Shown: positions 1-64,000, counted from the first letter of the stretch. The stretch is 64,000 nucleotides of DNA from Nemertoderma westbladi (GCA_032718475.1 JAUCBJ010006783.1:7455-71454); one strand, 5' to 3'. Numbers and translations: made by a program. Notes: a model not told the origin generated them from the letters alone.

Positions 1-3000
1 ATACAATAATGTTACATAAATACAATAATGTTACATAAATACAATAATGTTACATAAATACAATAATGTTACATAAATACAATAATGTTACATAAATACA
101 ATAATGTTACATAAATACAATAATGTTACATAAATACAATAATGTTACATAATAATACAATAATGTTACATAAATACAATAATGTTACATAAATACAATA
201 ATGTTACATAAATACAATAATGTTACATAAATACAATAATGTTACATAAATACAATAATGTTACATAAATACAATAATGTTACATAAATACAATAATGTT
301 ACATAAATACAATAATGTTACATAAATACAATAATGTTACATAAATACAATAATGTTACATAAATACAATAATGTTACATAAATACAATAATGTTACATA
401 AATACAATAATGTTACATAAATACAATAATGTTACATAAATACAATAATGTTACATAAATACAATAATGTTACATAAATACAATAATGTTACATAAATAC
501 AATAATGTTACATAAATACAATAATGTTACATAAATACAATAATGTTACATAAATACAATAATGTTACATAAATACAATAATGTTACATAAATACAATAA
601 TGTTACATAAATACAATAATGTTACATAAATACAATAATGTTACATAAATACAATAATGTTACATAAATACAATAATGTTACATAAATACAATAATGTTA
701 CATAAATACAATAATGTTACATAAATACAATAATGTTACATAAATACAATAATGTTACATAAATACAATAATGTTACATAAATACAATAATGTTACATAA
801 ATACAATAATGTTACATAAATACAATAATGTTACATAAATACAATAATGTTACATAAATACAATAATGTTACATAAATACAATAATGTTACATAAATACA
901 ATAATGTTACATAAATACAATAATGTTACATAAATACAATAATGTTACATAAATACAATAATGTTACATAAATACAATAATGTTACATAAATACAATAAT
1001 GTTACATAAATACAATAATGTTACATAAATACAATAATGTTACATAAATACAATAATGTTACATAAATACAATAATGTTACATAAATACAATAATGTTAC
1101 ATAAATACAATAATGTTACATAAATACAATAATGTTACATAAATACAATAATGTTACATAAATACAATAATGTTACATAAATACAATAATGTTACATAAA
1201 TACAATAATGTTACATAAATACAATAATGTTACATAAATACAATAATGTTACATAAATACAATAATGTTACATAAATACAATAATGTTACATAAATACAA
1301 TAATGTTACATAAATACAATAATGTTACATAAATACAATAATGTTACATAAATACAATAATGTTACATAAATACAATAATGTTACATAAATACAATAATG
1401 TTACATAAATAATACAATAATGTTACATAAATACAATAATGTTACATAAATACAATAATGTTACATAAATACAATAATGTTACATAAATACAATAATGTT
1501 ACATAAATACAATAATGTTACATAAATACAATAATGTTACATAAATACAATAATGTTACATAAATACAATAATGTTACATAAACACAATAATGTTACATA
1601 AATACAATAATGTTACATAAATAATACAATAATGTTACATAAATACAATAATGTTACATAAATACAATAATGTTACATAAACACAATAATGTTACATAAA
1701 TACAATAATGTTACATAAATACAATAATGTTACATAAATAAATACAATAATGTTACATAAATACAATAATGTTACATAAATACAATAATGTTACATAAAT
1801 ACAATAATGTTACATAAATACAATAATGTTACATAAATACAATAATGTTACATAAATACAATAATGTTACATAAATACAATAATGTTACATAAATACAAT
1901 AATGTTACATAAACACAATAATGTTACATAAATAAATACAATAATGTTACATAAATACAATAATGTTACATAAATACATTAATGTTACATAAATACAATA
2001 ATGTTACATAAATAAATACAATAATGTTACATAAATACAATAATGTTACATAAATACATTAATGTTACATAAACACAATAATGCTACATAAATACAATAA
2101 TGTTACATAAATAAATACAATAATGTTACATAAATACAATAATGTTACATAAATACAATAATGTTACATAAATACAATAATGTTACATAAATACAATAAT
2201 GTTACATAAACACAATGTTACATAAATACAATAATGTTACATAAATACAATAATGTTACATAAATACAATAATGTTACATAAACACAATAATGTTACATA
2301 AATACAATAATGTTACATAAATACAATAATGTTACATAAATACAATAATGCTACATAAATACAATAATGTTACATAAATAAATACAATAATGTTACATAA
2401 ATAAATACAATAATGTTACATAAATACAATAATGTTACATAAATACAATAATGTTACATAAACACAATAATGTTACATAAATACAATAATGTTACATAAA
2501 TACAATAATGTTACATAAATACAATAATGCTACATAAATACAATAATGTTACATAAATAAATACAATAATGTTACATAAATAAATACAATAATGTTACAT
2601 AAATACAATAATGTTACATAAATACAATAATGTTACATAAATAAATACAATAATGTTACATAAATAAATACAATAATGTTACATAAATACAATAATGTTA
2701 CATAAATACAATAATGTTACATAAATACATTAATGTTACATAAACACAATAATGCCACATAAATACAATAATGTTACATAAATAAATACAATAATGTTAC
2801 ATAAATAAATACAATAATGTTACATAAATACAATAATGTTACATAAACACAATAATGTTACATAAATACAATAATGTTACATAAACACAATAATGTTACA
2901 TAAATAAATACAATAATGTTACATAAACACAATAATGTTACATAAATACAATAATGTTACATAAACACAATAATGTTACATAAATACAATAATGTTACAT

Positions 3001-6000
3001 AAATAAATACAATAATGTTACATAAATAAATACAATAATGTTACATAAATAAATACAATAATGTTACATAAATACAATAATGTTACATAAATACAATAAT
3101 GTTACATAAATAAATACAATAATGTTACATAAATAAATACAATAATGTTACATAAATAAATACAATAATGTTACATAAATACAATAATGTTACATAAATA
3201 AATACAATAATGTTACATAAATAAATACAATAATGTTACATAAATACAATAATGTTACATAAATAAATACAATAATGTTACATAAATACAATAATGTTAC
3301 ATAAATACAATAATGTTACATAAATACATTAATGTTACATAAATACAATAATGCCACATAAATACAATAATGTTACATAAATACAATAATGTTACATAAA
3401 TAAATACAATAATGTTACATAAATACAATAATGTTACATAAACACAATAATGCCACATAAATACAATAATGTTACATAAATAAATACAATAATGTTACAT
3501 AAATAAATACAATAATGTTACATAAATAAATACAATAATGTTACATAAATAAATACAATAATGTTACATAAATACAATAATGTTACATAAATAAATACAA
3601 TAATGTTACATAAATAAATACAATAATGTTACATAAATAAATACAATAATGTTACATAAATACAATAATGTTACATAAATACAATAATGTTACATAAATA
3701 CATTAATGTTACATAAACACAATAATGCCACATAAATACAATAATGTTACATAAATACAATAATGTTACATAAATACAATAATGTTACATAAATACAATA
3801 ATGTTACATAAATACAATAATGTTACATAAATACAATAATGTTACATAAATACATTAATGTTACATAAACACAATAATGCCACATAAATACAATAATGTT
3901 ACATAAATAAATACAATAATGTTACATAAATAAATACAATAATGTTACATAAATAAATACAATAATGTTACATAAATAAATACAATAATGTTACATAAAT
4001 ACAATAATGTTACATAAATACAATAATGTTACAGAAACACAATAATGTTACATAAATACAATAATGTTACATAAATACAATAATGTTACATAAATACAAT
4101 AATGTTACATAAACACAATTATGTTACATAAACACAATGTTACATAAATACAATAATGTTACATAAATACAATAATGTTACATAAATACAATAATGTTAC
4201 ATAAATACAATAATGCCACATAAATACAATAATGTTACATAAACACAATAATGTTACATAAACACAATAATGTTACATAAATACAATAATGTTACATAAA
4301 TACAATAATGTTACATAAACACAATTATGTTACATAAATACAATAATGTTACATAAACACAATAATGTTACATAAATACAATAATGTTACATAAACACAA
4401 TAATGTTAAAGAAACACAATAATGTTACATAAATACAATAATGTTACATAAATACAATAATGTTACATAAATACAATAATGTTACATAAACACAATAATG
4501 TTAAAGAAACACAATAATGTTACATAAATACAATAATGTTACATAAATACAATAATGTTACATAAATACAATAATGTTACATAAACACAATAATGTTAAA
4601 GAAACACAATAATGTTACATAAATACAATAATGTTACATAAATACAATAATGTTACATAAATACAATAATGTTACATAAACACAATAATGTTACATAAAT
4701 ACAATAATGTTACATAAATACAATAATGTTACATAAATGCAATAATGTTACATAAATACAATAATGTTACATAAACACAATAATGTTACATAAATACAAT
4801 AATGTTACATAAACACAATAATGTTAAAGAAACACAATAATGTTACATAAATACAATAATGTTACATAAATACAATAATGTTACATAAACACAATAATGT
4901 TACATAAACACAATAATGTTACATAAACACAATGTTACATAAATACAATAATGTTACATAAATACAATAATGTTACATAAACTAAACACAATAATGTTAC
5001 ATAAATACAATAATGTTACATAAATACAATAATGTTACATAAATACAATAATGTTACATAAATACAATAATGTTACATAAATACAATAATGTTACATAAA
5101 TACAATAATGTTACATAAATACAATAATGTTACATAAATACAATAATGTTACATAAATACAATAATGTTACATAAATACAATAATGTTACATAAATACAA
5201 TAATGTTACATAAATACAATAATGTTACATAAATACAATAATGTTACATAAATACATTAATGTTACATAAACACAATAATGCCACATAAATACAATAATG
5301 TTACATAAATACAATAATGTTACATAAATACAATAATGTTACATAAATACAATAATGTTACATAAATACAATAATGTTACATAAATACATTAATGTTACA
5401 TAAACACAATAATGCCACATAAATACAATAATGTTACATAAATACAATAATGTTACATAAACACAATAATGTTACATAAATACAATAATGTTACATAAAT
5501 ACAATAATGTTACATAAACACAATGTTACATAAATACAATAATGTTACATAAATACATTAATGTTACATAAACACAATAATGTTACATAAATACAATAAT
5601 GTTACATAAATACAATAATGTTACATAAATGCAATAATGTTACATAAATACAATAATGTTACATAAACACAATAATGTTACATAAATACAATAATGTTAC
5701 ATAAATACAATAATGTTACATAAATACAATAATGTTACATAAATACAATAATGTTACATAAATACAATAATGTTACATAAATACATTAATGTTACATAAA
5801 CACAATAATGCCACATAAATACAATAATGTTACATAAATACAATAATGTTACATAAACACAATAATGTTACATAAATACAATAATGTTACATAAATACAA
5901 TAATGTTACATAAACACAATGTTACATAAATACAATAATGTTACATAAATACATTAATGTTACATAAATACAATAATGTTACATAAACACAATAATGTTA

Positions 6001-9000
6001 CATAAATACATTAATGTTACATAAATACATTAATGTTACATAAATACAATAATGTTACATAAACACAATAATGTTACATAAATACATTAATGTTACATAA
6101 ACACAATAATGTTACATAAATACAATAATGTTACATAAACACAATAATGTTACATAAATACAATAATGTTACATAAATACAATAATGTTACATAAACACA
6201 ATGTTACATAAATACAATAATGTTACATAAATACATTAATGTTACATAAATACAATAATGTTACATAAACACAATAATGTTACATAAATACATTAATGTT
6301 ACATAAACACAATAATGTTACATAAATACAATAATGTTACATAAATACAATAATGTTACATAAATGCAATAATGTTACATAAATACAATAATGTTACATA
6401 AACACAATAATGTTACATAAATACAATAATGTTACATAAATACAATAATGTTACATAAATACAATAATGTTACATAAATACAATAATGTTACATAAATAC
6501 AATAATGTTACATAAATACAATAATGTTACATAAATACAATAATGTTACATAAACACAATGTTACATAAATACAATAATGTTACATAAATACATTAATGT
6601 TACATAAATACAATAATGTTACATAAACACAATAATGTTACATAAATACATTAATGTTACATAAACACAATAATGTTACATAAATACAATAATGTTACAT
6701 AAATACAATAATGTTACATAAACACAATGTTACATAAATACAATAATGTTACATAAATACATTAATGTTACATAAATACAATAATGTTACATAAACACAA
6801 TAATGTTACATAAATACATTAATGTTACATAAATACATTAATGTTACATAAATACAATAATGTTACATAAACACAATAATGTTACATAAATACATTAATG
6901 TTACATAAACACAATAATGTTACATAAATACAATAATGTTACATAAACACAATAATGTTACATAAATACAATAATGTTACATAAATACAATAATGTTACA
7001 TAAACACAATGTTACATAAATACAATAATGTTACATAAATACATTAATGTTACATAAATACAATAATGTTACATAAACACAATAATGTTACATAAATACA
7101 TTAATGTTACATAAACACAATAATGTTACATAAATACAATAATGTTACATAAATACAATAATGTTACATAAATTCAATAATGTTACATAAATACAATAAT
7201 GTTACATAAACACAATAATGTTACATAAATACAATAATGTTACATAAATACAATAATGTTACATAAATACAATAATGTTACATAAATACAATAATGTTAC
7301 ATAAATACAATAATGTTACATAAATACATTAATGTTACATAAACACAATAATGCCACATAAATACAATAATGTTACATAAATACAATAATGTTACATAAA
7401 CACAATAATGTTACATAAATACAATAATGTTACATAAATACAATAATGTTACATAAACACAATGTTACATAAATACAATAATGTTACATAAATACATTAA
7501 TGTTACATAAATACAATAATGTTACATAAACACAATAATGTTACATAAACACAATGTTACATAAATACAATTATGTTACATAAACACAATAATGTTACAT
7601 AAATACAATAATGTTACATAAATACAATAATGTTACATAAATGCAATAATGTTACATAAATACAATAATGTTACATAAACACAATAATGTTACATAAATA
7701 CAATAATGTTACATAAACACAATAATGTTAAAGAAACACAATAATGTTACATAAATACAATAATGTTACATAAATACAATAATGTTACATAAACACAATA
7801 ATGTTACATAAACACAATAATGTTACATAAACACAATGTTACATAAATACAATAATGTTACATAAATACAATAATGTTACATAAACTAAACACAATAATG
7901 TTACATAAATACAATAATGTTACATAAATACAATAATGTTACATAAATACAATAATGTTACATAAATACAATAATGTTACATAAATACAATAATGTTACA
8001 TAAATACAATAATGTTACATAAATACATTAATGTTACATAAACACAATAATGCCACATAAATACAATAATGTTACATAAATACAATAATGTTACATAAAT
8101 ACAATAATGTTACATAAATACAATAATGTTACATAAATACAATAATGTTACATAAATACATTAATGTTACATAAACACAATAATGCCACATAAATACAAT
8201 AATGTTACATAAATACAATAATGTTACATAAATACAATAATGTTACATAAACACAATGTTACATAAATACAATAATGTTACATAAATACATTAATGTTAC
8301 ATAAACACAATAATGTTACATAAATACAATAATGTTACATAAATACAATAATGTTACATAAATGCAATAATGTTACATAAATACAATAATGTTACATAAA
8401 CACAATAATGTTACATAAATACAATAATGTTACATAAACACAATAATGTTAAAGAAACACAATAATGTTACATAAATACAATAATGTTACATAAATACAA
8501 TAATGTTACATAAACACAATAATGTTACATAAACACAATAATGTTACATAAACACAATGTTACATAAATACAATAATGTTACATAAATACAATAATGTTA
8601 CATAAACTAAACACAATAATGTTACATAAATACAATAATGTTACATAAATACAATAATGTTACATAAATACAATAATGTTACATAAATACAATAATGTTA
8701 CATAAATACAATAATGTTACATAAATACAATAATGTTACATAAATACAATAATGTTACATAAATACAATAATGTTACATAAATACAATAATGTTACATAA
8801 ATACAATAATGTTACATAAATACAATAATGTTACATAAATACAATAATGTTACATAAATACAATAATGTTACATAAATACATTAATGTTACATAAACACA
8901 ATAATGCCACATAAATACAATAATGTTACATAAATACAATAATGTTACATAAATACAATAATGTTACATAAATACAATAATGTTACATAAATACAATAAT

Positions 9001-12000
9001 GTTACATAAATACATTAATGTTACATAAACACAATAATGCCACATAAATACAATAATGTTACATAAATACAATAATGTTACATAAATACAATAATGTTAC
9101 ATAAACACAATGTTACATAAATACAATAATGCCACATAAATACAATAATGTTACATAAATACAATAATGTTACAGAAACACAATAATGTTACATAAATAC
9201 AATAATGTTACATAAATACAATAATGTTACATAAATACAATAATGTTACATAAACACAATTATGTTACATAAATACAATAATGTTACATAAACACAATTA
9301 TGTTACATAAATACAATAATGTTACATAAACACAATAATGTTACATAAACACAATTATGTTACATAAATACAATAATGTTACATAAACACAATAATGTTA
9401 CATAAACACAATAATGTTACATAAATACAATAATGTTACATAAATACAATAATGTTACATAAATACAATAATGTTACATAAACACAATTATGTTACATAA
9501 ATACAATAATGTTACATAAACACAATAATGTTACATAAACACAATAATGTTACATAAATACAATAATGTTACATAAATACAATAATGTTACATAAATACA
9601 ATAATGTTACATAAACACAATAATGTTACATAAATACAATAATGTTACATAAACACAATTATGTTACATAAATACAATAATGTTACATAAACACAATAAT
9701 GTTACATAAACACAATAATGTTACATAAATACAATAATGTTACATAAATACAATAATGTTACATAAATACAATAATGTTACATAAACACAATTATGTTAC
9801 ATAAATACAATAATGTTACATAAACACAATAATGTTACATAAACACAATAATGTTACATAAACACAATTATGTTACATAAATACAATAATGTTACATAAA
9901 CACAATAATGTTACATAAATACAATAATGTTACATAAATACAATAATGTTACATAAATACAATAATGTTACATAAACACAATTATGTTACATAAATACAA
10001 TAATGTTACATAAACACAATAATGTTACATAAACACAATAATGTTACATAAATACAATAATGTTACATAAATACAATAATGTTACATAAATACAATAATG
10101 TTACATAAACACAATAATGTTACATAAATACAATAATGTTACATAAATACAATAATGTTACATAAATACAATAATGTTACATAAACACAATAATGTTACA
10201 TAAACACAATAATGTTACATAAATACAATAATGTTACATAAATACAATAATGTTACATAAATACAATAATGTTACATAAACACAATAATGTTACATAAAT
10301 ACAATAATGTTACATAAATACAATAATGTTACATAAATACAATAATGTTACATAAACTAAACACAATAATGTTACATAAATACAATAATGTTACATAAAT
10401 ACAATAATGTTACATAAACACAATAATGTTACATAAACACAATAATGTTACATAAATACAATAATGTTACATAAATACAATAATGTTACATAAATACAAT
10501 AATGTTACATAAACACAATAATGTTACATAAATACAATAATGTTACATAAATACAATAATGTTACATAAATACAATAATGTTACATAAACTAAACACAAT
10601 AATGTTACATAAATACAATAATGTTACATAAATACAATAATGTTACATAAATACAATAATGTTACATAAATACAATAATGTTACATAAATACAATAATGT
10701 TACATAAATACAATAATGTTACATAAATACATTAATGTTACATAAACACAATAATGCCACATAAATACAATAATGTTACATAAATACAATAATGTTACAT
10801 AAATACAATAATGTTACATAAATACAATAATGTTACATAAATACAATAATGTTACATAAATACAATAATGTTACATAAATACAATAATGTTACATAAATA
10901 CAATAATGTTACATAAATACATTAATGTTACATAAACACAATAATGCCACATAAATACAATAATGTTACATAAATACAATAATGTTACATAAATACAATA
11001 ATGTTACATAAATACAATAATGTTACATAAATACATTAATGTTACATAAACACAATAATGCCACATAAATACAATAATGTTACATAAATACAATAATGTT
11101 ACATAAATACAATAATGTTACATAAATACAATAATGTTACATAAACACAATAATGCCACATAAATACAATAATGTTACATAAATACAATAATGTTACATA
11201 AATACAATAATGTTACATAAATACAATAATGTTACATAAATACAATAATGTTACATAAATACAATAATGTTACATAAATACAATAATGTTACATAAATAC
11301 ATTAATGTTACATAAACACAATAATGCCACATAAATACAATAATGTTACATAAATAAATACAATAATGTTACATAAATACAATAATGTTACATAAATACA
11401 ATAATGTTACAGAAACACAATAATGTTACATAAATACAATAATGTTACATAAATACAATAATGTTACATAAATACAATAATGTTACATAAACACAATTAT
11501 GTTACATAAACACAATGTTACATAAATACAATAATGTTACATAAATACAATAATGTTACATAAATACAATAATGTTACATAAATACAATAATGCCACATA
11601 AATACAATAATGTTACATAAACACAATGTTACATAAACACAATGTTACATAAACACAATGTTACATAAATACAATAATGTTACATAAATACAATTATGTT
11701 ACATAAACACAATGTTACATAAATACAATAATGTTACATAAACACAATAATGTTACATAAACACAATAATGTTACATAAACACAATAATGTTACATAAAT
11801 ACAATAATGTTACATAAATACAATAATGTTACATAAACACAATAATGTTACATAAATACAATAATGTTACATAAACACAATAATGTTAAAGAAACACAAT
11901 AATGTTACATAAATACAATAATGTTACATAAATACAATAATGTTACATAAATACAATAATGTTACATAAACACAATAATGTTAAAGAAACACAATAATGT

Positions 12001-12604
12001 TACATAAATACAATAATGTTACATAAATACAATAATGTTACATAAATACAATAATGTTACATAAACACAATAATGTTAAAGAAACACAATAATGTTACAT
12101 AAATACAATAATGTTACATAAATACAATAATGTTACATAAATACAATAATGTTACATAAACACAATAATGTTACATAAATACAATAATGTTACATAAATA
12201 CAATAATGTTACATAAATGCAATAATGTTACATAAATACAATAATGTTACATAAACACAATAATGTTACATAAATACAATAATGTTACATAAACACAATA
12301 ATGTTAAAGAAACACAATAATGTTACATAAATACAATAATGTTACATAAATACAATAATGTTACATAAACACAATAATGTTACATAAACACAATAATGTT
12401 ACATAAACACAATGTTACATAAATACAATAATGTTACATAAATACAATAATGTTACATAAATACAATAATGTTACATAAACATAATAGTGTTACATAAAT
12501 ACAATAATGTTACATAAATACAATAAATAATGCCACATAAATACAATAATGTTACATAAATACAATAATGTTACATAAATACAATAATGTTACATAAATA
12601 CAAT
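1..12604. repeat. AT-rich 19-bp tandem satellite (ATACAATAATGTTACATAA)n, roughly 650 copies, runs off the left edge
   Basis: 19-bp period read directly. Variants include +AAAT (23 bp), -AAT (16 bp), T>C (AAACAC), CATTAAT, GCCAC and AAAGAAAC. The array ends at ~12604, about 110 bp before a splice acceptor. Confidence 0.99.
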
Positions 12605-12716
12605 GGCGTTTACGTTTACTTAAAATGGTCAAAAACTGCCTGATCAAAAAATAGTTTAAATAGTTTCATATCGAGCAGATGAAATAAATACAATTTAGAA
12701 CACAATTGGTTTACAG

Positions 12717-12865
12717 GGAACACGATGAAATCAAAGAACATGCTGACCAGGTGGATAAGACCCCGTTGTTAATGGCGACCGCTTCCATGTGGACCAGACC
12801 ACAGCTCGGCGAGTTTAAAACAATGGTTAAATCCGACACAGAGAGTGTGCTTCGCATTGGTAGAG
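12717..12865 (+). CDS. ACBD3: ACBD3/GCP60 (Golgi resident protein) penultimate coding exon, start of the GOLD domain
   Basis: Acceptor TTTACAG|G at 12716/12717 and donor G|GTCAGT at 12865/12866. Translation EHDEIKEHADQVDKTPLLMATASMWTRPQLGEFKTMVKSDTESVLRIGRG matches the recalled ACBD3 segment [28 protein letters not shown]. It joins the 37430 exon in phase (G|GG = Gly). Confidence 0.9.
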
Positions 12866-12971
12866 GTCAGTCAGTATACTCGTATATGAGTTGATAATAT
12901 TGTATGTAGTTGCTGAGTTTTAGCTCAAATTGATAAAGTTAAGTTACCGATGATCGTGATAGTTGAACATG

Positions 12972-15900
12972 AAGGCTCACTATAGAGTAGTCTGGTTGGG
13001 TGGAGGGTGGGCTCACTGTAGAGTAGTCTGGTTGGTTGGAGGGTGGGCTCACTATAGAGTATGTCTGGTTGGGTGGAGGGTGGACTCACTAGAGTAGTCT
13101 GGTTGGGTGGGCTCACTATAGAGTAGTCTGGTTAGGTGGGCTCACTAGAGTAGTCTGGTTGTGTGGGCTCACTAGAGTAGTCTGGTTGGGTGGGCTCACT
13201 AGAGTAGTCTGGTTGGGTGGGCTCTCTAGAGTAGTCTGGTTAGGTGGGCTCACTAGAGTAGTCTGGTTGGGTGGGTCCACTAGAGTAGTCTGGTTGGGTG
13301 GGCTCACTAGAGTAGTCTGGTTGGGTGGGCTCATTAGAGTAGTCTGGTTGGGTGGGTCCACTAGAGTAGTCTGGTTGGGTGGGCTCACTAGAGTAGTCTG
13401 GTTGGGTGGGTCCACTAGAGTAGTCTGGTTGGGTGGGCTCACTAGAGTAGTCTGGTTGGGTGGGCTCACTAGAGTAGTCTGGTTGGTTGGGCTCACTAGA
13501 GTATTCTGGTTGTGTGGGCTCACTAAGAGTAGTCTGGTTGGGTGCGCTCACTAAAGTAGTCGGGTTGGGTGGGCTCACTAGAGTAGTCTGGTTGGGTGGG
13601 CTCACTAGAGTAGTCTGGTTGGGTGGGCTCACTAGTGTAGTCTGGTTGGGTGGGTCCACTAGAGTAGTCTGGTTGGGTGGGCTCACTAGAGTAGTCTGTT
13701 TGGGTGGGCTCACTAGAGTAGTCTGGTTGGGTGGGTCCACTAGAGTAGTCTGGTTGGTTGGGCTCACTAGAGTACTCTGGTTGGGTGGGCTCACTAGAGT
13801 AGTCTGGTTGGGTGGGCTCATTAGAGTAGTCTGGTTGGGTGGACTCACTAGAGTAGTCTGGTTTGGTGAGCTCACAGAGTAGTCTGGTTGGGTGGGCTGA
13901 CTACAGAGTAGTCTGGTTGGGTGGGCTCACTAGAGCAATCTGGTTGGGTGGGCTCACTACAGTAGTCTGGTTGGGTGGGCTCACTAGAGTAGTCTGGTTG
14001 GTTGGGTGGGTTTACTAGAGTAGTCTGGTTGGGTGGGCTCACTAGAGTAGTCTGGTTGGGTGGGCTCACTATAGAGTAATCGGTAGGGTGGGCTCACTAG
14101 AGTAGTCTGTTGGGTGGGCTCACTAGAGTAGTCTGGTTGTGTGTGCTCACTAGAGTAGTCTGGTTGGGTGGGCTCACTAGAGTAGTCTGGTTGGGTGGGC
14201 TCACTAGAGTAGTCTGGTTGGTTGGGCTCACTAGAGTATTCTGGTTGTGTGGGCTCACTAAGAGTAGACTGGTTGGGTGCGCTCACTAAAGTAGTCGGGT
14301 TGGGTGGGCTCACTAGAGTAGTCTGGTTGGGTGGGCTCACTAGAGTAGTCTGGTTGGGTGGGCTCACTAGAGTAGTCTGGTTGGGTGGGTCCACTAGAGT
14401 AGTCTGGTTGGGTGGGCTTACTAGAGTAGTCTGTTTGGGTGGGCTCACTAGAGTAGTCTGGTTGGGTGGGTCCACTAGAGTAGTCTGGTTGGTTGGGCTC
14501 ACTAGAGTAGTCTGGTTGGGTGGGCTCACTAGAGTAGTCTGGTTGGGTGGGCTCATTAGAGTAGTCTGGTTGGGTGGACTCACTAGAGTAGTCTGGTTTG
14601 GTGAGCTCACAGAGTAGTCTGGTTGGGTGGGCTGACTACAGAGTAGTCTGGTTGGGTGGGCTCACTAGAGCAATCTGGTTGGGTGGGCTCACTACAGTAG
14701 TCTGGTTGGGTGGGCTCACTAGAGTAGTCTGGTTGGTTGGGTGGGTTTACTAGAGTAGTCTGGTTGGGTGGGCTCACTAGAGTAGTCTGGTTGGGTGGGC
14801 TCACTATAGAGTAATCGGTTGGGTGGGCTCACTAGAGTAGTCTGTTGGGTGGGCTCACTAGAGTAGTCTGGTTGTGTGTGCTCACTAGAGTAGTCTGGTT
14901 GGGTGGGCTCACTAGAGTAGTCTGGTTGGGTGGGCTCACTAGAGTAGTCGGCTGGGTGGGCTCACTAGAGTAGTCTGGTTGTGTGGGCTCACTAGAGTAG
15001 TCTAGTTGGGTGGGCTCACTAGAGTAGTCTGGTTGGGTGGGCTCACTAGATTAGTCTGGTTGGGTGGGCTCACTAGATTAGTTTGGTTGGGTGGGCTCAC
15101 TAGAGTAGTCTGGTTGGGTGGGCTCACAGAGTAGTCTGGTTGGGTGGGCTCACTACAGAGTAGTCTGGTTGGGTGGGCTCACTAGAGCAATCTGGTTGGG
15201 TGGGCTCACTAGAATAGTCTGGTTGCGTGGGCTCACTAGAGTAGTCTGGTTAGGTGGGCTCACTAGAGTAGTCTGGTTGTGTGGGCTCACTAGAGTAGTC
15301 TGGTTGGGTGGGCTCACTAGAGTAGTCTGGTTGGGTGGGCTCAGTAGAGTAGTCTGGTTGGGTGGGCTCACTAGAGTAGTCTGGTTGGGTGGGCTCACTA
15401 GAGTAGTCTGGTTGGGTGGGTCCACTAGAGTAGTCTGGTTGGGTGGGCTCACTAGAGTAGTCTGGTTGGGTGGGCTCACTAGAGTAGTCTGGTTGGGTGG
15501 GTCCACTAGAGTAGTCTGGTTGGGTGGGCTCACTAGAGTAGTCTGTTTGGGTGGGTCCACTAGAGTAGTCTGGTTTGGTGGGTGGGTTCACTAGAGTAGT
15601 CTGGTTGGGTGGGCTCACTAGAGTAGTCTGGTTGGGTGGGCTCACTAGAGTAGTCTGGTTAGGTGGGCTCACTAGAGTAGTATGGTTGGGTGGGTCCACT
15701 AGAGTAGTCTGGTTGGGTGGGCTCACTAGAGTAGTCTGGTTGGGTGGGCTCACTAGAGTAGTCTGGTTGTGTGGGTCCACTAGAGTAGTCTGGTTGGGTG
15801 GGCTCACTAGAGTAGTCTGGTTGGGTGAGTCCACTAGAGTAGTCTGGTTGGGGGGGGCTCACTAGAGTAGTCTGGTTGGGTGGGCTCACTAGAGTAGTCT

Positions 15901-18900
15901 GGTTGGTTGGGCTCACTAGAGTAGTCTGGTTGTGTGGGCTCACTAAGAGTAGTCTGGTTGGGTGCGCTCACTAAAGTAGTCGGGTTGGGTGGGCTCACTA
16001 GAGTAGTCTGGTTGGGTGGGCTCACTAGAGTAGTCTGGTTGGGTGGGCTCACTAGAGTAGTCTGGTTGGGTGGGTCCACTAGAGTAGTCTGGTTGGGTGG
16101 GCTCACTAGAGTAGTGTGTTTGGGTGGGCTCACTAGAGTAGTCTGGTTGGGTGGGTCCACTAGAGTAGTCTGGTTGGTTGGGCTCACTAGAGAAGTCTGG
16201 TTGGGTGGGCTCACTAGAGTAGTCTGGTTGGGTGGGTCCACTAGAGTAGTCTGGTTGGGTGGGCTCACTAGAGTAGTCTGGTTGGGTGGGCTCACTAGAG
16301 TAGTCTGGTTGGGTGGGTCCACTAGAGTAGTCTGGTTGGGTGGGCTCACTAGAGTAGTCTGGTTGGGTGGGTCCACTAGAGTAGTCTGGTTGGGTGGGCT
16401 CACTAGAGTAGTCTGGTTGGGTGGACTCACAGAGTAGTCTGGTTGGGTGGGCTCACTACAGAGTAGTCTGGTTGGGTGGGCTCACTAGAGCAATCTGGTT
16501 GGGTGGACTCACTAGAGCAATCTGGTCGGGTGGGCTCACTGGAGTAGTCTGGTTGGGTGGGCTCACTAGATTAGTCTGGTTAGGTGGGCTCATTATAGTA
16601 GTCTGGTTGGGTGACTCACTAGAGTAGTCTGGTTTGGTGGGCTCACTAGAGTAGTCTGGTTGGGTGGGCTCACTAGAGTAGTCTGGTTGGGTGGGTCCAC
16701 TAGAGTAGTCTGGTTGGGTGGGCTCACTAGAGTAGTCTGGTTGGGTGGGTCCACTAGAGTAGTCTGGTTGGGTGGGCTCACTAGAGTAGTCTGGTTGGGT
16801 GGACTCACTAGAGTAGTCTGGTTTGGTGAGCTCACAGAGTAGTCTGGTTGGGTGGGCTCACTACAGAGTAGTCTGGTTGGGTGGGCTCACTATAGCAATC
16901 TGGTTGGGTGGACTCACTGGAGCAATCTGGTTGGGTGGGCTCACTAGAATAGTCTGGTTGCGTGGGCTCACTAGAGTAGTCTGGTTGGGTGGGCTCACTA
17001 GAGTAGTCTGGTTGGGTGGGTCCACTAGAGTAGTCTGGTTGGGTGGGCTCACTAGAGTAGTCTGGTTGGGTGGGTCCACTAGAGTAGTCTGGTTGGGTGG
17101 GCTCACTAGAGTAGTCTGGTTGGGTGGGCTCACTAGAGTAGTCTGGTTGGGTGGGCTCACAGAGTAGTCTGGTTGGGTGGGCTCACTACAGAGTAGTCTG
17201 GTTGGGTGGGCTCACTAGAGCAATCTGGTTGGGTGGGCTCACTAGAATAGTCTGGTTGCGTGGGCTCACTAGAGTAGTCTGGTTAGGTGGGCTCACTAGA
17301 GTAGTCTGGTTGTGTGGGCTCACTAGAGTAGTCTGGTTGGGTGGGCTCACTAGAGTAGTCTGGTTGGGTGCGCTCACTAAAGTAGTCGGGTTGGGTGGGC
17401 TCACTAGAGTAGTCTGGTTGGGTGGGCTCACTAGAGTAGTCTGGTTGGGTGGGCTCACTAGAGTAGTCTGGTTGGGTGGGTCCACTAGAGTAGTCTGGTT
17501 GGGTGGGCTCACTAGAGTAGTCTGTTTGGGTGGGCTCACTAGAGTAGTCTGGTTGGGTGGGTCCACTAGAGTAGTCTGGTTGGTTGGGCTCACTAGAGAA
17601 GTCTGGTTGGGTGGGCTCACTAGAGTAGTCTGGTTGGGTGGGCTCACTAGAGTAGTCTGGTTGGGTGGGTCCACTAGAGTAGTCTGGTTGGGTGGGCTCA
17701 CTAGAGTAGTCTGGTTGGGTGGGCTCACTAGAGTAGTCTGGTTGGGTGGGTCCACTAGAGTAGTCTGGTTGGGTGGGCTCACTAGAGTAGTCTGGTTGGG
17801 TGGGTCCACTAGAGTAGTCTGGTTGGGTGGGCTCACTAGAGTAGTCTGGTTGTGTGGGCTCACTAGAGTAGTCTGGTTAGGTGGGCTCACTAGAGTAGTC
17901 TGGTTGTGTGGGCTCACTAGAGTAGTCTGGTTGGGTGGGCTCACTAGAGTAGTCTGGTTGGGTGGGCTCTCTAGAGTAGTCTGGTTAGGTGGGCTCACTA
18001 GAGTAGTCTGGTTGGGTGGGTCCACTAGAGTAGTCTGGTTGGGTGGGCTCACTAGAGTAGTCTGGTTGGGTGGGCTCATTAGAGTAGTCTGGTTGGGTGG
18101 GTCCACTAGAGTAGTCTGGTTGGTTGGGCTCACTAGAGTACTCTGGTTGGGTGGGCTCACTAGAGTAGTCTGGTTGGGTGGGCTCATTAGAGTAGTCTGG
18201 TTGGGTGGACTCACTAGAGTAGTCTGGTTTGGTGAGCTCACAGAGTAGTCTGGTTGGGTGGGCTGACTACAGAGTAGTCTGGTTGGGTGGGCTCACTAGA
18301 GCAATCTGGTTGGGTGGGCTCACTACAGTAGTCTGGTTGGGTGGGCTCACTAGAGTAGTCTGGTTGATTGGGTGGGTTTACTAGAGTAGTCTGGTTGGGT
18401 GGGCTCACTAGAGTAGTCTGGTTGGGTGGGCTCACTATAGAGTAATCGGTTGGGTGGGCTCACTAGAGTAGTCTGTTGGGTGGGCTCACTAGAGTAGTCT
18501 GGTTGTGTGTGCTCACTAGAGTAGTCTGGTTGGGTGGGCTCACTAGAGTAGTCTGGTTGGGTGGGCTCACTAGAGTAGTCTGGTTGGTTGGGCTCACTAG
18601 AGTATTCTGGTTGTGTGGGCTCACTAAGAGTAGTCTGGTTGGGTGCGCTCACTAAAGTAGTCGGGTTGGGTGGGCTCACTAGAGTAGTCTGGTTGGGTGG
18701 GCTCACTAGAGTAGTCTGGTTGGGTGGGCTCACTAGAGTAGTCTGGTTGGGTGGGTCCACTAGAGTAGTCTGGTTGGGTGGGCTCACTAGAGTAGTCTGT
18801 TTGGGTGGGCTCACTAGAGTAGTCTGGTTGGGTGGGTCCACTAGAGTAGTCTGGTTGGTTGGGCTCACTAGAGTAGTCTGGTTGGGTGGGCTCACTAGAG

Positions 18901-21900
18901 TAGTCTGGTTGGGTGGGCTCATTAGAGTAGTCTGGTTGGGTGGACTCACTAGAGTAGTCTGGTTTGGTGAGCTCACAGAGTAGTCTGGTTGGGTGGGCTG
19001 ACTACAGAGTAGTCTGGTTGGGTGGGCTCACTAGAGCAATCTGGTTGGGTGGGCTCACTACAGTAGTCTGGTTGGGTGGGCTCACTAGAGTAGTCTGGTT
19101 GGTTGGGTGGGTTTACTAGAGTAGTCTGGTTGGGTGGGCTCACTAGAGTAGTCTGGTTGGGTGGGCTCACTATAGAGTAATCGGTTGGGTGGGCTCACTA
19201 GAGTAGTCTGTTGGGTGGGCTCACTAGAGTAGTCTGGTTGTGTGTGCTCACTAGAGTAGTCTGGTTGGGTGGGCTCACTAGAGTAGTCTGGTTGGGTGGG
19301 CTCACTAGAGTAGTCTGGCTGGGTGGGCTCACTAGAGTAGTCTGGTTGTGTGGGCTCACTAGAGTAGTCTGGTTGGGTGGGCTCACTAGAGTAGTCTGGT
19401 TGGGTGGGCTCACTAGAGTAGTCTGGTTGGGTGGGCTCACTAGATTAGTCTGGTTGGGTGGGCTCACTAGAGTAGTCTGGTTGGGTGGGCTCACAGAGTA
19501 GTCTGGTTGGGTGGGCTCACTACAGAGTAGTCTGGTTGGGTGGGCTCACTAGAGCAATCTGGTTGGGTGGGCTCACTAGAATAGTCTGGTTGCGTGGGCT
19601 CACTAGAGTAGTCTGGTTAGGTGGGCTCACTAGAGTAGTCTGGTTGTGTGGGCTCACTAGAGTAGTCTGGTTGGGTGGGCTCACTAGAGTAGTCTGGTTG
19701 GGTGGGCTCACTAGAGTAGTCTGGTTGGGTGGGCTCACTAGAGTAGTCTGGTTGGGTGGGCTCACTAGAGTAGTCTGGTTGGGTGGGTCCACTAGAGTAG
19801 TCTGGTTGGGTGGGCTCACTAGAGTAGTCTGGTTGGGTGGGCTCACTAGAGTAGTCTGGTTGGGTGGGTCCACTAGAGTAGTCTGGTTGGGTGGGCTCAC
19901 TAGAGTAGTCTGTTTGGGTGGGTCCACTAGAGTAGTCTGGTTGGTGGGTGGGTTCACTAGAGTAGTCTGGTTGGGTGGGCTCACTAGAGTAGTCTGGTTG
20001 GGTGGGCTCACTAGAGTAGTCTGGTTAGGTGGGCTCACTAGAGTAGTATGGTTGGGTGGGTCCACTAGAGTAGTCTGGTTGGGTGGGCTCACTAGAGTAG
20101 TCTGGTTGGGTGGGCTCACTAGAGTAGTCTGGTTGGGTGGGTCCACTAGAGTAGTCTGGTTGGGTGGGCTCACTAGAGTAGTCTGGTTGGGTGAGTCCAC
20201 TAGAGTAGTCTGGTTGGGTGGGCTCACTAGAGTAGTCTGGTTGGGTGGGCTCACTAGAGTAGTCTGGTTGGTTGGGCTCACTAGAGTAGTCTGGTTGGGT
20301 GGGCTCACTAGAGTAGTCTGGTTGGGTGGGCTCACTAGAGTAGTCTGGTTGGGTGGGCTCACTAGAGTAGTCTGGTTGGGTGGGTCCACTAGAGTAGTCT
20401 GGTTGGGTGGGCTCACTAGAGTAGTCTGGTTGGGTGGGCTCACTAGAGTAGTCTGGTTGGGTGGGTCCACTAGAGTAGTCTGGTTGGGTGGGCTCACTAG
20501 AGTAGTCTGGTTGGGTGGGCTCACTAGAGTAGTCTGGTTGGGTGGGCTCACTAGAGTAGTCTGGTTGGGTGGGTCCACTAGAGTAGTCTGGTTGGGTGGG
20601 CTCACTAGAGTAGTCTGGTTGGGTGGGCTCACTAGAGTAGTCTGGTTGGGTGGGTCCACTAGAGTAGTCTGGTTGGGTGGGCTCACTAGAGTAGTCTGGT
20701 TGGGTGGGTCCACTAGAGTAGTCTGGTTGGGTGGGCTCACTAGAGTAGTCTGGTTGGGTGGACTCACTAGAGTAGTCTGGTTGGGTGGGCTCACTACAGA
20801 GTAGTCTGGTTGGGTGGGCTCACTAGAGCAATCTGGTTGGGTGGACTCACTAGAGCAATCTGGTCGGGTGGGCTCACTGGAGTAGTCTGGTTGGGTGGGC
20901 TCACTAGATTAGTCTGGTTAGGTGGGCTCATTATAGTAGTCTGGTTGGGTGACTCACTAGAGTAGTCTGGTTGGGTGGGCTCACTAGAGTAGTCTGGTTG
21001 GGTGGGCTCACTAGAGTAGTCTGGTTGGGTGGGTCCACTAGAGTAGTCTGGTTGGGTGGGCTCACTAGAGTAGTCTGGTTGGGTGGGTCCACTAGAGTAG
21101 TCTGGTTGGGTGGGCTCACTAGAGTAGTCTGGTTGGGTGGACTCACTAGAGTAGTCTGGTTTGGTGAGCTCACAGAGTAGTCTGGTTGGGTGGGCTCACT
21201 ACAGAGTAGTCTGGTTGGGTGGGCTCACTATAGCAATCTGGTTGGGTGGACTCACTGGAGCAATCTGGTTGGGTGGGCTCACTAGAATAGTCTGGTTGCG
21301 TGGGCTCACTAGAGTAGTCTGGTTGGGTGGGCTCACTAGAGTAGTCTGGTTGGGTGGGTCCACTAGAGTAGTCTGGTTGGGTGGGCTCACTAGAGTAGTC
21401 TGGTTGGGTGGGTCCACTAGAGTAGTCTGGTTGGGTGGGCTCACTAGAGTAGTCTGGTTGGGTGGGCTCACTAGAGTAGTCTGGTTGGGTGGGCTCACAG
21501 AGTAGTCTGGTTGGGTGGGCTCACTACAGAGTAGTCTGGTTGGGTGGGCTCACTAGAGCAATCTGGTTGGGTGGGCTCACTAGAATAGTCTGGTTGCGTG
21601 GGCTCACTAGAGTAGTCTGGTTAGGTGGGCTCACTAGAGTAGTCTGGTTGTGTGGGCTCACTAGAGTAGTCTGGTTGGGTGGGCTCACTAGAGTAGTCTG
21701 GTTGGGTGCGCTCACTAAAGTAGTCGGGTTGGGTGGGCTCACTAGAGTAGTCTGGTTGGGTGGGCTCACTAGAGTAGTCTGGTTGGGTGGGCTCACTAGA
21801 GTAGTCTGGTTGGGTGGGTCCACTAGAGTAGTCTGGTTGGGTGGGCTCACTAGAGTAGTCTGTTTGGGTGGGCTCACTAGAGTAGTCTGGTTGGGTGGGT

Positions 21901-23880
21901 CCACTAGAGTAGTCTGGTTGGTTGGGCTCACTAGAGAAGTCTGGTTGGGTGGGCTCACTAGAGTAGTCTGGTTGGGTGGGCTCACTAGAGTAGTCTGGTT
22001 GGGTGGGTCCACTAGAGTAGTCTGGTTGGGTGGGCTCACTAGAGTAGTCTGGTTGGGTGGGCTCACTAGAGTAGTCTGGTTGGGTGGGTCCACTAGAGTA
22101 GTCTGGTTGGGTGGGCTCACTAGAGTAGTCTGGTTGGGTGGGTCCACTAGAGTAGTCTGGTTGGGTGGGCTCACTAGAGTAGTCTGGTTGTGTGGGCTCA
22201 CTAGAGTAGTCTGGTTAGGTGGGCTCACTAGAGTAGTCTGGTTGTGTGGGCTCACTAGAGTAGTCTGGTTGGGTGGGCTCACTAGAGTAGTCTGGTTGGG
22301 TGGGCTCTCTAGAGTAGTCTGGTTAGGTGGGCTCACTAGAGTAGTCTGGTTGGGTGGGTCCACTAGAGTAGTCTGGTTGGGTGGGCTCACTAGAGTAGTC
22401 TGGTTGGGTGGGCTCATTAGAGTAGTCTGGTTGGGTGGGTCCACTAGAGTAGTCTGGTTGGGTGGGCTCACTAGAGTAGTCTGGTTGGGTGGGTCCACTA
22501 GAGTAGTCTGGTTGGGTGGGCTCACTAGAGTAGTCTGGTTGGGTGGGCTCACTAGAGTAGTCTGGTTGGTTGGGCTCACTAGAGTAGTCTGGTTGTGTGG
22601 GCTCACTAAGAGTAGTCTGGTTGGGTGCGCTCACTAAAGTAGTCGGGTTGGGTGGGCTCACTAGAGTAGTCTGGTTGGGTGGGCTCACTAGAGTAGTCTG
22701 GTTGGGTGGGCTCACTAGAGTAGTCTGGTTGGGTGGGTCCACTAGAGTAGTCTGGTTGGGTGGGCTCACTAGAGTAGTCTGTTTGGGTGGGCTCACTAGA
22801 GTAGTCTGGTTGGGTGGGTCCACTAGAGTAGTCTGGTTGGTTGGGCTCACTAGAGTAGTCTGGTTGGGTGGGCTCACTAGAGTAGTCTGGTTGGGTGGGC
22901 TCATTAGAGTAGTCTGGTTGGGTGGACTCACTAGAGTAGTCTGGTTTGGTGAGCTCACAGAGTAGTCTGGTTGGGTGGGCTGACTACAGAGTAGTCTGGT
23001 TGGGTGGGCTCACTAGAGCAATCTGGTTGGGTGGGCTCACTACAGTAGTCTGGTTGGGTGGGCTCACTAGAGTAGTCTGGTTGGTTGGGTGGGTTTACTA
23101 GAGTAGTCTGGTTGGGTGGGCTCACTAGAGTAGTCTGGTTGGGTGGGCTCACTATAGAGTAATCGGTTGGGTGGGCTCACTAGAGTAGTCTGGTTGGGTG
23201 GGCTCACTAGAGTAGTCTGGTTGTGTGGGCTCACTAGAGTAGTCTGGTTGGGTGGGCTCACTAGAGTAGTCTGGTTGGGTGGGCTCACTAGAGTAGTCTG
23301 GTTGGTTGGGCTCACTAGAGTAGTCTGGTTGTGTGGGCTCACTAGAGTAGTCTGGTTGGGTGGGCTCACTAGAGTAGTCTGGTTGGGTGGGCTCACTAGA
23401 GTAGTCTGGTTGGGTGGGCTCACTAGAGTAGTCTGGTTGGGTGGGCTCACTAGAGTAGTCTGGTTGGGTGGGCTCACTAGAGTAGTCTGGTTGTGTGGGC
23501 TCACTAGAGTAGTCTGGTTGGGTGGGCTCACTAGAGTAGTCTGGTTGGGTGGGCTCACTAGAGTAGTCTGGTTGGTTGGGCTCACTAGAGTAGTCTGGTT
23601 GTGTGGGCTCACTAAGAGTAGTCTGGTTGGGTGCGCTCACTAAAGTAGTCGGGTTGGGTGGGCTCACTAGAGTAGTCTGGTTGGGTGGGCTCACTAGAGT
23701 AGTCTGGTTGGGTGGGCTCACTAGAGTAGTCTGGTTGGGTGGGTCCACTAGAGTAGTCTGGTTGGGTGGGCTCACTAGAGTAGTCTGGTTGGGTGGGCTC
23801 ACTAGAGTAGTCTGGTTGGGTGGGTCCACTAGAGTAGTCTGGTTGGTTGGGCTCACTAGAGTAGTCTGGTTGGGTGGGCT
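12972..23880. repeat. G-rich 27-bp tandem satellite (GAGTAGTCTGGTTGGGTGGGCTCACTA)n, left part, intronic
   Basis: 27-bp period read directly. Edge units near 12972-13090 are diverged and longer. The array is interrupted at 23880 by Copia. Confidence 0.99.
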
Positions 23881-24134
23881 TGTTGAAAGTGTACGATTAA
23901 ATAATGTACTCTAAGGTGGGCGGGAAATTCAAAACTGTCCTTTTGACTATGATCTATATATGACTGGATTATACCGTACCGGTCCGGTTTTGTTCTATAA
24001 CTTTTGTACTTTGTCTGCAGTACCTTCCATGTAATGGTTCTGCATTATGTACAATATACTGTAACCCTACAATAAACTGCTGGTGTATGTAATCCCAATA
24101 TTTCCCTATTTGTTCTGCCGGATAAAATTCAACA
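23881..24134 (+). repeat. Copia copy A 5' LTR (254 bp)
   Basis: TG...CA ends with a 7-bp inverted terminus. Identical to 28305-28558. AATAAA at 24071-24076. Confidence 0.98.
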
Positions 24135-24148
24135 GGTTATGGGCCCAG
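24135..24148 (+). promoter_or_regulatory. Primer-binding site GGTTATGGGCCCAG (internal initiator-tRNA-Met fragment type, as in Drosophila copia)
   Basis: Directly abuts the 5' LTR. The motif is the recalled copia-type half-tRNAiMet PBS. Confidence 0.85.
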
Positions 24149-24250
24149 GCTGCTAAACCACTACCGGGAATAAAATTAGTGCAGGGAAGTTTCAAATATT
24201 GGGATAGGTAAATTACCCAGTAAAAGCTGTAACAAACTCGCATTTTGAGA

Positions 24251-27200
24251 ATGTCGGAGGTAACCATAAAGGATGAATTTCGCATTGCTAAATTCAATGG
24301 CGAAAACTACCACGACTGGAAATTCCAAATGGAACTATTGTTGATAGCTAAGGATTTATGGGGTTATGCGGACGGTACCGAGGTTCTGGATCCGGCTGCC
24401 GAGGATGCTAGGCGTACAGCATTTAGGCGAGGCGACAATCGAGCAAGGGCGATTATTTGCCTAAACATGGAAACTGATCAACAGGTTTATGTCCGGAATG
24501 CTACGACTGCCAAGGAGGCATGGACAAGCCTAAGGGATCATTTCGAAAAGACTACGTTGGCACATGTGGTCATGTATAGGCGTCGATTGTACAATTTAAT
24601 ACTGAAGGAAGGCGATTCAGTATTAACGCATGTGAATGAGATTAGAAAACTCTCAGATCATTTACGGGAAATAGGCGATCCCGTACAGGAGCGGGACTTG
24701 ATTGTTATTCTGTTGTCTAGTCTTCCACCATTATTCGCGAGTCTGGTAACGTCACTTGAAGGTTCAGACTTGGATACACTGACCTGGGGATCAGTTCGCG
24801 ATCGGTGTCTGCATGAGGAAGAGAAAAGTAAACAGTTTATTAATCGAGATAAACTGACTGAAAATGCCTTCACAGCATCTGCTGGTGGAAGTTCGACAAA
24901 GAAAAGTCCAATGTTTAAAAGCCCCAGTAGCAGTAGCCACAATAAAAAATCTGGAGGTGGGGATAAACCTGGTAAATGCTATAATTGCGGTAATAAGGGG
25001 CACTGGAAACGTGACTGCTATAAGCCACCAAAATTTGGTCAAAAGGGTAAACAGTCAAGTTTGGGACAAAATGAACATGCCGAGGTTGCAGAGGAAAATG
25101 GTATGGAGTGCGGCATTGCTCTGATTACCTCAATGACAGGAACTGCAGATTGGTGTATAGATTCCGGAGCATCACAGCATATGACATTTGATAAATCGAA
25201 ATATAATTCATTCAAGGAGTTGGAGCCACCACGTCCAATTCTGCTGGGCGATAATCGGGTTGTTAATGCTGTTGGAACAGGAAATATACACATAGAGGTC
25301 GCTGTTGAGGGTAAATTGCGCTCTATTACTTTAAAAGATGTGTTGTACCTACCTGAGCTTAGGAGAAACTTATTTTCTGTACGTGCTGCTAATAAAGCTG
25401 CTAAAGGTGTGGAAGTCATATTCACCAATGACGAATGTATAGTGATGGTAAATGGCTGTAAAGAAATCATTGGAAAACTCAATGGTAAACTCTACCAATT
25501 CCATGAGAATGATTATTTGAATATCGCAGCTGAGAAAGTTGATATAAATTTGTGGCACCAGCGATATGGACATTTAAATTATGATAGTTTAAAACAACTA
25601 ATAAATAAGAACATGATTTCCGGAATGAAGATGGCTGGAGAAAATGATAAGCTATGCGAGTCTTGTATAATTGGGAAACACCATCGATTACCATTTCCTA
25701 CCAAGGAAGCTGAATCCAAGGAACGTGAAATACTGGAGCTAGTGCATAGTGACGTATGTGGACCGTTGCCGACTGAATCCATAGGGGGGTCTCGATATTT
25801 TGTCACATTTACCGATGACCGATCTCGATACATAATGGAATTCTGTATACGAAATAAGAGCAGTGTATTTGAGAAGTTCAAAGAATATGTAGCTACTGCT
25901 GAAAATGCTACAGGAAAAAGGGTAAAAATTCTCAGAAGTGACAATGGTGGGGAATACACATCAAATGAATTCAATAATTATTGTTCGGAACGAGGTATTC
26001 AACGAGAATTCAGTGTACCACATACTCCACAGCAGAATGGGATAGCTGAAAGGCTAAATCGAACACTAATGGAAAGTGTAAGATCAATGCTCCATAACTC
26101 TTCATTGCCTAAGTGTTTCTGGGCGGAAGCCGTCAGTACGGCCGTATACTTAAGGAATCGGAGTCCAACGTCAGTTATTAGAGGAAAGACTCCATATGAA
26201 GTTTGGCATGACCACAAACCAGACGTAAGTAATCTGCGAGTATTTGGTTGTGATGCTTACATTCATATCCCTGATAAGACAAGGAAGAAATTGGATGCAA
26301 AATCCATTCGGTGCAGATTCGTTGGTTACTGCAACGAACATAAAGGTTACAAATTCTTCTGTCCAGAATCTAAGAAGATGTTGGTTAGTAGAGATGTAAA
26401 GTTTATTGAGAATAACTTTGCGAAAACTGCAAAGGAGGTGTACGATGAATTAGGTGATAGTCATGTATTCAGTATCCCACAGAATACTGAAACTAGAGAT
26501 CCAGTGGGAGCCCAGCATCTGTATGGTGATGATGGCCATAATGTAGTGGCTGGAGGGGCCCCAATAGAGATTAATAGATATCCGCGCCGTGAACATAGAG
26601 AGCCGGAATCGGATCCAGGGGTCATTCGGGGAAACTGGTGGGAAACACGTGATTGGCGACACGACCTAATACCTCAAGCTTCAGACAATGCAGAATTCGC
26701 CATGATAATCGAGTCGGACGAGCCACGAACCTACGATGAGGCTTCACAGGGTCCATATAATAAACAATGGAAGGAAGCAATGGACAATGAAATAAACTCA
26801 CTGACTGAAAATAATACGTGGAATTTGGTAGAACTACCAAATGACAAGAATCTCGTAGGGAGCAAATGGACCTACAAGATTAAACGGGATAGCAAAGGGA
26901 ATGTCAGTAGATTCAAGGCACGATTGGTAGCTCAGGGCTACTCACAGAAACAAGGAATTGATTTTAAAGAAGTATTTGCCCCTGTTGCACGCTACAGTTC
27001 AATTCGACTTCTATTAGCTATTACGAATGAACTTAACCTGGATGTGCACCAGTTAGATGTCAAGACGGCTTTTTTAAATGGGGTGATTGATTCAAATATA
27101 TACATGAAGCAACCACAGGGATACATAGATAAGGAATACCCTAACTCTGTTTGTAAACTAAATAGAAGTATATATGGGTTGAAACAATCAGCACGTCTCT

Positions 27201-28276
27201 GGAATAGGAGACTTGATAAAGTCCTTAAAGGAGAGGGTTACAGACAATCGGGGGCTGATAACTGTATTTATGTTAAGAAAGTAGATAACAGATTCATCCT
27301 ATTGTCAGTATACGTGGATGACTTGATTATTGCATCAAATTGCATCGATCTACTCAATGAAGAGAAAACACTATTGATGTCAAAGTTTCAGATGACTGAT
27401 CAAGGTGAGATAGAATATATACTAGGAATGGTTATCACAAGGAATCGTCAATCAAAGGAAATGTCAATTTCTCAGAGTCAATACCTGAAAGACATCTTGT
27501 ACCGCTTTGGGATGGACTGTTGTAATCCAGTGTCAACTCCTATGGAAGTTAATGCGAAGTTTGATAAACTCGCAGATGATGATGAGGGTATCGATACTGC
27601 ACTGTACCAAGCAGTTATTGGAAGCTTGCTATATGCCGCGATTGGAACTAGACCAGATATTGCTCAGGCTGTGGGCGTTTTATCTCATTTTGTATCTAAA
27701 CCTGGAGCGACACACTGGGCAGGCATCAAGCGTTTACTACGATACATAAAGGGGACAGTGGATTACGGAATCAAATTCGTTGGAAACGACAATGGACTAT
27801 TGGTCGGATATTGTGATTCTGACTGGGCTGGGGACGAGTCAAATCGCAAATCCACATCTGGTTATGTGTTTACATTCAATGGAGGGGCCATAAGTTGGCA
27901 AAGTAAACAACAACCTGTTGTTGCGTTATCAACCACTGAGGCTGAATACATTGCTCTAACTTCAGCATGCCAAGAATACATCTGGTTGAGCAGATTGCTG
28001 GCTGATATTGGGATGGCTCATCTCAATAGCGGAACTATATATGAGGATAACCAGGGGGCGATTGCGTTGGCTAAGAATCCAATTCAACATCGTCGAACGA
28101 AGCACATAGATATCCGCTACCACTTCATCAGGGAGAAGATCGAGAATGGTGAAGTGGATATTAAATACTGCCCAACTCAAAACATGATGGCTGATATTCT
28201 CACAAAGGGACTAGCACGGGAGAAATTCTTAGGATTACGCCATAAACTGGGTGTAATGAACCAAATAGTTCCCTAA
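24251..28276 (+). CDS. Copia Gag-Pol polyprotein (~1341 aa from the first ATG)
   Basis: Zn knuckle CYNCGNKGHWKRDC; protease WCIDSGASQHM; integrase HHCC (WHQRYGH...CESC) and DDE (HSDVCGP, SDNGGEY, NGIAERLNRTL); RT YVDD; RNase H (YCDSDWAG, TEAEY, YEDNQGA, ADILTK). No stops. Confidence 0.98.
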   Translation: MSEVTIKDEFRIAKFNGENYHDWKFQMELLLIAKDLWGYADGTEVLDPAAEDARRTAFRRGDNRARAIICLNMETDQQVYVRNATTAKEAWTSLRDHFEKTTLAHVVMYRRRLYNLILKEGDSVLTHVNEIRKLSDHLREIGDPVQERDLIVILLSSLPPLFASLVTSLEGSDLDTLTWGSVRDRCLHEEEKSKQFINRDKLTENAFTASAGGSSTKKSPMFKSPSSSSHNKKSGGGDKPGKCYNCGNKGHWKRDCYKPPKFGQKGKQSSLGQNEHAEVAEENGMECGIALITSMTGTADWCIDSGASQHMTFDKSKYNSFKELEPPRPILLGDNRVVNAVGTGNIHIEVAVEGKLRSITLKDVLYLPELRRNLFSVRAANKAAKGVEVIFTNDECIVMVNGCKEIIGKLNGKLYQFHENDYLNIAAEKVDINLWHQRYGHLNYDSLKQLINKNMISGMKMAGENDKLCESCIIGKHHRLPFPTKEAESKEREILELVHSDVCGPLPTESIGGSRYFVTFTDDRSRYIMEFCIRNKSSVFEKFKEYVATAENATGKRVKILRSDNGGEYTSNEFNNYCSERGIQREFSVPHTPQQNGIAERLNRTLMESVRSMLHNSSLPKCFWAEAVSTAVYLRNRSPTSVIRGKTPYEVWHDHKPDVSNLRVFGCDAYIHIPDKTRKKLDAKSIRCRFVGYCNEHKGYKFFCPESKKMLVSRDVKFIENNFAKTAKEVYDELGDSHVFSIPQNTETRDPVGAQHLYGDDGHNVVAGGAPIEINRYPRREHREPESDPGVIRGNWWETRDWRHDLIPQASDNAEFAMIIESDEPRTYDEASQGPYNKQWKEAMDNEINSLTENNTWNLVELPNDKNLVGSKWTYKIKRDSKGNVSRFKARLVAQGYSQKQGIDFKEVFAPVARYSSIRLLLAITNELNLDVHQLDVKTAFLNGVIDSNIYMKQPQGYIDKEYPNSVCKLNRSIYGLKQSARLWNRRLDKVLKGEGYRQSGADNCIYVKKVDNRFILLSVYVDDLIIASNCIDLLNEEKTLLMSKFQMTDQGEIEYILGMVITRNRQSKEMSISQSQYLKDILYRFGMDCCNPVSTPMEVNAKFDKLADDDEGIDTALYQAVIGSLLYAAIGTRPDIAQAVGVLSHFVSKPGATHWAGIKRLLRYIKGTVDYGIKFVGNDNGLLVGYCDSDWAGDESNRKSTSGYVFTFNGGAISWQSKQQPVVALSTTEAEYIALTSACQEYIWLSRLLADIGMAHLNSGTIYEDNQGAIALAKNPIQHRRTKHIDIRYHFIREKIENGEVDIKYCPTQNMMADILTKGLAREKFLGLRHKLGVMNQIVP

Positions 28277-28304
28277 CTCACGAGATAATTGAATCGAGTG
28301 GGAG

Positions 28305-28558
28305 TGTTGAAAGTGTACGATTAAATAATGTACTCTAAGGTGGGCGGGAAATTCAAAACTGTCCTTTTGACTATGATCTATATATGACTGGATTATACCG
28401 TACCGGTCCGGTTTTGTTCTATAACTTTTGTACTTTGTCTGCAGTACCTTCCATGTAATGGTTCTGCATTATGTACAATATACTGTAACCCTACAATAAA
28501 CTGCTGGTGTATGTAATCCCAATATTTCCCTATTTGTTCTGCCGGATAAAATTCAACA
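28305..28558 (+). repeat. Copia copy A 3' LTR (254 bp)
   Basis: Identical to the 5' LTR, preceded by the PPT and followed by TSD GGGCT. Confidence 0.98.
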
Positions 28559-31500
28559 GGGCTCACTAGAGTAGTCTGGTTGGGTGGGCTCATTAGAGTA
28601 GTCTGGTTGGGTGGACTCACTAGAGTAGTCTGGTTTGGTGAGCTCACAGAGTAGTCTGGTTGGGTGGGCTGACTACAGAGTAGTCTGGTTGGGTGGGCTC
28701 ACTAGAGCAATCTGGTTGGGTGGGCTCACTACAGTAGTCTGGTTGGGTGGGCTCACTAGAGTAGTCTGGTTGGTTGGGTGGGTTTACTAGAGTAGTCTGG
28801 TTGGGTGGGCTCACTAGAGTAGTCTGGTTGGGTGGGCTCACTATAGAGTAATCGGTTGGGTGGGCTCACTAGAGTAGTCTGTTGGGTGGGCTCACTAGAG
28901 TAGTCTGGTTGTGTGTGCTCACTAGAGTAGTCTGGTTGGGTGGGCTCACTAGAGTAGTCTGGTTGGGTGGGCTCACTAGAGTAGTCGGCTGGGTGGGCTC
29001 ACTAGAGTAGTCTGGTTGTGTGGGCTCACTAGAGTAGTCTAGTTGGGTGGGCTCACTAGAGTAGTCTGGTTGGGTGGGCTCACTAGAGTAGTCTGGTTGG
29101 GTGGGCTCACTAGATTAGTTTGGTTGGGTGGGCTCACTAGAGTAGTCTGGTTGGGTGGGCTCACAGAGTAGTCTGGTTGGGTGGGCTCACTACAGAGTAG
29201 TCTGGTTGGGTGGGCTCACTAGAGCAATCTGGTTGGGTGGGCTCACTAGAATAGTCTGGTTGCGTGGGCTCACTAGAGTAGTCTGGTTAGGTGGGCTCAC
29301 TAGAGTAGTCTGGTTGTGTGGGCTCACTAGAGTAGTCTGGTTGGGTGGGCTCACTAGAGTAGTCTGGTTGGGTGGGCTCACTAGAGTAGTCTGGTTGGGT
29401 GGGCTCACTAGAGTAGTCTGGTTGGGTGGGCTCACTAGAGTAGTCTGGTTGGGTGGGTCCACTAGAGTAGTCTGGTTGGGTGGGCTCACTAGAGTAGTCT
29501 GGTTGGGTGGGCTCACTAGAGTAGTCTGGTTGGGTGGGTCCACTAGAGTAGTCTGGTTGGGTGGGCTCACTAGAGTAGTCTGTTTGGGTGGGTCCACTAG
29601 AGTAGTCTGGTTTGGTGGGTGGGTTCACTAGAGTAGTCTGGTTGGGTGGGCTCACTAGAGTAGTCTGGTTGGGTGGGCTCACTAGAGTAGTCTGGTTAGG
29701 TGGGCTCACTAGAGTAGTATGGTTGGGTGGGTCCACTAGAGTAGTCTGGTTGGGTGGGCTCACTAGAGTAGTCTGGTTGGGTGGGCTCACTAGAGTAGTC
29801 TGGTTGGGTGGGTCCACTAGAGTAGTCTGGTTGGGTGGGCTCACTAGAGTAGTCTGGTTGGGTGAGTCCACTAGAGTAGTCTGGTTGGGTGGGCTCACTA
29901 GAGTAGTCTGGTTGGGTGGGCTCACTAGAGTAGTCTGGTTGGTTGGGCTCACTAGAGTAGTCTGGTTGTGTGGGCTCACTAAGAGTAGTCTGGTTGGGTG
30001 CGCTCACTAAAGTAGTCGGGTTGGGTGGGCTCACTAGAGTAGTCTGGTTGGGTGGGCTCACTAGAGTAGTCTGGTTGGGTGGGCTCACTAGAGTAGTCTG
30101 GTTGGGTGGGTCCACTAGAGTAGTCTGGTTGGGTGGGCTCACTAGAGTAGTGTGTTTGGGTGGGCTCACTAGAGTAGTCTGGTTGGGTGGGTCCACTAGA
30201 GTAGTCTGGTTGGTTGGGCTCACTAGAGAAGTCTGGTTGGGTGGGCTCACTAGAGTAGTCTGGTTGGGTGGGCTCACTAGAGTAGTCTGGTTGGGTGGGT
30301 CCACTAGAGTAGTCTGGTTGGGTGGGCTCACTAGAGTAGTCTGGTTGGGTGGGCTCACTAGAGTAGTCTGGTTGGGTGGGTCCACTAGAGTAGTCTGGTT
30401 GGGTGGGCTCACTAGAGTAGTCTGGTTGGGTGGGTCCACTAGAGTAGTCTGGTTGGGTGGGCTCACTAGAGTAGTCTGGTTGGGTGGACTCACTAGAGTA
30501 GTCTGGTTTGGTGAGCTCACAGAGTAGTCTGGTTGGGTGGGCTCACTACAGAGTAGTCTGGTTGGGTGGGCTCACTAGAGCAATCTGGTTGGGTGGACTC
30601 ACTAGAGCAATCTGGTCGGGTGGGCTCACTGGAGTAGTCTGGTTGGGTGGGCTCACTAGATTAGTCTGGTTAGGTGGGCTCATTATAGTAGTCTGGTTGG
30701 GTGACTCACTAGAGTAGTCTGGTTGGGTGGGCTCACTAGAGTAGTCTGGTTGGGTGGGCTCACTAGAGTAGTCTGGTTGGGTGGGCTCCACTAGAGTAGT
30801 CTGGTTGGGTGGGCTCACTAGAGTAGTCTGGTTGGGTGGGTCCACTAGAGTAGTCTGGTTGGGTGGGCTCACTAGAGTAGTCTGGTTGGGTGGACTCACT
30901 AGAGTAGTCTGGTTTGGTGAGCTCACAGAGTAGTCTGGTTGGGTGGGCTCACTACAGAGTAGTCTGGTTGGGTGGGCTCACTATAGCAATCTGGTTGGGT
31001 GGACTCACTGGAGCAATCTGGTTGGGTGGGCTCACTAGAATAGTCTGGTTGCGTGGGCTCACTAGAGTAGTCTGGTTGGGTGGGCTCACTAGAGTAGTCT
31101 GGTTGGGTGGGTCCACTAGAGTAGTCTGGTTGGGTGGGCTCACTAGAGTAGTCTGGTTGGGTGGGTCCACTAGAGTAGTCTGGTTGGGTGGGCTCACTAG
31201 AGTAGTCTGGTTGGGTGGGCTCACTAGAGTAGTCTGGTTGGGTGGGCTCACAGAGTAGTCTGGTTGGGTGGGCTCACTACAGAGTAGTCTGGTTGGGTGG
31301 GCTCACTAGAGCAATCTGGTTGGGTGGGCTCACTAGAATAGTCTGGTTGCGTGGGCTCACTAGAGTAGTCTGGTTAGGTGGGCTCACTAGAGTAGTCTGG
31401 TTGTGTGGGCTCACTAGAGTAGTCTGGTTGGGTGGGCTCACTAGAGTAGTCTGGTTGGGTGCGCTCACTAAAGTAGTCGGGTTGGGTGGGCTCACTAGAG

Positions 31501-34500
31501 TAGTCTGGTTGGGTGGGCTCACTAGAGTAGTCTGGTTGGGTGGGCTCACTAGAGTAGTCTGGTTGGGTGGGTCCACTAGAGTAGTCTGGTTGGGTGGGCT
31601 CACTAGAGTAGTCTGTTTGGGTGGGCTCACTAGAGTAGTCTGGTTGGGTGGGTCCACTAGAGTAGTCTGGTTGGTTGGGCTCACTAGAGAAGTCTGGTTG
31701 GGTGGGCTCACTAGAGTAGTCTGGTTGGGTGGGCTCACTAGAGTAGTCTGGTTGGGTGGGTCCACTAGAGTAGTCTGGTTGGGTGGGCTCACTAGAGTAG
31801 TCTGGTTGGGTGGGCTCACTAGAGTAGTCTGGTTGGGTGGGTCCACTAGAGTAGTCTGGTTGGGTGGGCTCACTAGAGTAGTCTGGTTGGGTGGGTCCAC
31901 TAGAGTAGTCTGGTTGGGTGGGCTCACTAGAGTAGTCTGGTTGGGTGGACTCACTAGAGTAGTCTGGTTTGGTGAGCTCACAGAGTAGTCTGGTTGGGTG
32001 GGCTCACTACAGAGTAGTCTGGTTGGGTGGGCTCACTAGAGCAATCTGGTTGGGTGGACTCACTAGAGCAATCTGGTCGGGTGGGCTCACTAGAGTAGTC
32101 TGGTTGGGTGGGCTCACTAGATTAGTCTGGTTAGGTGGGCTCATTATAGTAGTCTGGTTGGGTGACTCACTAGAGTAGTCTGGTTGGGTGGGCTCACTAG
32201 AGTAGTCTGGTTGGGTGGGCTCACTAGAGTAGTCTGGTTGGGTGGGTCCACTAGAGTAGTCTGGTTGGATGGGCTCACTAGAGTAGTCTGGTTGGGTGGG
32301 TCCACTAGAGTAGTCTGGTTGGGTGGGCTCACTAGAGTAGTCTGGTTGGGTGGACTCACTAGAGTAGTCTGGTTTGGTGAGCTCACAGAGTAGTCTGGTT
32401 GGGTGGGCTCACTACAGAGTAGTCTGGTTGGGTGGGCTCACTATAGCAATCTGGTTGGGTGGACTCACTGGAGCAATCTGGTTGGGTGGGCTCACTAGAA
32501 TAGTCTGGTTGCGTGGGCTCACTAGAGTAGTCTGGTTGGGTGGGCTCACTAGAGTAGTCTGGTTGGGTGGGTCCACTAGAGTAGTCTGGTTGGGTGGGCT
32601 CACTAGAGTAGTGTGGTTGGGTGGGTCCACTAGAGTAGTCTGGTTGGGTGGGCTCACTAGAGTAGTCTGGTTGGGTGGGCTCACTAGAGTAGTCTGGTTG
32701 GGTGGGCTCACAGAGTAGTCTGGTTGGGTGGGCTCACTACAGAGTAGTCTGGTTGGGTGGGCTCACTAGAGCAATCTGGTTGGGTGGTCTCACTAGAATA
32801 GTCTGGTTGCGTGGGCTCACTAGAGTAGTCTGGTTAGGTGGGCTCACTAGAGTAGTCTGGTTGTGTGGGCTCACTAGAGTAGTCTGGTTGGGTGGGCTCA
32901 CTAGAGTAGTCTGGTTGGGTGGGCTCACTAGAGTAGTCTGGTTGGGTGGGCTCACTAGAGTAGTCTGGTTGGGTGGGCTCACTAGAGTAGTCTGGTTGGG
33001 TGGGTCCACTAGAGTAGTCTGGTTGGGTGGGCTCACTAGAGTAGTCTGGTTGGGTGGGCTCACTAGAGTAGTCTGGTTGGGTGGGTCCACTAGAGTAGTC
33101 TGGTTGGGTGGGCTCACTAGAGTAGTCTGTTTGGGTGGGTCCACTAGAGTAGTCTGGTTGGGTGGGTGGGTTCACTAGAGTAGTCTGGTTGGGTGGGCTC
33201 ACTAGAGTAGCCTGGTTAGGTGGGCTCACTAGAGTAGTCTGGTTAGGTGGGCTCACTAGAGTAGTCTGGTTGGGTGGGTCCACTAGAGTAGTCTGGTTGG
33301 GTGGGCTCACTAGAGTAGTCTGGTTGGGTGGGCTCACTAGAGTAGTCTGGTTGGGTGGGTCCACTAGAGTAGTCTGGTTGGGTGGGCTCACTAGAGTAGT
33401 CTGGTTGGGTGGACTCACTAGAGTAGTCTGGTTTGGTGAGCTCACAGAGTAGTCTGGTTGGGTGGGCTCACTACAGAGTAGTCTGGTTGGGTGGGCTCAC
33501 TAGAGCAATCTGGTTGGGTGGGCTCACTAGAATAGTCTGGTTGGGTGGGCTCACTAGAGCAATCTGGTTGGGTGGGCTCACTAGAATAGTCTGTTTGCGT
33601 GGGCTCACTAGAGTAGTCTGGTTAGGTGGGCTCACTAGAGTAGTCTGGTTGGGTGGGCTCACTAGAGTAGTCTGGTTGGGTGGGCTCACTAGAGTAGTCT
33701 GGTTGGGTGGGCTCACTAGAGTAGTCTGGTTGGGTGGGTCCACTAGAGTAGTCTGGTTGGGTGGGCTCACTAGAGTAGTCTGGTTGGGTGGGCTCACTAG
33801 AGTAGTCTGGTTGGGTGGGTCCACTAGAGTAGTCTGGTTGGGTGGGCTCACTAGAGGAGTCTGTTTGGGTGGGTCCACTAGAGTAGTCTGGTTGGGTGGG
33901 TGGGTTCACTAGAGTAGTCTGGTTGGGTGGGCTCACTAGAGTAGCCTGGTTAGGTGGGCTCACTAGAGTAGTCTGGTTAGGTGGGCTCACTAGAGTAGTC
34001 TGGTTGGGTGGGTCCACTAGAGTAGTCTGGTTGGGTGGGCTCACTAGAGTAGTCTGGTTGGGTGGGCTCACTAGAGTAGTCTGGCAGGGTGGGTCCACTA
34101 GAGTAGTCTGGTTGGGTGGGCTCACTAGAGTAGTCTGGTTGGGTGGGTCCACTAGAGTAGTCTGGTTGGGTGGGCTCACTAGAGTAGTCTGGTTGGGTGG
34201 GCTCACTAGAGTAGTCTGGTTGGTTGGGCTCACTAGAGTAGTCTGGTTGTGTGGGCTCACTAAGAGTAGTCTGGTTGGGTGCGCTCACTAAAGTAGTCGG
34301 GTTGGGTGGGCTCACTAGAGTAGTCTGGTTGGGTGGGCTCACTAGAGTAGTCTGGTTGGGTGGGCTCACTAGAGTAGTCTGGTTGGGTGGGTCCACTAGA
34401 GTAGTCTGGTTGGTTGGGCTCACTAGAGTAGTCTGTTTGGGTGGGCTCACTAGAGTAGTCTGGTTGGGTGGGTCCACTAGAGTAGTCTGGTTGGTTGGGC

Positions 34501-35882
34501 TCACTAGAGAAGTCTGGTTGGGTGGGCTCACTAGAGTAGTCTGGTTGGGTGGGCTCACTAGAGTAGTCTGGTTGGGTGGGTCCACTAGAGTAGTCTGGTT
34601 GGGTGGGCTCACTAGAGTAGTCTGGTTGGGTGGGCTCACTAGATTAGTCTGGTTGGGTGGGTCCACTAGAGTAGTCTGGTTGGGTGGGCTCACTAGAGTA
34701 GTCTGGTTGGGTGGGTCCACTAGAGTAGTCTGGTTGGGTGGGCTCACTAGAGTAGTCTGGTTGGGTGGACTCACTAGAGTAGTCTGGTTTGGTGAGCTCA
34801 CAGAGTAGTCTGGTTGGGTGGGCTCACTACAGAGTAGTCTGGTTGGGTGGGCTCACTAGAGTAGTCTGGTTGTGTGGGCTCACTAGAGTAGTCTGGTTGG
34901 GTGGGCTCACTAGAGTAGTCTGGTTGGGTGGGCTCACTAGAGTAGTCTGGTTGGGTGGGCTCACTAGAGTAGTCTGGTTGGGTGGGCTCACTAGAGTAGT
35001 CTGGTTGGGTGGGCTCACTAGAGTAGTCTGGTTGGGTGGGCTCACTAGAGTAGTCTGGTTGGGTGGGTCCACTAGAGTAGTCTGGTTGGGTGGGCTCACT
35101 AGAGCAATCTGTTTGGGTGGACTCACTAGAGCAATCTGGTCGGGTGGGCTCACTAGAGTAGTCTGGTTGGGTGGGCTCACTAGAGTAGTCTGGTTGGGTG
35201 GGCTCATTAGAGTAGTCTGGTTGGGTGGACTCACTAGAGTAGTCTGGTTGGGTGGGCTCACTAGAGTAGTCTGGTTGGGTGGGCTCACTAGAGTAGTCTG
35301 GTTGGGTGGGTCCACTAGAGTAGTCTGGTTGGGTGGGCTCACTAGAGTAGTCTGGTTGGGTGTGTCCACTAGAGTAGTCTGGTTGGGTGGGCTCACTAGA
35401 GTAGTCTGGTTGGGTGGACTCACTAGAGTAGTCTGGTTTGGTGAGCTCACAGAGTAGTCTGGTTGGGTGGGCTCACTACAGAGTAGTCTGGTTGGGTGGG
35501 CTCACTAGAGCAATCTGGTTGGGTGGACTCACTAGAGCAATCTGGTCTGGTGGGCTCACTAGAGTAGTCTGGTTGGGTGGGCTCACTAGAGTAGTCTGGT
35601 TGGGTGGGCTCACTAGAGTAGTCTGGTTGGGTGGACTCACTAGAGTAGTCTGGTTTGGTGAGCTCACAGAGTAGTCTGGTTGGGTGGGCTGACTACAGAG
35701 TAGTCTGGTTGGGTGGGCTCACTAGAGCAATCTGGTTGGGTGGGCTCACTACAGTAGTCTGGTTGGGTGGGCTCACTAGAGTAGTCTGGTTAGGTGGGCT
35801 CACTAGAGTAGTCTGATTGGGTGGGCTCACTAGAGTAGTCTGGTTGCGTGGGTCCACTAGAGTAGTCTTGTTGGGTAAGCTC
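28559..35882. repeat. G-rich 27-bp tandem satellite, right part, intronic
   Basis: The same unit resumes in register after the Copia TSD. The last unit is degenerate (AGTAGTCTTGTTGGGTAAGCTCA). Confidence 0.99.
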
Positions 35883-37429
35883 ATCAATACGAAATTGTAT
35901 CTGGATCAAAAATGTAAAGTCTTAAATTTTCTTCGGCCGTTAGGCCAGGCATGGGGACGCACAAAGTTTGACGACTTATTCCCAGTGCGGTCCCCCCTAA
36001 CTATATATTCCCCACAGGAAGGTCCATACTCATTTAGCTACTATTTATGGATGCCATGCAGAGGTGCGCCCTGGCTAGACCCTGCAAAGCATTCGTGCCG
36101 AAACGATAACCGATCTGGACCCCATGAGGGGGTTGAACCCATGCGGGGGACCCCGAAGATCGGCACAGGATCGAACCCAAAATACCAAACGAATCGCTGC
36201 CAATTTCGATTCATTACTTTTATCGCCTCATGTCGTCGGTGCATTTTAACAAGTCGCATGAGTGTCTGATAACTTATAATTCAACCAAAATATTACGATA
36301 TATTAATAACAATATTATTTTTTATTATGTTCAATTGGGTCAAGTCTGGGATTTTCACTCACTTTACGACATGTTGTTATATTATTTTGTAACAGTGAAC
36401 CCTATTAGACACTTAGGGAGTGGCCTTAACTAACTATAAAGATTATTATTCGTTGTACTTCTAGTAATGTAAGAACTGAGCATGTCTTTAGTGAACCACA
36501 CCCTGTTTATTGGTATCCATTTATACTTGGTGCCCCAGCTGCATCCACTGCTCAATTCTAACGCCCAATAAACGAGGCAGTACAACTTGATACATTATTA
36601 TAGGGATTCTCGCATGGATGACAGAATGCTGTTGTTTCTTTTGTGTAAAGGTGCCGCCGCCTTAAGGGGTGTGTAGCTAATGGGGGGGAATACTATACTG
36701 ATATATTGTTTTAAAGTAGTGTGAATATTATTATCGAATTGGTGTTAGTTTTTTTGTAGTTAAAAGGTGGGCAAAATATATCTCGTGTTAATTAATAACC
36801 ATTACCGGTACTCAACAACAAATAAATCCAAAATCAAGTAACGATGGAATTCACTATGCGACCACTAAGCCACGAGAAGAATACCAGGTTTTTCACCAAG
36901 AACGCAGGTTACAGAAGGGCTGAATCTAACCAAAACAATAAACCAATTAGTATATGTACAGGTTATAACACAGAAATAAGCGCTAAAGCATTTAATAAAG
37001 TTAAATTAAAAAAATAAAAAATCTTCATATATAAAATCCAAATAAAAAGTCGACCGAAAAGTGAAAAAAAAAGAAATCTTGGTATTCTTCACATGGGCGC
37101 CACGAAGTATCTCCCACTATATATTAATATATGGAAGGAAGGGGAGGGGAGGGGTGGGGGGCTGTCGGGGTAATCCATCAAAGTATCAGTTTCAGTGGTA
37201 AAACCCTTTATTTTATTGGCTATACTACTGTAGTTGGTTGATATAGTCATATGAATGAGGTTGTAGTTCATCGAGGAATATTTTCCACCACATTAAAATT
37301 AAAACCTTATTTTTTTATATGATCTGTTTGATCTCGATAAGGTAAATTCGTGTTATTTACACTGGGAGGGTCAGAAACTCATGTAAACGACTATTAATTC
37401 CAGTGGTTATTTATCATTATTATCTTTAG

Positions 37430-37842
37430 GGGAGACAGTAACAGTTCGAGTACCGACTCACGACCAAGGTTCCTGTCTGTTCTGGGAGTTCGCGACAGAC
37501 TCCTACGATATCGGGTTCGGTCTCTACTTCGAGTGGACCGTGGCCGCGAGCAACACGGTCAGCGTCCACGTCAGCGAGGACGACTCGTTCGACGAAGAGG
37601 AAGATGAAGATGAGGATCGCGACCGCACGGACCCCGAGGTCGGTGGTGGGAGCGCCACCCAGCGGGCCTCCCGGGTACCCACCGACGAGGTGATCCCGGT
37701 ATACCGACGCGACTGCCACACAGAGGTCTACGTCGGCTCGCACATCTACCCCGGCCGCGGGGTCTACCTACTGAAGTTCGATAACTCGTACTCGTTGTTC
37801 CGGGGGAAGACTCTCTATTACCGGGTCTATTATACGCGGTGA
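37430..37842 (+). CDS. ACBD3: ACBD3/GCP60 terminal coding exon (GOLD domain)
   Basis: Acceptor TATCTTTAG|GG. Translation [35 protein letters not shown]...VSVHVSE(acidic run)...[52 protein letters not shown] matches the recalled ACBD3 C-terminus. The YYRVYYTR ending favours ACBD3 over the paralogue TMED8. Confidence 0.95.
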
Positions 37843-39005
37843 CCTGTGTTGGGGGGTCTGTGACGGGGCAGTAAGTGAACAGCTACACAGGGATATTGCA
37901 GTTGGTAGGGGTGGGAGACACCATAATACCGGTATGCGAAACTGACAATAATTGCTATTTATTTATTTATTTATTACTGAGTTCGTAGTCTCTACGAATT
38001 TTCTATTATTATCCAGCCACTTCAACACGCTAAGCCGTTGTGGAAAATCGATTCTTGTTTATAAAAATATTTTTTACCAAATACTAAAGTGATGCCAGTA
38101 AGTAAATTACTTTACTTTATTAAATTAACGTCCTTAGTAATTTCGAGTTATTTACTTTATTAGCTGTACGTAAATTCAATAGAGAAGTAATTTAAACTTT
38201 ACAGCTCTTTAAAGTATAAACTGGTATATTTGTACAATGAAACGGTTTCACCACAAACACGGCCTTGGCATCAATCCATACAGATACCGGTAACACCTAC
38301 CTTATGGTATAGACAATGTTTTAGATTTTAACTTTCCCATATTGGCCGTCAGCAAGACCTTCACTGCCGTGAAAAGGTAAAGCACCCAATCTAAAAAAAA
38401 ATCGAAAATGTTATTATTTCACATTCTAATGTGATTTTGTGCGCCCTTTCATTTGAGCTGTATCATAAAATCCCATTCCTGTAGCAAAGTGATGTTTCTG
38501 ATATAAAAACACCCTATTTAGTCTGTCTGTTACCTATAGTTTCTGATTAAAAACACCCTATTTATTCTGTTACCTATAACAAGGAAGAACACATACTTTC
38601 TAAAATATAGGGTGTTTTCCCCCAAACATAATAAACTTACTTTATTCGGCGACTTCATAGATATAGAGTAATTAGCATAGCACTGGGATTTCCGCTATGT
38701 AAAAACACCCTATATTACTGAAATCTATTGTGATTGGATAATTAAATATATTCAAAAACGTGTCATTGGTTAAATTATATAGGAACATTTGATTGTAGCC
38801 GTGATACACCAGTGCGACTCTGTAACAATAGGTATTATAATATCTCTTATAGGATTTCCAGACAAAGTAAAACAACCTAAGTAAAAAAATAGACACCCTA
38901 TAGCTTCATTTATCAATGTAGCCAAGGAAAAACACCCTAAGTGGGATAATTGTTGTTTTAATCAGATTATATTTTAAAAAGAAAATAATTTCAAAATGAC
39001 CCAAA

Positions 39006-40517
39006 TTAGAAATTACTACTACTACTAGGTCGAGCGAACTCGGACAGTGGAAATGAGATCCCTCCAGGCTTCCCGATTCTCCAACTACTACTACTAGGTC
39101 GAACTCGAGCAGTGGAAATGAGATCCTTCCAGGCTTCCCGATTATCCATAGTTGTCGTAATTTCGTTTCTCCCAAGTTCAGTATCCCTTTCAAGTTGATC
39201 TATATATGTTATGGCAGGTCGTCCACGACTACGCTTTCCATGAGTTGGTTGCCAGAAAAGTAGATCTGGTATGACCTCGTCTTTACTTCGCCAGCAGTGC
39301 CCACTGAATCTTAATCTGCGTTCACGGAGGGTGGTTGATACAGGTGGTATAGTACCATAGAGCTCGGTGTTTGTCATGTGTTGTCTCCAGCTGATGTTTA
39401 GGGCTGCCCTTAGTAGTCTTGTGTAGCAACCATCAATTCGTTGTTCAAGTGATTTAGTCAGTGTCCAGGTATCACCCCCGTATAAAAATGCACTTTCCAA
39501 TGTGGCTCGAAAGAACTTAGTCTTCAGGTACCTGGAGAGATCTGATTTCCAGATGGTATCCATTTTTGATAGAGCTACCCAAGCCTTTGCTTTCCTAACT
39601 TCTATGTCATTTTTACTACTCTCTATCCATGATCCAAGGTACTGGAAGTCGTCGACCTTCCTTAGTTGATTATTATCAATGGTTGTCAAGTTTCCATCAA
39701 CATTAAAGGTCATGAATTCGGTCTTAGTAGCATTTATATGCAATCCAACCTCCTTAGCAGCCCTCTCCACTTTATTTAGTAGAAGCTTTGAATCTGCTAG
39801 CGTATTAGAGAGCAGGGCGATGTCATCCGCAACGTCGGTGTTTGTGACTGTAGTTGCCGGATATCTACTACTTCTGCGTTCTTGAAGTGTGAATCCCAGA
39901 TATTCACCCTTTGTGGCCGTCCTCATTGCGTAATCCAGCACAATTACAAATAGTAATGGTGCTAATTTGTCACCTTGCAGTACGCCACCCAGGATTGAGA
40001 AAAACTCAGTTTCACCATCTGGTGAGAGTACCTGTGCTTCTGTCTCACAATATAACAATCCAATGCCAGACACAATTACTTCTGGTATTCCATAAGCTCT
40101 TAATATTTCAGGCATTTTGCCTCTATGGATGGAGTCGAATGCCCTCGTGAAGTCAACAAAAGTCATGACTGCGGGGAGATTCTTTGACTTAATTCCTTCA
40201 ATCAGTCTCAGTAGTGCAAGTATCTGAGCTATTGCTGATCTACTTGGTCGAAATCCGTTTTGGCTCTTACGCAGTAGTTTCTCTATGTGAGGCCTAATCC
40301 TATATAGAATCATTTTATTGTATATTTTGGCAGCTACCACAAGCAGACAGATCACACGATAGTTTGTTGGTATACCGAGGTCTCCTTACTTGGGGAGAGG
40401 CTTTAGTTGACCTTTAGTCCAAATTGATGGTGGCTTTTCCCCTTTTAACATCCGGTTGCAAACATTCAATAATGGTCTGTTTAGCACTCCGGTTTTCCAT
40501 ACCTCCGCTGGGATTTC
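39006..40517 (-). pseudogene. LINE reverse-transcriptase region (3' part of ORF2)
   Basis: ORF 39006-40355 has LINE RT motifs. The catalytic motif reads VADD rather than FADD/YADD, the natural stop appears lost, and the 5' part is separated by Copia. Confidence 0.88.
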
Positions 40518-43500
40518 TGTTGAATTTTATCCGGTAGAACAAATAGGGAAATATTGGGATTACATACACCAGCAGTTTATTGTAGGGTTACAGTATATTG
40601 TACATAATGCAGAACCATTACATGGAAGGTACTGCAGACAAAGTACAAAAGTTATAGAACAAAACCGGACCGGTACGGTATAATCCAGTCATATATAGAT
40701 CATAGTCAAAAGGACAGTTTTGAATTTCCCGCCCACCTTAGAGTACATTATTTAATCGTACACTTTCAACACTCCCACTCGATTCAATTATCTCGTGAGT
40801 TAGGGAACTATTTGGTTCATTACACCCAGTTTATGGCGTAATCCTAAGAATTTCTCCCGTGCTAGTCCCTTTGTGAGAATATCAGCCATCATGTTTTGAG
40901 TTGGGCAGTATTTAATATCCACTTCACCATTCTCGATCTTCTCCCTGATGAAGTGGTAGCGGATATCTATGTGCTTCGTTCGACGATGTTGAATTGGATT
41001 CTTCGCCAACGCAATCGCCCCCTGGTTATCCTCATATATAGTTCCGCTATTGAGATGAGCCATCCCAATATCAACCAGCAATCTGCTCAACCAGATGTAT
41101 TCTTGGCATGCTGAAGTTAGAGCAATGTATTCAGCCTCAGTGGTTGATAACGCAACAACAGGTTGTTGTTTACTTTGCCAACTTATGGCCCCTCCATTGA
41201 ATGTAAACACATAACCAGATGTGGATTTGCGATTTGACTCGTCCCCAGCCCAGTCAGAATCACAATATCCGACCAATAGTCCATTGTCGTTTCCAACGAA
41301 TTTGATTCCGTAATCCACTGTCCCCTTTATGTATCGTAGTAAACGCTTGATGCCTGCCCAGTGTGTCGCTCCAGGTTTAGATACAAAATGAGATAAAACA
41401 CCCACAGCCTGAGCAATATCTGGTCTAGTTCCAATCGCGGCATATAGCAAGCTTCCAATAACTGCTTGGTACAGTGCAGTATCGATACCCTCATCATCAT
41501 CTGCGAGTTTATCAAACTTCGCATTAACTTCCATAGGAGTTGACACTGGATTACAACAGTCCATCCCAAAGCGGTACAAGATGTCTTTCAGGTATTGACT
41601 CTGAGAAATTGACGATTCCTTGTGATAACCATTCCTAGTATATATTCTATCTCACCTTGATCAGTCATCTGAAACTTTGACATCAATAGTGTTTTCTCTT
41701 CATTGAGTAGATCGATGCAATTTGATGCAATAATCAAGTCATCCACGTATACTGACAATAGGATGAATCTGTTATCTACTTTCTTAACATAAATACAGTT
41801 ATCAGCCCCCGATTGTCTGTAACCCTCTCCTTTAAGGACTTTATCAAGTCTCCTATTCCAGACTCCTATTCCTATTTCAACCCATATATACTTCTATTTA
41901 GTTTACAAACAGAGTTAGGGTATTCCTTATCTATGTATCCCTGTGGTTGCTTCATGTATATATTTGAATCAATCACCCCATTTAAAAAAGCCGTCTTGAC
42001 ATCTAACTGGTGCACATCCAGGTTAAGTTCATTCGTAATAGCTAATAGAAGTCGAATTGAACTGTAGCGTGCAACAGGGGCAAATACTTCTTTAAAATCA
42101 ATTCCTTGTTTCTGTGAGTAGCCCTGAGCTACCAATCGTGCCTTGAATCTACTGACATTCCCTTTGCTATCCCGTTTAATCTTGTAGGTCCATTTGCTCC
42201 CTACGAGATTCTTGTCATTTGGTAGTTCTACCAAATTCCACATATTATTTTCAGTCAGTGAGTTTATTTCATTGTCCATTGCTTCCTTCCATTGTTTATT
42301 ATATGGACCCTGTGAAGCCTCATCGTAGGTTCGTGGCTCGTCCGACTCGATTATCATGGCAAATTCTGCATTGTCTGAAGCTTGAGGTATTAGGTCGTGT
42401 CGCCAATCACGTGTTTCCCACCAGTTTCCCCGAATGACCCCTGGATCCGATTCCGGCTCTCTATGTTCACGGCGCGGATATCTATTAATCTCTATTGGGG
42501 CCCCTCCAGCCACTACATTATGGCCATCATCACCATACAGATGCTGGGCTCCCACTGGATCTCTAGTTTCAGTATTCTGTGGGATACTGAATACATGACT
42601 ATCACCTAATTCATCGTACACCTCCTTTGCAGTTTTCGCAAAGTTATTCTCAATAAACTTTACGTCTCTACTAACCAACATCTTCTTAGATTCTGGACAG
42701 AAGAATTTGTAACCTTTATGTTCGTTGCAGTAACCAACGAATCTGCACCGAATGGATTTTGCATCCAATTTCTTCCTTGTCTTATCAGGGATATGAATGT
42801 AAGCATCACAACCAAATACTCGCAGATTACTTACGTCTGGTTTGTGGTCATGCCAAACTTCATATGGAGTCTTTCCTCTAATAACTGACGTTGGACTCCG
42901 ATTCCTTAAGTATACAGCCGTACTGACGGCTTCCGCCCAGAAACACTTAGGCAATGAAGAGTTATGGAGCATTGATCTTACACTTTCCATTAGTGTTCGA
43001 TTTAGCCTTTCAGCTATCCCATTCTGCTGTGGAGTATGTGGTACACTGAATTCTCGTTGAATACCTCGTTCCGAACAATAATTATTGAATTCATTTGATG
43101 TGTATTCCCCACCATTGTCACTTCTGAGAATTTTTACCCTTTTTCCTGTAGCATTTTCAGCAGTAGCTACATATTCTTTGAACTTCTCAAATACACTGCT
43201 CTTATTTCGTATACAGAATTCCATTATGTATCGAGATCGGTCATCGGTAAATGTGACAAAATATCGAGACCCCCCTATGGATTCAGTCGGCAACGGTCCA
43301 CATACGTCACTATGCACTAGCTCCAGTATTTCACGTTCCTTGGATTCAGCTTCCTTGGTAGGAAATGGTAATCGATGGTGTTTCCCAATTATACAAGACT
43401 CGCATAGCTTATCATTTTCTCCAGCCATCTTCATTCCGGAAATCATGTTCTTATTTATTAGTTGTTTTAAACTATCATAATTTAAATGTCCATATCGCTG

Positions 43501-45178
43501 GTGCCACAAATTTATATCAACTTTCTCAGCTGCGATATTCAAATAATCATTCTCATGGAATTGGTAGAGTTTACCATTGAGTTTTCCAATGATTTCTTTA
43601 CAGCCATTTACCATCACTATACATTCGTCATTGGTGAATATGACTTCCACACCTTTAGCAGCTTTATTAGCAGCACGTACAGAAAATAAGTTTCTCCTAA
43701 GCTCAGGTAGGTACAACACATCTTTTAAAGTAATAGAGCGCAATTTACCCTCAACAGCGACCTCTATGTGTATATTTCCTGTTCCAACAGCATTAACAAC
43801 CCGATTATCGCCCAGCAGAATTGGACGTGGTGGCTCCAACTCCTTGAATGAATTATATTTCGATTTATCAAATGTCATATGCTGTGATGCTCCGGAATCT
43901 ATACACCAATCTGCAGTTCCTGTCATTGAGGTAATCAGAGCAATGCCGCACTCCATACCATTTTCCTCTGCAACCTCGGCATGTTCATTTTGTCCCAAAC
44001 TTGACTGTTTACCCTTTTGACCAAATTTTGGTGGCTTATAGCAGTCACGTTTCCAGTGCCCCTTATTACCGCAATTATAGCATTTACCAGGTTTATCCCC
44101 ACCTCCAGATTTTTTATTGTGGCTACTGCTACTGGGGCTTTTAAACATTGGACTTTTCTTTGTCGAACTTCCACCAGCAGATGCTGTGAAGGCATTTTCA
44201 GTCAGTTTATCTCGATTAATAAACTGTTTACTTTTCTCTTCCTCATGCAGACACCGATCGCGAACTGATCCCCAGGTCAGTGTATCCAAGTCTGAACCTT
44301 CAAGTGACGTTACCAGACTCGCGAATAATGGTGGAAGACTAGACAACAGAATAACAATCAAGTCCCGCTCCTGTACGGGATCGCCTATTTCCCGTAAATG
44401 ATCTGAGAGTTTTCTAATCTCATTCACATGCGTTAATACTGAATCGCCTTCCTTCAGTATTAAATTGTACAATCGACGCCTATACATGACCATGTGTGCC
44501 AACGTAGTCTTTTCGAAATGATCCCTTAGGCTTGTCCATGCCTCTTTGGCAGTCGTAGCATTCCGGACATAAACCTGTTGATCAGTTTCCATGTTTAGGC
44601 AAATAATCGCCCTTGCTCGATTGTCGCCTCGCCTAAATGCTGTACGCCTAGCATCCTCGGCAGCCGGATCCAGAACCTCGGTACCGTCCGCATAACCCCA
44701 TAAATCCTTAGCTATCAACAATAGTTCCATTTGGAATTTCCAGTCGTGGTAGTTTTCGCCATTGAATTTAGCAATGCGAAATTCATCCTTTATGGTTACC
44801 TCCGACATTCTCAAAATGCGAGTTTGTTACAGCTTTTACTGGGTAATTTACCTATCCCAATATTTGAAACTTCCCTGCACTAATTTTATTCCCGGTAGTG
44901 GTTTAGCAGCCTGGGCCCATAACCTGTTGAATTTTATCCGGTAGAACAAATAGGGAAATATTGGGATTACATACACCAGCAGTTTATTGTAGGGTTACAG
45001 TATATTGTACATAATGCAGAACCATTACATGGAAGGTACTGCAGACAAAGTACAAAAGTTATAGAACAAAACCGGACCGGTACGGTATAATCCAGTCATA
45101 TATAGATCATAGTCAAAAGGACAGTTTTGAATTTCCCGCCCACCTTAGAGTACATTATTTAATCGTACACTTTCAACA
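40518..45178 (-). mobile_element. Ty1/Copia LTR retrotransposon (copy B), same family as copy A, defective in RT
   Basis: 254-bp LTRs at 40518-40771 and 44925-45178, identical to each other. TSD ATTTC (40513-40517 / 45179-45183). PBS at 44911-44924. It is 17 bp shorter than copy A, which two RT lesions account for. Confidence 0.99.
40800..44808 (-). pseudogene. Copia copy B gag-pol, broken into 980-aa and 259-aa ORFs
   Basis: Near-identical to the copy A protein. Premature TAG at 41872-41874 and a 16-bp deletion at ~41608-41613. Confidence 0.95.
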
Positions 45179-46726
45179 ATTTCATCTAATCCACTCGCTT
45201 TATTATTGGACATGCTTTTAATGCTTCTTTGGAGTTTGGCAGGTGTGAAGTCCCCTGTTTCTTTTGGTAGTGTCTTGTCATATATTTTCCTTGTAGGGCT
45301 GACCTCGATGTTTGGTGGCTGCCCAAGCAAGTTGCTGAAGTGATTTTTCCACTTCCCAACACGTTCTTCAGGACTATCGGCTTTGAGGCGCCCCTTTGTA
45401 CAACTTTTCCGACCAGATACCTCATTTACAGTTTGCCAGGTAAGTTTTGATTGTTGCTGTATGTGAGCAGTTGTAATTGCTTCAGTTTTATCCTGTATGT
45501 ACTTTTCCTGGCTGATGTTGTTGGCCAATTTAAGATCGTCCTTAGCTTTCTCAACCTTGTTAATGTTTTCGGTTGTTGGTTGTTCGGTTTTAACTTTGTA
45601 GGCTATCTTAAGATCTTCTCTCTTACAAGTAACCTCAGAGTTTTGCTATGGCACATACTGTTTTCGTTTGGATTTCTTGGGGATATGCCTCTTAGCTGAT
45701 TCCTTGTGGGCTTTTATTATATTCTGGTATATTGAATCGGTGGATTGGTCTTCATCCATTGACTGAAGTGCTTCAAAGCGGTTTTGAACTTCTACTGTGT
45801 AAGAAGTGCATTGTCAGTTCTGAGTTTCTCCCAGTCATAGTTGATTTGCTTGCTTTTCCTGGGTTTGCTGGCTCTCAAACTGAGTCTGATCTCTGCAGTC
45901 ACAATTCTGTGGTCCGAACCAATTAGGTTGAACGAGCTGTATGCCTCGCAGTTGATCATGCTGTTTCTCCACTTTTTCGGTTAAATATACATTAACCAAT
46001 TAATAATACTTATACCAGGGGCTGAAAGGTGGCATCAAACGCGTTTACATCATGTTCTCAAAACTCACTTTTTGCAGATAGGGTGTTTTACCTTTCCAAG
46101 GCTGTATACACCACACAAACAGAAAGTGATTAATTTTTTACGGCATTTTTTTCAGCAATCGGTTCGTATTAATTATGTTAAAAAAATTTTTTTTTTGTCA
46201 ATATGCCGTTGTGACAAACAATTATAAAACATTTTACATTTTAATTCACTCATTATCTATAATAGAGGCGAGTGTACAGCACCAATGCTGGTTATTGATG
46301 TATTATTTTACACATTTTTCTATAATTATCTTTACATCTTGGAGGCCAAACGTTTACATTTCCTTTATTCACATATTGTACATCATTTCCATCTAACTCC
46401 TATGTATTATAAGTTATCGGCTAACTAACGGTGTTTCTTTGTCTTTATAGTCCGTATCTGTCTAAGTTAGACACATTTTGCGTTTCGTATGTCAACATTT
46501 TAAATTTAATTTCTGGTGTGTTATTTCATGGATTTAATATTTATTATTTATATTATAATTGTTTTTATTAGCTTTTATATATTTTTATTCAGTAACTTTC
46601 TGGGGGCGGTAATGAGGTTTATCTGGGGGTGGATAGACTCAGTCTGCCGTAGGGCTGTAGGGGGTATAAGTGATTAGACATCTGACTATTTCGCTTATAA
46701 TTAATTCTTTCGAGTTGTCAATTAAC

Positions 46727-46830
46727 AAGATAATGACATGTGCTGCGCGAAGGCCCCACAAAAAGGTAATGACATGTCTGCACGAAGGCCCCACAAAAAG
46801 ATAATGACATGTGCTGCGCGAAGGCCCCAC
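46727..46830. repeat. ~36-bp minisatellite, 3 copies (ATAATGACATGTGCTGCGCGAAGGCCCCACAAAAAG)
   Basis: TAATGACATG recurs at 46731, 46767 and 46802. Confidence 0.85.
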
Positions 46831-48137
46831 TTGATGTTAGGTTCATGTATGTTTGTAATGAGATCATATTCTTTAGTTTTTGGTCTCGGCCACAGAAAGT
46901 AAAAAAAAACGAAACTTAGCTGTCAAAATATATTTTTTTTTTAAAAGGTAAAAGTATATCATTCGATTGTATTTTTGCCATTGATTGCGAATCTGACAAT
47001 AAAACATAATTCATAACAGAATTCATAATCATATCCATAATCATATTCATAATATCATCATTTATTGTTAAATAATCACATCAAAGTTGATATGTTCCGA
47101 GATTCCTCAAGACTCATAAGCCGGGGAATGCCACCATGGAAGGGTGATCTTCCCGGATAGTGGTACAAATTGACCCCAAGTGAAAAAGGTGATCTCCTGT
47201 TCAAATTAACTGAAAGTGAAAATACGTTTTGGTTTTTGTTTTGGTTAGAAAACACCGGCCGCTATAACCTGCTCAGCTTATTTCCCCTAATGTTTTAAAT
47301 TAAATTAAACTAATTTTTCTTTTCACGCCACCGTTTTTGTTCGCTATTTCTTTTCTGTCTATGTTGAATGGCGAAGTTAGTATCCGCGCAAGCTGTAATC
47401 TTCTGCTTATCTCGTATTGTCTGCTGCCTTTTCACGATTGTAAACACCTTCTGTATAATTCCTTCTGTAAATTGTTTTCGCTGACAGGGTTCCAAGTCAT
47501 TTATATGTTTGTCGACTTCTTGGTTCTTTCGGTGTACTAAGAGTTGCATGAACATTTTTGGATTTGAACTGCTTTTCACGGGTTTATCTCTTATGGCAAA
47601 AACCTTTCCTTCTCATGATTCTCAATGGTTTGGCAGACTGGCGGCGTCCTGGAATTCGGCGGATGACTAAAGTTAAGTTTACTTTTAGTTTTCTATTCGT
47701 TTTCCTTCGTAGATACACTTTGTTTTGGTTTGGACTTCTTGATAATACTAGAAAGCCAGCAAGCTGGCTGGAAGGAGCCCGGGGGAAAAATCCTAGCCAA
47801 GACTACTACAAAGAACTATGTCAGTCAGCAGTAAGTAAACTAAACAGTTGTCTAAACTGTAAGGCGTGAGGCTAGCTGACTTTGTGGCTCACCCCACATA
47901 ATAAAAAATGCAACTTAGCTACCACTAACAAAAATATATGAAGCAAATAATTTCATTATCAAGCTTGAAACCAACAGCTTATGTGTGAGTAAACATTTCC
48001 TTATAGCCTACAAGTAAAACTTGGCAATCAACACATTTTACTATGACTGTGTCTAACTCTAGCATATTATTAGCAAGTCGGTAGACTTGATTACTGCAAG
48101 AATTGACAGCGGGATACTTAGTGTAAAAATCTCAGGA

Positions 48138-49197
48138 TATATAACACTGGCAGACTGACTGATAATTATCCAGGTTCAGGCACTTCCTGCCTGGCGATTT
48201 TGATGAAATTTTGCAAGTACATTGCTTTGGTGGTTCATAATCGCGTTACAAAATTTCAGATCAACTCTATGTGTGGTATTCGATATATTTAGTTTTTTGA
48301 CATTATTTTGTCGCGAAATTAAAAGCAATGGTATAATAACAGCTGCTGTTCATGATGAACTATGGCTTAATAATGTCAGAATTATACACAGTCATAGTAA
48401 AACGTGTTGTTTGCCAAGTTTTACTAGTAGGTTATAAGGAAAGGCAAGAATGTACTTAGTACATCCATACTGTTTGTTTAGGCCCTACCACTCTCTGGCA
48501 AACACCTGGGTTTCTACACAGGCTTAGTATAAATCGATGAGGTTGCCAACTGGCTGGTTTAGTTTGCAATCTATTACCGCCTCAGCTGAATAACTCTTCC
48601 CAATGCGTCCTATGGAAAATCTACAAGTTACTCACTCTTCTAATTAACTGCTGAATGACTGTTAGGTAAACAGTATGTTGGCTACATTAATTCCAACAGT
48701 AATACTGTGGAGACTGCATGTGTATAAAAGTGTATGTTAAATCAGCCACATAATATGATTCTCCATAGGCTAACATTATAGTTTGAATAGTTTACTCTAC
48801 TGTGGCATTCGGTGAATGGATTTGAGCAATTGCCAAGTTACAGAGTGGGATATCTCTGGCCATAGGTAAATACTTCCCTTCTGACCATGTAAACATTGTT
48901 GATGGAATTTACATTTGATTCATGACTTCCGACTTGCTTAACGGCGTCGTGATGCCGTCTCTTGTTAAGCCATATTTCATCGTGAACACCAGCTGTTATT
49001 GGTGTTGGTATTGCTTTTAATTTCGCGACAAAATAATGTCACAAAACGAAATATATCGAATACCACACATAGAATCGATCTGAAATTTTGTAACGCGATT
49101 ATGAACCACCAAAGCAATGTACTTTCAAAATTTCATAAAAAACGCAAGGCAGTAAGTGCCTGAACCTGGATTATTATCAGTCAGTCAGTGTTATATA
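48138..49197. mobile_element. MITE/foldback-like element with ~235-bp imperfect terminal inverted repeats
   Basis: 48138-48372 is the imperfect reverse complement of ~48963-49197 (TATATAACACTG...CAGTGTTATATA). No ORF inside; superfamily not assigned. Confidence 0.8.
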
Positions 49198-50627
49198 ACC
49201 ACAACCCGCCTGTCAGTAATCTACCGGTATCTAAATATCTGGCAGTAAGCCAAACTGAAACTCTTTAAAACAGAAACTACTTCAGTCAGAACCGGTCGAT
49301 AGACAAACCGGCTCTATTCAACAGTAACTATTAATTTATAATTTTGTTTAAGTAGATTATAAATTACTGACCCCTGCTACATACAGACTATAGAATGTTT
49401 CAGCAGTCCGCATCAATTATTGAAAATAATGATTAAAGTTTTAGAATTCAGTTTCAAATTTAAACATCCCCCTCAATATCACACTGCTTACAACAGTGAT
49501 AATTTGTAGAGTTGGGCAATTAAGATGGTAGAGTTTCGAACTGCTTAACTGCACAATGTTGAGTTTGGACATGAATATAGTCGAGTTTGGATCTATAATT
49601 TGCTCTTTTCCAAACTCTATCAAATCCAAACTCTACATTGCTTATGTCAAACACTCACATTCACATAGAACTAATTTGAATAACCACTAATCGGTAAAGA
49701 CTTATTTTTATGGAAGACAAAGTAAATGATTATGTGATTTGCATCATTACAATATAAAGACGGCGTTGGCAAATTTTTGGCAGAACTTGAAAGTTAAAAT
49801 CCAAACTCTACATTTTTATCTCAAAATAATATATTTAACAATTTGGAGGCTTGTATTATTTTCCAGACAAAAGTAATATAAATAAGCAGTGATAGTGATG
49901 TACCTGAAAGGCTAATACAGGCTTTACTTCAAGAGTAAAATGGATCCGCATATACTAGTTTGAAGATTACAGCAACTGTATCTTTACAGTCTAGTATTAT
50001 ACTAATATTATCGATTTTTTCGACATGCAGTTTTAAACGAGCACCCAAATCCACCAGAGGCCTAACTTATGTTGTTAATATAGTTGAAAGACCCCGCCAC
50101 CTTTCCTCTATCAGAAATCATATTGATTCTTGGCATTGTAAGTGTAGATCAACTTGCACGTTGAGTCACAGCTAGTACACTTCTTGTTTCGGGCAAACTC
50201 TACAAAATACTCTACATAAATAAGCATTGTATTTTACGTATAAATATGGCCATTAAAAAAACCTTTTCATCTGAATTTTATATAATGTTGAAGAGTTTGT
50301 CGAGCTTGTTCGAATGAGCTATCGATGGTCACAATTGACCCACTGGTTCAGGACCTTAACCTTTTACTGATGGTAAATAAGGAATCAATTTCAACATAAA
50401 CAAACAATTTAATTGACTATTGTGGCAGTATAATCGTACTGCTAATGTCTCGTCATAAAGTATAATATGAAGGCAGTAGTTAGCCTACACCAGTACTGAT
50501 AAATGCAATGAATAGTATGAGTGAAAGTGAAAGTTCTCTAACACTTGTCCGAGTATATGGCAAACTCAGTAGGTCCTGAGTATGTAAGTGGCACCGCCAC
50601 ATGACCCCCCCCCAGACTCGGAAAGAG

Positions 50628-53600
50628 TTAGAGGTAGTGAGGGGGGTGGATAGTGCGTCCAGACCGAGTTCGAACAGACGGGGCGTCCGGGGTGGGCGGT
50701 GGTGGTGTGTATGTCGGTGTCCCCCTAGTGGCGGGAAGGTCGGGAGGAACTCTGGGAGGTCGGCCGCGACGCCGTGGCTGCCCGTAGACGATCGGCTCAG
50801 TGCAGTCTAGATGTGCCGGCTTCAGTCGGTCGACGGACACTGTCTCGGTGCGGCCCCCAATGTCGAGTTGGAACGTCTTGGGCCCATGGACCAGGACCCG
50901 GTAGGGTCCCTCATATGGGCGTTCCAGGGGCGTCCGGTGGGCGTCCCGTCGGACGAAGACGTGTGGGGCATTTTGGAGTTCGTGGGGAACAGACGATGGG
51001 GTTGGACCGTGACGCGACGTGGGGACTGGGGCGAACCGTCCGACACGCTCGCGAAGTTGCGGAAGGATCGTGGACGGAGAGTGTGGGACGTCCGTCTGCG
51101 TGGGCGGGAGGAACTCGCCCGGGACGGTGAGGGGGGCACCGTAAACCAACTCGGCGGTGGAGGTGCCCAAGTCGTCCTTGGGTGCGGTCCTAATTCCGAG
51201 AAGGACCCACGGCAACTCGTCGACCCAGGCGGGGCCGGTGAGGGACGCACGGAGGGCGGACTTGAGGTGGCGGTGGAAACGTTCCACCAGTCCGTTCGCC
51301 TGCGGGTGGTAGGCCGTTGTGCGGTGCAGTTGGGTGCCCAGCAGCTGGTTGACGGCGGACCAGAGCTGGGAAGTGAACTGCGAGCCCCGGTCGGAGGACA
51401 CGTCAGTAGGGACGCCAAAACGGGCGATCCAGTTCGCGATGAGCGCGCGGGCGCAGCTCTCAGTGGAGGTGTCGGTGAGGGGAATGGCCTCCGGCCACCG
51501 GGTGAATCGATCCACCATCGTTAGGAGATGGGTGTACCCGTGGGACGGCGGGAGGGGCCCGACCAGATCTATGTGGATGTGGTCGAAGCGGCGATGGGGA
51601 GTCTCGATGGTGCCGAGGGGAGCGCGGACGTGGTGTTGCACCTTGGACGTTTGGCACGGCACACAGGTTGTTGCCCATGCACCGACCTGTTTCCGGAGGC
51701 CATGCCAAACGAATCGGTCGGCGACGATTTTCTTAGTCGTGCGGACCCCCGACGATTTTCTTAGTCGTGCGGACCCCCGGGTGCGAGAGGCCGTGGATGA
51801 CGTCGAAGACGTGGCGACGCCACGTGGCCGGAACGACCGGTCTGGGGTGGCCGAGAGAGACGTCGCAGAGCAGCGTTGCGCCGGAGGGGCCGATGGGGAC
51901 GTCCTGCAGTTCGAGGCCCGAGATGGCGGTGCGGTATGCGGCCATCTCGCTGTCGGCGAGTTGGGCGGCAGCCATGGCGACGTAGTCGAGGCCGGGGGTG
52001 TGTACAGCGCCGATGTGTGTCCTGGAGAGGGCGTCCGCCACACAGTTATCTTTCCCCGAGACGTGGGCGATGGCCGTGGTGAACTCCGACACATAGGCGA
52101 TGTGCCGCTGTTGTCTGGAGGACCACGGGTCACTGATCTTGGAGAAAGCGAACGTGAGAGGTTTGTGGTCCGTGTAGGCGGTGAAGGCGCGCCCCTCCAG
52201 GAAGTACCGGAAGTGGCGAATCGCGAGGTAAAGAGCCAGGAGCTCCCGGTCGAACGCGCTGTACTTCACCTCCGGGGGTCTCAACTGGCGGCTGAAGAAC
52301 GCTAGGGGGCGCCACGACCCGCCGACCAGCTGCTCGAGGACGGCGCCCACGGCCGTGCCAGAGGCGTCCACTGTGAGTGCCGTGGGGGCGGTGGCTTCGG
52401 GGTGGGCCAACATGGTGGCGTGGGCGAGGACCTCCTTCGTGTCCCGGAAGGCTACCAGCATGTCGGGAGACCAATCGAGGAGTTTCGGCTTGGTACCGGA
52501 AAGGGCCCTGTAGAGAGGCCGCATAATGGCTGCAGCAGAGGGGATGAACCGATGGTAGAAGTTTACCATCCCCACGAACTCCTGCAGGCCCTTAACGGTG
52601 GTGGGCTGGGCGAAATCCCTGATGGCGGCGACCTTGTCAGGGAGGGGAACGGCTCCATGGGCCGAGATGCGGTGGCCGAGGAAGTCGATGACCGGTCGAC
52701 CGAACTGGCACTTGGCGAGGTTGATGACGAGGCCGTGCTGCTGGAGGCGCGAGAAGAGCTGACGGAGATGGTCTCGGTGCTCCTGTCTGGACCGACTCGC
52801 GACGAGGACATCGTCTAGGTAGATGAAGACGAAGTCGAGTCCCTGGAGCGCCGAGTCCATCAGTCTCTGGAAGGCCTGGGCCGCGTTCTTCAGCCCGAAC
52901 GGTACCCGGAGGAACTCGAAAAGGCCGAACGGGGTGATGACGGCGGTCTTAGCGATGTCGACCTCATGGATGGGTATCTGGTGGTAACCGCGCACCAGAT
53001 CGATCTTAGAGAAGATCCGTGCTCCTGCCAGGCGGGAGGAGAAGTCCTGGATGTGGGGAACAGGATACCGATCCGGAGTCGTGGCGTCGTTGAGGCGGCG
53101 GTAGTCGCCGCAGGGCCTCCAGCCACCCGAGGGTTTCGGGGCCATGTGGAGGGGAGACGACCAGGGACTGTTAGATCGGCGGACGATCCCCATCTCCTCC
53201 ATCTTGCGGAACTCCTCCTTGGCGATCGCCAGTTTGTCTGGAGGGAGACGGCGGGCGCGGGCGTGGACTGGTGGCCCTTCGGTGGGGATATAGAGTTCCA
53301 CGCCGTGTTTCACCGTCGGGTCGGAGAACCGAGGCTCCGTGATGTCGGGGAACTCGGCAAGGAGACGGGCGAACTCGTTGTCGGAGGAGGCGACGGAACC
53401 GAGGTGGAGAGCGTGTCCCGGGGTCCGCCCGCATGGAATCGAGGTCAACGTCTCGGCGTCGACCAGACGGCGGCCTCTCAGATCAACCAACAGGTTGTTG
53501 GCCCGGAGGAAGTCGGCTCCGAGGAGAGGCTGGTCCACGTCCGCGGCCGTGAACCGCCACTCGAATTGGCGGGTCCCGAAACGCAGCGGAATTGTGCGTT

Positions 53601-53814
53601 GTCCGTATGTCCTGATCGAGGTGCTATTGGCGGCTACGAGGGGCGGACCGCTTCCGCCCGCGCGTGCCTCGTGCGTCATAGCCGGGATGACGCTGACCTC
53701 GGCCCCGGTGTCCACCAGAAACCGTTGCCCGGACAGTCGGTCCAGGACAAATAGCAGCAGATCGGGGTGGCCGGCCGTAGCAGCTGCTACTGACGGCCGG
53801 CCGGGGCGTTTCCC
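50628..53814 (-). pseudogene. Gypsy Pol (protease-RT-RNaseH-integrase), -1 frame to gag, disrupted by a 28-bp duplication
   Basis: [41 protein letters not shown] and ADALSR lie in ORF 51733-53877. Integrase (CVPCQ, HIDLVGP, SDRGSQF, NGLVERFHR, GPY) continues in ORF 50628-52133. Confidence 0.93.
53765..53814 (-). promoter_or_regulatory. -1 ribosomal frameshift signal: slippery G GGA AAC plus downstream GC hairpin
   Basis: Heptamer at 53814-53808 in the correct gag phase, a 5-nt spacer, then the stem-loop GGCCGGCC-GTCA-GTAGC-AGCT-GCTAC-GGCCGGCC. Pol is open in the -1 frame. Confidence 0.85.
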
Positions 53815-54527
53815 GGAAAAGTGCAGGGCGAGCGGCACTTCAGGGCGTCGGTGCCAAACTTCTGGTGGAAGTAGCACCAGTCGTCGTGAGCAGGCTGGGG
53901 GACGCGTGAACTCCGGCCGCTAGTTGGGGGGCCGGTGGAGGGCTTGTGGCGGGCCGGCCCGCCGGGACCTCGTACAGTACGCACTGCCGGCTCCGGTACG
54001 ATGAGCGGCGTCGCTACAGCATGAGCGGAGAGTGAGCTCGAGCGGGAGGTTTCCCAAAGCGCGTCGGCACGGTCTGCGACGCGGTCGAGGTCGCGAAAGT
54101 CCTCCTCGGCGAGTTGGAGGCGTATGGCGTCGGGCATCTGGCGGAGGAACGCCTCCTCGAACAGCAGGCAGTGGTGGTTATCACCGAGGAGTGCCTGCAT
54201 CTCACCGAGGAGCTGCGAGGGTCGGCGGTCGCCGAGGCCGTTCAAGTCCCAGAGCCGCGCGGCGCGGTCGCGGCGGGAGAGTCCGAACACCTTGAGGAGT
54301 TTGGCCTTGATCTGGGCGTACTGGTCGACAGTAGGGGGATCCCGGATCAGCTGGAGGAGGCGACTGGCAGTGTCCTGGTCGAGGGCCCCCACCACGTAGT
54401 AGTACTTAGTGGCCTCGGTTGTGACGCCCCGGATGGCGAACTGTGCCTCGGCCTGGGCGAACCAAACCTCAGGCTGGTTAGTCCAGAAGGTGGGCAGTTT
54501 CAGGGAGACGGCATTTGCCTCAGCCAT
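53787..54527 (-). CDS. Gypsy Gag (246 aa)
   Basis: N-terminus [31 protein letters not shown] is typical of Mag-like Gag. C-terminal [16 protein letters not shown] knuckle. Confidence 0.92.
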
Positions 54528-55040
54528 GGTGAAGGCGTTGGAGCGGGGCGCGAATAACGGGAGGGCTGTTGGTTGCAGTTCGACTCAACAAATCGTGCTG
54601 AGCAGTCGGGTCACCAATGTGGCAGTATAATCGTACTGCTAATGTCTCGTCATAAAGTATAATATGAAGGCAGTAGTTAGCCTACACCAGTACTGATAAA
54701 TGCAATGAATAGTATGAGTGAAAGTGAAAGTTCTCTAACACTCGTCCGAGTATATGGCAAACTCAGTAGGTCCTGAGTATGTAAGTGGCACCGCCACACT
54801 ATTAATTATCGTCAAACTGGAATTATTGCAAATCAAAACCAAAGAAAATCAAACGGTAAATATAAACACTTACAAAATAAATTACCTAAAAAAAAGGCAC
54901 CAAAACAGAACCAAAACGGGTCGAGGAAACAATGTATTAAAGAAAGTCCAACCCGAGTTAATTCTTCCTCACCCCTAAACCCAAATTAATTAAATTAAGT
55001 ACCGCTACCCAATACGATTAATAGCACCACCAACTCGCTA

Positions 55041-55276
55041 TTATTTGCCGCTATCTTGTGATTTATTCAGTAATACTGATTCCCCCGTTGTCTCTTCGTC
55101 TGGTTTCTCTGCAATGGCATTAGAAGTTTCTAGTATTTTCGTTTTGCTTTTAAGATCTTCTGTAATTTCACAGAGTTTGGGGGGCGGGGCCGTTGGCTTG
55201 TCGCTGGTAGGAGTCGGGCTGCTCTGCTGGATTTGCATTCGGTACTTGTAAATAGTTTCTGTGGTGTCTAACGAAC
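55041..55276 (-). CDS. PDXDC1: PDXDC1-like terminal coding exon (copy 1)
   Basis: Acceptor TTGTTGCAG|GT, in phase with the upstream exon (G|GT). GSLDTTETIYKYRMQ matches recalled PDXDC1 GSLESTEPIYVYKAQ. TAA stop. Confidence 0.85.
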
Positions 55277-55868
55277 CTGCAACAATAGATAACGTCATCA
55301 TGGTGAACTATATCATGGATTCTCCATCCAATTACTCAGATTGTTGAACAATTAATTGCTTTAATTCTATAGTGACTCACTTTTCACTTCTCACTTTTCA
55401 CTGATTTTTATTTATTATATTTATTCCCAATTGTTCGTCAACAAATTTATTTTGTATTTAATTTAATAAAATTTATTTTATTTATAAAATAATTAATTGT
55501 TATATTCCTGTTGCAGGAATAAACATGAGTATACTAAGTAGGTCTACAGGGGAAACTTTAATTCCAAAAAATTGTTTTGTTATATTTCTGTGCGGTTTGC
55601 TAGCTTACACCGCTAATGGTTGAGTCGCTTTAAGTTTTAGAATGTTTAGGAATATTGATTAAATTCAATACACCGGGCGTTGTACCGATTCTGTTGAGTG
55701 TGAACGGGTCTTTATGTAAACAATCTTACACATCTGTCATCCATGCTAGAGAAAATGGATAGATAATTAATACTATAGAAAGGTTCTAGAAGTTTATTGT
55801 TTCTTTGCAGCGTAACGAGGATAATGTAACAAAATGATTAACAGATCTAATAACTGCGACTAACTTAC

Positions 55869-56061
55869 CCGATGTAAGATTGAATGTGCGACCCTTTATT
55901 TCTATCTGGGAGGGGGGTAGCAACCAACTATACAAGGACCCAACTATCGGGAGCTGACGGATAACTCCCCGTTGGTAAACATTATGTTGGAGTTCTTCGT
56001 CGAGTAAGGAGGATGCTTCGTCAATGCCGTGGCGAACTAACTCACTGAGTTTCTCTAAGGC
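55869..56061 (-). CDS. PDXDC1: PDXDC1-like penultimate exon
   Basis: CAG|...|GTAAGT boundaries, 193 nt. Translation ALEKLSELVRHGIDEASSLLDEELQHNVYQRGVIRQLPIVGSLYSWLLPPSQIEIKGRTFNLTS matches recalled PDXDC1 GVLRQIPVVGSVLNWFSP...KGRTFNLTAG. Confidence 0.9.
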
Positions 56062-56202
56062 CTGGTGGAATAAATAAAGTTAGTTAGAAGTTAACGGGAG
56101 GGGGGGGGGGGTCATGTAGATAAATACTCAAATCGAATTGCTTTTTATTCTTCCTTTCTTTATTTTTTTATTATACTGCACGTCATATGGATGAAGGGAA
56201 AG

Positions 56203-56324
56203 GGAGAACAGGGCAGCGACTAATAGCAGAGCTAGTGGTTGTCGGAGAACAGGGCAGCGACTAATAGCAGAGCTAGTGGTTGTCGGAGAACAGGGCAGCG
56301 ACTAATAGCAGAGCTAGTGGTTGT
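56203..56324. repeat. 41-bp intronic minisatellite, 3 copies
   Basis: GGAGAACAGGGCAGCGACTAATAGCAGAGCTAGTGGTTGTC at 56203, 56244 and 56285. Confidence 0.95.
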
Positions 56325-56638
56325 TACTACCCTAGTGGTTGAGGAGGTAAGAGATTGTGAGGGATTGTAAGCGGGGCGGGGGGGGGGGGGGGGGGGTAAT
56401 CCAAATTACGTTTTTGTAGGAGCATTTATTAGCCGTCACATCACATTATGAGGTTACTAAGTCGTTTCAAGACAACTTTTTAAATCAAAGAATAAATCAA
56501 AAATTTTAGACGCTTGCGAAATTCCCGAAAATTATGAAGTTTGCGAAGTGCGGGACAATTAATAATAAATAAATAAATAATAAGTACCACTAATATGTAA
56601 TTATATTTCATTATTTATTACATTACTCTGTACTTTAC

Positions 56639-56809
56639 CTTACTGGTATCCTCAAGTTCTTTCCCTTTGTTAACTATTCTGGCGATGACGTCATCAATGG
56701 AGGTTTCCGCGGAAATGATACCCAATCGAATGCAAACTAGATCTTCCTGAGTCCTCCCCGCACTTACGATTTTCGCAAGAGGAGATCCGTCATTGGACAG
56801 ATAATTAAT
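56639..56809 (-). CDS. PDXDC1: PDXDC1-like antepenultimate exon
   Basis: TTTTAAG|...AAG|GTAAAG boundaries, 171 nt, open frame INYLSNDGSPLAKIVSAGRTQEDLVCIRLGIISAETSIDDVIARIVNKGKELEDTSK. Phase-0 join to the next exon. Confidence 0.78.
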
Positions 56810-58199
56810 CTTAAAATAACAAACTTAATAATAATAATATTTGATTTTATACAAAAAAAATTACGGTACTAAAAAATAAATGCACAGTGCCTCCATGCGA
56901 ACTCTAGAAGAGGATTTAGAGTACATCGATGTGCTGCATAGCGGCTGGCTCCTGGCTAGTTTGCGTTAGTCGTGTTGGCTTTTCCCTTAGTTTGACACGC
57001 CCAACGGAGGTGAAATTTTCGAAAATTGACAAGAAGAAGGGCTTTTCATGTGGTGACATCGGTTTTATCATTGAATGATTTTTTGTCTACAAACAAAACT
57101 TGACTTTTCAACAACAGTATTTATGGATAATATTCATGACTTTCTGTATAAAACAACCCTTTTCTCAGTTTGTCGATTTTCACTTTTTTCATCACTAAAT
57201 TCCCTCACTACTTTTATATTTTTTACTCAAATGTAATCAAACATAGAGTATACCACAACCACAATGTTCAGCAGCTTTAGGGCCACAATAGTGAGTGTTT
57301 TGGTTTTGTAAAACATGTCCATTTGGATGTTCTAGAACCGATTTTGTAACTACTACCCTTTGTGTATCTTCATAAAATATTTGATTCCCAAAATATAGCC
57401 CGAACGGAACGTCTACATATCGAGGTCGAGTTTGCCAAAATCGTGAGTCATGAACTTCAACACAGGTGATATTCGAGATGTTTTACATTAAATCCTCATA
57501 CAAAAAATACCATATTTTTCGAACAGAGGCGTTTATGAAGCTATCCATACTCAGTTTTCAAAGTTTCAGAAAGTTTCTTTATAAATAAAGAAATCGATCC
57601 GAATCGATCTTCCGACTTGCTTAACGGCGTCGTGATGCCGTCTCTTGTTAAGCCATATTTCATCGTGAACACCAGCTGTTATTGGTGTTGGTATTGCTTT
57701 TAATTTCGCGACAAAATAATGTCACAAAACGAAATATATCGAATACCACACATAGAATCGATCTGAAATTTTGTAACGCGATTATAAACCACCAAAGCAA
57801 TGTACTTTCAAAATTTCATAAAAAACGCAAGACAGGAAGTGCCTGAACCTGGATTATTATCAGTCAGTCAGTGTTATATAACCACAACCCGCCTGTCAGT
57901 AATCTACCGGTATCTAAATATCTGGCAGTAAGCCAAACTGAAACTCTTTAAAACAGAAACTACTTCAGTCAGAACCGGTCGATAGACAAACCGGCTCTAT
58001 TCAACAGTAACTATTAATTTATAATTTTGTTTAAGTAGATTATAAATTACTGACCCCTGCTACATACAGACTATAGAATGTTTCAGCAGTCCGCATCAAT
58101 TATTGAAAATAATGATTAAAGTTTTAGAATTCAGTTTCAAATTTAAACTTCCCCCTCAATATCACACTGCTTACAACAGTGATAATTTGTAGAGTTGGG

Positions 58200-61100
58200 T
58201 AGGGATGTCCCGGAATTCCGTTCCGGCCGGAATTCCGGCGGTTTTTGCCCGATTCCGGTTCCGGCCGGAATTGCCGGAATGGGGTCAATTCCGGCCGGAA
58301 TTTTACCGGAATTACCAGGTTCCTAACTAGTTTGATAGTTGCAATTAGTTTGTTAAATTATTATCAACATTTATATATTTTTTCAACATTATTACCAATT
58401 AGTTTAAAATACTTTTCAACACTTGTAAAAAAGTATAGAAATGAAGTTTTCTTCGACCGTTAGAGCTATAAACATTTAAGGATGCAAGGCATAGATGCCC
58501 CATGGGTAGCCCCTTCAAACCATTCGTGCTAAATAGAAAACTGCATTGGCCCACATGGTGGGCCATGTCAAAATGAATGCCTCCTTGCTCCATTGGTAAC
58601 ACAAGTCATAAGTCTTGTGATAAAAAATATAAGATGCATCTCAAATTTACTGCATATTTATAGCCAAAGTAACCAATCACAGGCATCTTGCCGGATATAA
58701 CACATGATTCATATATCAAAAGATGGAACATGGGACATAATCACTTTCGACTCATAGGTCGTAACTTACGATTTACCAGTGGAGACGCTCCCATTGAAAC
58801 CAATGTGTTCCATAATTTATTCTGACTAAGACTACATAAGACTTACCAGTGGAGCACGGGTCTTAAATAGTGGTTTTTCCAATTTGCTATTTACAATTTG
58901 TTTATAAAATGGCGTTTTTAGATAATATTATGATTGGTATTATCTCGTCCAACGTAACATATAGGATGACCCCTAAAGATTTACAGCTTATTTTTCCATG
59001 GGGATCCTTTATGTTACTTGGTTACAAATACAATATTACACAATTACAATTACTACTCTATCCTAAAACTAATATAAAACGTTATTGGGTCAATAAGCTT
59101 AAAAGTGGCCAATGGTTTGTCCGGAAGTTACGATATAATTTTAAATGCTTTAATTTATTCGTATTTAATAAAGTTATATATTATTTTGTAGCTAATTTAT
59201 TTGCGCAGCTTACGCACTAAAAATTATCAAAATCTGTAAAGGCAGTCAGAAGATATGCCCCATTAAAGACTGAAATATCGTGAAAATCAGTTGTCCCTTA
59301 CATGACACGACCACAAACAACTGTAAATTTTATCACTCCAAGTGGCAAATATATAGGAAACCTATTGTTGGGAAGCTTAGATGTTTTGCTTTCTTTTCCG
59401 ATTTATTTCAGGCCATAATATTCATGTTGAACCATTTGAGATCGATACATAAAATGGGCATTGATTTTTCAATTTTTGTGTCACATCTGTAACATTTACG
59501 TCTAGAATCTGAAGTAGTAACTGCAGGTTTACAGTTTTGATATATTTAGAATCTACAGGGTTTCTAACATATATAGGCCAAATATCACATACAAAAGACA
59601 AGGCAATCTCATTTGGGAAGCATTTATGTTTAACAAAGTCAATATAGAAAGCATAAACGTCCATATCTGTAACGCTACAAATGTGGCCATAGATTTTGAT
59701 AATATTAATCTCATACAAGTATAATGGTACGTGTGGAAAGGCTATTTGAATTTATGCCGCATCAACCCCAAGAGTTAATGTGATAAATAAACACCTATGA
59801 TGTATGGTGGTGGTAAGCGTTTTTGTCAACCATCTGTAACGCGTCACCGTTACAGTGCAGTGCGTTACAGATAAGGGATGTCTCATCTGTAACGCATTAT
59901 ATAACCAGTTATCGATGCGTTACAGACTGTAGGTTTTCAGTCGTATCTATATGACAGTCCTATTTGTAACGGAGGGTCACCCTGAAATACAATAAGGCAT
60001 CACTGTCAATATTTGAATGCCTACGCGTTTGATACGTTCTTCGTCTTCCTACTGACATCCTAACTGCTCATGGTAATGTGGTAGTGTAAGATGGGTAAGT
60101 GTAAAACGCGGAACCGGATGCAGGATCCGGATCGGTTCTCGAATTTTGAGGTTAAAACGCGGATCCGGGTTTTCATGAAATCCGGAAATGAGTGCAAAAT
60201 GCGAATTCAATCTAATTTGAATTGTTGCTGGAGTGTTATTTGGATCCTCCCGTAAGGGGAGTAAAACACGGATTCATGTTTATCTCTATCCGGGAAGAGG
60301 TGATTGTGGATACTGGGGAGTAAAGCGCAGATTCACTTCACATATGAAATTTTATGAATCCAGAGCTTCTGGGTCCGTGGTAAATAATTTAGAAATTAAT
60401 TGCAAATATATACAATCTCCATCTTATAAATTTTAAAAGTATTAATAAAATGTGCTTTTTGCAGAATTTCGCTTTACTTCGTTTAGAATTGTAGAAGATA
60501 CATTTCCTACAAACAGTGTTTTTTTTAACATACAATATATTGTACAGACTGTACTTTGCCCTGTTTCGTTTTGCGTTTTTCGTTATTAGGCTTCCCTGCA
60601 TAGGCGCGTAATTTATTACAACAATGCTGATAGCAATGATCCTCATAGCATATAAAAGGCCTATGCCCTATATTTTACTATCAATTTCTAAATCATTGGC
60701 TTAACATCACTTACTGACTTACATGACGGACTTGTGCACTACTTATATTATTGTGATAAGTTTAGTCAGATCCGTTTATTGGATGTGGTAATAGACGTCT
60801 CTGAATCAGTTGCAGAGAAACGCCAGGGAGCGGTTAAATAAGTACAGAGGAAAAATGGACCGCGGTTGTTATACAGAGTATTTTAAACAAGCATATAAAA
60901 AGCGGCGCGATAGAGAAAATTTAAAACGGGATAAAAAAAATCGTGTAAAACAAGATTATCGGTTACACAGAAATATGTTAATGAAAACTTTTTCTATTTA
61001 TTGAAATCATGTGTATTAAGTACATATAATTTAGTGGATGCGATGGTTATGGGCAGATATCTCCGTTTGTTACAGATGTTTGTCCAATAAATTACCTTAT

Positions 61101-62039
61101 TGTCGAAGCAATGTTATAAATACTGCAAAATCCATAACATAATTACCGTTACAGATGGCCGTTACAGACGTTTGTCCCAAAAATGTCATCACTGTAATGC
61201 GTTACAGTGGTAGACAAAAACGTTACAGATATGACATTAGTTTTTGCCATATATCTCCCTTTGAGCAGTGCGTCATGCTCGCCCTCTACCATCACAAGAT
61301 TCGCAATGAAATTATCTTTCGAATGGTGTATGGTATGGCACTAATTTCCGACAAAAATTTTTTGGTCAATTTGTACCCCTTTTTGGCCACTTTTAAGCTT
61401 ATTGACCCTATTACAATACGTACAGGTCCTGCAAGTGGTCGTTAGTTCAGTCCTGCGTCGTAGGTGCTGCATAATATACTAGTTTTAATTATATTTACAA
61501 TAAAGCTATTTCTTATCATAAATCTATTTATTCCCAGCAATAATTAAACTGTAACATGTACTTTTGGTCTCGTTTATTGTTTTGGTTCGAATAACATGTC
61601 ACAGTAACATGCTCCTTTCCCTTAAAGACACCAGGATATTGCACCAAAGGACCTAATGACGCGAAACACAAAGGTTTTTGGTTAACGTGGTTTTTTTAGG
61701 TATGAGTCTAAAAAGTTATAGATTTTAGAAAAATATTATATTGAATTCCCTGTCGTTCAATGCCGAAGTACCATCCCGTCCCCATAAGGGCCCAGGCCAT
61801 TCTCCACTCCACCCACTTTAATTCCCGCCAAGGTTCTGATTCCTCTCATTATCAAACTTAGCTATAGAAATTAAAAAAAAACATTTGTTTCACAAAAAAT
61901 TATAAGTTTCATGGGTCATTTAGTGTATTTCACTAATTATAGAAAATTCCGGTTCCGGCCGGAATTCCGGCCGGAATATTCCGGCATGTTGAATTCCGGT
62001 TCCGGCCGGAATCAAAATATCGATTCCGGGACATCCCTA
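58200..62039. mobile_element. Non-autonomous hAT (Ac-like) DNA transposon
   Basis: Perfect 17-bp TIR TAGGGATGTCCCGGAAT. 8-bp TSD GAGTTGGG (58192-58199 / 62040-62047), with the empty site at 49509-49516. Subterminal CCGGAATTCCGG arrays. No transposase ORF. Confidence 0.95.
59087..61408. mobile_element. Non-autonomous TIR element nested in the hAT element (26-bp TIR, 4-bp TSD; possibly Sola-like)
   Basis: Perfect TIR GGGTCAATAAGCTTAAAAGTGGCCAA, TSD TATT on both sides, and repeated internal ATCTGTAAC/GTTACAGAT motifs. Confidence 0.88.
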
Positions 62040-63195
62040 GAGTTGGGCAATTAAGATGGTAGAGTTTCGAACTGCTTAACTGCACAATGTTGAGTTTGGA
62101 CATGAATATGGTCGAGTTTGGATCTATAATTTGCTCTTTTCCAAACTCTACCAAATCCAAACTCTACATTGCTTATGTCAAACACTCACATTTTATCACA
62201 TAGAACTAATTTGAATAACCACTAATCGGTAAAGACTTATTTTTATGGAAGACAAAGTAAATGATTAAGTGATTTGCATCATTACAATATAAAGACGGCG
62301 TTTGCAAATTTTTGGCAGAACTTGAAAGTTACAATCCAAACTCTACATTTTTATCTCAAAATAATATATTTAACAATTTGGAGGCTTGTATTATTTTCCA
62401 GACTAAAGTAATATAGATAAGCAGTGATAGTGATGTACTTGAACGGCTAATACACAGGCTTTACTTCAAGAGTAAAATGGATCCGCATAAACTAGTTTGA
62501 AGATTACAGCAACTGTATCTTTACAGTCTAGTATTATACTACTATTATCGATTTTTTCGACATGCAGTTATAAACGAGCACCCAAATTCACCAGAGGCCT
62601 AACTTATGTTGTTAATATAGTTGAAAGACCCCGCCACCTTTCCTCTTTCAGAAATCATATTGATTCTTCGCATTGTAAGTGTAGATCAACTTGCACGTTG
62701 GGTCACAGCTAGTACACTTCTTGTTTCGGGCAAACTCTACAAAATACTCTACATAAATAAGCATTGTATTTTACGTATAAATATGGCCATTAAAAAAACC
62801 TTTTCATCTGAATTTTATATAATGTTGAAGAGTTTGTCGAGCTTGTTGGAATGAGCTATCGATGGTCACAATTGACCCACTGGTTCAGGACCTTAACCTT
62901 TTACTGACGGTAAATACGGAATCAATTTCAACATAAACAAACAATTTAATTGACTATTAATTATCGTCAAACTGGAATTATTGCAAATCAAAACCAAAGA
63001 AAATCAAACGGTAAATATAAACACTTACAAAATAAATTACCTAAAAAAAAGGCACCAAAACAGAACCAAAACGGGTCGAGGAAACAATGTATTAAAGAAA
63101 GTCCAACCCGAGTTAATTCTTCCTCACCCCTAAACCCAAATTAATTAAATTAAGTACCGCTACCCAATACGATTAATAGCACCACCAACTCGCTA

Positions 63196-63431
63196 TTATT
63201 TGCCGCTATCTTGTGATTTATTCAGTAATACTGATTCCCCCGTTGTCTCTTCGTCTGGTTTCTCTGCAATGGCATTAGAAGTTTCTAGTATTTTCGTTTT
63301 GCTTTTAAGATCTTCTGTAATTTCACAGAGTTTGGGGGGCGGGGCCGTTGGCTTGTCGCTGGTAGGAGTCGGGCTGCTCTGCTGTATTTGCATTCGGTAC
63401 TTGTAAATAGTTTCTGTGGTGTCTAACGAAC
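63196..63431 (-). CDS. PDXDC1: PDXDC1-like terminal coding exon (duplicate copy 2)
   Basis: Same acceptor and identical peptide to 55041-55276. The one difference seen is synonymous (ATC/ATA). Confidence 0.75.
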
Positions 63432-64000
63432 CTGCAACAATAGATAACGTCATCATGGTGAACTATATCATGGATTCTCCATCCAATTACTCAGATTGTT
63501 GAACAATTAATTGCTTTAATTCTATAGTGACTCACTTTTCACTTCTCACTTTTCACTGATTTTTATTCATTATATTTATTCCCAATTGTTCGTCAACAAA
63601 TTTATTTTGTATTTAATTTAATAAAATTTATTTTATTTATAAAATAATTAATTGTTATATTCCTGTTGCAGGAATAAACATGAGTATACTGAGTAGGTCT
63701 ACAGGGGAAACTTTAATTCCAAAAAATTGTTTTGTTATATTTCTGTGCGGTTTGCTAGCTTACACCGCTAATGGTTGAGTCGCTTTAAGTTTTAGAATGT
63801 TTAGGAATATTGATTAAATTCAATACACCCGGCGTTGTACCGATTCGGTTGAGTGTGAACGGGTCTTTATGTAAACAATCTTACACATCTGTCATCCATG
63901 CTAGAGAAAATGGATAGATAATTAATACTATAGAAAGGTTCTAGAAGTTTATTGTTTCTTTGCAGCGTAACGAGGATAATGTAACAAAATGATTGTCGAG

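What the first reader, a model, noticed from the sequence alone, without database searches (positions are those of the whole stretch)
1..37842. Conserved housekeeping gene ACBD3 with giant satellite-filled introns, a different satellite in each intron
Seen: a 149-bp exon with canonical splice sites lies in a ~370-bp unique island between >12.6 kb of an AT-rich 19-mer array and ~18 kb of an unrelated G-rich 27-mer array. It joins the terminal exon in phase (G|GG) across a 24,564-bp intron, and the protein is intact. Both arrays stop ~105-110 bp from the splice sites. Known: satellite-driven intron gigantism is best described for Drosophila Y-linked fertility genes. Inference: intron-specific satellite expansion here affects an ordinary Golgi gene, and the ~100-bp buffers reflect selection for splicing.
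Basis: partly seen in the sequence, partly recalled or inferred. Interest (0 to 1): 0.85.

Follow-up and report, generated by a model that had tools for sequence, protein, structure and literature searches.

The report
Stuttering satellite introns in invertebrate ACBD3
In an invertebrate animal, the Golgi gene ACBD3 has a 24.6-kb intron filled by a 27-base repeat and a jumping gene, and a different 19-base repeat in the intron before it; a public run that behaves as RNA joins the exons correctly, so this is likely an invertebrate case of the locally grown 'stuttering' intron repeats known from birds, not a splicing device.

Summary
The anatomy is confirmed. Exons 12717-12865 and 37430-37842 encode the ACBD3/GCP60 GOLD domain. 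Run X4, which behaves as RNA, has a contig joining 12865 to 37430 exactly. The 24,564-nt intron is 74% 27-mer array and 19% an intact, very young copia element. Array edges recur in a second sample.

The third array-to-splice-site gap is 1,546 nt, not about 110. The Drosophila Y-loop is not the closest comparison: avian 'sequence stuttering' (PMC12954441) already describes intron-private repeat blocks walled in by exons in intact genes.

Rough depth hints: the 27-mer is compatible with this locus alone and about 25-fold scarcer in a second sample. The 19-mer totals at least 25 kb, probably 200-500 kb, so the upstream intron may be truly giant or the repeat is not private.

The scan found similar arrays before on other DNA: unchecked notes list 12 other genes in this genome and two octopus loci. 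New member of a known kind.

The parts
1..12604 (+). AT-rich 19-bp tandem array in the intron upstream of the small exon; runs off the window start; nearly pure consensus in the first 2 kb, more variants towards the exon
   Evidence: 657 copies, 93% matches; consensus-unit share 0.97 and 0.89 in the first two kb, 0.32-0.74 after; internal exact duplications up to 795 nt
12605..12716 (+). 112-nt unique intron end with the AG acceptor
   Evidence: single-copy depth in X1 and X2
12717..12865 (+). 149-nt ACBD3/GCP60 exon (linker and start of GOLD domain)
   Evidence: phmmer to ACBD3/GCP60 chains, 5 of 5 hits, E 8e-6 to 3e-5; X4 contig starts matching at 12717 with an 86-nt loose end that is not in the window
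12866..37429 (+). 24,564-nt GT-AG intron, phase 1
   Evidence: spliced out in the X4 contig
12974..23880 (+). G-rich 27-bp array, block 1 (10,907 nt); begins with three 36-37-nt units 108 nt behind the donor
23881..28558 (+). Intact Ty1/copia LTR retrotransposon in sense orientation; identical 254-nt LTRs, 5-nt target duplication, one 1,347-codon frame
   Evidence: landed in one of four long copies of a repeat cassette (empty site matches 616, 515 and 410 nt at 14527, 18893, 22875)
28564..35883 (+). 27-bp array, block 2 (7,320 nt), same variant cassettes as block 1
   Evidence: 3' edge bridged by contigs of X1 (35817-36903) and X2 (35817-36709)
35884..37429 (+). 1,546 nt of non-array intron with two high-copy interspersed repeats (about 35940-36120; 36870-37096 with 23-nt inverted ends, MITE-like)
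37430..37842 (+). Terminal coding exon, GOLD_2 domain, to the stop; 3' UTR follows to at least 38231
   Evidence: Pfam PF13897 E 1.4e-63; ACBD3/GCP60 structures E 2e-54 to 4e-53; X4 contig identical over 37428-38231

Best explanation
This is an ACBD3 gene, spliced across its last intron in run X4, whose introns hold two unrelated tandem arrays that likely grew on the spot by neutral, intron-confined repeat turnover, the same kind of process as avian 'intron stuttering'. Shown: exons, splice junction, two array families, nested kb-scale duplications inside the arrays, and a copia element that landed after those duplications. Inferred: a short duplication seeded each unit inside a small intron, and slippage plus unequal exchange or gene conversion built cassettes of 0.7-4.3 kb. 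Exchanges that cross an exon would delete or double it and be purged, so each family would stay in its own intron. Inferred: the spliceosome finds the exon by exon definition from the short unique flanks, and the arrays offer few strong decoys. Inferred from unchecked notes: this is a genome-wide habit of the species, not a property of ACBD3. Suggested only: alleles differ many-fold in array length.
For: Junction in X4. The 27-mer array is a mosaic of 74 unit types in repeated cassettes, with exact internal duplications of 1,488, 1,157 and 605 nt, offsets such as 734, 1,461 and 4,338 nt, and odd units at the edges, as expected of unequal exchange. X1 summed depth converts to roughly 7-21 kb of 27-mer against 18.2 kb assembled, so no large second locus is needed (rough). 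X2 has a different haplotype in the flank (8 other letters and a 3-nt gap in 890 nt) and about 12-14 single-copy equivalents of 27-mer depth against 275-330 in X1, while its 19-mer depth is as high as X1's. A 66-nt contig of depth 746 in X1 and 21 in X2 fits a perfect 36-nt tandem, 21 of whose 36 words are absent from the window, which hints at another allele. Decoys: 14 AG in 12.6 kb of 19-mer; no YAG behind six pyrimidines in either array. Avian stuttering: each intron has its own locally expanded motifs, exons intact, lengths vary between individuals (PMC12954441).
Against: Depth of laid contigs is, by the tool's own warning, no copy number; the conversion spans 25-560 kb for the 19-mer and 1-21 kb for the 27-mer in X1, depending on contig length. 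X3, the same sample as X2, shows even less of both arrays, so library drop-out can mimic a short allele. The 19-mer is far more abundant than the window shows and may lie at other loci. X4 is another sample, whose allele may be short, so splicing of the 24.6-kb copia-bearing allele is not shown. The sense strand carries 36 AATAAA in the 19-mer array and 8 in the copia, and 20 GTRAG in the 27-mer array, so decoy signals are not purged. The contigs that join the island to the arrays reach only 29 and 30 letters into them, just under the tool's 31-letter rule. No whole genome is held, so the genome-wide claim is untested here.
Confidence: 0.72

Rival explanations
1. One reading: intron-specific satellite gigantism of the Y-loop kind, with a ~110-nt exclusion zone kept by selection for splicing.
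For: Both gaps beside the small exon are alike, 112 and 108 nt. From general knowledge, branch point, pyrimidine tract and donor-side enhancers lie within about 100 nt of an exon. The 19-mer family may be hundreds of kb.
Against: Third gap is 1,546 nt; two gaps are no distribution. With 1,654 nt of non-array, non-copia intron, a seed within 110 nt of either end has a chance of about 13% under even seeding, so the array is, if anything, close to the exon, not excluded. Unchecked notes list arrays that include the splice site in other genes of this genome. Y-loop introns are megabase-sized.
Confidence: 0.1
2. The gene sits in or beside heterochromatin, and a general chromosomal satellite (the 19-mer) plus transposons have invaded it, as with the Drosophila autosomal genes Pzl, Myo81F and Mitf.
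For: 19-mer depth is thousands of times single copy in X1 and X2. The 26 kb downstream holds a LINE remnant, a second copia and a gypsy element, and no host gene was found among the frames scanned. Autosomal giant-intron genes with repeats are known (PMC11207136 passages).
Against: The 27-mer fits one locus. Only 1 of 128 laid X1 contigs and 1 of 1,167 X2 contigs at the 19-mer edge fit in part, against 443 of 1,564 and 495 of 2,498 on the stretch with dispersed repeats, a weak hint of few 19-mer loci.
Confidence: 0.13
3. Assembly artefact: arrays misjoined to the exon or inflated in length.
For: The window starts inside the 19-mer array; no listed record spans either array; X2 and X3 show little 27-mer.
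Against: The 428-nt island contig with both repeat edges occurs in X1 and in X2, a different sample and study; the 3' edge is bridged in both. The longest exact internal duplication is 1,488 nt, and the copia has a clean target duplication. X1 depth fits the assembled size within about threefold.
Confidence: 0.05

Closest known systems
Avian 'sequence stuttering', intron type (Hron et al. 2026, PMC12954441; abstract, passages, first parts of sections 7 and 8 read)
   Same: Each intron holds its own locally expanded tandem motifs, walled in by intact exons; units of tens of bases; length variation between individuals (here only suggested); GC-rich coding sequence (terminal exon GC3 0.77, small exon 0.53) and G-run-rich units.
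   Different: Here a non-vertebrate animal; arrays more regular (93% and 78% matches, the latter across the copia) and long: 18 kb and at least 12.6 kb, against 1.6-2.9 kb for the chicken PHF8 example and a median span of 1,751 bp for exon stuttering. No dot-chromosome context can be tested.
Human intronic VNTR TRACT in CACNA1C (PMC13131567, abstract only)
   Same: About 30-bp unit, array of 3-30+ kb inside an intron of an ordinary gene, variant-unit mosaics, alleles of very different length.
   Different: One array in an already large intron; here arrays make up most of two neighbouring introns.
Amphioxus 'mirage' minisatellites (PMC3087553, passages)
   Same: Gene-private tandem arrays at or near exons in an invertebrate deuterostome, tolerated by splicing, unstable in length.
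   Different: Mirage units span the exon-intron boundary. Neither unit here resembles the exon or its boundaries beyond chance (27 of 28 tests p>0.05; one p=0.018, antisense, AT-rich).
Drosophila Y-loop genes kl-3, kl-5 and autosomal Pzl, Myo81F, Mitf (PMC6508621, PMC11207136; passages)
   Same: Satellite-filled introns that are transcribed and spliced out.
   Different: Megabase introns of simple satellites shared between loci, with a spermatocyte-specific programme; here 24.6 kb for the one intron seen whole.

Membership tests
ACBD3/GCP60 | C-terminal GOLD domain of the GOLD_2 type with the preceding linker | tested here: met
   best named relatives are GCP60-like proteins, 125 of 161 identical to the Glandiceps protein
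ACBD3/GCP60 | N-terminal acyl-CoA-binding and Q-rich domains | not testable with these tools
   upstream exons are not in the window; no genome held; X4 contig has only 86 nt upstream
Avian-type sequence stuttering | Locally expanded tandem motifs confined to single introns, exons intact | tested here: met
   neither unit is found beyond its own intron in the window (word profile)
Avian-type sequence stuttering | Repeat is local, not a dispersed family | tested here: inconclusive
   27-mer depth fits one locus; 19-mer exceeds the visible array at least twofold and probably more than 15-fold
Avian-type sequence stuttering | Extensive length variation between individuals | tested here: inconclusive
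   about 25-fold less 27-mer depth in X2 than X1, but X3 shows that drop-out occurs
Avian-type sequence stuttering | Occasional units copied from exon edges (not required of every intron) | tested here: not met
   at this locus; unchecked notes report it for other genes of this genome
Mirage minisatellites | Unit spans an exon-intron boundary | tested here: not met
   arrays start 108-112 nt from the exon
Drosophila Y-loop intron gigantism | Introns of hundreds of kb to megabases | tested here: inconclusive
   last intron 24.6 kb (not met); upstream intron open-ended, 19-mer family possibly 200-500 kb
Drosophila Y-loop intron gigantism | Y linkage and spermatocyte-specific expression programme | not testable with these tools
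   no chromosome or tissue data
Ty1/copia LTR retrotransposon (insert) | TG..CA LTRs, 5-nt target duplication, gag-protease-integrase-RT order with RVT_2 | tested here: met

The most novel reading that the evidence does not exclude
The whole 19-mer family (about 200-500 kb) lies in this one intron, and the 27-mer intron differs some 25-fold between individuals. A non-vertebrate animal near the deuterostomes would then carry genome-wide intron stuttering at 10-100 times the avian scale, giving housekeeping genes Y-loop-sized, individually variable introns that short-read assemblies collapse.
Probability: 0.3. Interest if true: 0.68.

Novelty: new member of a known kind. Interest (0 to 1): 0.37.

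Why it matters
As a single locus it is an ordinary gene with tolerated repeat growth. Its value is as one data point for a genome in which many housekeeping introns seem to stutter. Hron et al. describe stuttering in birds and mention gerbils; my searches listed no paper reporting it at this scale in a non-vertebrate animal. If alleles of one intron run from about 1 to 25 kb, the species offers natural allelic series for testing what intron length and repeat content cost in transcription time, splicing and premature polyadenylation. It would also mean that intron-size statistics from short-read assemblies of such animals are too low.

Tried and rejected
Whole-genome search: no genome held, so no genome-wide repeat scan, no upstream exons, no search for a diverged paralogue. 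Compact second copy: none seen; exon depth equals flank depth in X1 and X2 and no other DNA contig lies on the exons at 88-90% likeness; a more diverged copy is not excluded. No run is on record as RNA (no RNA holder listed); X4 is labelled 'DNA?' and is called RNA-like only because it covers exons and UTR, joins them at GT-AG and has no depth in unique intron bins. X3 has no cover of the island; no finding drawn. Mirage origin of either unit: a by-eye likeness of the acceptor region to the 19-mer did not beat shuffles (p 0.27-0.33). Calibrating copy number by simulated contigs gave 4- to 340-fold excess for the 19-mer depending on the unknown length cut-off; only brackets are reported. Further exons inside the arrays or downstream: tblastn of 122 proteins found only the two exons. 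Pfam on 10 further frames: 0 of 10 hits. Rfam on 35800-64000: none. Canonical short-loop G-quadruplex motif in the 27-mer array: 0; with loops up to 21 nt, 230; not tested further. Species: the tree places the protein with hemichordates and crinoids (99/87) on a long branch of 1.31 (90 of 120 hits used, one left out as a repeat-bearing model and the rest lacking the anchor motif; no vertebrate or xenacoelomorph rows), so the lineage is unresolved. As a comparator only, a xenacoelomorph genome paper gives median intron 131 nt and has no hit for 'satellite' or 'tandem' (PMC11521371 passages). Earlier-findings look-ups near this window and by the 19-mer sequence returned nothing. No supplements were read; they could hold larger avian array sizes.

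Full report
Observation. Tandem Repeats Finder gives a 19-bp array at 1-12604 and a 27-bp array from about 12974 to 35883. Between them lie 369 unique bases holding a 149-nt exon at 12717-12865 with AG before and GT after; joined to 37430 it reads openly to the stop at 37842 across a 24,564-nt intron. The small exon matches ACBD3/GCP60 chains up to the residue where the terminal exon's match begins; the terminal exon is a GOLD_2 domain. Only the last 185 residues are in the window; tblastn of 122 proteins found no further exon.

Splicing. Of 8 runs listed, 4 hold the terminal exon, from 3 studies; none is on record as RNA. X4 behaves as RNA: depth 412 on both exons and the UTR, none on unique intron sequence. 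A contig of 1,037 nt lies on 12717-12876 and one of the same length and depth on 37428-38231; the record coordinates abut exactly at 12865 and 37430, and the loose end behind the small exon is terminal-exon sequence. An 86-nt loose end before 12717 is presumably the previous exon, which is not in the window. Caveat: X4 is another sample, and its allele of the intron may be short.

Are the arrays real? X1 (perhaps the source) and X2 (another sample and study) each have a 428-nt contig over 12576-13003 that carries both repeat edges, reaching 29 and 30 letters into them, just under the tool's 31-letter rule. The 3' edge of the 27-mer array is bridged by 67 letters in both. The array is a mosaic of 74 unit types in nested cassettes; its longest exact internal duplication is 1,488 nt. 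A copia element at 23881-28558 has identical 254-nt LTRs, a 5-nt target duplication and one long frame. Its empty site matches three other cassette copies over 410-616 nt, so it landed after the cassettes had multiplied. Misassembly is unlikely.

How large and how private? Summed contig depth is no copy number, so these are brackets. For the 27-mer, X1 gives about 7-21 kb if laid contigs are 40-110 nt, which fits the assembled 18.2 kb and needs no second locus. X2 gives 0.3-0.8 kb, about 25-fold less, though its 19-mer depth is as high as X1's and its flank haplotype differs. A 66-nt contig of depth 746 in X1 and 21 in X2 fits a perfect 36-nt tandem that the window largely lacks, which points to another allele. 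Against this, X3, the same sample as X2, shows still less of both arrays, so drop-out is a live rival. For the 19-mer, the floor is 25 kb in X1 and 33 kb in X2, and 190-520 kb if contigs are 40-60 nt. Either the upstream intron is far larger than the window shows or the family occurs elsewhere. The near-pure first 2 kb and the near absence of partly fitting contigs lean weakly to one or few long arrays.

The buffer. Gaps are 112, 108 and 1,546 nt. Without array and copia the intron is 1,654 nt, including two high-copy interspersed repeats. An array seeded in so small an intron must have short flanks, and the chance of lying within 110 nt of an end is about 13%. Two values show no exclusion zone. 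Neither unit derives detectably from the exon or its boundaries. The arrays are poor in strong acceptor decoys but carry donor-like and AATAAA motifs.

Mechanism. Best reading (0.72): neutral, intron-confined turnover. A short duplication seeds a unit; slippage and unequal exchange or gene conversion build kb-scale cassettes; exchanges across an exon would be purged, so each family stays in its intron; exon definition lets splicing ignore the filler; transposons land in it. The anatomy, the junction, the cassettes and the order of events are shown. The mutational route, the role of exon definition and the length polymorphism are inferred.

Comparison. [quoted passage not shown] The human CACNA1C repeat matches in unit and array size (PMC13131567, abstract). 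Amphioxus mirages are the exon-edge form, not met here (PMC3087553, passages). Drosophila Y-loop introns are megabase-sized, and three autosomal examples exist (PMC6508621; PMC11207136; passages). The organism is an animal whose protein groups with hemichordates and crinoids on a long branch; the lineage is unresolved.

Earlier notes. Unchecked notes on other pieces of this genome describe large intronic arrays in 12 other genes among the rows shown, nearly all built from splice junctions; 73 of 79 notes fit my first word search. Two notes describe the same pattern in octopus genes. I could not test these; they make a genome-wide habit more likely than a property of ACBD3, and they argue against a general buffer.

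Verdict. Real, spliced, and a new member of a known kind; interest 0.37. The bolder case, a private intron of several hundred kb with many-fold allelic variation, has probability about 0.3.

Noticed in passing
window 40518-45178 (-): Second copy of the same copia family, 99.2% identical to the intronic one, with identical LTRs and its own 5-nt target duplication; its long frame ends early (984 codons, inside the RT). It lies just upstream of a LINE-type RT frame at 39006-40385 (-). The family looks recently active.
   Followed up: partly
window 50421-54798 (-): Gypsy-type LTR element (181-nt LTRs, 99.4% alike; RT, RNase H, integrase; GC about 65%) inserted into a ~2-kb repeat whose uninterrupted copy lies at 62038-63994.
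   Followed up: partly
window 36870-37096: MITE-like element with 23-nt inverted ends; summed depth up to 134,000-373,000 in DNA runs X1-X3 against single-copy depth of 7-25, so thousands of copies; also present in X4. A second high-copy repeat lies at about 35940-36120.
   Followed up: partly
window 12974-13083: The 27-mer array begins with three 36-37-nt units; X1 appears to hold about 30 single-copy equivalents of a perfect 36-nt tandem absent from this assembly, perhaps on the other allele.
   Followed up: partly
window 23881-28558 (+): The copia lies in sense orientation within the intron and brings 8 AATAAA motifs, a possible cause of premature polyadenylation; whether it is present in other individuals was not tested.
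   Followed up: no
window 35760-35850: RNA-like run X4 has a trace of the 27-mer (depth about 3-5) but none of the far more abundant 19-mer; unexplained, possibly intron RNA or drop-out of AT-rich sequence.
   Followed up: no
window 37843-38460: X4 depth steps down along the 3' UTR (412, 228, 50), with AATAAA-type hexamers at 38119 and 38546; possible alternative 3' ends, though contigs cannot show ends.
   Followed up: no
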